A stretch of DNA of 64,000 bases, taken from contig OZ004608.1 of the NCBI GenBank assembly GCA_963924565.1, positions 12,214,001 to 12,278,000 on the forward strand, in the 5' to 3' direction. The notes beneath the pieces are model-generated. The model searched no databases. It had not been told where the DNA came from and worked only from the letters and a program-made list of their open reading frames with translations. Source of the DNA: Ascidiella aspersa. Its lineage: Eukaryota. Below, one piece after another: positions 1-64,000 of this stretch. The translations under genes and the position numbers were made by a program. Within the stretch, counting starts at the first letter, position 1, and each line of letters begins with the position of its first letter.

Positions 1-741
1 TTCGCAACAGAATAACTTTAAAACCGTTTTTTAACATATGAAAGAGGGTGCGAGACGTTTGGGACAGTCGAATCAATTTCGGAGCACTACAAAGCTTTTA
101 AACGTTTTGTACGACATGGACAGCAAGATATTAAGCAGCGTCGGTGCCAGGCAAGCCGTCGCCATTCGTGCAAATACAAGCATTTCATTTTCGGTATTGT
201 GAGTTGGAACAACGTCTACTACCATCAAAGCGATGGGGAAAATCTTCCAAGCAATAATATCAGAATGCAAATATCGAAAAAAGAGATCACAACACGAATG
301 AGATATCTGTATAGCGCAGCAGATGTGACGTAGGAAAATAAAGAAATTTATATATTAACACGCTAACTGGGCGGGTTAAATGATGATAATAAATTCAACA
401 AGTACACATAACTACGTCCAATTGATCAACCAGTAAATAACACACTTACTTAACGACCTTGCATAAAGTATTAGCCATTTTAAACCCTTTATTCGTTAAA
501 AAGTGGTAATTAAAAACCAGAATTGTTTTCAATAAAGCACATTATATACATGTATTGTATAATTTTAAATTGCTACCCATTGCAATATTTGCATGTAACG
601 CGATTCTGGCCAATCTGAACGTTGGTTGGTGTGGGACTATTTCATTTGATGAAATTGTACATGAAAGCAAATATTAAAAGTAACTTAGTCAATGTTAAAT
701 AGACTGGATAAGGGTTCGCCTTCCAATTAAGGTGAATTTAA

Positions 742-2852
742 TCAGTACGTTGGTGGTTGGTAATCCTGGGGTGGTGCATTGGGTTGCACGTCCTGCTTCT
801 GAGAAAATGGACCCTTTGAAATATAAATAATTAATTATTGCCAATCAGGAATTAGGGAAGGCCAGTTTCTAAAAATATATCATAAAGAAGCATTAGCAGT
901 CATACAAATACCATAGTAATATATTTATTATTTTAAAAGATACTAAATTTGTGCTTTTATATAGAAAGCATTAAATTTTAGTTTTATATAGAAACATATT
1001 ACTTATTTTATTGGTTGGTGATTTATAATATCTTTTTAGCAGGAATTACATAACTTTGTACTCTTAACTAAAACCTCAAATTGTGATGAACATACCTGTT
1101 GGTAGGCAGATGGTGATGACATTTCGGCAGCCCCAGGAAAGGAAGTGTATGGGGCACTACTTTCTGTCGCGGGGTCCAAGTAGGTTGGTGCAAAAGCAGA
1201 CAGAGTTCCCTGTCGGTAAGACTGGACAGCAAGGTATGTCATTCCACCCTAAAGAAAAACATATACTTTTTAGTGTGAACTAATTTTAATATAAAATAAA
1301 ACCAAACAATTGCAAATTAACCAACAATTAAAATAGTAGCAGCTATAATTAGCTATAAAGCTTAAAAGTGGTGAATACCAACAAGCAACACAAAATGACA
1401 CACCTAAAATTTAAATTACACAGATTAGGGCATGATTTGGAAAAACAAAATCATCTTGCAAATTGATTAAGGAAATAGTAATTTACAGTACTTACCCATG
1501 TGCCAATTGAGAAAAAGCTAAAAGCAATAGCCGCCCTTGCGTTATCCGCTCCATACCCTTCACTGGCAGCAGATTGGGGTACGCGCCTGGCCCAGGTGTT
1601 GGTCAAGAAACAAAATCCAACAAAAAACAAGAATGTCCAAAGTCCTGTTAAAAGAAATAAATTAGCCTTAGAAAAACAAAAATGGCAAAGAATTTTAGTT
1701 TGGAGATTTGAGAAAGAATGAGCAATGTATTTACCTGAAAATGCAATGTCGGCCATTACAATTTTTTTCCTTTTTTCTGCACTGCTAATGCTTGGAAAGA
1801 TTAGGTCCAATACAAAGAAAACGGTGACAATTATAAATCCCATAATGCCGATTGCCACTCCATAATGGCATGCATTATCATTCTGAATCAAAATAAATGT
1901 GAGATTTAATTAATTCTAAAAAATGCAATGGCTTTACTTCTAGTAGAAAAATTTGAATAATATAAAATGGTTAAATTAATACAATACCTTATTTTTTGTA
2001 AAGTTAAAAAAATGAATTTCAGACAAAGAACTTACCTGTCCAAATATGCAATCATTGGCTTTGTCATATGATTCTGATACAATGCATCCAAATACGATTA
2101 TTGCAAACACCTGAAAAAGCATAATTTTTGTTTAGGTTAATATTGATTTATGTGGACCAACTAATCAACAACTTCTAATTTTACAAAATAACAGTTTTGC
2201 TCATTTTCATAAAATTTACAAAAAATACACCAGTATACTAGTCAAATAAATTTAATAAAAAAGGACTTTATATCAATTACGCATCAGCCTGTTTGTGATG
2301 CATAGCAAAATTAAACCACAGTTTGTTCACTCTTTACATAATATGAAGAAGTAGTCACTCAGAAAAAATGAACTCAGTTGCCACAGTTGTGCCTACACTG
2401 TTTTTGAAGTAGTTTTAATAAATGGAAAATTATAATTTGCACTAAAGGTAGCACTACAATGTATGTTTTGGTCAATTTAAACACACTGTACATTTTTTCA
2501 AACAATTATTAAATCAACGCACAATGTTTGGGTTAGGGTGTTGGTTAGCGTTTTGGTGTCGATGAGTCAAGTATTATTTAATTTATCTTATAATAATACT
2601 TGACCCACCTAAATGCTAATCCTAACCAAAATGATGCTAGCAAATGTGGTCGGATTTTAGACCAGCACCGAAAGTTGTGTAGGATCAATCTGTCAATAAA
2701 CCAACCCTATACAGCCTTATATTCACAAAAGTGGTAATCATTTAACTTACCCAACTCAAGCTTCTTAGTATTGTGCGAGGTCTTTTTATAAATTCAACGG
2801 GGTGAAATGGCTCTCCTGATTTTCCTGCACCATAGGCACCGCCTTGCTCCAT
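742..2852 (-). CDS. SYNGR: Synaptogyrin (MARVEL-domain tetraspan vesicle protein), 232 aa; coding exons 2751-2852, 2036-2110, 1735-1882, 1496-1644, 1096-1248, 742-813
   Basis: The exons join in frame across canonical GT-AG introns (699 nt in total). The N-terminus MEQGGAYGAGKSGEPFHP..RPRTILRSLSWVFAIIVFGCI, the segments CHYGVAIG, KRKKIVMADIAFSGLWTFLFFVGFCFLTNTW and ARAAIAFSFFSI, and the P/Y/Q-rich tail ending DYQPPTY are diagnostic of synaptogyrins. Confidence 0.96.
2527..2630. repeat. Fold-back repeat in synaptogyrin intron 1
   Basis: The inverted pair GTCAAGTATTATT / AATAATACTTGAC is flanked by GGGTTAGGG..GGTTAGCGTTT and AAATGCTAATCCTAACC. Confidence 0.5.
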
Positions 2853-2899
2853 TTTTGTTACAGGTCAAGAATAATTCAAGCCCAACAGATCAATGGACT

Positions 2900-5655
2900 T
2901 TAAAAGTTGTTTCACTATAGTAACAAACGTTATGTCGATTGTCCTAACGTTGGTTTATTTGTATCCTGCGACATTACACAAAATAGTATTGGGCTATTAT
3001 ATTAATTTCATCTGAAATTTATTTTTTGTAAATTCTTCCAAACAAGACTTGGAGGCTTTGCGGGACATGCCACAAACTTTAAGCATTCACAAAACGAAAA
3101 TTCCAAATCAACTACTTAACACAATACCAAGAAAGCATATCGCGAGCTGTACTGTGCTTATTTTACTAAACAACACAACCACGACAACAATGTTCTCGTG
3201 ACACAGTATTCATATTTTTTCTCTTTTCCGTTGCAATTGACCAACCTACTTACGTTATAGTTTAAACGTAAAACAGAGGTAGTGCTGAATGCAAAGTGCA
3301 CGTGATTGTTACGCATGAACTGCGCCCATTTAGCTACAAGTTTTAGCACAGTAATACAACACTAAGTTAACAAATGTAAGCTTCCACCTACATAATTAAA
3401 ACAGCTGCTCATCTATTTAACGAAGTTGACCTACCTTTTCAAGATGTTCGGGTTTACGTAAAATAAAGTACGTGTTTACCTCCGCTTTCTGCGCTTCCCT
3501 GCCACTTCGCTTCAATATTTAACCCTCAGTTACATTTAAATCGTGACTATGGCGTCACTAGTCACATGACTCCATTCGGGCGTGGAGAAGTTTTTAAACT
3601 GAATTTTTGAACAGTTAAAAACTTAAAATCTCATTTAAAATAAAATAGAGAATTATCCAAAATTGATTGGAAAGCTGTCGCCCTGAGGATGAAATATTTC
3701 AAGGTTAGATAGAAACTCAATTTCAGCATAATACTGATTTATGTCTTTTCCGTACTTGGCAAAGCTGTCGTTGACGTCTGTTCGTTAAAAATATTTGTTT
3801 TGATTAAAATCGGACCATGTTTATTTAACAGATATTTCCTAATCACCAGAAAAAAATCTGAAGTGCTTGCATATACGTGGCAATCATATATAAGTATCTA
3901 ATAGTGTTTTAACCTTAAATGTCTTTAACTGCGCTTCAGTTGCCATGCATAATGCCCATACACTACTATAGAAATGCCATTTTATCGTAGAATTCATTGT
4001 TCATTTTATAGGGGGGTATGTACCGTGACAAGTTTCTCAGAGCAGTGGATTTTAGGTAAACCGCGCTTTACGAAGTCTAATGAAACATAGGTATTGCTAT
4101 TATAATTAGACTATAACATTTTAATTTAATCAACTTTTTGAGTAAGACCTAAACGTTTTGCCTTTATGTGTTTTGGATAACTATTTAGAACTATAAGATC
4201 ATACAAAGCAATTTACCAAAAAATCCAATACCAGCATGTTAATTTATTTATTTTTTAAATACTAACGTACAGAAGACACATTATACAAGGAATGTTTTAG
4301 GCACACAAATAGATTTGTTAGATTCTATGAATTGCCTGCAAGACAAAAAGACACGCTCCAACAGCACAAACCAAATCCGCTTTGTCAATAGCACTTAAAT
4401 ACGGTGGTTCTCAACTAGGAGTGAACTTTAGAAGACCGCCTACTCGTTGTATTTCGAGTGTAACGATTTAAAAGCGAAGCGAATGGGCAATTAACAAATC
4501 GCACATAATTAAAGAGACTTTCTGTTGTACTACTGTTGTAAGCAGTTCATACATGACGTATGACCTATAGGATGCATGTAGACTATTATTTTCATTGGAG
4601 TTGTGTATATAGCAAACGTATTAGGCTACGTAATGCTTTTTCAACCCGATGTGCGGACGATTGTGATTTCCTGTTAAGCGCTAGAAACGGTTATATAGAA
4701 AACAAGCGAAGCGCAAGGCAGCAGACAGCAGCAACACAACCGGAATGTGACTCATATCTGCTTAGTAATGTCAAGCGAGGAGCATGGGCTGTCACCAAAC
4801 GGCTAGGCACCAAACAGTTTGGTCCATAGTTATGTGTGTTGAAACTTCCTTGATTTTGAAAGTTGATAAAATAAGGTAAAAAGTTGTGAAACTTAGATAA
4901 CCGCTCGGCGCTTAGTTACACGTTTCGGGTTTATAACTTCCTGTTGGTTTTTGTTAGGATTTGTAAACAAATACCGAAATGCAAGTAACAGTCAACGCCA
5001 GGTTAAGATTACCTGCCGTTTTTACGAAAAAGGTACTATACGTCGTGGATTTACTACGTGCTTCTCAGTATATAAAGCATAATATTTAACAGCTTTAATT
5101 CACAATCAGCGGCGCCCACCGGCGTCTAAGAGGTTAATCAGAGATCACCAGAAAATGCGACAGCCTTAAGCCTACAATTGGTGGAAGTAACACCCACGCC
5201 AAACTAGGGTGGTTTGACACAAAGCGAATTTGTGAATAGTTTTGTCGCTTTGTTTATAAATGTACCGGGTTTCATTCAATATTATTACTCAGTGAAAAGA
5301 AAGGGAAAACTAAACATGCAACGAAAAACAAGTAGGCTAATGTGTAGCTTTCTTACAGCTACAATAGCTTCTTTATGCGTTGCATCGGTTATTTGCTTTT
5401 ACATATACATAGTTATATATATATACAATACATATTGTAGCGAATTGAATTTGGGCGTGGCAGTTCTGCCATATATGCGGCAAGAGTGTTGCATTAAAAA
5501 ACAAATGCTATCACACTCTTCCCCGATAAAAACAATAACATTTGAGATGGCAAAAATGTGCGTAATATAAAATGATAAAGTTATACATATAAAGTCTTAG
5601 AAAGCTTAATTAATAAAGCTTACATGATGCACTGTTACAAACATGCTTTTAACAG
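2900..5655. promoter_or_regulatory. Divergent intergenic/5'-UTR region shared by synaptogyrin and the SLC10 gene
   Basis: The two start codons (2852 on -, 5682 on +) are head-to-head. A motif cluster at 3541-3570 includes GTCACATGAC (E-box/CLEAR-like) and a CGTCA half-site. An acceptor ttttaacag ends at 5655. Transcription start sites are not determinable. Confidence 0.5.
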
Positions 5656-5681
5656 GCTAGTAGAATATAAACATCACTGAA

Positions 5682-8600
5682 ATGGACAACATTGAGGCAA
5701 ACAATAGTCATATACCACGCATGGCTAGTGGAAATCCCATTAGCGAAACCAACAATCAAAGCCACGGCGTTACAATCAAGTTCACACCAGATGGAATACC
5801 TATTACTGACTTCTCCAATAACCCTGCTAAAGTGATTATGGACAATGCCATCCATTGGCTTTCCATCCTTATTCTCATTGAAGTGATGCTTGGTTTGGGT
5901 AAGACTTGTTTTCAATCGGCATGCAGGTCATGCACTACAATCAGCATGCACTACAAGATGTACTGTAAACTTTATAGTGCACTTACCACGATTTCCGTAA
6001 CAACCCAAACTATTTTATTATGTTTACAGCTACACATTCATTGCTGTTGAGTTTAAGTCAAAACTAAGCAGTCATTAAGCACGTCCAATTCGCCAATTTT
6101 ATTTGTTACCTGTTGCGTTTATATTCAACAGTTTTAAATGCTTCCAAACCATTTTTGCTTACAGCTAAACACAAAAAAATTAAATATAGTGGCACCCCCC
6201 CTCGCATTTTCACTAAGCGCTTTACAGTGGCGCCGCACCGATATATTAGCACGTTATCTCTAGGTACCTTTGAGCATTTTTTTTATGTGCACGTTTGAGC
6301 ATTTTGGAGTAAAAATTACGTTGGGGGAAAATTACGTATGCAGCTGGAATTTACACTTTAGTAGAGATATATGAGTTTGAACAGTAGCAATTACAGAATC
6401 GTCTATATTTTCAAGGTTGTACGGTCGACGTGAGCGTTCTGAAGAAGCACATCAAGCGACCCGTCGGCGTCGCCATAGCAACGGTGACACAGTTCGTCCT
6501 GATGCCTCTCCTCGTGTTTGGGATCGCCACTGCCACTCACATTCACACGGTGGCGGCGGTCACTATTCTTGTGACGGCAAGTGTACCCGGCGGTAGCCTG
6601 TCCAACATCCTAGCCTACCTCATTGAAGGCGACTTGGCGTTAAGGTACAGTTGGAGTCGAATTTCTGCTGAATACCTCGCGTTTTGCATTTAGGAAAACG
6701 CTATGCGCACAGAAGGCTTGCGTGGTTCCCTGTCTTCCGGTATTTACTTATAGTAGATTGCCCTGTCTTCGTCTATACTCTATAAAGTGTTGTAAATGTA
6801 GTGACGTTTTTGGCTTGCATTATGTACTTAACAGAGAGTTTAACATAAACCATTTGTATTTTTTGTTCGCTTCCTATAAAACAGGGTTATTACCATAGAA
6901 GAGCTGAACAATTAATTGAAACGAGACTAAAAAGTATGATATAAATGGAATTTTAAAGTTTATTTAGATACCACCACATCAGTTATCTGATTTTTGCTCA
7001 ACTTTTACAAATTTGTATGTAAGATTAGAGTGTAATAAATCCAAATATAACTTCCTACGTTGTGTGGAGTTGATGTGTGTTGTTCCAGTTTTTTTGACAT
7101 TCCAGTGAATTACCTACGGAAAAATCTTATAGGTCTGTCGCAATCTATTTATTAGTTTTCAGGGGTGCCGCTAGCCATAAAAGATTGAGAACATTGAGTT
7201 AATTATTGACTGGTTTTCCTCTTGATCAGTGTCACGCAAAAAGCAATAAAAACAAGATATGAGTTTAGTTTAATGGTTGTGGTCGCATTACCCTAGCTAT
7301 CGACTGTGGTGACACTATCCCTACATCCTACTGAATGGTTTACAGTCACGGAATCCTCTAACAGCACCATCTCATCTTACCCATTTCAGTATGCTGATGA
7401 CGGCTTGCTCCTCTATGCTCGCGTTTGCTTTTATCCCGTTCAACCTGTTCGTGTACGGCTCACACTGGCTTCCAGCAAACACCGACTATCAGCACCTCAT
7501 CCCCTTCCCTTCGGTAATCCTGTCGCTGGTGCTTATGATGGTACCGGTCGCGGTCGGGGTGATAATCAACTGGAGGTGGCCAACCGCTTCAAAGTACATC
7601 GTGACGGTAATTTGCAAAGATTTTTCTAAAATCGAATCCAATTTTTTAGGGATTCTGTAACAATTGTTGAGATTTGGATGGTCTCGCCGATATATTTATT
7701 ATGACTCTTCCTGTTTACATTAACAGTCAGGTTGATCGCATTTGTATTGCCGCTATGGTGTGTTTTCCGGTCTTTTATTTGTAGTTTTTTGCAAGTCACT
7801 CGTTAATTAAACAAGTTTGCCCAACCATACACATAAACCGGTATATATCAATGTAACACTTTAATAAGTAAATGAGCTGTGTGGGCATTCCTTGAATAGA
7901 TCTTAAGCTTCTTATGTTGAGCTTCTCTTTTAATCACTTTGAAGAACAAAACTTAATTTCCTATGCCCGTTTTTTATTACGTTTGATCAAAGTAAGTGTT
8001 AAGATAATAAGAGACATCCTAACAATTAGAACCTTGATTAAGATTCAAAGCACAGTTGTGATTTACAACTGTTAAACTATAAACAAAATGTTTGGCTAAA
8101 TGGACGTGAAGTGTTTTTTTACGCTAAAGATTTGCTTCAGTGTTATAATTTTAAATTAAAATTTAGTGTGGAAGTATTGCTATATATTGTCGGTATAAGA
8201 ATGTTTTTAAGACAGCAAAAAACGTCATATCCTGTCCACGGTGCGGTTAATATTTTTGTAAATCCGTTAGCCTTACAGCTAGAATAACACTTGCTCTTCC
8301 CCGCGAAATCTGTTGTGTGTTTGGGTTGCGTGCTGTTGTGTGATTAAAGGTAAGGCTATTTATCAACGTCCGGTTAGTGATATGATAGTATTGTTTGATC
8401 CGTGATGATATCAGTTTATGTTTTGTCCTTCAAAACACAAATTACCTAATGATTTTGTACAAACACTCACAAAATCGGAGAAAAATAGGTTGCAGAAAAA
8501 TGCTGATAAATCTGTAAAAGTTAAATTTGGATTTATATTTTACATGGCGTTTAAACCTTATTACATTATCGACAAACTGTTTGTATTTATAGTTGTCAGT

Positions 8601-10822
8601 TACTGTATGCTTTTAGTTTATTTATATTTATATACGCGAGTGTCTTTTCAGGTTTGTAAGGTCATGTTGGGACTAACCATCACCAGTCTTGCCGTATTGT
8701 CGGGTCTCCTATACAAGGATACCTTGCTGCGCTATATGCCAAAAGAAATGTGGGCGTTCTGTGTGTTTATGCCTTTGGTCGGGTAAGCGCCTACAGTCGT
8801 ACATCGATAGAATACATTTCATCACATATTATTTAAAATCTAAATTTACCACTTTTTTGTCGTAAAAGAGATTTAAAAGATATTTTTTTTTTAGAACAGT
8901 ATTAGATCGTTTACAGTTTAACTAATTTTTTTAGGAATAATCAACATCAGCTTGAGAAGTGTTTTGTCCAATGCAAAGTATTATTCACATGGAATGACAT
9001 GTACAATACCAAAGTTGGCGACGAGATCTTTAATAAAACATAAAATACCTGAAATAAAAAATGTAACAAATACTCCAACTTTTAAACTTGTTTTACAGAA
9101 ATTTCCTGGGCTATTTCATTTCGCTTTGTGCCAGGATGGAGCCAGCACATCGTCGTACGGTAATGATGGAAACTGGATGTCAAAACGGCCAACTGGGCTG
9201 TGCTATTCTCAAGGTAAAGCACTGCTATGCCTGCATACAGGATTGAATTGCAACATGGTTTGTCACCCTGTGAAAGGTTTAGTCGTGACCTGTGTATACG
9301 ACAGCAATCGATGACCTTATAAAGCACGACAATAAAGTGTCGTCACCTATATACTTGTCATTGTTCTTGGCTAATAGATTTCACCTTAGTCAAGATCAGA
9401 GTGGTAAAACCCCACGTCCGCGGGCCATATCAATAAACGAATATTAAGCACATATTGAAGTATTTTTTATTATGTGGCCTGCAAACTATACAAAAAAATT
9501 ATATATTAGACGAAAGAGTTGGCGTTGACCAGGTTAAACAGAATATTACCCAGTTGAATTCTAACTGGCAAAGGATTACTAGCGCTATTTCGGCGATGCA
9601 AATAAATTACAACTGCAAATAGAATGCGATAATTTGCGAATTCTATCTAAATTTTGCCTGGTTAAACAAAATAAAACAACTCGTTATGCTTTTTGCTCTT
9701 TATTACTATTGCATGTTACGTTGTAACATGTCCGTTTAAATTTGCTAGCCTGGTGGATAGATCATGATTATGAAAATGAACGTGACAATTCATTTGTAAC
9801 CAAAAAGGGATGTTACGGATAACGTAATATCTTCGTCATTATGGCTAAATAAAGCGAACATATATTTCCAAATGGCACACCATTTTTATTGTTTACGTGG
9901 CGCTGCACCTGCACGTTCGGTAAACAGAAATTTTAAAATGTTATCTGCTTTATCGCATTCCGCGGTGACCGGAGAACATGTATAGTCTATAATCTATATT
10001 GTAAAAAGTTGCTTATGGTGCTTTGATTGTTTGCCACTGATTGCGTCTAAAATGGTTTAACTATAAATGATTCCCGACCATAAGTGCGAAACCCCTATAC
10101 TGAACGCGATATTTGCGAAATCTATGGTTTAGGTTTGTTATACGATATTCGTGTATGTCTCCTAATGTCTAATCAAATTAAGTAATTGATACGACCCGTG
10201 TGGTTATGTAATTGATGTGACCCGTTTAACTAAGAAAGACAACACATATTTATTTAAAATTGAACTCAGCGTAAATAAAATCAACCACAGATTGACCCTT
10301 TGCTGGAAGGGTTTAGGCCACTATAACGTGCGTTCCACAGGCTACAGCATTTTTGTAAATGGAAATTACGAAGTCAAATATTAATTGATATATATATTTT
10401 TCTCTTTATAGGTGGCTTTTCCGAACGAGCTTATTGGAAGCTTCTTTATTTTCCCGCTTCTGTATTCCGTTTTTCAACTCACCGAGGGCCTTATTCTGGT
10501 CGCCATCTTTAAATTCCTCAAAAAGCGGCGGGAAGAATCAAAAGAAAGCGCAGCCAGAGAAAGTTACACCGTCAAGGACGCCACTTTGAAAGTAATTCGC
10601 ACGGTGTCGCACGTGATCGACAGCGTGAAGGCGAGGCGCAAATCCGTAGCGGCAAAGGACGAAAAAGACCCTGTCGTGTCGGATTTCAGCGAAACGAGTT
10701 CGGATTCGCAACTGAGCAGCTTCGCCAACAATGTGAGCAGCGATGTATTGACACCGATTGACGCGGGAGCGTTAAATCGAGCGTACGCGACTGATCCCAA
10801 ACCGACGAATTGTAAACAGTAG
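5682..10822 (+). CDS. SLC10 family sodium/bile-acid symporter-like protein (SLC10A1/A2/A4/A6 group), 439 aa; coding exons 5682-5898, 6416-6644, 7390-7606, 8652-8782, 9099-9213, 10412-10822
   Basis: Phase-compatible GT-AG junctions give 1320 nt. SBF-domain motifs are present: MLGLGCTVD, QFVLMP, PGGSLSNILAYLIEGDLALSMLMTACS, RRTVMMETGCQNGQLGCAILKVAFP and FPLLYSVFQLTEG. Exon 5 is not in the supplied ORF frame and was read manually. The paralogue cannot be assigned without a tree. Confidence 0.93.
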
Positions 10823-12383
10823 ATCAAGCTATACCGCGCGGAAGCTTTGAACACAAACATTAGATTATTCTTTGGCGGAAGCTTGTTAGATAAAAAACAT
10901 CCGAAGCTGACTGAAACTTCCAGTACACAATCAACCATGCGAGACAGTAAGTTGGAAGAACCCGGATTTTGGTTCCGGGAGGGCTGTTTGTGTATTTACC
11001 TTTTATACGTGGGCAACTGTTACACATCACACATCACCGAGGTTGAGCCAACGATGTAGCAAGCTTTGTAGTAATCAGATTGGTTTGTTTTTAGTTTTAT
11101 TCATGTTTGATTTTTGTTTTTGTTTTTTTTTGCTCAAAATAATAACCGACATTTTGCACATACACAATAACGTCAGTTCCTCACTGAGCGAAAATTATGG
11201 CACATATAACTCAGGGTTAAATCGAGTTTATGTTTACTATATTTGTAAGTTTAACGTTATAAAACTGAATGTCTCCGTGCGTTTCACGCAAACTCGCATT
11301 TTACAACGTTAGGCGTTTATCGAAATCGAAATTGATCTGCACTCAAGTTGGACTTGCTTCAATAATAGCAATATCATTAGTGTTTAGAAGCGATAAATTA
11401 TTTGCGAAAATCGAGACATTTGACATTTAAAAACAACAACATGCTAATCTTTCCAATTTTATCGGGGTTAAAACATAATACTTTTGCACATGTCTAACCT
11501 TCAAATCGCTAACCAAGTGGCTAGAAGTTGTTACGACAGGCCTCTTGAGCTGTAGAGATGACGTTTCAAATGTGTAATTAAACGAAGTGTTATTTATGGC
11601 TAATGCCGATATTTTGGTTTATGCATTAAGATTTAAGTTCTGTTTGCAGTTAAATCACGAATGTAGTGAGGTAACATGACAGGTAACGGTGTATTTGCAG
11701 AAAGGACGAGTTGAAAACGACAACAATAATATTCGGTTCAAAACAAAAATATTCGGATTTTTTTCTTGGAATGAAAAAACAGTTTCACCAGCGTTAGAAG
11801 TAACAGCAAAATAAAGCTCGGGATTTCAGTGAAATCGCTCTACCCAGTAAATAAAAGTAAAAGTCTTACTGAAGGGTCGTTCATACATTACGTTGAATGC
11901 AAGTCTGAAAAAATTGAAAGAGCAAGCAGCTTTGCTTTTTGAGGATAGCAAAATGTAGGTAGTATGTAAAAGCCATTAAATTATTTCTCTAACTTTCAAA
12001 CATACCCACGCATAACAACAGTAGAAAGGCGAAGCGCGCTTTATACAACAAATCTCAAGGTAAATAAGCTTAAAAGCGTATACAACATTGCAGCATAAGT
12101 CGTGGCCGGCCTGATCGATTGTACTCTTTGTACAGATTTACATCGCGAAAGATATACGCGATTGAAAAACGAACAGTCGATCTTCGTTGAAGCGTTAGTA
12201 AGAAAACTACAGCTGCGAGCGACAATGTTGTGACGAAGACGTGCAAAAACATGGCTAAAGTTAAGGACAAAGCGGGCAGTGCACACGTTAAAACCGGCGG
12301 TCACTTGATATAGCAGTAACGCATCGTTGGTTGAGTTTCGGGTCAAGCTCATCTCTGTGACGATCGTCTGAATGGGCGATATT

Positions 12384-15300
12384 TTAAGAAATAATGCACC
12401 CCTCGGCTGCCGCGTTGGAAACTTTCTGCTGAAGCTCATTGAAACCTTTTTCGGCTTGTGCTAAAATACCTGCGTGACAAAGAAATAAAAATATTTTTTG
12501 GAAATTTTGTTACCATTCTAACGTTGTCATACAGCAAAAAAAAAAGTAACAAAAAATCCATTATATAACTGTATCAAAGCTTGGCTAAATCGTCACCAGC
12601 ATTTTACATTGTCAAAAAAATCGCTAAATATTGATTCTTTGTATAGGTTATAGTTTTTCTGACAAATAAATTGTGTTGAGTAAGCCGAAAATCATATTCA
12701 AAAATCCGCTATATGTCTGTTAAGCCATTTTACGCTTCTGTGGCATTTGGTTATCGGTTGTCACCTTAACCAAACAACGAGAAAAAGAAAAAATGATAAA
12801 AAGACTAATTCATATAAATCACAAAAGAGTAGTCATGTCTAGAAAGGCGCAACTTCGCTACAACTCAGAACATATATTATGTTGGTTTGCTAGTTATGTA
12901 CTAGCCTTAGTGCTGTTTGGCCAAAAGAGTAAATATTGAAAATTAGGCAAAGGCGGCGTGGATTGAGTTACAACCAGGATGACACCGTGACGGATCTGTG
13001 GGACTTGTCTGCGTTACGATGTTGGCGCTCTATTTTCGTTAAAGCTAACTTTCTTAACTGCATCAAAGCGCCCAGGCTGGAATGGGGAAAGATTTGGACC
13101 AGGGTTGCTAAACTGGGTTCCGTGGAACAATTTGGGCCCGTATAGCAGTATCAGAGGGTTCGCAATGAGAATTAGTCTCTAAGTTTTTAAACACTAGGCT
13201 TTAGCAAATGTTTTTAAAGAAAACCTTTATTAGTGTTTAGTTATGCTTATAATTAGATAATATAGCGTGTTTTATGATGTTTATTGTGACATCATACAGC
13301 ATTATTACGCTGTACTACCTGCTATCAGCGAAATCGTTCGCATCAATAAGAAACTTATCAAATTAGAAAGAATCGTGACTGCACTATAGCGTACTACAAG
13401 AAACGTGGGTCAACTGGCCCTAGATTTTTTATAGGGCCGCGAAATATCAAAATACTCGCAAAGGGTCCACCAAGCAAAATGTTTAGAAAAGTTTGGAAAC
13501 CGCTGGTTTGGACACACAAGTCCTTACCCTCATCTTCTTCTTCGGCCTCTTGTTCATCCACCGAAGGTTTCTTCGTTCTCGTAAGCCGACCCTCTGTTTC
13601 CCTCTCGCGGACAGCTTTTTCCTCGGCTTCAATCTCGTCCTTGCGCTTCAAACCATACTGTGGGCGCACAAAACGCAGTTAGACGCGGTTTAGAAACACA
13701 AAACGGTAATTTTGGAGCAAAACTAATGAAACCCGACCGTTGCAAAAGGAAAAGATAGATGATGAAAGAAATTCATGTCAAGAAAACGCAACATAAAGCG
13801 AATAACAAAAGTTGTGGTGCTGGGTGAATCCAATACTTCGAACAGTCTAATCTAAAGACTAAAACTATGGCATTTTTACCAAAAATAAAACTTTGAACTG
13901 CCAGCATGTACTGTTTTGACAAACAGAAGAAAGCGCTTGTAACAACCCTTTTACAGACAAAACTGTTGTATGATTGTGTTGATTTTGTGAATTTAATGTC
14001 CACACTTTAGCACGCCAAAAGCGAACACAGAACTCATGTCGAAATCGAATAAATAGCCATCCATCTGTTAAAAATGTATTCCGTCTTGTCACAGAGTGAT
14101 TCAAACTAAATTACAGGAAAGCTGTAGGACGCGCAGGGCAATTCGATAAGTATCGATTTTCTGCCTGGATAAGAGGCGAATTAAAGTCGAGAAGTAGGCT
14201 TTACACCAAATGGTGAAATCCTTATTTTTAGAATCGCTTGAACTAACCAAAAGACGCCCGCCTAACCCCAATGCAAATAATGAATTTTAGACGTGGCATT
14301 CTTTAACAAGTTTAAGTTTTTATTATTATTTCTAGGTGTCAAGTGAGACTTGAAACCTAGAGTTACATCTACAGAGGCAGTAAAGTGTTCACGTAAAGCG
14401 CAAAAAAATGTTATTTTGGTATAAAATTGGAGTTCACACGTCGTCATCCATACTTCTTATGAAAAGTATAATAAAACTACTTTGAGGGAACGCGATAACA
14501 TTTAATGTTAATCTAGCTCAGTGTTTGTTAAGCGTTTAAGTTAAGGTACAACTGGCGAGCGAAGCGATCGCGATTTTTTGGGTAGGCCGGTATTTCTTTT
14601 AAAGTTTTTGCAAGTTTTTATTATATTGCCGAAAATAAAAATAAATGTTAAAAAATGGATGTCCAATATTTTTTTGCGCGACGCACGCCTTCTACGGCGT
14701 AAGGGTAAAAGCAGCGTTTTATAGCAGCCTTCCACGGCTTAACGGTTAACAATCGCTGATGTACTTGAAAAGGCAGCACTGCAGCATAGTTTTATATGGA
14801 GGTTTGAGATTATTGTTATTCAATTTTCGAAAAAAATGCGGAAGCAATACAAAGACACGACCTATAATTTATAATTTAGATACGATCGTATAAAAGCTAG
14901 TGTATTCTACGTTAATAGATAACTTTATCAAAAATTAGAAGGTTAACAACTGGGCTCACTAAAGTTCGTAAGAAACTGTGGTGAAATACCCTTGACAAAT
15001 GGATTGAAACGTTTCAATTTGATAAATTTAACGTGTTTCAGCATGGTGATGACGTCATTTAGTATCGGATTAGATCGCGATACTTTTTGTATAAAATATC
15101 GGGTAATCGCAATTTAATTAAGTATCGGACATCCCTATAGTGTAGAGCAGTGGTTCTCAACCTTTTTTTCTTTCGTGGCCCATTTACGTTGCAAAAAAAA
15201 TTCTGTGGCCCAATAATTTTTTATGAAAAAAAAAACTGCAAAATAGGTTTAGAACAAAACACAGCAGAACATAATTCAAAACAGATTATTTATTCAACCG

Positions 15301-17068
15301 GGGACACTAGCGGCTGAACAATAAATTTACATTCCTTTTTAAATCCTCCCCAAGTCATTAATTTTGTAAAATTAAATATAGCCTGCACAAATAAAACTAA
15401 ATCTAGCTTTTTTGAATTGGTCTGTGGCCCACCTCAAATGTTCTTATGGTCCAACAGTGAGCCATGGCCCACTGGTTGAGAACCGCTGGTGTAGAGAATT
15501 GGGCAAGCCTCGTTATTATACTTGTATAAGCTTAAAGTTTGGGTGGCGACGAAAAACAGTTGACAAACACTGTTTTATAGAGAACCTGCTTTAAAGGTCT
15601 ATATCAGTGGTTCTTAACCGAGGTGGCGCGGCGCCCTAGTGTGCCATTTCTAATACCAAAGGGTGTCGATAGGTACTTGAGAATTTTCAAGAATTTTATA
15701 TGTGCTCAATTGGTAAGCTTCTTGATACAACTATTCGTGTGCGATTAGAGACCATTATATCAAATGACATTTTCCTACATGTTTTAAGTTGATTGTTGGT
15801 TCCAGTTAGATAAATATATATACAGGGTGGGCCAAAAGTAGGGTTAGGGTTATTCCACAGCGTTGGCTTGGAAGAGGAGGTAGCATTGAATGGCCACCAG
15901 CTCACCTGACCTGACACCAATGGATTTCTTTTTGGGGCTGTTGTAAAGAACAAGGTGTATGGGAAGAACCCCAAAACAATAAATTTATTTTTAGAACCAA
16001 ACCCTACTTTTTATAACTGTAAGCCTACTTTTGGGCCACTCTGTAGTATATAGTGACATTTCAGTAAAATACTCAACGAAAATTCCAGTCGGGGTGTCGA
16101 AATATATATATTATTTTTGAGGGGTGCCGTTAGCCATGAAAGACAGCATTCCGGTTTCACTATAACTAATAGAAGATGAAGCTCACCCTGTCTCTAATCC
16201 TCTGCCGTTCCTTTTCCCGCTCCTGTTCTGCCTTCACGTGCTTGGCTTTCCTCTCCGCTTCTTGTTCCGCCATCGCCTCCAGCTGTTCCCTCTCAGCCTC
16301 CAGCTGCTTCGGATCGGCCTCCTCCGATCCTTTGTCCATCATCTTATTCAGGTCCTTTGTCGCCCCTGGCAACATCGCGCGTGAGTTTGGTTGCTGTTTG
16401 TGTTTTTTACTTTTTTTTTTTACATAATAGTACAAGTTTAAAAATTCTAACAGTTGAAGGTTTTATTTTTATGACAAGGAGTTGCTTTGAAGTTGCTCTA
16501 ATCATGACTTGACTGGGACTTGACTTGCGAAACTCTTGATTTGGACTGGGACTTGACTTGTCATTTATTCAAAAAGACTTGACTTGGACTTAAGTCAACT
16601 TTAAATGACTTGTTTACAAAACTTTCAATCCCTTTTTGGGGAACTAAGTGGTGCATTTAAACCCGGGATGGTCGTAAATTACTGTAAACGAGTCGTTCAT
16701 GGCGTTCGTAGGCAAATGTTTGTTGTTACACCTGAATATCAGGCATATAACTATACAATGCTAAAAACTATATTTTCGCCTAACCGTCAGTCGTCGATTA
16801 CTTTATTGTTAAACACCTTTTATACAGAATAAATGTCCACGACCCCGGCATTAAAAAAAATTGCAAAACTCCAGCCGGTATTAAGTGTTTCATCACAATA
16901 ATGAGTAAGATGTCTCTTTAATTTTTAACCGACTTTTTGGCCTTCTTGCGTGAAGATTTGTACACAAAACGGCACCAGGGCCGTAATGTATAGGCTATCC
17001 ATAGAAAATATTACCACTATTCAGCGATTCAACTTACCACCAAGAGCTTGCTTGACTATAAAATCCAT
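12384..17068 (-). CDS. CPLX: Complexin (synaphin), 141 aa, C-terminal CAAX (CIIS); coding exons 17038-17068, 16187-16365, 13528-13657, 12384-12469
   Basis: It has the MDFIVKQALG|GATKDLNKMM N-terminus, the central helix EAERKAKHVKAEQEREKERQRIRDR|YGLKRK and the acidic EAEEEDE. The last exon GILAQAEKGFNELQQKVSNAAAEGCIIS* joins in phase 1. All introns are GT-AG. Confidence 0.94.
15148..15488. mobile_element. Non-autonomous hAT-type MITE, 341 bp, with intact 8-bp TSD
   Basis: The TIRs are CAGTGGTTCTCAACC / GGTTGAGAACCGCTG, with a perfect GTGTAGAG duplication at 15140-15147 and 15489-15496 and internal GTGGCCC subterminal repeats. Confidence 0.92.
15605..16145. mobile_element. Degenerate hAT-type MITE interrupted by a Tc1/mariner relic
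   Basis: The left end is CAGTGGTTCTTAACC with GGGTGTCG/GGGGTGCCG subterminal motifs. The right end GGGGTGCCGTTAGCCATGAAAGA resembles another copy at about 7162-7198 (GGGGTGCCGCTAGCCATAAAAGATTGAGAACATTG). Confidence 0.65.
15823..16043 (+). mobile_element. Internally deleted Tc1/mariner-superfamily element with transposase remnant
   Basis: TA-flanked 20-bp TIRs are CAGGGTGGGCCAAAAGTAGG / CCTACTTTTGGGCCACTCTG. The interior reads, with frameshifts, RWLGRGGSIEWPP.SPDLTPMDF..G.VKNKVYGKNPKT, the WPPxSPDLxPxDF catalytic-region motif. Confidence 0.88.
16507..16597. repeat. GACTT(G) reiterated repeat, probably a MITE subterminal array
   Basis: There are multiple GACTTGACT(T/G)G units. A related short stretch lies at about 22440-22472. 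Confidence 0.6.
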
Positions 17069-20000
17069 GATCGGGTGTTTAACACAAAATAATAATCAAA
17101 CTGAAACGACAAATGAGAAAATATTAAAGAAGGGGAATCCAACAGTGGGTAACATACTTTCATTTAAAAGGTTTTTGAAAAACAACCAGTCCAAATACCA
17201 GTCAACAGGCAATTTAAAAAGGGAAAGTAACTGCTATATATACGTGGCTTTCCATTATGTATAGAAGATTAGGAGTCCCATTAGCAGAATATCATAACGT
17301 TAAGCATAACGCTGGTAAAACTAAAAGCTGAAGGAATAGCTTTGGAACCTAAATTGTAGGCAGGAATAGTGTGTCCACACCTAAACAAATGTAAAAATTA
17401 TAATGGACATGCTATCTGGTTTGTCCGATTTAAATCTTTTTGCCAAATCCTAGATCGATGAATCAATACGTTCGACACTAGTGACTACGTTGTTTCCTAT
17501 GCGGTCGTGTTCTATCAGCAAGAGCAACTGTCCATTGATTTATCGCCAACCTCTGCTGCTGTTATCTATTTTAAAGAGGCTAAATCGTGTTTTAAGAAAC
17601 AAACTTTTAAACAGCAACGGTGCTGCTCCATATATTCCCAGCCAAGCAACATCTACCTTATTGCTGGCAAAGTTAAGGGCTGTTTCTAAGATGTTGGTAA
17701 ACCTAACCTTTTTGACGTTTAACAGCACTGCAAACATTGCCAACTAACGCAATTTGAATTTCGATGACGCCAAAGGACAGTGTTTGAAACATAAAACGAT
17801 ATACGTTATTGAGGATTCCTCTGTTTGTGAGCTAAAGGCGTCATTCGTAAATGGGGCGTAAAATTTTTATCTACGCATGGCCGAAACTCACTCAAGCCCC
17901 CCTTGAAGTTTATGTCTGTAAACTACGTAATTTTGCTTACAGGTATAAATGTTCAAATAAATCGATATGCCAATCTGCGTCTTCCTATTACTTGAAAATA
18001 GATTTCAATCGTTTACAAAATGAACACATTTAAAGGTGGTACAATATTTTCATGTCAAATATGAAGCTTCGTATGAACCGGATATGAGTGCGTTTTCAAA
18101 AGTGGATTGGCAATAAAATACCTTTTGACTACCATATAAAAAACTCAGAGTGTTTTACTCGTCTGACGTAGTTCGCCCGGTTTGTAAGCCTATATGTATA
18201 TAGTATATGGATAGCTAACAAGAACAACCTTCAAAACTAAGCATCGTCGCCATCACTTCATATCTATCTTAAAATATTCTCAATCTGAGCGGAGTAAAGC
18301 TTCTTTCTAGTGTTCTTTGTAGCGCACATTCAACTGCTACCTTGCACATCGGCTTCTGTTGCTGTCGTTGACTGAACAATAAGACGCTGCTTTGCCAGCA
18401 TATCCTCTCTGAATTTGCCTTGTGGCCCTGAATCGATGGCATTGATTTTATTTTTACGGACGACTTGATTGAGAACAGAAATAGCCAGTTGGGGTGGAAG
18501 TAAAGGAGCATGGTCCATTAAAAATGCCTATATTATCGAGTTCACTTTTGACGAAGTTAATTTGTCGACAGACTCCAAGTATAAATTAGACATATCAACT
18601 TCGGCAAAAAAAAATCAGGTTTAAATTGCGTTAATGCTGGCTGAGAGGCGCAGTGAAGCAAAACGGTGGATCTCAACACAGATACCAACGAAGTGTTTTG
18701 TTCTGCCCTCTTGACATTGAAGACGGTCATGAGCGTGAACCTGTTCAAAACTAACTTATAAGCGGCCCTACACTAAAATAACGTTAACTCACAGCTGCTA
18801 TACGTAGCCTATGATTTATTTTATGTTTTTCGGATACATCTTTTCTATAGGTTTTCCATGAGCTTCTAAAGTCTAAACTAAAACGTATCGCTGACATAAA
18901 ATGCTCTTTTTGTAAAAAGCATCAACAAACAAAGTGTAATTATTGAGAAATTTGCAGACAAGTGTAATTATTGACAAATTTTGCATGGAATTAAAAAAAC
19001 AAACGCACTATTGTAATAGCAATCCTTCTACACAGACCTTCAAAAAGAATTTTGCTTTGTCATAACGTGCAGCATCTGTCTCATATATTCTTAATGGCCA
19101 CCAAACATTTCAGCACTTTACAATGCAGGATCGATAACGTACCGCTTGGTTAATCAAGGTTAAAAGTAGCAATTTGCCTAATTGTACTTCTTCCAACGCA
19201 GATTCCCCTAGGCAATCTTGTCCTCTGCTTTACAGCTTGCAGTTAATGCAGCTAATATAAACAAATTTGGGTATTAAAGAGAATTCTCAATGGACCTATA
19301 TGGTGCATGCTTTCACCAGCGTAGTTTAACAAACTAAGGTCATAAGGGAAAACATTTTGCTGACCTAATTGTGACATTTCCCTAATGGTTATCTGTTTTA
19401 ATGACTTTGCTTTTTTGTCCTTGATCAAACAACCTAAGCAATTCTACATGTCGGTATTTGTTTTTTTATGTTATAAAGGGTTTTTATGAAGGGTTTTTTT
19501 GGCGTATGTTTTACCATTGCGCTTGACTCGAATAGTTCATTTTTCATTTTTAAACAGATAACGACATTTCTTATTTTTAACGTAGGTTAAACAATGGATT
19601 TGTTTTCCCACTGGACTGATATGTGGTTTCTAAAAATGGCATTTATATCAAATGTGTTCGTTGAACTAAAAAAAAGGAGTTTTGGGGTTTATTTAAAAAA
19701 AAAATGAAAGCTTTAAATTCCAAAAATATAAGGATTTTTTTTTATTTAACGTGCCCCTTTCTACGCAAAATTCATCTAAACTAAATTTGTGGGGACGCTG
19801 TAAGGCTTTGCTAAGACTTTCTTTGGTAAGCTTCGATGGGCTTATTTTCAAACAATCGTTGCTATTTGATTGATTGGGATAATTCCCCACAGGCTGCTGC
19901 ACATTGGCTCGACACTGAATTATTCATCTTCTCCTTATTTAGAACCTCTAGTCCTGCGTTAAGTACTTTAGGTAGTACTGACAGAGTGACGTTGACTTAA

Positions 20001-20473
20001 ATCAGTTACTTCTAGTTGTTAACCTACTGCTGTTTTTTGATAAATTTACTTTCTAAGGTGGAAATCGCTGCGTGGGATCGTAAATCGTGGCTGAAATTTC
20101 TATATTAATTATCAGGCCGGTACCGATACCAACGTAGGATAGACCAACTACCGATATTATCGCTTGACTTCGGGTATCAGCTCCAATACGACAATATCGC
20201 ACATCCCTGAATTGTAGCTATAAATAATAGCTATTGTGTCTTCGCGATAGAAAAACTTTGTATCCGCAACCCACTTCTCGATTTCGCTATACCTTCGCAA
20301 CATAATGTGGTTTGTAATTCTTCTGAAAATGTGCGCTATTTCAAGTATAAACAGAATAGATTAACGTACTTACATTTTTATTTTGCAATAAGAAACAAAT
20401 CCATATAGCGTTTTTTTAACATATTAAAAAGCCTTAACGCCGATAAGATTGAACGGTTGTTCATAGTCACGAG

Positions 20474-20652
20474 TATGGATGTCCGATAATATCGTACCTG
20501 AGGCGATAACCGACCAGTAGGATCGGGACTCAGTCGATAAAGAAGTATCGGTGCCGATCCGATACCAATTTTACATAGCAACAGCAGTGATTCTGCGTAG
20601 TAAGGTAAATTTGTTGGGCCTTGGAATCGGAATAGAGTACCGGACATCCCTA
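20474..20652. mobile_element. MITE with TAGGGATGTCCG-type termini and ATCGG/CCGAT internal repeats
   Basis: The ends are TATGGATGTCCGAT..CGGACATCCCTA. Further family ends occur at 15121-15138 (AGTATCGGACATCCCTA) and about 20115-20208 (CCGATACC..ATCGCACATCCCT). Confidence 0.7.
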
Positions 20653-22052
20653 TTCACGAGTCAAAGAAATATCGCATTTTGAAGGAACTCCAAGGAACTC
20701 CAGCAAATAAGACCGAAATTCGAACATTAACGTCGGAATAACACCCGTATTAGGAATAAGACAAAAATTAGAATAACAGTAAAGTTGGAAAATATCTCCT
20801 TTACAAGGACATCACCTTTAACAGGATTGGAATCTAACAGTTAACAACGTCACAAGGTTACGCCGAAATGAGAAGTCATTAACAAGTAACCTTAAGAAAC
20901 CTTCTGTCTAAAATAAAAAAATAAGTTCAAAGGGCAGTGTCAGGGCGTTTTTTCATTTGTCTTAAACATTGTGGCTTAAGTCTTAACTATAAATTTAGGA
21001 GACATGACGGCATTTTGTAAGATGTATAAGACAAACAACGTTTAAGACACCTTAATCGCAGAGCTATATCCAAGCAAAAGCATGAAGCGCAAAACACCAA
21101 ACTGTGCGTTTATTTTGAAACAGGTTAAACGTTACTTACAATATCAAAGTTTGAGTCGCATTGCAAAACAAATTTCGAACGGTATGCTTCAACTTAATTA
21201 ACTTGGCTGAAATTGCATTTTAGAAATAATCTTCCCCTTTAGCCTATAAATAATGTTTTGTGGGTCATGGCCCGAGCAACGAAGCGGTTATTTTTCGAAA
21301 TTGCAAAACGTTTCCAGACACACTGAAACACATGGTTTAACATAACTCAAGTCTCGTTTATTTAAAAAAACGTGCAATTTAAAGCTCCCAAATAATAGAA
21401 GGTTACAGAAATAAACCTCAAAGGGTTATTGGAACCTCATTTAAAAGAAAAAAATGTATATAATTTATTGTTGGGTCGTCGAATGTAGTATAGTGTGTTA
21501 AATTTGTTGAGGTTGGTCCAGAGTCGATTTATTTTTAATTTGATAAAACTGCACAAGCAATACGAAGATAGGGCTCATATTAAGTTGATAACGTATTTAT
21601 GCTATTATCTTATTTGTATTTTGTTTACTTTGAGCTAACATAATCTTCAGCATATACAATTGGGTCGCAAAAGCTTTTCTCTTAATAACGCTGGTTCGCC
21701 GCAAAAAATGTTGAGAAACACTGAATCACGTATTTTGCGTGAATCGATAACATTTCTATAAATTGTGGCCATTGTTCCGTAAGCAACACCCAACTAACTT
21801 AAAACTTTATCAAGATAAAATAACTGTTTGCTTTTTTGCTTGAAAACTTTTTACGTGATCTTAATTGTGCAGTATTTTACAGTTGTGTGTGTAATTGCAT
21901 TCACAATTTGTTGGCCCGGAACATCTGGATAAATATCCTTGTTTTGACCAATGTGGCAATATTTTGTGCTGCTCTAACTGTATGCTTACCACCGAAAAGC
22001 CATCGCAGACTCGCCGAATCTGTCGATCTATGATGCAAGCAGAGCAAGCCAG

Positions 22053-22105
22053 AAAAACAACTGGCCTGCAGTGAGGTTCGAACTCACGACCTCCGGTCAA
22101 GCCGG
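22053..22105 (-). other. tRNA 3'-half-like fragment (B-box/T-arm) followed by an oligo-T tract; SINE head or tRNA pseudogene
   Basis: The minus strand reads GAGGTCGTGAGTTCGAACCTCACTGCAGGCCA-GTTGTTTTT, with a T-stem GTGAG/CTCAC and TTCGAAC loop. There is no complementary 5' acceptor strand or good D-arm upstream. Confidence 0.6.
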
Positions 22106-25100
22106 GACACGATTTTACGTAAAATCGTTGGTCATAAAGCAACTTCCGAGGGGCTAGATCACAGATGTTGTTAAACACATATGTTTGTGTGTGTCTTTCA
22201 TTGTATGCTTACCACGTCTCCTTCTAAATTAAAAGTTTTACCAATATACACAATTTGTTTCGCTCTTTGTGCAAACGCTTTGCCGCCGTCATACTTTTTA
22301 TCTGATTTGCATATTTTGCGCAAGACGATAACATCAGGTTTATACGTTACGTTTCGATGTAGCTTTGTGACATCGCCTTTGAAAACTCATGTATTGTTAT
22401 ACTGTTCTTGGAAGGATTGTGAATCGGTGTAAAACGACCCAAGTCAGACTTCCTAGTCACAATTTGGACTTAGCCAAATTACCGGACCATGTCGAGTCCC
22501 GTGTCCGGCTCCTACTCCATAGCCCTGTGTTCGCAGATGTCCGTAACCAAAATAGGGTGGATACATATTAAGCGACTCATTGGGTAGAAAATATTACACC
22601 CTCTGCTATGCCGCATTTATTTATTTGCAGTGTGCTGTATTATCAACTTGAGGTTGTACAAGCGCAAGTTGTACGTCAGCTCAATAGTCTCGAACCTTCA
22701 ACCTGCGCTAAATTTTATACGACAGCACTCCGAGTAAACGTGTTTAACGACGTCATGATGTGACGCCAGAAGTAGCATTTGCTCACTGGAAAGTCACATG
22801 TATTACGTCATGTGCCGTCTAGTAATATTTACCGCCTATACAATTTGGAAAACTTTTTTATTTAAAACAGTTAAAAAATTTGACTCTAATTTCAAAAACT
22901 AGTTGCAAAACCTTTGTCATTGATCGAATTTTCAGACTTGCCTCAGAGCAAACGTTCAATGTACCTAAAATTTTAGTATTTGATTTATCAGTGGCCCGTC
23001 CTCAAGCAGATGATGTTTGAACAGAAATTCAAGCAGAAAGAAAGCAAACGTTTGACACTGCCGAATCGCGACAAGCCTCCCTTTAGGTAAACAGAGATTA
23101 ACAGTGTAGTAAATCTAGCTAAATAGCAATGTAAGTGTCACGTAGCCCTAAAGCAGGGCACCTTAGAGCTCACAAGCAACAACAACAACTATAAGCAATG
23201 CCATTTGGCTCTATACAAGGATTACTTTCGTAAAAGTAATATTCTAGTTTGACATTTGAACTGCAAAGGGCCTTATTACTACAGCAACATCTGATACTAT
23301 ATAACATGTGTAAATAGTTGATATCTGTACACAACAATAAATGCAAGTTTGACAGCCAATGACGTATCGTATACCCTTGATTATCTAGTCGAAATTATTC
23401 AACATAACTTATTATTTCGCATGTCCACTCGTAAGTAGCAAAGGTAGCTTAAAAGAGCAACAAGCAATACTTCCAACATTTGAAAATACACAAAACGGTT
23501 ACTTTCTCTCCATACAAAACAGAACACCAAATACACGGCCCTATGCAAAAACAGTCCTTTTTATTACAGCTTGTTAACCAGTCAGATTTGGTTTTAAATA
23601 ACATAGATTTTAACAGATTACTTCAAACAAAAAAGTACGTTTTGATCTCCAACGAATAAAAGAGAGAAAAACGTTGCGACTATGTCAACAATGCTTTTTC
23701 ATCCTTTCGTTTGCCTAGTCTACAGCAGCACGAAAAATACCTGAATGGACAACGGTAAAGCAGCAATTAGGCCTACTGAAATGTTCAGTTATACATGTTG
23801 TCCGTTCCTCCATACTACCAACTGCCAGCAGGCTCAAATGGAAGACGGTCGTAAATAATTTATAATAGCGGCTAGAAGCCTATTTACCGCCCTATCTGCG
23901 AATATATGGTGGTTATAAAGGCGTTTGACACCGTAGGAATTAAATACCACCGCCTTGTCTTAAAGTTGTTTGACAAGAACATTGACTGTCACTATCTTTT
24001 TCTGATGTGTGAAAACCTATTTTTTTTTCGAAATGGCTTAGCTATTATCTCCTCTTTTTTATATTTGTTTGCTCTTTGAAAAGGATCTTTTTAAAACAAA
24101 TGGCTAATTCGAACGTGGTCAAATTCAAAGATTTAAGTTCATTTAAAGAGTGGACTAAATAGAGAACTAAAACATGGTAAGCAAAAGTTAATGCGCTTCG
24201 AATTCATTTTTACGAAAGGCCATGTGAGTGTATTCCTTCAGAACTGGTGGCCCCGAAATACAAGTTTGCTGATCGCCAAATGTCAATCGTATGTCACAAT
24301 TATACAGTTTATTATAATTACTATCGATTGAACTCATGTATTATGAACCAGAATCGGCCACGGCCATACAGCTACAGGACCTTGAGGGAAATTAATAATT
24401 GATTCTTCTATATTGCTGTGCTGCTCCTTAGACGGGGCATATGTTCGATTTGCTGCCGTATTGATTCACCGGCTTTAGTGTATTTAAAATCTGCAAAGTG
24501 TACACATTTTGGGCAAAAACAGTTGTCTGTAGCAGGGCTCTGAACTCTAAACTATTACCGCTTTTATCAACAAACAATTTATTTTATTTACAAAGGTTAT
24601 ATTTGTGCCGAAAGTTTTACGGCTTAAAATTTGTATCGTTTATTGCAGTATATGTGAACAACAAATTGAATTTTTTTATAATTTATGCATAATTTAGATA
24701 GCGCCATTTCAGTGGAAAAATATCTCTTATCCTAAAAGTTGGAAGCAACAATAAAATCACATTATACTCCGATGGCGGCAGGTCGATGGGTAACCAGTAA
24801 TATTTTTGTAATTTCTTTTTTTTTACATCGCTGCCGTTTTTATAAGAGCCTGTCTTATTTTCATGGTTTATAAGCTTGAACCCAAAAAAGCCCCCAAAGC
24901 GCTTTCAAAACAATGCGTTAAAACTGTGTAGTTTCGAAAATTTGGCGCAAACTTCGCTACATTATCTTCTTCTTAAAAAGCTTTGGCAGAAGTGTCAGAA
25001 CTTTGACCCCAAACCAAACAAAACTCCATACAAAGCAAAGCAAACGCAACAAACAACACGCAAAAACTCTCGTCAGAAAAGAATAGAAGAAGGCGTCAAA

Positions 25101-26773
25101 TTCAATAGATGTCGAGCAGGGTGTGGTGGGTGTCAATAATGCCTTATTCCAGCTTTGCGACTTGAGACAACTTTTGCCGATATCCAACAGGTATTCCTGG
25201 GAGAGCTAAAATGCGACTCACAGTCCTTTTCTTTAAACTTTCGTAATTTTGTGCGCTAAAAGCTGATTTTATGGCCTTATAGTGATATAATAAAAAAATG
25301 ATCCTGCCCGGTGCAGGTAAGCAGAGGCAAACATACTTTTGCAAACACAAAGCATTTGCAAGTTGTGAGGTAAAATGCGTAAAATGTAATTGTTATATTT
25401 TGTTTGCATAACAAATTTTAAGTATGAAATTTCCAAATATAATATAAAAAATGCTGAATCGCCAATTCCTTAGAACGACTTTTTGTTTTAATTATTTGCC
25501 AAACATAGTTTATATAAATAGGTAACGTTTGTTAAGTTTATTATAGTGTCTTATATAATTTGTGCCGGTTTGATAAAGTTTGTGGCAGTTCGTAGATTGT
25601 GGATGTATAGGTAGTTTTCGAGAGTCAAATAAAAAAGCTCTTATCTTTTAATCTGTTACTTTAAATCTTCTAGTAAATTTCACATCAGATAACAAACAAG
25701 AATAAACAGTTTTCAAACAATTTTAATGAAAAAAAACATTTTCTAAATATTTACCAGTAAGTCGACAATATCAACTAGTCAGGCACCCAAAACTTCGGCC
25801 AGAGTAAGACCGTTAAAGCCACAGATATATATTACAGTGAAACATACATAAAAGTATCACTCAAATCGAAGCATGTAAAACTCGGTTGTGCGATGGTCAT
25901 TTGCAAAACGGGTTAAATTCGGGGTAAGTCGTTTTTTACTTTTGGTTATCAAGTTATTAGTTGAAGTCGAGATCCAGTAATAGTCACTTTCATTATAAGG
26001 GTTGTTGTCCAAGTCATTGACTTCCAACTATATTGTTAAAATTACCAAACTCACTGCGATATTCGGCATACCCAAAATCTAACTATATAGTGATTTAACT
26101 ATTTTTTTATTATTTCCTAACTTTATTTTAATGCCCCTAAAACTTAAATTCATGATTTTGCACAAAGCTATCGGTCGCCTCCAGCGGACAAATTTAAAAT
26201 TATGTTTTCCGCATGCTAGCGCTCAATTACTAAGCAACTTTTTCGTCGCTAGGTGGATATAACATTAAAAATGTAAAAAAATAAAAGTCAAAAGTTGAAC
26301 AAAAGAGCAAGACTTTAATGCTGACTATAAGGCGTAATTTAAATTTCCAAACCTTTCTTAACTGTCTTTTGCCCTAGCTGCAAAGAAAACTCCTTAAAAC
26401 AAAAAAAATATTCACATTCATTTTTTCACGAAAAGAAACGAAATAAATAATTTAGCAGGAAGCGATCGGTTAGCACAAGATAAACGACCTCGAGACGCCG
26501 TGATTGTGACTTTGATGGACCCGAAATGGTACGTTTTCTTTACAAAAGCAAGATTTTGCTTTTGGTCGTTTCAATCAATGAGTCGTATATTTAGAGGTGG
26601 AAGTAATTCAAACAATACATCACTCTTTGCCAACGAGTAAACTCAAACAAGTTGAGCCAAACTGTTCGTGTCAATATTTGCGAAAAGAAAGGTACACATC
26701 ATCATCCAATATCGTTTAATAAAAAATTAAAATCCATGCATATCACACACAAAAATATGCTGTTGCTACCAGG

Positions 26774-26915
26774 TATAATAAAAAAAGTTACTCTGGTATA
26801 TATTTGTTAAACCAACGTTTCGGCTTACTATTCGGAAAGCCTTCATCACGGAATGACACCCATGCCGAAACGTTGGTATAGCAAATATATACCAGAATAA
26901 CTTATTTTTATTATA
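26774..26915. mobile_element. Inverted repeat (about 50-bp arms) containing a degenerate hammerhead motif; Penelope-like element end remnant
   Basis: The arm TATAATAAAAAAAGTTACTCTGGTATATATTTGTTAAACCAACGTTTCGGC has a near-perfect reverse complement. The minus strand reads GTGATGA-A-GGCTT..AAGCC-GAAA-CG-TT-GG. Confidence 0.7.
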
Positions 26916-29900
26916 TCACACACATATCAGTCAAAACAGTGAGGGATGAGGAAAATAACTATTAATCGGATTCGCCTTGTCCTTTCTGCCAGTCTTTTAA
27001 TTGTGTTAGGAACCGACGGATGCCGTTAATAAATAATTGACCAAATAAAATGTGAAGCTTTGATTTGCTTCGAAAGAATGGTTTTAGAGCTTCCTGATAC
27101 ATCTGAAAAAGTTGAAAACATTTACGACAATTTACGTTCTATTTAACCAAAACCTTTGCTCCCCTTACCATTTGTCAACGCAAAAACGGCCGAACGGGCA
27201 AGGTTAAGTTTCATCTATTATTTATTGGAAAGCACTCACTGCAGGCGAGCGAGCAATCCGATCGACAAGATATGACCAATTGCGTTCAATGCACACCAAT
27301 CATTGTTTTCTTCGCGTATCACAATCATTAAAACTCTGAAATATTTACTTAAAAACAATGCGTTTCGGGTAATTTGGGAAAATCAAGTTATAAAAGATAA
27401 AACTTTAGATGGACTAAAGCCCTAAAATGATTTAACTTCGTAATGTATACAACTTAAACAAAAGAAAAGAATAGCTTAACCTCAAAATGTAAGAATATTT
27501 ATATGACTCTATTGTGCAAATATTATATGAATAACCCGAAAGAAGGGGGATGTTTGTTACTTCAAATTAATCTGATAGCATAGCCTTACACATTTTATTT
27601 CACTATGATTTTATTTTCAAGAAGTAAATAAATTAACCCAGAACCAAAAGTATAACAGTAGTGTCAGGCGAAATATTGAGACATAATTATTCACAAGCAT
27701 CAGTTCAAGTTACAGTCGAGTGTTGTTGTATTCTATATGGACAAAAATACCTTCCCGAAATAATGTTGCAAAAAGTTACTTGCCACGACCGAAATACCTA
27801 TTTCAATTAGATATCGAGCTACCGCCGATGCCAGGTTGGTTTGGGATTAGTGGCGAGACTATCAAATATAGTATCAGGTATTGGACCTTGTTTGATTTTA
27901 TCACACAGTCGTTTCTAGGCGTACTTTCAAACCAATAACAATAAATATACTGTTGCTGCCAGGCATTGTACAAATTGTAAAACTGTTCATCCGGCAAAAT
28001 CGTATTAAAGTAATTACCCGAATAGCTGGTCGAAACGTTGGTAATTTTTACAGTAATGACAATAAGTTTTTTTTAACAGTAATAACAATGAGTCATGCTT
28101 TCGGCGAAGGATTGTAAACTTTTCGGGTTGTGACTCCGAGAGAACACATATTACACCTTATAAAAGCTCCATCGCATCACCTGCATGGCATCGAGCCAAT
28201 CTGTGGCGATCAATAACATGAAATAATCCACGGATTAGCATTCTACCAACGTTGCGTCAAACTGTTGGCAGTTGGCACCTACCTATAGATCGCTCAAATC
28301 AATAGACACAGTCGATTCGAAATTTATTTCAAACGTGCCATGCGTATAGGAAACGTTACAACGCTTGTCACGATTAAATATCCAGCCACTTCTTCGACTG
28401 TCGGAAGCGTTCGTCATTACACTGAACGAAAGAACAAATCCGCCGATTGCATATATTTGAACCAGGATGAATCAGAAAAGGAAAAACTCGAACATGGAAT
28501 TATAGGTATGTCTAAATCGATGAAAGCACCGCTTTTGCTAAAGCACAATTGGATTGCCCGAATCTAAAAAATAATATTACATTTTTGTTAAAAAACAACA
28601 AATACATTAGGTATAAAAACTTCAAGGTAATAAAATGGAATTAATTTAATACGAAAGTTAATTTGCCCGAACTTGCCAAGGTGTTAATTTTTTGTTTAAA
28701 TTACTGATTAAAATTTGTTTTCAGAAAAGCAAGCACCCCCTTTCCCAACATATAACTATTGTTGTAAAAGTAAAGTAGCCTATATGCTTATCCAGTTATT
28801 TTGTATTGATTATATTCGATAAGTATTTGTTAATTTCGTTCGCCAATAAATAGAAATACTGTTTTACCAAGTGTGCAATATGTCACCTAAAACAAACGTT
28901 TTCAGGTATATGTTTTGTCATTAGGTTAAAAACATATATTTGAGATAAAAATAAAACGTATTTATAAACCTTTAGTCAATTAATAGATTTCGCTAAAGAG
29001 GTTGTTCCTTATTATTTTCAAAAGTTTAAAGATATTTTTAGCATTTTTGTTTAAACTTTTTTATATATTATTATGTGTATGAGGCGCAAAACAATTACAA
29101 TACAATTAGGTTTCTTTTTTTATGATGTAATGTACGTTTGTCTTGTATTAGTAAACACTTAAGCGGGCAACGCAATAAGAAACGAAACGCTCTTTCGTTA
29201 CAAAATTCTTTATTGACACGTTCAAAGACAAATTCTTAACTTAGAATGCTTAAAAATTTGTGAGAAGATTTAAATCGAGTGGAAATAAATAATCGTGTGC
29301 ATTTCTAACCGCAAGCTAAATCGGTTGTCGGCAGAAAAAACGTTCAGATCCAATCGCCCCGTGTATATAGGCAAGCCTAGCACGGTATAACATTTCGTTA
29401 ATGAATGCTTGGGAGTTTATCGCTTGCAAGCACTTTAATTATTCATAATATTTCCTACACTAAGACGGTTAGAATACGCCGCGTTTGCAACTCGCATAAA
29501 TAGGAATATAATTCTGACGGATCATTGGTTTTAAATTCCATAAATCCAAGATTGAGAAAAATTGAACGCAGAAAAGGTTTTTACTGTTGGGTTCGTTTGT
29601 TGTCTCATTCAGTGTGACTCATTTCACGTCGCCAATCGTATTGCTAATAACGCTCAAAAACGCTGTGACTGAGGCGGTTCTGTTCATCTCGCCTGATATT
29701 TCGTGCAGCATTTAAAATTAGTCATTAAACAACAGTAAAATCGTTTCTAACCTGACAACATGGGCATCCACATCTCATTTTTGTGACCAGTTTAGTGGCT
29801 ATCATAACAAAACAGAGCATTTTTTTAAATAAGTTATTTTGGAGTTGAGGGCCTAATTTACTGTTGTCAGTACAGGTGCAATAAACTCGTCATGCATATA

Positions 29901-32900
29901 GTAGAACAAGTTAATCCGGGAGGCGAAATTTATTTGAACACAGTAAGTAAAATGTTCGTTAAAGCAATACACTGAAGTATTGCTAGTGGAAAATAGCTGC
30001 AAACAATTTGAAATCAATCCATGCTCGAAAACATTAAACAACTTTCTTCGCCTATCATTGGTCGCTGTACATCCGCACCTTTAAAGGCACAACACATAAA
30101 CAGCGGCGCCATTATCTACGCCAGTCGACTTTTGATGGCGGAGTATATGTGCCCCGCTCGACCGCCCTTCCGTCATTTGACAAGTATTTGTGGCGTCATA
30201 TCCTGGAAACTGGGTGAACGCCTGAGAGGGGCTGATCGAATGTCGCGTTTCGTGACGCAACAAATCAAAGCAAACCGTTGGAACGAAATAACATCGTCGT
30301 TAAACTGTGTAATCAATAGTTGGTGGAATCGTTTAACCTTGAACACAAAGCATAAACTGGTTTTACAATTTTTCGAATGAAAATCAAACGTTATCCCAAA
30401 ACTCCACTCAAACGTTCACACAAAAACTATTATTTTATGTTCTATATATTACATGTATTTGTAGAAAAACCCAGTCAGTCAAATTTATGCCTAAAAAAAG
30501 AATGTGTATTTATTATTCCCTTGTGTTCGCATTTACCCTTTTTATTCCACGGTTTAAATTAAAACTGTATTAGTTAAACAGAGTCCAAGGTTTATAACAC
30601 AGCAGCAAGCAACAGTCCCAAAGGAAACTACAAATGGCAACAAAACAGTAGCAAGTATTGAATGCAGTCTGCGTTTGGCGTGAACTTGTGGTCGTCCAAC
30701 AAAGTAGCAACAAATACCGAAATTCGTTACTGCGCGGCGCCGTTTCTCGAGGATCCGCTAACGAGATTTCGTGAAATATTTATGCGCCGAACCGTGAATA
30801 GGTCGATTGTTATCTGTCAATAAACGTCATGTCAGCGCCGGCTCTTCGGCCTTTACCGCCGCTCGTTGATTTGCGTAGGCCGGTAAAATAAAAGCCCAGT
30901 GGCATAAGCGCGAAACAAAATACCCTGCTTCGAATGGGTGAGCCGGACTTTCACTTTTCGAATTTTGGATAATCGTGGTTAGCATAACTGCACCCGATCG
31001 CACCTATCTGCGGCTTAATAGAATGGAAAGAAAATATGTAAATAAAGGTAAAATCTGTGAAAGTAAGTATTATCGATTTTTTCATGTGCTGGTTGTACGA
31101 AAGGGCTACTAAGTCTCTTACCTTGTTGAAACTCTGAAGGGGAAACGATAGAGTAGTTTATAATTAGCCTACCAAGTTACTTTGTGTGGTAGATACACAC
31201 AGGCAAAATAAATACAATAACCCCTGGGTGAGGCAATGCAAAAGTGCTGAAAGCTGTTTGCAGGCCGCACGTCTGAAGGATGCCAGCGATTGCAGCGTTA
31301 TGCAACAATCGGTGTTCAGTTCGTATACGGCAAAACGAAATTGCGAGCTCCTACCACAATTTAGCCGATCACTCCCTCGTTTTTAGCTGGAAAGCAGCCG
31401 ACCGGATTCTGATCGTTCGCTGCTCACCAGGCTAGATTGCTTCCTTTCTGTGCTGTAGGCGAGTTGCGAGATGATCCTAATTGAACCTGCGCCACTGGAA
31501 TGAAATGGCGCAAGGCTCTAATGAGATTGATGGGGTGTAGGGGTTTATTCGACGGTTATTGAAAGACGGTCGATTGGGAAGATTCCAAAAGTGGCCCGTC
31601 GCCACTTAACGAGCTTTTATTTTTTAAAAACTTTTACATAACGTCTAACGCGAAAATATATTTCAAACTCAATTCGCAAACAAATGTGGTCCCTTGGAAA
31701 AATTTTATTGGAAAATTAGGTTGGACAATCGATAAAGCTATCACCGTTCTCTAGCCTGCAAGTCTGTCTGGTTTGCGAGTGCACCACAGCTGTAAAAAAT
31801 GTCTTTACAAAAACGGGCGTATTGTCCTCTTTGACAGTGGGTGGCAATTTATATAATCCGGTAGTCTTTTGATTTCCAATATCCTACTGATCAACTGTAT
31901 CGCTTGACAAGTTTTTATACTGTTTTTAAGCGAGTGCCTTATGTTGGTTTGGAATTGATGTTTTTTTTCATTTTATTAATATACAGCAAGGCTCAAGCTG
32001 ACGGGATGTCTATAAATTAGCCGTTAGCCTTGACATACTGATGCATAAATTTAGAAATTTCAACCCAATGATTTTGATTTGTTTTTAAATTAATCGTCGG
32101 TAAATATATGGATAGGTAAATCGATTTTGGTTAAGCACACAAATGTTATCTAAAACGTCTATTTTTAGGTTTAAATAACATCGTCACAGCCAGCCAAAAC
32201 TACCTCAGTGATTATTTCGGTCTGGTATTTTATTCGCCGCGTGCTGTAAACAGAACAAGTCGCATAGTCTGTATATGTAAGTAAGTGTATATCTGTATTT
32301 TTAATAGTATGAAACTTAATTTCCTACCACCTTACGTGTAAGAGAATTTATTCACGGTATTTCAGGAAATAGATAGGGAAATAAAAGAGTTGTTTAAAAA
32401 AATGTCCCGCGTAAAGCGACTGCGGTAATGCGGTATGTTTGACACGTCTTGCAAAAGAGGCAATATTCAGCAAAACACAGCTAGCAACACACACACTGCA
32501 ACTCCTTATAAAGGAAATTCAATTTCCTGAAGTAATTCGTCATCTTGTTTTTGCTTTGAGCGCTGCATATCGACAATTCATGTATATAGTGACTTTCTTT
32601 TCTACAGTGTTTTGTTACTATAATACCAGATTAGCCTATATTTATTTTACTTAAAGTGCCACTAAATATTTAATATCGGTAAGCATTGCGGTAGCCCGAC
32701 AGTTAACGGCCAATGTTACTTTTCAAGTATGTTTATCTATACCTACGCATGTGAACAACTTTAAGTAATGTATAATTACTCAGTTATCTTATTGGTAGAT
32801 TGACAAAATAAGTGATGCACTTTCATAATCTAATTGTCTTCAGTCATTACTAATTAATCATTACCTTGGAAACAAATACCAGTTTGTAAACATTTTAGTT

Positions 32901-35900
32901 TGCGATTAAATTGTTTGGTTAAAGCGTCGTGTTAACCTTTCAACATTAACCTTTCAATGAAAAAATAATCGCTTAACATGATGCAAAACCATGGAATCAC
33001 AGCACCAACATCCAGTCTTGTAAACAGACCATTATGTAATGGTAATGAGTATGACTAATGTCCGGTTTTGTCAGTTTCAGTCTAATCAATAAAGTACAGT
33101 TGATAAAGCCAATGGCTTTTAAAATAAAGTGTTAAGCAATCAAATGATCATTAATAATTTTTTGTATAAGTAATTTTTCGCAAAAGTTTTATCGTAAATT
33201 TAAGGCGTTACGAACGTATGACATAATTGCATTGACGTAATTGACTTAAGGTTATTTATCTCTAGACATTGACTAAAGTCACATGACTACCGATAACTAT
33301 GTCAACTTTAAGGTTAAGAGCAAAAGTCGTATTTTCAGTACATCTTAAGTTTTGGGTGTTACCTTACTTCGAAAAGCGTATACGACTAGGTAAGTTTAGA
33401 ACTACATCTTCTGTTGTGAACGTTGTTCAACAGTCCATTATATCTTATCTTGGTGAAATGACGAGGTAATCAAGCGTGACCAAGTTGATAAAACTATCAC
33501 GCTTCATTGGTAAGATAAAAAAGGTCGACCTTTCGTAGATGTCCAAAGTGATAACTTATAGAAACACAATTCTCTTTAAGTAAATTGAGGTATGTTGAAG
33601 TAGAATAATAAACCCAAGAATATTGTAACATGACACGATCCCAAACAATTTGAAGGCCAAAGCGATAATACAACAGCTGATAGAGTCTCGCCAGACTAGT
33701 CAGCTCTTTAAATATTACTGGCCACGATCGAATTTTGAAGTTTCCAATAAAAGAATATTCCCGAAATGGCAGCACTTCGGTTGTTTAATGACGCAAGAAA
33801 AAAAATGTTTTATTTAATCTCGCCAATGTGATAACAACACGACGAGACATGCCCATTGCCCATCCATCCAAACGGATTGCCCTTTTTCTTATTAATACTG
33901 TAATTGGAGTCAAATGAAACGCGGTTATAACTATCTCAGCTTTAAATTTAAGGCTCATTACAACCGAACGACCTGTGTTTTCTTCTACATGTGGCAATAC
34001 CGATTTAATGTTAAACCCACCTGGTTTTTAATTAGATATAGAGTATTACGTGTTCCGTAATGTTCTTTAAGACGACTTACATTTTACCACAGAAAACTTT
34101 ATGACGTATGTGTAGGCTTTAGTGCAAATCCGAAACGTATGGGCTTATAAATACCAAATCGCAATTTCTCCTAACTTTGTATCAATATAGGCGGCGTCGC
34201 CAGTTTTCGAAAATAGCAGCATTGTGCCGCCTACACTTTTTGCGCGTTTTCCTAGCGGAACAATGTCCGCAAACCAAAACAGGCCTGCAGCGCGTCTTCC
34301 TTAATTCGCCGTTCGCCTCCGAAATCGCCAAACCAAGACTACAAAGGCGTAATGAGTCACGTGGTTTTGTTGCAGTGCAGATTTACGACGGCCCGATTGT
34401 CAGCCGACAATAGCTGATGTGCCACCAACCGTGACCCTTTCTCTTTCGTCTGGACGCCATATTCCTGAATGACGTATCGCGCTGTCGGTCGGGCGAAACT
34501 TGATGCGCGCTGGAAAAGGTGTTCCAAGCGCCAGTGTTTATTTTTCAAGTCAACAAAGGCGCTTTGGCAATTTGGCGACGTCGCTTGTTGTATGAGGCAC
34601 AAAATGCGGTTTTGCTTGTTAAAGTGCGCCGTATAAACGCGAACAAATATCCCAACGCATACAAATTTCAAAATTGTAATATATGTGAGACCTGTTGACA
34701 AGACCCTGTCATTTATATTAATTTTAAGTTCTTATTTGGACCACAAGCACAGGTTGACATGTAATGTTGCGAACACAAGTCCAAGAAAGGTGGAAGTGAA
34801 TTTGAAATAGCGGTTTCGTTTTCCCAGCAACCTCGGGGTGTATCCTTCGGCGTGAGGAAAATTAACGCTTTGCTTGTTGTGCTTAAATGTCAATTTTGAA
34901 GTATGCGTCACGCCGACTTGACTTCGTCGTCTCATGGCATTTTCGAAAAGCTCACGTCGATGGCATCGCTAAATATAAACGTAAGTCATTGCAGCCTATT
35001 ATTCGTAGTATTACGCTCTACTTTATTATACAGATTTATCTTTAGCAAGTAGTGGTCACTGTGCTTATATTTATTAGGAGTAACACAAATAACAATTAAC
35101 AATATCTTCTGTTTTAAATTTTTGTAGTCTGTTGTATAATGTCATTGTGTTGACGTTTGTTTGTTAGTCCTTATAAACAATGAAACAAGTGAATACCTAA
35201 ATTGGATTTTTTAATAGTAAGGGGAAAACTATTTGTCACGCAAGAACAATAGCTCATTCAAGGCTTGCCAAAACTGAACACAACGATGACCGAACTGACT
35301 CTAATTTTGTACTATGACTGGTACCAGATAAGAATCCGATATAGTTGGTATATTAGTTCAATGTTTCAATACAATTTGTCGTTATAGTGACATCTGATAA
35401 CCCGATAGAGTATGGTTCATCACTACCTAATTTATATCAAATATGAGAACAAGACCGAGTGACTTCACTTCGTTGGTAGAAGGGAAATAGCAATTTACGC
35501 GCGTAACGCATCAAGGGAATTAAAGAATAGCCCATTTGTGGGGAAACAAAAGACGAAAAAGTTGTACGGGGCGATTAAAGTGGTTCAGTAATCGATTTCT
35601 GAAGTTTCTCTGCGCGTAAATTAGTGTCGCCCGTGCCGCGAGTCCTATAATTTACTGCAATCAACATAATTCGGTTGCCCCCAGGCAAGACGAATTGCAA
35701 TGAGTGACCAGGTTGAGTCATCGCGTTACGCCTCGTTTTCGGCAAACAGGAGAAGTGCCACAGCAGCGGCAAATATTTACATATTTGTTTTTCTGAGGTA
35801 ACCACAATGACGCAAACTGAAAATGGCACGGACTTCGCTTTTTTGAAGTCAATGATAACGTTCCTGTTTCCACACGTGACATTGTGGCAAAAACCGTTGG

Positions 35901-38900
35901 CGAAAAGGCAAGTTAATTATAATTATACCCCTTGAGCACATTGTATGACGACCATTACGATATTGTAAATTACACTATAGTTATTGATATATTGGAGTTG
36001 GAAACATAAAAATAGTATCATTTTCTCTTAGATCTTTCCTGAATAATCGTAATCGATCGACACGATTGTGTAAACTCCATTCCTTCTGGGCATCAGGGGG
36101 GAATTTGCCCTCGCGCGATGTGTGCTGTATTGATTGGAGGACGGGCCCCGTGTAATTCAATACCTCCAGTCAATTATTCACATCTCTCTCTGTAATAGTT
36201 TTGTTGTGGCCGGAGACGAAGTGGCAGAAAAGACGGTGGCAGGCTTTTTGAAATTCGATCGATACTTGATGAAATCTTAGCGAGATGATTTTCGCCGCTG
36301 TGTAAGGCCTTTAGGGTAAATTTATTGCTGTGTAAACGTGAAGAGGGTATACGTGTCCCAATTGCCAAAAACTACATTGTATGCTTTATTTTGTTGGGTA
36401 AATCAAACCGTTTTAGTTTTAAATCGACCTTAAGTCATTTCTAATTACAATATTAAATCGATTAGCACGTTAAGCTCTTTATTTGAAACGGCTTGCATAG
36501 CTAGTTGGCTTTCACGTAAAATAGAACTTCAACAAAAACGAATTCGATTTTCTTTGTAACGAGAATATTTTGTTAAACTTTACGTTCCCCGATGGTGGTA
36601 TTTATGTTTGTTGGAATCAGCGATTTGCTAGGCGACCGCGAACATGTTGCAGGTATCCACGTAAGATTAAGATCAATATTTCGCTTCTAGCGCCTTTGCC
36701 TGTCGCAATGACCATAAATTTGATCGATTGCCTGTGTCGAAAACCAACTACCCAGTTGTGAGCTAAAACCTTGGGCGGGATTGACTCTTACAGGGTTTCC
36801 AGTAAGCGGCTAATGCTCGTAATATTATATGCTTGGGTAGAAACGCGTTTAAAGCCGGCCATTGTTGTTTTTAAGACTTCCTGAGTGGGGTGGCGTTTGC
36901 GTTTGCGTTTGCGAGTTAATGTTAAAACGATGACAAAAGCTTCGTTAGCAGCGCGCACCACAAAATTAATAAACTACTAATACTTCATCGATTACTCAAA
37001 TGCCATTGTATTTAAAAGGTTTTCTAAAAAATATTTCGAGGGTTTGATGAAGTACAGCTATAAATTTATGGTAACATGACTGTTAAACATTCAAGTTGTT
37101 ATTTCAATTATCAACAATGTAGGAGTAACTCGGTTGACCATCCGTTAATAAAAAGGCAGAACTATCGAAATCGGGCGGAGAAATATATTTGTAACGGGGT
37201 TTACGCATAAATACAATTTAGCTACAACAAGCGGGCGATTTACATTACGTCCAACCATTTTTGACTTCCGCATGCCAATTGGCCCTCGGCCTTTTCCGAT
37301 CAGTTCGTTGCGTCAGCTATTTTCGGTGAAGCGATCGGGTTACAAAGAACTTCAAGCCTTTTGCTTCTTCCAGCCTTAAATTCCTTGGCGAGATTATTTG
37401 GGCGGCGTTCCACAAAAGCGGTGCGAAAATTTTTTTAGGCAAAATGTCATGCCGAACAATATAGCTCGTCCACAGGCCAAACGCGTGTTGGCCAGCAACG
37501 AACGCTAACTGCCAGCTAATCGCGTCTTAACACGTTATCGCGTAAGAAAAGTCGGCCGAGCGAAATCGAAATGTGAAGTGGCATCTTCGGGCAGCCTGCC
37601 TATTTCCTTTGCGTTTAATGCGTATCCATAATTCATACGACGACATCGCGCGCTGCGTAAATTCGTCCAGGTACAGGCAGATTGTCGATTGCGACATTAA
37701 CGCGTACATCGAATGCGACCGCGACTGAAAAAAACTGTTACACGCTATTTTCAGTTTTTTTTATCGTCAATCACCTTGTATTGATTTAAGGTGTGCCCTG
37801 TCGAAAAATTATGTTGTGGCGTCCGTTGACTGCCTCGTGGCAATAACTTCCAACGGCAAGAGAGACTAAAAGCAACACCAAAGATCAAATTCAGTTCTAC
37901 TCATGCGAAAAAGGGAGGTGATTAGGACTCGCCTAGCAGAACAAAGCAACTAGTTTATTTACACTAGGCGGGTAAGTTTTCTACTCGGGATTATCACGTA
38001 ACAATGGATGGCGGCTCCCGCGCTTCTCTCAATAAAGAAACAAACTCAAAAGAGGAGTGGGAAAATCTGGCGCCTTTCCGCACATCGCAAGGCCTCGTCT
38101 TTGCTTTAACGTTAAGCAAGCTGTTATTATTTGGAAACTGCGTGGTCTCCAAATTCTGTTGTTTTCATTGCGGTGCGTAGGTTCGGTTTTAATGCCGGAC
38201 GACAAATTCACGCCCAACAAATGCAAATTAGACACGGGTTGACATTACAGTGGAAAAATCATTAAAATAACACACCAAAACTGTATGACAATTTACTTGT
38301 CGTCGTTTATCGACATAAGAATACCTAACTTCACCTTAAATTTAAACAATTATTCGAAAAGCTATCACTCACGATTCAAGATAGAAGCTTTTTGTAGTTC
38401 ATTTGAAAGGGTTCCTATTAAAGGCCCAGTTCAAAATATATCAAAAAGACACGTGTATAAAAGTGACGACAAACCGTTTTTACCGCAAACAATGGACCAG
38501 GCGTGCGATGCGTTGCACAAATCTAAGTTCGTACATGTTATATTGTAAGCCATTTTAGTAATAGCCTTCAGTATTTCGATGATTAATAGTGTGTCTCTGT
38601 GTTAGGATATGTTTGATGTAGGCATGTCGCCTCAATCATTCAAACAATGAATAATTCAGAACGACGAGGTCGTACGTTGCACAAATGCTCTCTAAATATA
38701 TTGAACTTATATCGTCGAATTTGTTTTCGATTTCAAGATATACAAACCGGGTAAAAGTATATGTGCTTAATAGGACATGGTCATTAGCTTTCTGTTTTAC
38801 CTCAATATAAACAGCGGTAAAGCAAGAACTAATTGTTAAAAATAGAGTTTGCTGTAACAGGCAACATCTCAATAGATAACAATCGGTCTTCTGGTGTAAA

Positions 38901-39410
38901 CAAAGGTATTAACCACCGACATTAGGGCAGCAGATAAACCAAAAATACGTTGGCCAGTTAATGCGCTGTTAAAATAATGTATTAAAAGAACTATAGATTA
39001 CTGACAAACTAATTTGTTTGTAGTTAGTGACCAACGATAATTAATTTCGTAATAAACTTGAGTAAATAAATGTTTTAAAGGTAAAGAATACTTTTGGTGT
39101 GATGTGAAATTCCTGTTGCGATCTTTCCCCAGGGTACGTGTTGAATGAAAAAATGTTTCAACTCGGTAGTTATAACCAAGCATTAACTTGATTGGTGCCG
39201 ATAACCCGGAGCTTATGTAAGGATATCGGTGCGAGCAAAGACAATGCAACGAGTGGCCTGGATTTTGACGCCAGCCGTATACCACTGCAATATCCCGCGG
39301 TGATTGAAATGTGTGACTTCTGGCTTGTGCGCTATCTACAGTTGTCAGAACAAACAAACACCGATCAGGCGTCTCGGGCGAAATGTTGGCCTTCCGCAAA
39401 TAACTCGAAA

Positions 39411-39440
39411 TTAACCTTGCCTTTTAAATGGCAAGGTTAA
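39411..39440. repeat. 30-bp near-perfect palindrome bounded by TTAA
   Basis: TTAACCTTGCC-TTTTAAAT-GGCAAGGTTAA. Confidence 0.8.
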
Positions 39441-41719
39441 AAGTGGTGCAGCAAACGTGCTAGTATTGTGTTCTTCGGGAGTGCCGGTCAGCGCACTGAA
39501 TAGCCGAAGTTGAGATATGATTACAGTTACATGTAGTTTTGCCCCTATGCATTCAGTTCTTTGAATGCTATTCACAATTTCTAACAATAATTTCTTATTA
39601 TATATATACAATAAACGCCACCTTACAATGACAACAATTATTTACTAATAAACGTATTTGTTTTCGACATCTGATATTGTGTCATATGTACACCTTTTGT
39701 CCATTATAAGCGATTTCGTCGCAAAAGATTAATTTGCTGCAGTGCTCATCTTGCGCTTATAATCCTACAAAAGGCCTGCACAAATTGGGAGTTATAGGTA
39801 TTGATTAAAACCGCGCTGCCCCTTTCGCCTGATATGTTTGCCTCGTGTCTCTTGTGCCAGACGCTTCAACGCATACAGTTACCCCGACACTAATTCGATT
39901 TAACGTGTGATAGTAAATGGGCCAGCGCCGTATTGTATGTGTGGGTGGGAGTTAACTGTGCATGGCTGACAAAGCGATTTAAACCGAGATTGGTCACCGC
40001 AAACAATTATAACTGGCAACCAAGTTTGGCTGGCAGGGTGTTGCATTGAACGGTAATTAAGTTGCAGGAATGCATTACAAACAAGTACTGCTGTAAGTGG
40101 CTGTGCTCAAGAAGTGAAACGAAATACGTCCCATCGCAAACCACGAAAAGTTTGGCGTATTTAAATTTTGGTACAATGGATTGTAATTTTAGATCTCTCG
40201 TCATTGCGAGCTGTTTGCCTGGAGCTCTAGGCAGGGTAACCAATTATTACAGTCGTGCGTTGTCGGTGTCAATACAGCTTTTAAGACCATGTTACAACAG
40301 ATCGGCGTAATGGTGAAACATTTAAAAGTAAACATACTGACAATATTTTTCGCTATGTTAGCTTCATGTTGGCAACAAGTAAAACGAATTTTACATTTTA
40401 ACGGTTACAGTGCCAAATCAAAGATGTGGGTAAATACCCGGCTTTCCATAATCACGACTTTACAAACCAACCAAACTGGCATTTTGAAAGTGCTGACAAA
40501 TTACCATGAAATACGTGACTCGTGGTGTTTCAGAGACGCGAACGCTCTATATGCAAAACCAAATGAGATCCATTACTCGAAGTAGATTTGGAACGGCATT
40601 TAATGCCGAAAGGGGCAACTTAACACCGAAGTTAGGTTGCCCGTACAACATAGCTTTACCGGCCACAGGCAAGATATACAGCTATTATCACGCCTGCATT
40701 ATAGCATTGTTTCCTAAACCCGCTTCCTGTCAGGCTTAAACGCCAAAAACTCGCCAACCAGAATACAGCTAATACGTGCTGATTCAAGAGTGTGACAAGC
40801 AAGCGTAAATAGAGCTGTGTATTTCGGATTTTGTCCATGCGTTGCGTAACGCAGCTGAGAAAAGGTTTCATTGATGACTGACGCTGCGTGAGCCAAATTA
40901 TTATCAAGTCGTAGTTGCAGGCTATAACCTTTAATTTGATAGTGATTTTTAGTTTTAATTACTGTTTACTAAATAAGCCTACATTTTATGTCAGTCAACG
41001 GTTTTATAACTACAAGGCAAATATTGGAAATTATTGGCCTGCTTAATTTAAGAAGTCACTTTGAAAAGTAAACTGAATGTGTTATTTGTTGGTAACAATG
41101 CAGTTCGACGTGTAGTGAAAATAGTTCTAAATGATTTCAGCCTTCGTATAAATATCGATCACTCAGAATGAAACGTCCCGCTTCCAGCTTGTTTACGCCA
41201 AGCAAGGTGTAAAAGGTTGAATCCGGGCAGCAGTGGAAATGTGGCAATGTTATCATGCCGAGAGAAACGCCAGCACTTATAATCTGCTTTTATTACCGTG
41301 GTAAGTGTAGTTGGCAGTAGGGCAGCCGCCCTTGTAAAGTATAAACTGCGCCGTTGCCGTAAAATAAATGCCTGAAGGCTTAATTCAGTCGCAATACTCT
41401 ATTGATTATTTTACAAAATTCTTAAACAACATATTCTTATTATAAATTTCGCATTTGCTTGTTTAAATTTGTTGTATTGTTAAGTTTAGACGGAACGAAC
41501 TGTGCGATTATTCAAAATGTGAATGTGCTAATTTCGCGTAATAAAATAAGCCGGTGACGTTAGTTATATAAAAATAACTCGAAATATAACGGACTACTGA
41601 TGTCAGCGTGGTGTTACTAGGGGCTGGCAAATGGTCTTAAAATGATATTTCAAACTCAATAATTACATGCTTTTGTGCCTTTAACTGGTGTGGCGTAATT
41701 ACAGAGACGGGCAAAGGTT

Positions 41720-42004
41720 TACAAGTTAAATTGCGGCCGCCGCGTGTGTGGGGAAGCGAAAAACGTAGCAAGTCGACAGGCCATTGATTGGCAAAAGAAA
41801 TAAAGGAAGTGGCCGCAAGAGAGAAAAGAGCGCCAGGAGAAAAGAAGAAAACAAACGCAGAGAGAAAAACGAGCAACGGCTTACATTACACAGAGTGTTA
41901 TAGTGATGTCATTGTGCTCGATGGCTTAAGCATTTTGACGGCACAATGTAATAACGTCAGCGGTGATATGACGTTTTTTAAGTGGTTTAGAGTTTTCTTG
42001 AAAG
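41720..42004 (+). promoter_or_regulatory. Probable promoter and non-coding first exon of the ARID5B-like gene
   Basis: A GC/CpG-rich block (GCGGCCGCCGCG) is followed by CCATTGATTGG (inverted CCAAT) and an ETS-like AGGAAGTG. A purine-rich leader ends at a possible donor AAAG|gtgaag, upstream of the acceptor at 42579. Confidence 0.4.
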
Positions 42005-42821
42005 GTGAAGTTTGCAGGAAATTGTTTAGGACAGTTGCATGGATCATTTTTGTAGTTCAGGAATTTAGATTGTAAGCTAGATAAATCAGTTCATTGTTGG
42101 ATCGCCACGAATAGCTTTACAAATGTGATTTTACCAAGAAAGCCGGTACAATTTTACCTTGCCTACTTATACTGATTAGCACTCTACCCAGGATCAGGCA
42201 AATCAATTTTATTTGATTATAAACATGTTTGATTAATAATTAATATTGGCAAATGACAATATTTTATAAATTATTAAATTTAGATTTTTGTTAAGTTTAG
42301 TGATCTTTAAGTATTGTAGAAACATAGCTGGTATGATATAATTTCATTTTATCCTTTCTATAAATTAACTAGATTAGGTCATACAATCCGTATCACTTAT
42401 TTAAGACATTTGAAACCAGCAAATAAAGTTGACATAAATTGTTTGCTTACCATGTTTAGTAAAAGGAATGTTTTTCAACTGGTATAGCGATTAATATTTT
42501 TCAAAATGTGGTAGACCAGGAATTTAACAATTTTAAACATGTTCAAACACGAACTGTTTTATTGTGTTTGTGTACGCAGGTTTCACGTTTCCTGTAAGGC
42601 AAATCAGATGTACGAAATAAACTGGATTAGTTTTGAAAATGTCACATGCGAACGGATTATCTGAAACTGTTTAGCTTGGATTGTCACCTTGGCAAAGGCT
42701 TGAAGGCCTTTTCCCCGTCTGCCCTGTGAAAGGAAAACGTCAACATATACCGAAAGTTGTCCTCTCTCTAAATTGAGGAGCGGAATTGCGCCCAAGAGAA
42801 GCAAAGAAACAGAAAAGAGAA

Positions 42822-42887
42822 ATGGCGAGCAGACATCAGAATGCCCACTCGAGAGCGAACAGCGGTTCTAGAACCGACGCCGTCACG
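42822..42887 (+). CDS. ARID5B: Probable first coding exon of ARID5B-like gene (MASRHQNAHSRANSGSRTDAVT)
   Basis: The ATG is in aaaATGG context and 22 codons end at a phase-0 donor ACG|gtaatt that joins in frame to the exon at 45333. There is an upstream acceptor (gtacgcag) ending at 42579. Vertebrate ARID5B also has a short first coding exon before W-V-G. This exon has no sequence similarity of its own. Confidence 0.6.
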
Positions 42888-44929
42888 GTAATTCACTAGA
42901 TAAGCACTTAACTTTAAATTGCTTTACTACCTGGAGTTAGTGGTGTATATATCCAAGTGTCAAAGCGAGTATTTTCCTTTGCCGTAAATTTTGCGAAAGT
43001 TACTGCCTATCTTAGTATTCTGCTAAGCCTGGCGTTGGCCGGAAGTGGTGTCTAATTACAGCTTACGCGTTGCCACATCGCCATTTATAAAATTGTAGAA
43101 ACCATTAACGCCCAAATTGCAAGATTATTGTCGTTTGGTTGTTGAAATAGTCGGTGAAATAATGTCGCCTTTGTTTTTTCATATGATAAATATTGCTACC
43201 AAAGCCAATAAAACAATATAGGGCATATTGTTTGTGTGAAATAGTTTAACCAGCCATCGATGTTAGTCATGTTTTAACAGTGCGTTGTATTTGGCTGGCT
43301 TGTTTTCTTTCAATACCTTCATTAGGGGTTTCGGTTTTACCGAAAAAACAATTTCGGTTTATACTCTTTCAAAACCCGGCAACTTTGATTAGCGCGTTGA
43401 TAAAGCAGGCCCTAAAGCAGGGGACCTGTCGCTATTAATTATGTATGCGTTACGTATTTCCACCCATGTTCACTTAATAGCGAGGACCGAAATAACACAA
43501 ACGTGTTCTTCGAGTCGCATTGTTGGGCCTGTTAATATACGGATTAACGTTTTTTAAGACTGCCTTATCTGCTGTAACGTCTACATTTACCAATCTGCAC
43601 GATATAGATCAGGTGGGAAACACATTCGTTTGTTTCGCCAATATGTTCTTACTTTCAGGCGCAGGTCAAACCACACTAAGCCCCCAGAGAGTTAATTTAA
43701 TTTTAACATTGATGAGTAGAGAGGCTGCGTCTGTTGCTTTACCAATGATTTTAAATACCTTACTTACAATTAGCATGGTTTCATGCAGTCTTGTTACGCT
43801 GTCTGTAATGTAAAATAATTATTTAGCATGATCAATTAAGTTTGAAATTTCAATATTTGAATAGTTTTGAAACTTGTTTTAAATAGAGTGGCATGATTGA
43901 GGCCATTAACTATGTAAGCACCAAATTGACCGATTTGAAAAAAAGTTATCTACATGAATAAACGATACATTTTGTTGCATTAAACATCTGGAGTCGCCCC
44001 TTTTAGTGCGTTGCGTCATATAGTTTATGACCTCACCTTTGCGCAGTTACACCGCTTTGTGTTTTATCGCTTCCCGGGCTTTAGCTGCTCCTACAGTGGT
44101 TTTTGATTTCCATTATTTACACTGAAGGCGCATAAGAGAAGCAAAAATGCGCAGTACTCCCCTGGTACTGTTTTCTAATTTAATAACGACACTCCTGTTC
44201 GTTGTAGTTGTTGTATGCAGACCGGTGATTGCACTAAATAGTATAATGCGGGAAATTTAACTGTTAGAAAAAAAAACAAGCTGTGTTTAAACTTAAAAAA
44301 AATCTCTTCTGTTTAATGTACATTAAATCATCCGGTTATTTCCGCGTTAATCTATAAGATAGCAGCCGAATTTTTGCTAATGTCACAAAGACTGGCATTC
44401 CAACGTCGTTAAAAGTGGAGCTATAAATAACCCGATTCGCTGCTTTCGCAAACGATTGTGTCAAACCATTGCAATCACGGCTTGTCGATTAAAAGCCTCT
44501 GATTCGTCATTGACCATATGACTAGTCTCCATTAATTGTTATGCCAGACAAGTTTACATCAAACGTAATGTGAATGATATTTTTATTAGGGCACAACTAT
44601 TCAGCGCGATTAACTTGCATATCTCGGCAAATATTGAATAAAACATGATAAAGTAGCATTTTTAGTATTTGAAACCAAGGACGAATGCATACAAACAAAC
44701 TGCGCTTTTGTAGTCTTCTAACACTTGTGGCTCGCCTCGCGTTGTTCGGCACATTACCTTGAAAATTAGCGGTTACGGCAGGCGTAAAGAGAAAGGCAAA
44801 CGACACGGTAGTCCAAACAAATACAGCAAGTCGTTCCCTAATCAAACGTGCAATGACGGTTGCGAACCAATTGTGGTAGTACAAAAGCGTTTGCTGCCCC
44901 AACCCGGTTTGGGACGGCTAGTCAATATT

Positions 44930-45084
44930 GTGAGTTAGTTTGATAAACAGTTACTGGTTACAGGTTAAAAATACGGTTACCCACGAAAAATAAAATATGT
45001 GACAAAATTTTTCGTTTTACGCACACTTTTTTCTAGTTGATAAGTGAGTTAGTTTTATAAACAGTTACTGGTTACAGATTAAAA
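44930..45084. repeat. 41-bp direct repeat, two copies 114 bp apart
   Basis: GTGAGTTAGTTT(G/T)ATAAACAGTTACTGGTTACAG(G/A)TTAAAA occurs at 44930 and 45044. Confidence 0.85.
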
Positions 45085-45332
45085 TTAAAAAAAGTTTCAC
45101 TTCGATACAGCGTCTCATCTTAAATATTTTGAAAATTTGGTTTGAGTAGACCAAAGTTCACCGGTCGACATGTGACGACACCACTTGACATTTCTTGTTT
45201 CGCTTTCCTTTGTGCAGGCGATGGACTCATAAGCGCCCGTGTGTATATATCCATACATATATAACGCATTACCTTGCGCTTCTTGTTTGGGTTCAAACCT
45301 AGCCGCTGACAATAGCACGTGTGATGTCACAG

Positions 45333-45710
45333 TGGGTCGGCGGAAGTTGCGGCAGACACGGGTCGTACGTCTTCTACAAGGCCTTCCGATTTCGCCTGGC
45401 GCCGCCGGAGCCCAGCACGCCGACATCGACGGGTCGGAGCCGCACCAGAAGGTCCCTGAGCACTCGCAGCGACGAGCATCAAGAGGAGGTAGCTCCGGAG
45501 CGGGAGTCAGGACATAGCTCTCTCATCCAGGAGCGCATCTTGTCCCTTGGCGAGTTCTTCTTCGTCCAATGTCGCCCCGAGGACCCGGTCTGTGTCGGGG
45601 AAATCCAGCTTCTGTGGCAGGACAAGCACTCCGGTCAGGACCTCGCCTCAACCCGCCTCTATTACCTGCCCGAGACCACGCCGGCCGGACGAACTTCCCA
45701 ACATGGAGAG
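45333..45710 (+). CDS. ARID5B: ARID5B-like (AT-rich interaction domain 5) N-terminal BAH-like exon, 126 aa; the gene continues beyond the window
   Basis: WVGGSCGRHGSYVFYKAFRF..RILSLGEFFFVQCRPEDPVCVGEIQLLWQD..LYYLPETTPAGRTSQHGE matches the ARID5B N-terminus (WVGSPCGLHGPYIFYKAF..RILSLGDFFFVRC..LYFLPEDTPQGR..HGE). It is bounded by cacag| and GAG|gtaagg. Confidence 0.92.
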
Positions 45711-48700
45711 GTAAGGAATTTGTGTGTACCGGAAAATCCATGGGCCAGTTATTCGGTCACTTTGTTTTTCTTTAACTTGATTTTCTAAGAACCTACTTGG
45801 CCGTTTTGAAAAATTGTTTATTTTCGAAATTGCATAGGTCAGTTTGAACAAACCACCTCAGCCAGTTTGCACTGTTTAAACAAAACGAATCCCCCTCGAT
45901 AAGGCATTGAATTAGTGTGTATTCGAAATTGCTTAGGTCAGTTGACGTTTGGCCACATAATTTCGAAAAAAGCTGCCTTGGCCAATTTGCACGCCAAAGC
46001 GAATCCCCGTTGTTTGCCACTGCAGTGTTTTTGGCGAGCAGGCTGCTTTTCAATTGACCATGTGAACTGCTACATTGTTCTGTTTACGCGTGCTGCCCAG
46101 TTGGTGCGCTTCAAATTTACAGCAGCCGGCGTTTAAACGGTGGCCATAAAACAGACCGACTCGCGCACGATTGTTCTGAATTTTCCAATCGCAAAATAAT
46201 ATCGCCAGCAAGCAACTTCGCGCCCCAATTAAACCTGTGACTGTTTTGTGGTTTTATCTTACCCAATCTGGACAATAGTTGGCAATGTAGTTAACAACCG
46301 ATCAGGTCATCTTTAGGCAATGTTATAGGTCAACTGATGGTTTTGTGGGTTAACAATACCTCCCCTTATAAAGCGGCAAACCCTTCGAAATGCCATTAAC
46401 ATATCGTCGAAATAACTCCCATTCAAATTCCTTCCCGCCGATACAAAGGGAACTCAGGCGCGCTGCTATAAGTGCGTATATATCAAACGGGTCGTGAACC
46501 GGTTACGACAAACGGGATTAGTAAAGCTGTCGGATTGCGGCCATCAGCTTGCCAAATCTGTGCCTCTTGAACGTCATGCAACGCTGGGATTTGTTTTCTG
46601 AGACAGCGCCTTCCTCGGGCACAATTGCGATTTCGCCAAATGAGGCGTTGTCATCGACTAGCGGCTTTCCGCAAGTGATTTAAATGCGCCTGGCGATTCC
46701 ACGTTTGTTTAGCGCCGAGGTTCGAAAAGAATTTCGAAAATTCCGCTTATCACCGGTTAGCATTAGCACAAAAAAATACCTTTAAAACGAAACAAGATTT
46801 TCTAATTTCCATGATCTTTATCTCGTTCGCTTTTTTACAGGCGCGCCCGTTAAAAGTAAATAGATTAAAAGTTGTTTGACTTGGCGCAGTGCTGAGAGAC
46901 ATCTCGCGGCCTGGCGCTATATCTGCCGTTCGACTTGTAATATTGAGAATGTGTAATGCCAATGTCGCCTTGCGGAAGTGTGTTCTGCCTTTCGGTCGTT
47001 TACAGCTTTTACGGCTGCGCTTCCGAATGTGTGACTGTGCTTATCGACGGTACGCGAGACGCGTTATCTGCTGTGGAAAGCCCTTCAGCACTGCTTCACT
47101 AAACAGACAGTGCGGTCCTTTGCTGACCGCCGATGCATTATTCATACCAAGTGTGCCCGGGGTAGCTTTGCCGGTTTAAATGTCCACTATTATGTTACGT
47201 GCTCCAGCTGATGTTGCTCGGCAATTTTCATTCCTTGATTTGTTTAGGTTGGCCTACATTTGCGCTTAGCGACCGATGGCAAGCTAGTTAATAACGCATG
47301 CGGATTAATTTTAATCGCGTAATTTCCTTTGGCATGCAAGTTACTTTGCTTTTTCGCGGGTAGCTACTTTCCCTCTTTCGTGGAGGCTTGTTTACTCGTT
47401 TGTATAATGTTTATGTTACTGCAAAATTTACACTTATATACAATTTTGCTGTAATAAATGAGTTTTTCAGCTATTTCGGAGTATTTTAACTATTTTTTAT
47501 TCAATAAACTGTACAGAATAGAAGGGAGTTTTTGTTGGTACGCAGTAAGCATTCGTTGTTGTTAAGCGAAAATAATGCAGTTGTCCTTGTAAAAGAATGT
47601 TTACGGCGAGAAACTTGTTTAAAGACCTCGTTAGGGCCGAAGTCAATTATTTGACCGGGTGGCTCTTTAATATTTAATCATTGACGAACGAATACATACA
47701 CATGTAAAACATTGTCTCTAATCCAGCGCATTTCATGCGTACTTTTGCCCATGTCACGTCGTCTTAACAAATCTCCATTTAACTTGATCCCGATCGATTG
47801 CACTGGAAAGATTTCCAATTGGTCTCGCAAGCTGTCAAATTAAAACCCGACGCCCAAAAGTATCTCGCTTTTTCAGCCCGTCGCGCCCGCAACGAGCGAA
47901 CAAGCTTTGTCTGTTTGCTCGCTGTGACGTCACAGCGCAAAGAAAACGTGGCAGTTGCGATAAACCGGGCGTAGTGGCTTCTTGCGTCGTGTTTGTTAAA
48001 GCAAGTTTGCCGAAAAAAACGCGATGCCCGGCCTTAATCTGGTGCCGCGCGCAGGTTTTGGACTCCACCGAACTAGGAGTGTATAATGGCCGCGCCATAT
48101 CGCACTTGGAAACTGAACGTTCACAGATCGATCAATATCCCGTCGGCACCACGATCATTACCGTGTTGTGCCGCGGCCTTTCTAATTGTGTTTTCCAATT
48201 TAAAACATATACGTCGTTTAGCACCAGGCTTCGTCGAAATTCTATATTTCAAGGTCTCGACAAAGGTTCAATGTCCACCTCTTCTCCAAAGCGCCATAAC
48301 TCATCGCGCCACGGCGGGGAACATTTATTGCAGCCGGGTTAGTCACTGCGGGTTAAAGTTGATTTTATTGACGACCCTCGTCAGCGATACGTGGTAATCC
48401 TGGTGTCACCTGGCGCTTTTTACCGCACAAAGCTTTTTGCCACTCGACGCTTTGCCTGGGCGTCCAAGCGAGACGTTCTGTTAGCCGAAATTCGAGACTG
48501 GTCGTTGTCGTGTTTTTTCCTCTCCCATCGAAATTGCCTCGATTCTCTTTCGCCTTTTGACTTAGTAAAATTTTTCGTCCAAAGTATTTTCATTGCGCCC
48601 GTCGAAATTTTTGGGGTCACGTGTCTTTTGTTTTAATGCTAAATTGTGATGTGTACATCTCGTTCTTGCGGCATAAAAATAAAACGTTGTTTTTTTTAAG

Positions 48701-51700
48701 AATCAATCTGTTTTTTTAAGAATCAATCCGGTGCTTAAAAAACAATGAAAACGTTTTCCCTCTGGTATTTCCTAAACGAAGCTTTAAACCTCGATGTTCG
48801 CGCGAGCCAGCATACAGCATATGGCCACCGCCCTATATGTGTTTTATCTGTCCCAGCAGAACAACTAGCATTTCGATCGTCGGCCCGAACTGTAATAACT
48901 TCCCTTCCAGCGCGATTCTCAGAAAGGAAAGGCACGATCGCGATTTTGAAGTGCCGCAAATGCACAAAGCCAGCGGGCTAGCCAGGGGCCCCGCTACCTC
49001 AAACTTAACACCGTTTTCCAGCCGGCCTAAAGTTGCCTAATTGTTCCAACTTTGATAATTATTTCTAAGCGCTAATTTAATTCGTGGCGAACTGTATCGT
49101 TTGCGGTTCGCCATCTGTGGAAGATAATTTCGCGCTACTGTCCAATTGTTTGCAAATAAACCACTACACACGCTTAACCCTGTAAGTGGCTAATTAAAGA
49201 CTGGCGTCAATGTTCGTATTTTGGATGCACGATACTGCCGTATTTTCGTGACTTTTTTAATCTCCATACAAACAGCGTTTCGGCTATTTTAGGAACAGCT
49301 CTTGGTTTGTTCAAAATTTCCATTCGAATCAGCGCGAGGAAAACGGGATAATGAAAAAGCCTGCCGTAAAAACGACTGTATCCGTTTCACGCGGAATCGT
49401 GGTTGTTTCAGCTTGGCGCCACGCAAAAGAATCAAATCGCACAATAATATTACGCTCCTTTATACGCTGGTGCTTCGGCTCCAGTTGTTAAAAGGCTCGC
49501 GTCGTCTCTAGTCAAATATTTGAAGGCTTGAGTTCCCTGTGTGCGTCTCGTAGATAGAACTTGTAGCTACGACAAAACCCGTGTCATTACTCGGCGCTCT
49601 GGCGTCCACGACAAGACGGGAATCCATAGTTACGCACTTAACCTGCAGAGGGTTGTTGATCAAAATTTGGTGGCATGTGTATTTTACATTGTTGTTGTTT
49701 ACGCGCGTAATCCCGATTCTGTAGGTTTCGCTTTCGAGTTGCGAGTGTTCTTGTGACGAACGTTGCTCTCCTGTTATTATAGAAAATATAATGGCTCGCT
49801 GTGGTTTTTCAATGGAAGCGTGGTTTGCTGGTCACGGCTGGCACTTTCGCCTTTCAATGCTTCCCGCGAGATTTCATGAGCTCGCTGTGGAAAGCCTTCG
49901 CGGAGCCGAAACTCGGGTCGCCAACACGAAAAGCCGCAGAAATTGACGCACACCGGCAGCTTTTAATAATTAATGCGTCGCAATGCGCCTAAAAGTGATA
50001 AATTGCGTGCTTTATTACGCAGCCAGGCGGGCCGCCACCGGCAGGAGTTGGTTGGTCGGGCCGGGGTCGACGAAGAATAGGCCACTCCCCTTTTGCTTTT
50101 GGCCCGTGGCGTAAGCGAAACAAGATACCTGGCCGATAATAGCCGATGCTTCGACTGATAATTTCACGTTTTCTCGCAAGATCAAATCGACCTTTTATTA
50201 GGATTTTCGAAAAATAAAGGCGGAAGACAGTGGTAGATAGGCCGATAAATTGCCAATAAAATGTTGTGCCCCATTTGAATTTTCCGTGCGCTTTGATCCA
50301 ACACGTAATGTGTCGCCTCTCGTTTCGCCCAGATGACGCGAGCGTGCAAATTAATTCCACCCGATTTCGCGCCGGGGGCTTTTCCCTAGCCTTCGAAACA
50401 AAAACAAACCGATGACGATCAAACTCCGTAATCCGGTTTGCAGTTTCGCGTCTCCCGCAAGTGCAATTTCCCTTTTATAAAAAGCACGGCGGCATTTGTC
50501 TTCCCCCACACCCCCACCCCCCCTTATTCCCGCTACACAGGCGCGCCTGGTGTGGGATTAATAAGGTTGTAAACATATGGTAACGAGTTTGGAACCCGCG
50601 AGCGGCATAAGACGGATTAGCGCGCCTCCAACTCCGCCTCTTGCGCCTTCTCTTTCTCCGCGCCGCTCCTCCTTTGTCACGGGCGCGCGACGCTGAAAAA
50701 TGCACTCGCGCGCGCGTGAGAGTGTCCTGTTGCGAAAATGGGTCAATATTGCGAGAAAGCTGACGAGTCTTGCCGTCGTTTGCTTTTGGTGAATCATTGT
50801 TTTCTCGCCGCGTGTCGACGTGACGGAACCCCACATATAGGGGCGCATAGGTGTCGATATGAAATTGTCCAGATTTGGCAAATTCCGCCCCTGTTTAGGC
50901 CTTGACCCAATTGGCTGTAAAGCCCGTAATTTCTGTCTTTGTTGAATACTTTCAGTACGTATTTTTTTGCGACTATTTCATTGAAATAGTAATCTATGCT
51001 AATTGTCTGCTGTAGTTAGAGAACTAGTCTATATTTTTGGAAACCGTTTGAGAAAATTAAAGACCTTTTCTATATTAAAAACACACACCGGCCACGTACA
51101 CATTTGTTTTGATTTCGAGTAAAGCTATACCTTCTGTCTATCAATAAGCCCGCGTCAAAATCCGACGCATTGAGTGCGCTTAAGTAAGCCATCGACGCCC
51201 TTTTTGAGCTGCGATCTTAATTTTATCGATCGCTAAAAAGGTGAACGGTGAAGTGCGTCGCTGAGTCGCAATTACTCTGAATCGATCACTTGTAAATTCA
51301 ATTCCGCCACCGTCGAAATTCGCCTTCCCTCTACAAAGTGACACCAGGGTATAAAAATTCAATAAAAAGTTTTGAAAATCTCTCGCGCCCAGTTCACACG
51401 CGTTTTGCCAAAATTAGTATTTTGGTCTGACCTTTGAGGGCTGCTTGCAACAACGCGTCGGCCCGATGCATGCTAATTTCATTCCAATCGTGAAATTCGA
51501 CTCGGGGGCCGGCCTCCCAACTTTACACAGACTCAGGCAGGCCGAATCAGGAAGACATTGCTCGCTGTTGATCCTGCCATAATTTCCGTCCGTATTAAAT
51601 TGCGCTCGCGCAGCGCCCCTTCGCCACTTGGCCGCGTTTCTTTTTGCTGCGCCCTTCGAGCCTCTCAGCATCGCGCTCCCATCAAAGCAAGTTTCGTCGG

Positions 51701-54700
51701 TCGAGACACATTTCGCCTTTTGCCGCTTTCGGCCTGGCACTTGAAATTAGTCGATTCTTTCAGGTGCCTCAGCTCTTGTTGTTGACGTTATGGGGGCGAA
51801 ATAGCGCCACGCTAAAAACGCGTATTATTACCATTTCAAAGCGTTCGGATCTCACCGTCCACGCGATTTTAGCGCGGCGTTGAAACAACCCTCATTCGTT
51901 TAATGGCGTAATTCGAGCCTATACCGATATTTATCTTTCGAATTTAAGCGCCGCGATGTTATTTTGCCTTTAAAGCGACTTTAGAATAGCGAGGCAGTTT
52001 TAACAGCACGTACGAAAAGTAGCAGGCCGGTGATAATTTGCGCCGTGAATTCCCTGTAGAAAACACTTGTAGGGCACAATTCCAACACGCTGCGGGTTAG
52101 AAGCAATCCAGGGTATAGACATATTCCGCATGCGTTGATACCGCCTGGACTCTGACTCTCTTGTATTGATTTGTTCAACAGGCGACGGCGTGCGGTTAGC
52201 AACACTATTCAATAGCTTGGCCATCCGGTTTAATTCCAATAAAGATTCGCCGCCGCCGTCAGATGTGGGAAGCGTTTAACGCGGCTTCTGATTTCGTTTC
52301 CTGTAGTTTTACGTTTCGAGGGTAGTTTACGAAATGAGAAAAAAAACAAATGGCGTTTTGTTTTTTTTTCCGCTGCAGTTTTTTCTGCGAAATTCCTCGA
52401 TGAAAGCTTACAAAACCTTATTTAATAGCATTTCGCTCCTGGCGCTAAAGCCTAGTTTGGATGATGGCGCAATTGTTTCGTATCACGTGAAGCGGGCGAT
52501 TGTCTAAAAAACTCCGTGAGCGCGAACTCTGCGTCATGTAATTTCGTTGAATGACAGTGCGAGATGTGGCATCTATTGTGCTTGCTGTCTCGTGATGAAC
52601 TAATAAATAGACAAAACGCTGTAAATCATTTTTCCTCCATTAGCAGCAACGCGTGGGTATTTTCAACGTACAATTTTTCAACCGTGAACATCGTAATGCC
52701 TATGCTTCAAGTGCGATTTGTGTCGGTTTTGTGCAATATCCAAGCTTTATGCCCACAAGCCGCCGACGTGACCCAAACGGATTAGGTTAAATCTCCTTTC
52801 CCTGTCGGCAGATGAGTGCGCGCCACTTATTTATTAGCGCCAAGGTCCACAAGGGTTCGCCATTTAATTTGCATAGTAAATCGGGCCCGCTGCCCAAATG
52901 GCCGCTAGACATGTCGCAATGATTAGGCCAGGAAGCGAATGTCGACTTCCGCGGCGTACAAAAGTGGCAAAGGGCTGTTCAAAAGTCCAACCCAGCTACC
53001 TTTTTGTTGCCACACCGCTGACGCCTTGAAAATCACAGAATTTTTGTGTTGCTACTTGGCTTGCGGAGAAACGTGAAATACGTGGCGTTTTTCGGGATTT
53101 AGGCGGATTAACATTGTTCTTCTCAGTTTTTACGCGAATCCAATCGGTTATGTCTCGTTTGACGAGAAAAGGGATTGATAGTAATTTGTGAGGCTAACTT
53201 CTGATGTCGCGCGCTTTTATTTCGAATCCGAACTACGTCACGTTTCCCTCTTTTGACGTGAGTCAGTGTTTTACTTCACCAAACCCGTCTTTGGATGTTG
53301 ACGTCAGAAATTGACGTTCCGCTCACTGCCCACGCGCGGTCAACCGCAACGAAGAGAATTTTTTTGGCTAAAACCGAAGGACGATTTGTCACACTTTAAG
53401 CCGAACTTGAAACCGCTAATCTCCGAAATGCGCTTATACGGCAATTTCGCGTGGCCAATCTAAGGCTGTCCCAAATTTTTCCAAGTCGTCGCCCCGTTTA
53501 GTTTTTTCAAACCTTGTATGAAATTGGCCCTTCAAATTGTTACGCGGTCCCCTGTTTTGGAATGCTTATTCTAATTTTTTTAATTATTTAGGATCACTTA
53601 ATATTCTGCCATTCCAAAAACAACAAGTCGTACAAATGCGGTTTGGCGTTTAAACAAAATCGAAATAAGCGAAGCCGAGCCGCGATTTTCCGCGTGCCGC
53701 CGGAAAAGGAAACTCTACGATTCTCCACGCAGAGCTAATTATAACGATCAGTTTACGCGAGAGAGCTTTATGTGTCGCGCTACTTGTGTACACACCTTGT
53801 CCCCTGTCGCCGCGCAGCTCCGCGTTGCCTGACAATACGTCGGCTCCTCCCCCTTGTTTCTTTACTGTCTGCCCAACTGCGCCTTTTCAGCCAGCTTGCG
53901 TTGTGTGCGCCGCGCAGGCCAGGAGAACTTCTTTGTTTGAGGCCGCTTCGCATATTTGCCGATTTTGATAATGCGCATATCGGGTAAAGGTGATTTCGGC
54001 TTTAGTTTGCAATTTCGCTCCATATTTAGTAAAATGACTTTAAAATAGTTGCTTTGCTGGTAATTTTGTGCTCTTATATTTGTAATATCAGCCAATTTTC
54101 ATTATGATCGGCCAATTTTTTAATTTTTTTGTTGTAGTTTTACCTGTTTTTACCACATGTTGTATAACCGTCAAAGTGATTATAGTTAATTAGGACATCC
54201 GCAAAACTAACTTTAGTAGTATTTATTTTTGTTTTAAAATTCAACAAACAAAGCGGTGATATGGCCAACTACAGATCTAAAACAACAAAAATATTGTTCA
54301 CCCTACACACTACATTCTACATTGTTCCTTGTTCGATCGCTGAGCAATCGGTATCGAATCGTGATTTATTGTTATTGCCGTGAAGTTTCTGCTTAAGAAA
54401 ACCCTATTCTTGTGCGAGTAAGCGGTTCGTGCGGTTTTGTTCGACGCAAAACGAGAAAGATTGCTCTTGCTCCTCTCGTTTTTCCTCCCCCGAGAGGCTT
54501 CTTGGCTTGTCGGCCAAACGTTGCTGGTGAAATCCCCTTAACCTTTGCAGAGGCAAAGCACAAGTGATTAATGAAATGCCGAGGCTCCGCTCTAATGTTA
54601 TGTGTTTCCGCATTTGGTTTACTTGATTTAAAACTCGAAAAAAAACTATGAACACTGCTGCACAGTTTAAGCAGCTAGTTGACGCGCTTAATAGTTTCAA

Positions 54701-56846
54701 CATTAATTACCCTTGGTACAATTTTTTTGTGACGATTTAAATTCGAAATTAATATTTGGCGACTTAACATTAGTCTTATGAAGCAGCTGCTAACGATTTA
54801 GCCTGTAAATATGGGCGCTTTTTGTCGAAATGAACTTCCCGTGATACAATTCGATTTCTCTATTTATTTTTTTATGTTTTTGGCATATGCTCGGTGGGTG
54901 CACGAGCGCATTTGTTCTCGAGCCGAGCATTGTTGCGAAACAATCAAAACGCCATCGCCCCGGCGGTCACAGATGGTTGCGCTTTCAATTACGCCGAGAG
55001 AATCTTTCCCTGGCTCTGTATACATCACACAGTGGCCATTGTGATGTCGGCTCACGATTGGGGTCGCCGGCCGAATTTAATCCAACCGATTAGTTTTGCG
55101 CCGTTCGAACGAAATCGACATTAAGTTGCAACACGCCAATTTCAAAAGCGTATACATACGCGAATTGCCTTATCCTGTTGCGCGAAAGTTCAAGTCGCTG
55201 TGGAAAATCGGTCGCCTTTTAAAACGATTGATGAATTTACCCACGAAACGTCGTGCAATTGGGCTGTGCTCGGAAGCAATAAATGGCCAACGATTTGCGT
55301 GGAACTCTCCGCAAACCCAAAAGCCCCTCGGAATCGCGCAGTCAGCACCAAAACGAGCCTGTCGCACGATGCGCTTATGTCGTACAAATGGCAATGCTGT
55401 CCGGTTGCTGTCTTTGCGCTCCTAACACCGCCGCGCTCAGGATAAGGCAGATATCCTGTTGGCGGATTGCGCCTGCCAGTTTGACAGCGACAGGACCTGC
55501 CACTGTAAACATTCGCACTGTAATGTCACGACTATGCAAATACGGCAGGACCCCGCTTTGTATAAGAGCCTTGCTGTAATTTCAAAATCGTATTGTGGCC
55601 GCGGTGTGAAATTGAATGGCCTGGGAAGTACGTCGGTCAAAGCGGAAAACAGCTAACTACTAGAATGGTCGTTAAACGCTTTTTCATAGCTTCGAAACTA
55701 GGTTGACATAGGGTTGTTTGCTTACACATTTACTTTTTTTGTATAAATGTCGGTTGTTTGCTTAAGCCTTTCCTGTACGAGAGCGCCTTTCATTATTACA
55801 TAAAAGAACCACGAGAGGCTGAATAGATCAGAAGCTATTAATACTGTTGAGCCATAAACAGAATTATCAGTTCTGAATTTAAAAACAGTAACCCTCTCGT
55901 CAATCCTGCCAGTTGATACGGTCACTTAAATAACGTTTTTCACATACGCTCGCAGTCGCACACCTATCACATAGTTGCTGATTAACTCTCTGTTTGAACA
56001 GAGAGTTGTTGCAATCGGTTTAAGAACAAGGTATTCGATTTGATTAATCATGCAGTAACGACTTGTAATTCCTTTTTGGCGTGCTAAATTTTTACAATTT
56101 TTTTTTTTAATTTAATAATGTTATGAAATCAGTAGTATCACTTGTAAGCTTATATTTTAAAAGTAAGTCAATAAAATGGATGGGTATGCATTAACATAAC
56201 AAAACTCATTTATTCTACGAGGGAGGAATTTGTGTTGAGGTGCTTTTTACAATTCTTATTCCCAACAACAGTAGGCTATTCGGCATCCTGTACAGCCTGT
56301 GTGTAGTATACAAATATGTTATTATCTTGTGGTCGGTCGCGTTTTAAAAGCGTTTCCCCGCGCGAGTCCTAACCTCATTTTGCACGTTTCATTTTCTTGA
56401 CGCCTAGGATTACGCCAAGAATTGTCTGCATTGCAATTTCCGTGAACTGAACTGTGCGCACACAATTTATTATACCAGCGCGTTGGCCGAAGCCTGTATT
56501 CGCGTAACTCCCACTTTGCTCTATTCTTCCCTCCCATCTCCAGGCAGCCTTATCGCAACTTGATACGCTTTGCGGTTTCCAACTCGCTCGGATAGTAGTT
56601 GATTATCTCCCGTCGTTTTCCACAAGCTCGACCAGTTGCCATCCCGAATTAACTCGCTTTGTGCTTGTCGGCCCATTATATGTGACGACACGCGTATTAA
56701 CAACCCCGGCTATTTATTATTAGTTTACGTGTTGTTCCAAAATAGTCATCTCCTGGCACAGTTTCGTTTTTGTAAAGCAGTAACGCCGCAAATAATCGAA
56801 TTGAACCTTTGGAGCATAATTTTGGAGGTTTTAGTAAGACGTAAGG

Positions 56847-56970
56847 AGAATATCAAAGCCCATACAGAAGTAGGTATCATTTTGAACGTTACGAATAACT
56901 TTTTATTCATTTTCAGAGTTATTCGAAACGTTTAAAATGATACCTACTTCTTTATGGGCTTTGATATTCT
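56847..56970. mobile_element. Inverted repeat (about 54-bp arms) with decayed hammerhead motif; Penelope-like end remnant
   Basis: The arm AGAATATCAAAGCCCATACAGAAGTAGGTATCATTTTGAACGTTACGAATAACT has a near-perfect reverse complement. The minus strand reads CTGAAAA-T-GAATAA-AAAG-TTATTC-GTAA-CG-TT, and the other arm retains GAAA. A partial third copy lies at 59611-59638. Confidence 0.65.
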
Positions 56971-57058
56971 TATTGCGAATTGAACCTTGTTTGTTGATTT
57001 TGCAACATATGTTATTTAAAGTAACGACGTACTCGTTATAGCAGAAAGTTTGTGGCGA

Positions 57059-57086
57059 CGTGTGTGTGTGTGTGCGCGCGCACACA
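57059..57086. repeat. (TG)n(CG)n(CA)n alternating purine-pyrimidine microsatellite
   Basis: CGTGTGTGTGTGTGTGCGCGCGCACACA. Confidence 0.8.
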
Positions 57087-60000
57087 ACTGTGACGTCTGT
57101 ATTCTGTCGAGTGGGCAAAACCGAATATCCCCAGAGCGCTTTGAACGAGGACGCGATACACGCAACTGAAGGGCGGCATGTGACCCGACATGCCAGAATC
57201 TTGTATGTGCTGGTTTTATTGTCTCGGCGCCCGTGTTTGTTTAGCCCGAAATCCGTGTTTGCCTTTCTCATTTAACTGCTGCAGATAAGGGCCGAGTAGG
57301 GCTGCTTTTAGCGCGTCGCGTCGTTTATAATTAATACGGCCGGACGGGGGACCGCTTGGCTGCCATTAGGAAGGGGAAAGCACGGGAAGCCTTGACGGCG
57401 AGCAAAAATAGTAGCAAGGCCCTTAGCGCTTTAGTAATGCAATACTGAAATACCACAATGGCGTCTACCCGTGTATCACGCGTGTTGCAAATTTCGGCAT
57501 AACGAAAACCTGTTTGCTGTCTAACTGTAAGTATGGGATTATGGTCGCTATTTTCATCCGGCGATGAACCGTAAGTGGTTTGACATTTTTATAGCGCCGA
57601 AGTCGCGTTTTGTGCCTTTTTAACGCCGCGCCCCAAGATTTGAAGGCTTGCAAAAAATCTCTTCTACGACCGCGTCTGCTTATTTTCGTACTTGACCGAA
57701 CAGGCCTGGCAGGTGCCTTTTGTACCCTTGGGCGACAACGTTCGACGCGCAAAGAATAGTTGATTCAATTGCGGCCGGTTTTAAACCCGTTTAATTGGAG
57801 AGCGTTTGTAAGAAAGCGAGCCGAACATGTGGCCACTTTTTCCGCGAAAAATACCCAAGGGTGTGCTTTGTGCTTGTTGACGGCCGTTTCTTCAGGAAAT
57901 GTGCTCGCACTAACCGCCGCGATGCGTTGCATAAACAACAGTCGGCATTCTGTAAAGGTCGCGCGACCGCAGCGAAACGGGGCCGCGCGCAGACTTGGCC
58001 TTTGCCATATAGAATACTATAGTTGCGCAAAATAAATCATCAGTTCCGCTTAACAATTTAATTCAAATGTATCTTTGATGCATTGTGTTTCAATTTCATG
58101 CTTGGTGTTATTTCACTTTGAAGGTTTTTTTTTATTTGCGCCACAAATATTAGCACACCACCGAAGTTAAAATCGTGTTTAGCAACTATTTCTTCGAACA
58201 TCCACCATACCATGGCTAAGATACAAACTTGTTTTTAAAATTGATGACCTGGTAATGGAATTTCCAAACACAATGCCTTATAGGTTTAGGTGCACGATAA
58301 AACAGATTACATTACCACCATTTTTGGCAATTGCCGTTTATTTTTTTTTCACTCCTAAAACTTAAAAAAAATCATGTTTCTGTGTCGTTTTATTGCTGCC
58401 ATGAGGCTATATTCCGATTTATATATTTTCGTAACGAATTGTAAAAAAAACGTCTTATCTTGCAACGGGTGGCCTTGGCAAGGAACGCAAGATTTCAGCC
58501 CGCGGCTATTTTCTTGCCGCTACAATGACGTCGATTTACTGCAATTACGACGCGATAAAACTCGAAGCCATTTATTTTAATCTAGGTATACGTACGCTTT
58601 CGTCCGTTTTTACTTTTCGACTTGGGCCACGGTTTTGTTTCGTCGATGCGCATCTCCGCTATTTATACGGATTCGTAATACGGATTACTTTTGGCGGGGA
58701 TAGTTTAAGTGTCAATTCATTAGACATTGATATGCATACAATAATAACATTTGAATTGTAGCATAGCGCGAAACAAAAATAATTTCACGATCGCATTTTG
58801 AAACGTCAAGCAATTTCGAACTTCCATTTGCGCTGTGCACAACATTCATTAATACAACAAGCCGAAGATTTATATTTTTAGTTTAATTACCGCAAATGGC
58901 TCTCTGCTTCCTGCAATAATTTCGGGCAGGTTTAGCATTTCAGATTCTAGGATCGGTGCATTCCCTAACGTGACTAACCTCACTGAGGAATCAGTCATCG
59001 CTCGTCAGAAATGTTTCCAAAATCGTGTCTGTTCGAAAACGCTCACGCCCTTTTGTATCCGCAGCATATTTTCGATTTGACGTATGTTGCCAAAATGTGA
59101 AGAAATTAACGCGTTTCTTTGAATTGTATTTATCTTTGGGTCAGCAAAGGGTGTTTCCGTTAACTGAATCGAATCCTAATTTGGAATTTCGCCATTCTGC
59201 GGTTTATCAATATTATCGCATGAGCAAAATGAAGTGTACTGCCAAAGGCGAAAATATCTACAAATGTAAACTGCCAAAACATCAGGCGTGACTTTACGGC
59301 AATTTGTGGTGGGCGGCTTGTGCTAGGCTAGGGTCAAATAGCTACAATCTAAAAACAAGCAGCATCAAGTGCACGGCATACTTGACACACTATCGTCAGT
59401 GTTTTTGTTCTCCAGTTAAAGTGATAAGAGCCTCTGGTGTAAGACTCAGCTTGCCACCGACCGGCTTGCTTTCCTGGAATGGGCCCGGCGAAATTATTTA
59501 ATCCCGCGTCTGTCGACCGCGGTGCTTTATGTGTTGCGAACGTGTAGCGAAGGAGTAGGCAATTTTTAAATAACACATTTTGAGTCGTTCCACAATTTCA
59601 AGCCGTTCTTAGTATCAAAGCCCATACATAAGCAGGTAACAACCAGTCTCCATTCATTTTTGACGTGTTTATTAATATGGTAATCGATACAAATTGGTAA
59701 CGTTTTGCATATTTGTTTTATATTCGACCTTGTTTCCAAATTCTACACCAACAATTGTATTCTGTACCAAAAAGTTACATTTCAATCAAAAAACGTTCAA
59801 ATTCAAAATCGTTTTAAATTTATTGCCATTACCAAACCGGTTGGCTGGATTTAACTTTTAAGAAAGCAGCTCCAATCGTTTTTTTTAATCCGACAAAGCT
59901 GTAATTCTTGCCTATAGGCTGTTTTGCCTGAGAAGGTTGATAAAGCAAACAAACGATCGCAGTCGCCAACGCTCTTGCGTCCCACGCATCTTTTGCATCC

Positions 60001-61441
60001 AACACTTAATGCAGGCGTACACGCCAGCAATACACAGTAGCAACGGGGCCTATTAGTGGTTTACGCCTAACACACGCAGCGGTTGCATGTGCATAGCACC
60101 CGTTGCAGTTAGACGTGCGGAAGACAGGCCGGAAATAGCTCGTTTTTAAAAGGTCAAATGAATTTGTGCCCGCGGCGCTATTCGCGAACGTGAATCGGCG
60201 CCGTTTTAAAGTTCGATTTCAATTTTTTGATCGTGCTGTGTTTTTTCCTTTTCGTGTGTTGCTTTTTATTGCGATTGTCGAACGAAGTTGTTACGTCGGC
60301 TTAAAAGTGTATTACCGAGTAAAGAGCAATTTTAAATTGTTTCAGAACATGCATTTTCAGAATATAACACAAAAATGAAAAGCTTTTATTTAACTCATTT
60401 TTAGACATGCTTTGTCATTTATTGAAATGAAATAACGCCATTTCACTGTTTGGTGTTTCACGTAAACAGCCAAAATATTTCCCAGTCGAAATCCATTCAA
60501 GCTGGCACTGGCAGCCAAGCAGCTGAACGGCGTTATTTATTAGATCTGCCATCCGTGAATAGCAACGGCTCAAACGGGCGAAATTTCACCTCGCTGCGAA
60601 AAATTCCCCGGCTCCGCCTCAGCGAGCAGATGCCTTTGTGACGTCACAATGAAAAGAGAGGGTAAACCCTTTAGTGAGCATCAATTCCAGTCGGCGTCCT
60701 TCACTTTGTATTGATTCGCGGCTCGAGCAATGCGAAATAACTGCGGTAATTAGCTAGATTAAATTGCCTTGTATAGAAGCGCCCACTGCCACACCATTAC
60801 ACTTCCTTTGAAAGGCCCCGATCAATTAATCACAACAAACGGTGGTAAGCAGTTTCCCTATATTAGCCGCCTTTAATGTTGCAGGTTTTCTGTTGTTTTA
60901 TTGGTAATACTAAATGTAGCATTGTCAATTTTTTTATCGCGTTTTGTTTTAAAGCTTGGTGATTTAATATAAAATGTTGTTTGATAAACCGATTTGTCAG
61001 TGAACAATGCTTTACTTTCAAGTCAATTCGAAAAGCGAAAAGTGTCGAAAAATTGATACACGCCATCAATCTTTTGTAATCCAAAGCAAACCGAGCTTCG
61101 TTTTTCAAACACATAAGATGTTCAAACAGGGCAATTTCGAAGCCTTCGTAATGGCGTACACTGTACACGGCTTGCTTCTATTAAGCATCGCCACCGAACG
61201 ATTGTGAGTCAATATTTGATCTCTTTCTGTGCGCGTTACGTCACTGGCGCTCCGCTTGTGCGCTACACAAAGCCCATTGTGACGTGTAAGCGGAAACCCG
61301 GCGAGTTGCTGGTGATAATGGATGAGAAGTTTTGTTTTTAGAACCTGTGTGGGCTTGGCCGCCGCGGGTTTTTTTGACAGACTTCGATTTAGTTATCAAA
61401 TTTGATTCGGTTATCAAATTTGAATAAAAATTCTAAACCTT

Positions 61442-61605
61442 TTATGTTTGATAAAATCGACGTTTCGCTGTTTACAAACGTTTCAGCAATACCTATAAAA
61501 ATACAAGTGAAGACAAGTGACTTTACTTGTATTTTGACACTGATGATGGCATGAGGTATTGCTGAAACGTTTGTAACAGCGAAATATTGATTTTATCGAA
61601 TATAA
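61442..61605. mobile_element. Inverted repeat (about 70-bp interrupted arms) carrying a hammerhead motif; Penelope-like end remnant
   Basis: GATAAAATCGACGTTTCGCTGTTTACAAACGTTTCAGCAATACCT pairs with AGGTATTGCTGAAACGTTTGTAACAGCGAAATATTGATTTTATC. An inner pair is AAAATACAAGTGAAG / CTTTACTTGTATTTT. Confidence 0.75.
61537..61574 (+). ncRNA. Minimal type-I hammerhead ribozyme motif (Penelope-type)
   Basis: ACA-CTGATGA-T-GGCA(TGAGGTAT)TGCT-GAAA-CG-T-T-TGT gives an intact core, a 4-bp stem II, a palindromic AAACGTTT stem III region and a 3-bp stem I. Confidence 0.65.
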
Positions 61606-62302
61606 TCGCTTTAGTATTTTGTTTATTTTTATTGAAATTACCAAAAAACCCGTGTATTGTGTTGAACAGTGTTTAAATTTAATTTCGCAATTTTATGAGA
61701 ACGGTGAAACTTGAAGAAAATTGGGGTACGAACACCGTGATTTAAATGGTATCGTAAAACCGTCCACTGCACCTCGTTGAAACCACCCATTAAACCATTC
61801 GATGACTTAAATTTAAAATGTTATTACGTTTCTCGTTGGTAGCCATACCATTAAAAAACATCCCGTTCTGCATTACAAGTACCTTACCCGAAAAGTTTAT
61901 CACGAAAAACGTTTTTTTTATTTATACATTGCAACTTTATATTCGACATTGTTCGGTCGCGTTAAAATGCCAGTCAAAAGCTACTCGAGACAGCAGCATC
62001 TGCGCTTTAAAAAAGGGAGGCGTTTTTGTTCAAGGTGGCGGCGTGACGTCCGTGCCAATAAAAAGCGACCTAAAAAATAAAAAGCAAAACAAATTGCGAC
62101 GGGAACATATTCACTAACGGCAACGCGAGTGGACTTGCCAAAGAACCCACGTGAAGCCATTGATGCTGCCCGTGTCGCCAACCACCGCCGCTGCGTGGAA
62201 CTACAGTGTTTACATGACATTCGTGCGCGCCCATCCGTGGCCTGTTGAGCGTTGGCGGAACTGAAGTGCCTCGTGTGGAAAAGCGGCAACGTTGCTGACC
62301 TC

Positions 62303-62345
62303 GCACACACAAACACATATATACACACACACACGCGCGCGCACA
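62303..62345. repeat. (CA)n/(TA)n/(CG)n alternating purine-pyrimidine microsatellite
   Basis: GCACACACAAACACATATATACACACACACACGCGCGCGCACA. Confidence 0.8.
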
Positions 62346-63861
62346 ATTGACGGGCGCGTCTCCGCACGAGATTATATCTGCCCCGCTCCTTTTTTTCAAG
62401 AGCGTAATCCCATCTAGAAGCCTGGTTTCCGACTTGGGTAAACATTTTGTTGATGTTGAAGCGAGTGGCATGTTGCGACCGTGGCGGCAATTCGCGCATT
62501 TGCAATTCGAACGAAATTGTGGAGAGCTAATCTGTTCAAACGCCAGCAGAGCGATTTTAATGTCTTACCTTTCAGCAATTTCAGCTATAAACTTTCCAGC
62601 GAGCGCAATTTCGTTCCTCGATCATGTTAAGTGCCGCACCTCAAGGGTGTCATGATGCCGTTTGGTCGTTAATTAATGGTGGCCGGTCACCGTTCTAAAG
62701 CCAGCATGCTTCCTGGCACGTAATTGCCTGATTACAGTCCGAATCTGATCTTTGACCCCAACACGCCCTTCCTGGCCTTCCCCCGCGCAAAAGTCCAGGT
62801 TATAGTCGGGCTTGGCTAGTCACAGTTATTAATAATTACAATGCGACACCGACTCCCCGTGTGGTTTTCAGTAGTTCTTTTCAAACTTGAATTCGCGATA
62901 GTTTTAAGGTTTCGTGCAACATATTTAAATTTTATTGACCGATCAACTGTATTATACCACGTCCCGGTATTTAAGTTTTAATATAGATAAATCTGTTGAC
63001 AAATTGTGTACAGTTGTTTTGGTGGGATGTTTGAGCCATTATTGTATGATCATTTTATGTTTCCTAGTTTTAAAAAGTCTGTCTTACAATATTTTAGAGA
63101 GGCGATAGAGGTCCGCTGGGTAAAATATTCGGGTAAAATATAAAACCAATGTTTCAGGCTATCGTAGGATTTTCCCGGTTTTACCTGTAATAGCCAATAT
63201 CAAGTTTGAAAACCCAGGTAAAACCTGGATCAGACACATTTTTTAACCTTGTTATACTCTGGTTTTTAAACTTTGAGTTTTATTGTTTATATACGCGTCA
63301 GCTAAGCAGTGATCGACAAGCAGAAACCTGCTTCCAGTTGTTTTGTATTACATAAAAATACACCCTTTTTACCAGTACTAGAGTTTTTATACCTCGAAAC
63401 CCTTTTATTCTGTATAAATTATTCGAATTGTTTAAGTTTGCTGTAAAAAAATTGACTGTTTTTTTATGGTTTTAACGACTAGAAATCGTCGTTCTTTGGT
63501 CAATAAACTTTCGAGCGGTTCCGCTGCTGCGAGAGATTTTGCGGCGACCCGCGCTGTTTATTTAATCGCCGGATTAAATCGATCGATTATTATTTTTCCA
63601 AGTTCGCCGTGATCGCGCGTCGACAATCGATGCGCGCGCCCCCCGAATCGATTGTAACGCGAACAATGGCGCGTCACCAATGTATTGTATACTCTCTCTC
63701 TCTTTCTCGACCTTTTTGCCTTATCCACTTTGAGCAGCCAATGTAGGGAATTAGCGAAAAAAACTTTGTATTGTCGATATTTTAAACAATAAAAACGTGC
63801 CTTTTTACAGTTACAAGTAAAACTCATAGTTAAAAACATTAGTAAAAACAGGATCACACTT

Positions 63862-63914
63862 TTTGTTTAAGAAAATATATTTCGCCAAGTGTCATCGTCA
63901 GTTCCTTATTCAAA
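63862..63914 (-). ncRNA. Candidate minimal type-I hammerhead ribozyme
   Basis: The minus strand reads TTTGAATAAGGAA-CTGACGA-T-GAC(ACTT)GGC-GAAA-TATA-T-T-TTCTTAAACAAA. The core is intact, with a palindromic ATATAT stem III/loop and an extended stem I, but stem II has one mismatch. Confidence 0.5.
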
Positions 63915-64000
63915 TAGACCGATGGTTTTGGATTCTATAAAGATACACCCTGATGTTTTTACATTTGCTTTATTGTGTTTTAAAATGACGAACACCTATT

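Follow-up and report, generated by a model that had tools for sequence, protein, structure and literature searches.

What are the three inverted repeats found in a 64,000-nt stretch of the Ascidiella aspersa genome, and does the hammerhead ribozyme in which their mirror copies seem to begin set the point of inversion? This stretch (GCA_963924565.1, contig OZ004608.1, 12,214,001-12,278,000, forward strand), referred to here as the window, was analyzed together with copies of the same repeats elsewhere in the genome. The three repeats singled out in a preliminary description were indeed the three longest in the window, and every arm ran from G(A/T)AACGTT into the tail of its family. A script scan of the window for minimal hammerheads, allowing at most one core change and run with no shuffle control, gave two matches, both within these inverted repeats. 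All three elements were dispersed (463, 1590 and 691 first-look candidates, respectively), and a 22-nt motif of the second had 1451 exact matches in the genome, compared with 0 for the reversed pattern. We refer to the families of the three elements as A, B and C; family D, a young relative of C, served as an outside test. Family positions were numbered from 0, the first base after GAAACGTH, which is the predicted ribozyme cut site; the first base of the core is at -36 in family A and at -32 in B, C and D. The three hairpins are head-to-head pairs of 3' ends from three different Penelope-like (PLE) families (Table 1).

Table 1. Features of the three inverted elements, in window coordinates; arm extents are given in family positions.
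Feature	Coordinates	Strand	Remarks
Family A insertion	26753-26915		arms -51..+67 and -11..+41
Family A target duplication, 12 bp	left copy 26740..26751 (+), right copy 26913-26924		
Family A long arm	26753..26864	-	-51 to +67, with tail (5-nt deletion)
Family A minimal hammerhead	26849-26814	-	in long arm; core C3 -> G
Family A short arm	26864..26915	+	-11 to +41, no tail; begins in 3' strand of stem II
Family B insertion	56807-56977		arms -31..+79 and -18..+45
Family B target duplication, 13 bp	left copy 56797..56809 (+), right copy 56976-56988		
Family B long arm	56807..56915	-	-31 to +79, with tail; without U3 of the U3-A8 core; GTAA for GAAA
Family B short arm	56915..56977	+	-18 to +45, no tail; begins in loop II
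Family C insertion	61417-61663		arms -50..+84 and -18..+60
Family C short arm	61417..61494	-	-18 to +60, no tail
Family C junction piece, 26 nt	61495..61520	.	copies family positions about -52 to -35
Family C long arm	61521..61663	+	-50 to +84, most of tail present
Family C minimal hammerhead core, intact	61540-61571	+	in long arm

The preliminary description had located the elements correctly, but all three were larger than it had noted because the longer arm continues into a tail of 30-35 nt. It had called their sequences unrelated, which holds at the DNA level among A, B and C, although C and D have a similar ribozyme. It had also read one layout in all three, in which one arm carries the core and the other resumes at stem II. 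Element A follows this layout, albeit with the core change that makes its hammerhead likely dead. In element B, neither arm contains the whole core; since the family core is TTGAAAA (U3-A8), the CTGA seen there is a product of the junction. Core changes were carried by the window copies of both A and B. In element C, the core is intact on the + arm and the short arm can be aligned from -18, but the source of the piece between the arms places the symmetry center upstream of the ribozyme. This piece may reflect an internal deletion of the short arm or may be a templated filler. No clear target duplication was found in the flanks of element C.

An upstream walk from the copies reached GIY-YIG and reverse transcriptase (RT) coding DNA for each of families A, B and C. 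In family B, an intact 843-aa RT and GIY-YIG frame was found between two B ribozymes 2666 nt apart (loci L233 and L234), and one 840-aa frame matched the Pfam families RVT_1 (2e-9) and GIY-YIG (7e-4, below the Pfam cut-off). Family C adjoined RT/GIY-YIG coding DNA at L237, which contained both domains, and at L246. Family A was joined at L030 to an endonuclease C-terminus that was 78% identical over 64 aa to L414, an RT and endonuclease (EN) copy of a sister subfamily; the parent link of family A rests on these two loci, with weak Pfam matches (0.03). A ribozyme pair likewise surrounded the frame in family D at L232; as in B, this is a partial tandem that forms pseudo-LTRs, and among the copies retrieved such tandems came from B (L233, L234) and D (L232). 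The frame starts at or within the ribozyme in B and D, and no cysteine cluster was found in the RT-EN linker of these frames. A cluster at C2:35-36 Mb was rejected as a parent, as it consists of a single A stub embedded in a longer repeated sequence.

Nine family and subfamily ribozymes retained the core (in B as TTGAAAA) and a stem II of 4-9 bp with different letters, in agreement with the initial ribozyme assignment; stem I was only 2-5 bp. Judged by sequence, they are minimal PLE hammerheads, including the U3-A8 variant and opposite-strand pairs. An Rfam search gave no hammerhead match, only sub-threshold miRNA hairpins. When single strands were folded, the ribozyme structure did not stand out either (z 0.15 to -1.4), a weak signal that is expected of a motif without helix III. 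The motifs share with the minimal hammerheads reported from metazoan PLEs (PMC4209133) the absence of helix III, palindromic 15.2-16.2, an extra base after position 9, G10.1-C11.1, the U3-A8 variant and the occurrence of motif pairs 100-700 bp apart on opposite strands.

The features of EN+ PLEs found here were a single frame with RT and C-terminal GIY-YIG, a pseudo-LTR tandem, a one-sided tail and a target duplication. Like Penelope of D. virilis and Pen2a of Adineta vaga (PMC3846280; scheme in PMC8557442), these families have 5'-truncated copies with an inverted copy at the 5' side, a tail at one end only (30-40 bp in those elements), short target duplications, and TATATATA with an initiator-like motif in the pseudo-LTR. 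They differ in that most insertions here are two stubs only, and in that the available parts of those two reports describe neither a map of 5' ends nor an untemplated G. The inverted one-tailed layout and the minimal hammerheads have thus already been published, and the elements themselves are ordinary PLE debris. Of the initial proposal of several PLE or retrozyme-like families, the part concerning several families of PLEs whose ends are inverted and carry minimal hammerheads was borne out, but the elements are stubs of autonomous families rather than demonstrably separate retrozymes. Non-LTR retrozymes (bioRxiv 10.64898/2026.07.22.740005) share type I hammerheads related to PLE pseudo-LTRs, but are described there as arrays of head-to-tail units, each with its own ribozyme, whereas the copies here are head-to-head stubs of coding elements. 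Assignment of the window elements, which are all head to head, to such retrozymes was rejected; the one A array seen (L332) was without a core.

Copies of the four families were sampled by motifs downstream of the ribozyme, since the layout itself must not be selected for. The samples were the first-listed pattern matches rather than the whole genome: 97 of 100 fetched for A, from 186 matches; 96 of 100 used for B, from 1451 and on chromosome C1 only; 83 of 100 used for C, from 434, with 16 presumed subtelomeric duplicates left out and 1 filtered; and 82 of 100 used for D, from 315. Second-arm or duplicate rows of the same insertion were removed (24, 27, 26 and 26). Matches found by DNA similarity were biased to inverted copies and were kept out of the breakpoint counts unless they were also pattern matches. 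Among the matches listed, 293 insertions were retained (A 76, B 77, C 74, D 66), comprising 188 inverted pairs (A 36, B 53, C 53, D 46) and 105 single-arm insertions. Most were just two stubs, with a median of 137-192 nt; very short PLE insertions, with a median of 128 bp, have been reported before (PMC9977147).

In each of the four families, the outer ends of these insertions formed two groups separated by about 30 nt. Of the 170 pairs that could be classified, 159 combined an arm carrying the 30-35 nt tail with an arm lacking it (A 30/34, B 48/48, C 36/43, D 45/45), about twice the random expectation. Target duplications of at least 7 bp were present in 143 of 292 insertions (B 50/77, D 45/65, A 25/76, C 23/74), compared with 3-6% in shuffled-flank controls, and their mode was 11-12 bp in B and D. 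When all fetched B loci were counted, including similarity matches, the two arms shared the subfamily mark at -1 in 31 of 32 pairs (p=6e-8), a concordance that could also reflect a single active source locus or the conversion of one arm by the other. The ribozyme cut site was crossed by 337 of 481 arms. Most junctions between arms had overlaps of 0-3 nt or fillers, and the longer fillers in B and D copied junction-adjacent sequence in 15 of 26 cases, compared with 5% when shuffled.

We consider it likely that each hairpin is one insertion, composed of two 5'-short PLE ends, with both strands primed at two sites on one capped, uncleaved RNA. The RT/GIY-YIG protein would cut both target strands and then start cDNA synthesis from each at either of two internal positions in the template, which was likely a single capped, uncleaved RNA. 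A promoter in the pseudo-LTR, where PLE promoters have been located (PMC2377424, PMC3846280), would start this RNA 3-10 nt before the hammerhead core; the priming sites would therefore lie about 80-130 nt from the 5' end, and the cDNAs would be no longer. Synthesis would run off the RNA 5' end, copying the cap as a G, or would stop earlier at roughly 1% per nt. The overlaps and fillers at the junctions suggest that end joining would then connect the two cDNA ends, either across microhomology of 0-3 nt or by way of short fillers copied from a template. Long copies would result from priming at the downstream pseudo-LTR. How PLEs form inverted ends and one-sided tails was described as unresolved in PMC8557442; experiments on a PLE in vitro, published in 2024 (PMC11167929), leave the later steps open.

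That in vitro work provides the closest parallel. A Poseidon-clade protein cut both strands of AT-rich DNA (PMC11167929), and PAc, the Poseidon element of Anolis carolinensis examined there, resembles the families described here in that the start of its frame lies inside the ribozyme, the tail is bounded by two internal RT starts, both strands are cut and extended, uncleaved RNA is used and a dimer is predicted. The pairing of long and short arms matches these two RT starts about a tail apart, combined with the cutting of both strands. The PAc experiments were performed in vitro with synthetic RNA, and in the available parts of the report they do not address inverted pairs, the pairing of starts within an insertion or the natural RNA 5' end. 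PMC4209133 proposes ribozyme cleavage with circles as templates; here, by contrast, most arms cross the cut site and B ends lie upstream of the core. Ribozyme cleavage was rejected as the dominant source of 5' ends. A weak excess of ends at the cut site was seen only in B (10 ends, uncorrected p=0.004), which suggests some cleaved templates.

The upstream ends of the arms were most informative in family B, in which 58 of 130 arms ended at -33 to -37, chiefly at -35 and -37, 3-5 nt before the core, forming a 29-fold peak. A G stood directly 5' of the end in 45 of these 58 arms, compared with 11 of 51 at other ends (p=4e-9); the B parent has T at both end positions, so the G is untemplated. At locus L400 the order was target duplication, one G, element, and at L113 and L160 two G-ended arms abutted. 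The first base of the B TATA box, TATATATA, lies 32 nt upstream of one end and 30 nt upstream of the other. An untemplated G is an accepted sign of cap reverse transcription in LINE-1 (PMC9341517), in which full-length copies likewise have one G between the target and the first transcribed base and a pyrimidine-purine start. The G marks rare full-length copies of LINE-1, whereas here it would mark the commonest product, of 80-115 nt, because priming occurs near the RNA 5' end. In a literature search that did not extend to supplements or to older, subscription-only work on PLE structure, no account was found of a G derived from the cap in these elements. Structure stalling would be a poor explanation for the -35 end because the 3' strands of both stems have been copied earlier.

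For family D, a pile of ends had been predicted beforehand at -42 +/-2 (-40 to -44). This interval contained 9 ends, at 0.047 compared with 0.011 per nt (4-fold, p=6e-4), and coincided with the top sliding windows, although the pile was far weaker than that in B. The G part of the prediction failed, as a G preceded 3 of the 9 ends, which is not above background. Family C, which is old and diverged, showed a broad rise of ends at -39 to -50 near an initiator-like motif in low-complexity sequence. Among the sampled A copies, neither a pile of ends upstream of the core nor a TATA box was found; a pile of A ends at +5 was rejected as a reference artefact, as the subfamily differs just upstream. 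In one RNA run, of which about 6% was examined, no read connected the pseudo-LTR with the frame, and molecule starts did not accumulate. The stubs were represented only as parts of host transcripts, whose loose ends at -35 repeat the genomic signal and are therefore no evidence on the start site. The cap reading is strong for B, partial for D and unsupported for A.

The fixed B end might instead go back to a short, non-autonomous master RNA with an initial G, or to a nucleotide added without a template where a processed, uncapped RNA has a constant end. We regard this as unlikely, although family B is mostly short (74 of 77 insertions at most 250 nt) and the G signal is clear only in this family. 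Further, L104 and L289 share one junction, including frame sequence beyond the tail; the two were counted as one event, and their recurrence implies that stubs can be recopied. However, the G is found at both the -35 and the -37 ends, both subfamily marks are present among G-ended arms and in long copies, and the TATA spacing fits a start site. There was also no common sequence upstream of the G, the letters varying between copies (AG 8, CG 8, TG 19 of 35), and the parent lacks an AG acceptor; for the same two reasons, an origin of the -35 end by splicing or trans-splicing was rejected.

Self-priming on an antisense template, as proposed for head-to-head copies in PMC3846280, appears very improbable here. 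It would account for junctions that are short palindromes (L113, L160, L157) and for the overlaps of at least 4 nt at 17 of 188 junctions. These palindromes, however, are two abutting G-ended arms, most junctions have shorter overlaps or fillers, and the G sits at the 5' end of the sense strand; in addition, internal sense-strand priming on both DNA strands has been shown in vitro (PMC11167929).

The preliminary description had tentatively explained the layout by template switching or self-priming of the polymerase at the ribozyme's stem-loop II, which would fix the inversion point. All three short arms in the window do align from inside stem-loop II. In the sampled copies, arm ends per nucleotide at risk in stem-loop II and in the tail, respectively, were 0.009 and 0.018 in A, 0.010 and 0.014 in C, and 0.010 and 0.011 in D; only in B was there an excess, of 2.6-fold (0.0129 and 0.0050, uncorrected p=0.01), which is small beside the peak of B ends just 5' of the core. 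When the four families were pooled, there was no excess (55/5123 compared with 91/8184, or 0.0107 and 0.0111; p=0.86). An arm started in stem-loop II in 47 of 188 inverted insertions, and the exact layout first described occurred in 30 of 188, so that the recurring breakpoint did not hold up across the sampled copies. Junction positions spanned from +47 to beyond -900, and a hairpin fold-back would leave unexplained why the outer ends differ by a tail. Such a start in three of three elements has a chance of about 1.6% per window; the coincidence is thus mild, and a genome of 308 Mb should contain many like it. A role of stem-loop II in fixing the inversion is thus scarcely probable. With priming of both strands on one capped RNA, the ribozyme would contain the breaks simply by occupying most of the short stretch that is copied, without any redirection of the polymerase by stem II.

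An interpretation as MITEs that move by cut and paste and have terminal inverted repeats, which would likewise be short, inverted and flanked by target duplications, can be dismissed, since the ends are unequal, the center is different in every copy, 105 of 293 insertions have a single arm and the sequence runs on into the RT/GIY-YIG frames of the parents.

A stronger form of the proposed double priming is that what PLEs most often produce in this genome is a double cDNA terminated at the cap. One RT-endonuclease dimer would prime both target strands at the two tail boundaries of one capped mRNA, which would begin a few bases upstream of the hammerhead core, and the two run-offs would be joined head to head; we judge the case for it to be evenly balanced. 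If true, the stubs would be a fossil map of PLE transcription starts. The ribozyme, lying in the first 35-45 nt of the mRNA, would be mostly uncut in the templates and would act by cap removal. The copy statistics themselves, namely the pairing of long and short ends, one source for both arms, a stagger of 11-12 nt and, in one family, a cap-like G at a fixed end beside the ribozyme, provide sharp and testable constraints, and the same statistics could be compiled for any other genome that has young PLEs.

Stubs of this kind risk being misfiled as MITEs or as microRNA hairpins; the best Rfam matches obtained here were to sub-threshold miRNA families.

An identical junction was found in two of the fetched genomic loci, L104 and L289, where ~40 nt of reading-frame sequence from past the tail (the 30-35 nt end piece of one arm) is fused to a G-ended arm, which stops just 5' of the hammerhead catalytic core with an untemplated G. 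This structure suggests a template jump from the RNA 5' end and subsequent recopying.

Family D, a relative of family C, is a young Penelope-like element (PLE) with an 848-aa frame that is intact in L232. The start codons of this frame fall within the ribozyme core, and its protein shares 43% identity with the 843-aa RT/GIY-YIG protein of family B. At least three additional PLE families were detected, each with its own minimal hammerhead (loci L240, L241, L243, L245, L248 and L020:1640-1765), and two of them carry a TATA-like box 35-41 nt upstream of the core.

At C2:35-36 Mb (L004, L010, L011, L013, L021-L023 and L027-L029), a single family A stub is embedded in a bigger repeated unit of several kilobases, the L004 copy of which contained no long reading frames. 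At L332 (C1:4.322 Mb), the family A tail region, from +2 to +69 relative to the predicted cut site, occurs as five head-to-tail units of 89 bp that lack the ribozyme core.

Within the window, a fourth, older head-to-head stub belongs to an A-related subfamily. Some of the eight dispersed repeats common to the window and the fetched loci have terminal inverted repeats. Among the host exons, the one with no match in Pfam presumably resembles an exon of a BAH-type chromatin protein.

Features of the window and loci of family D
Feature	Position	Strand	Remark
A-related stub, tail	27934-28000	-	part of 27934-28090 element
A-related stub, other arm	GAAACGTT at 28032	+	part of 27934-28090 element
Family B fragment	59613-59641	-	29 nt
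Dispersed repeat	2497-2673
Dispersed repeat	6985-7192
Dispersed repeat	14363-14673
Dispersed repeat	15010-15488
Dispersed repeat	15605-15796
Dispersed repeat	16403-16624
Dispersed repeat	21990-22203
Dispersed repeat	63247-63369
Host exon, MARVEL domain	1451-1909	-	Pfam
Host exon, sodium bile-acid symporter family	7313-7660	+	Pfam
Host exon	45303-45788	+	
Family D, L231	C7:11.29 Mb
Family D, L232	C3:20.86 Mb
Family D, L235	C3:10.88 Mb
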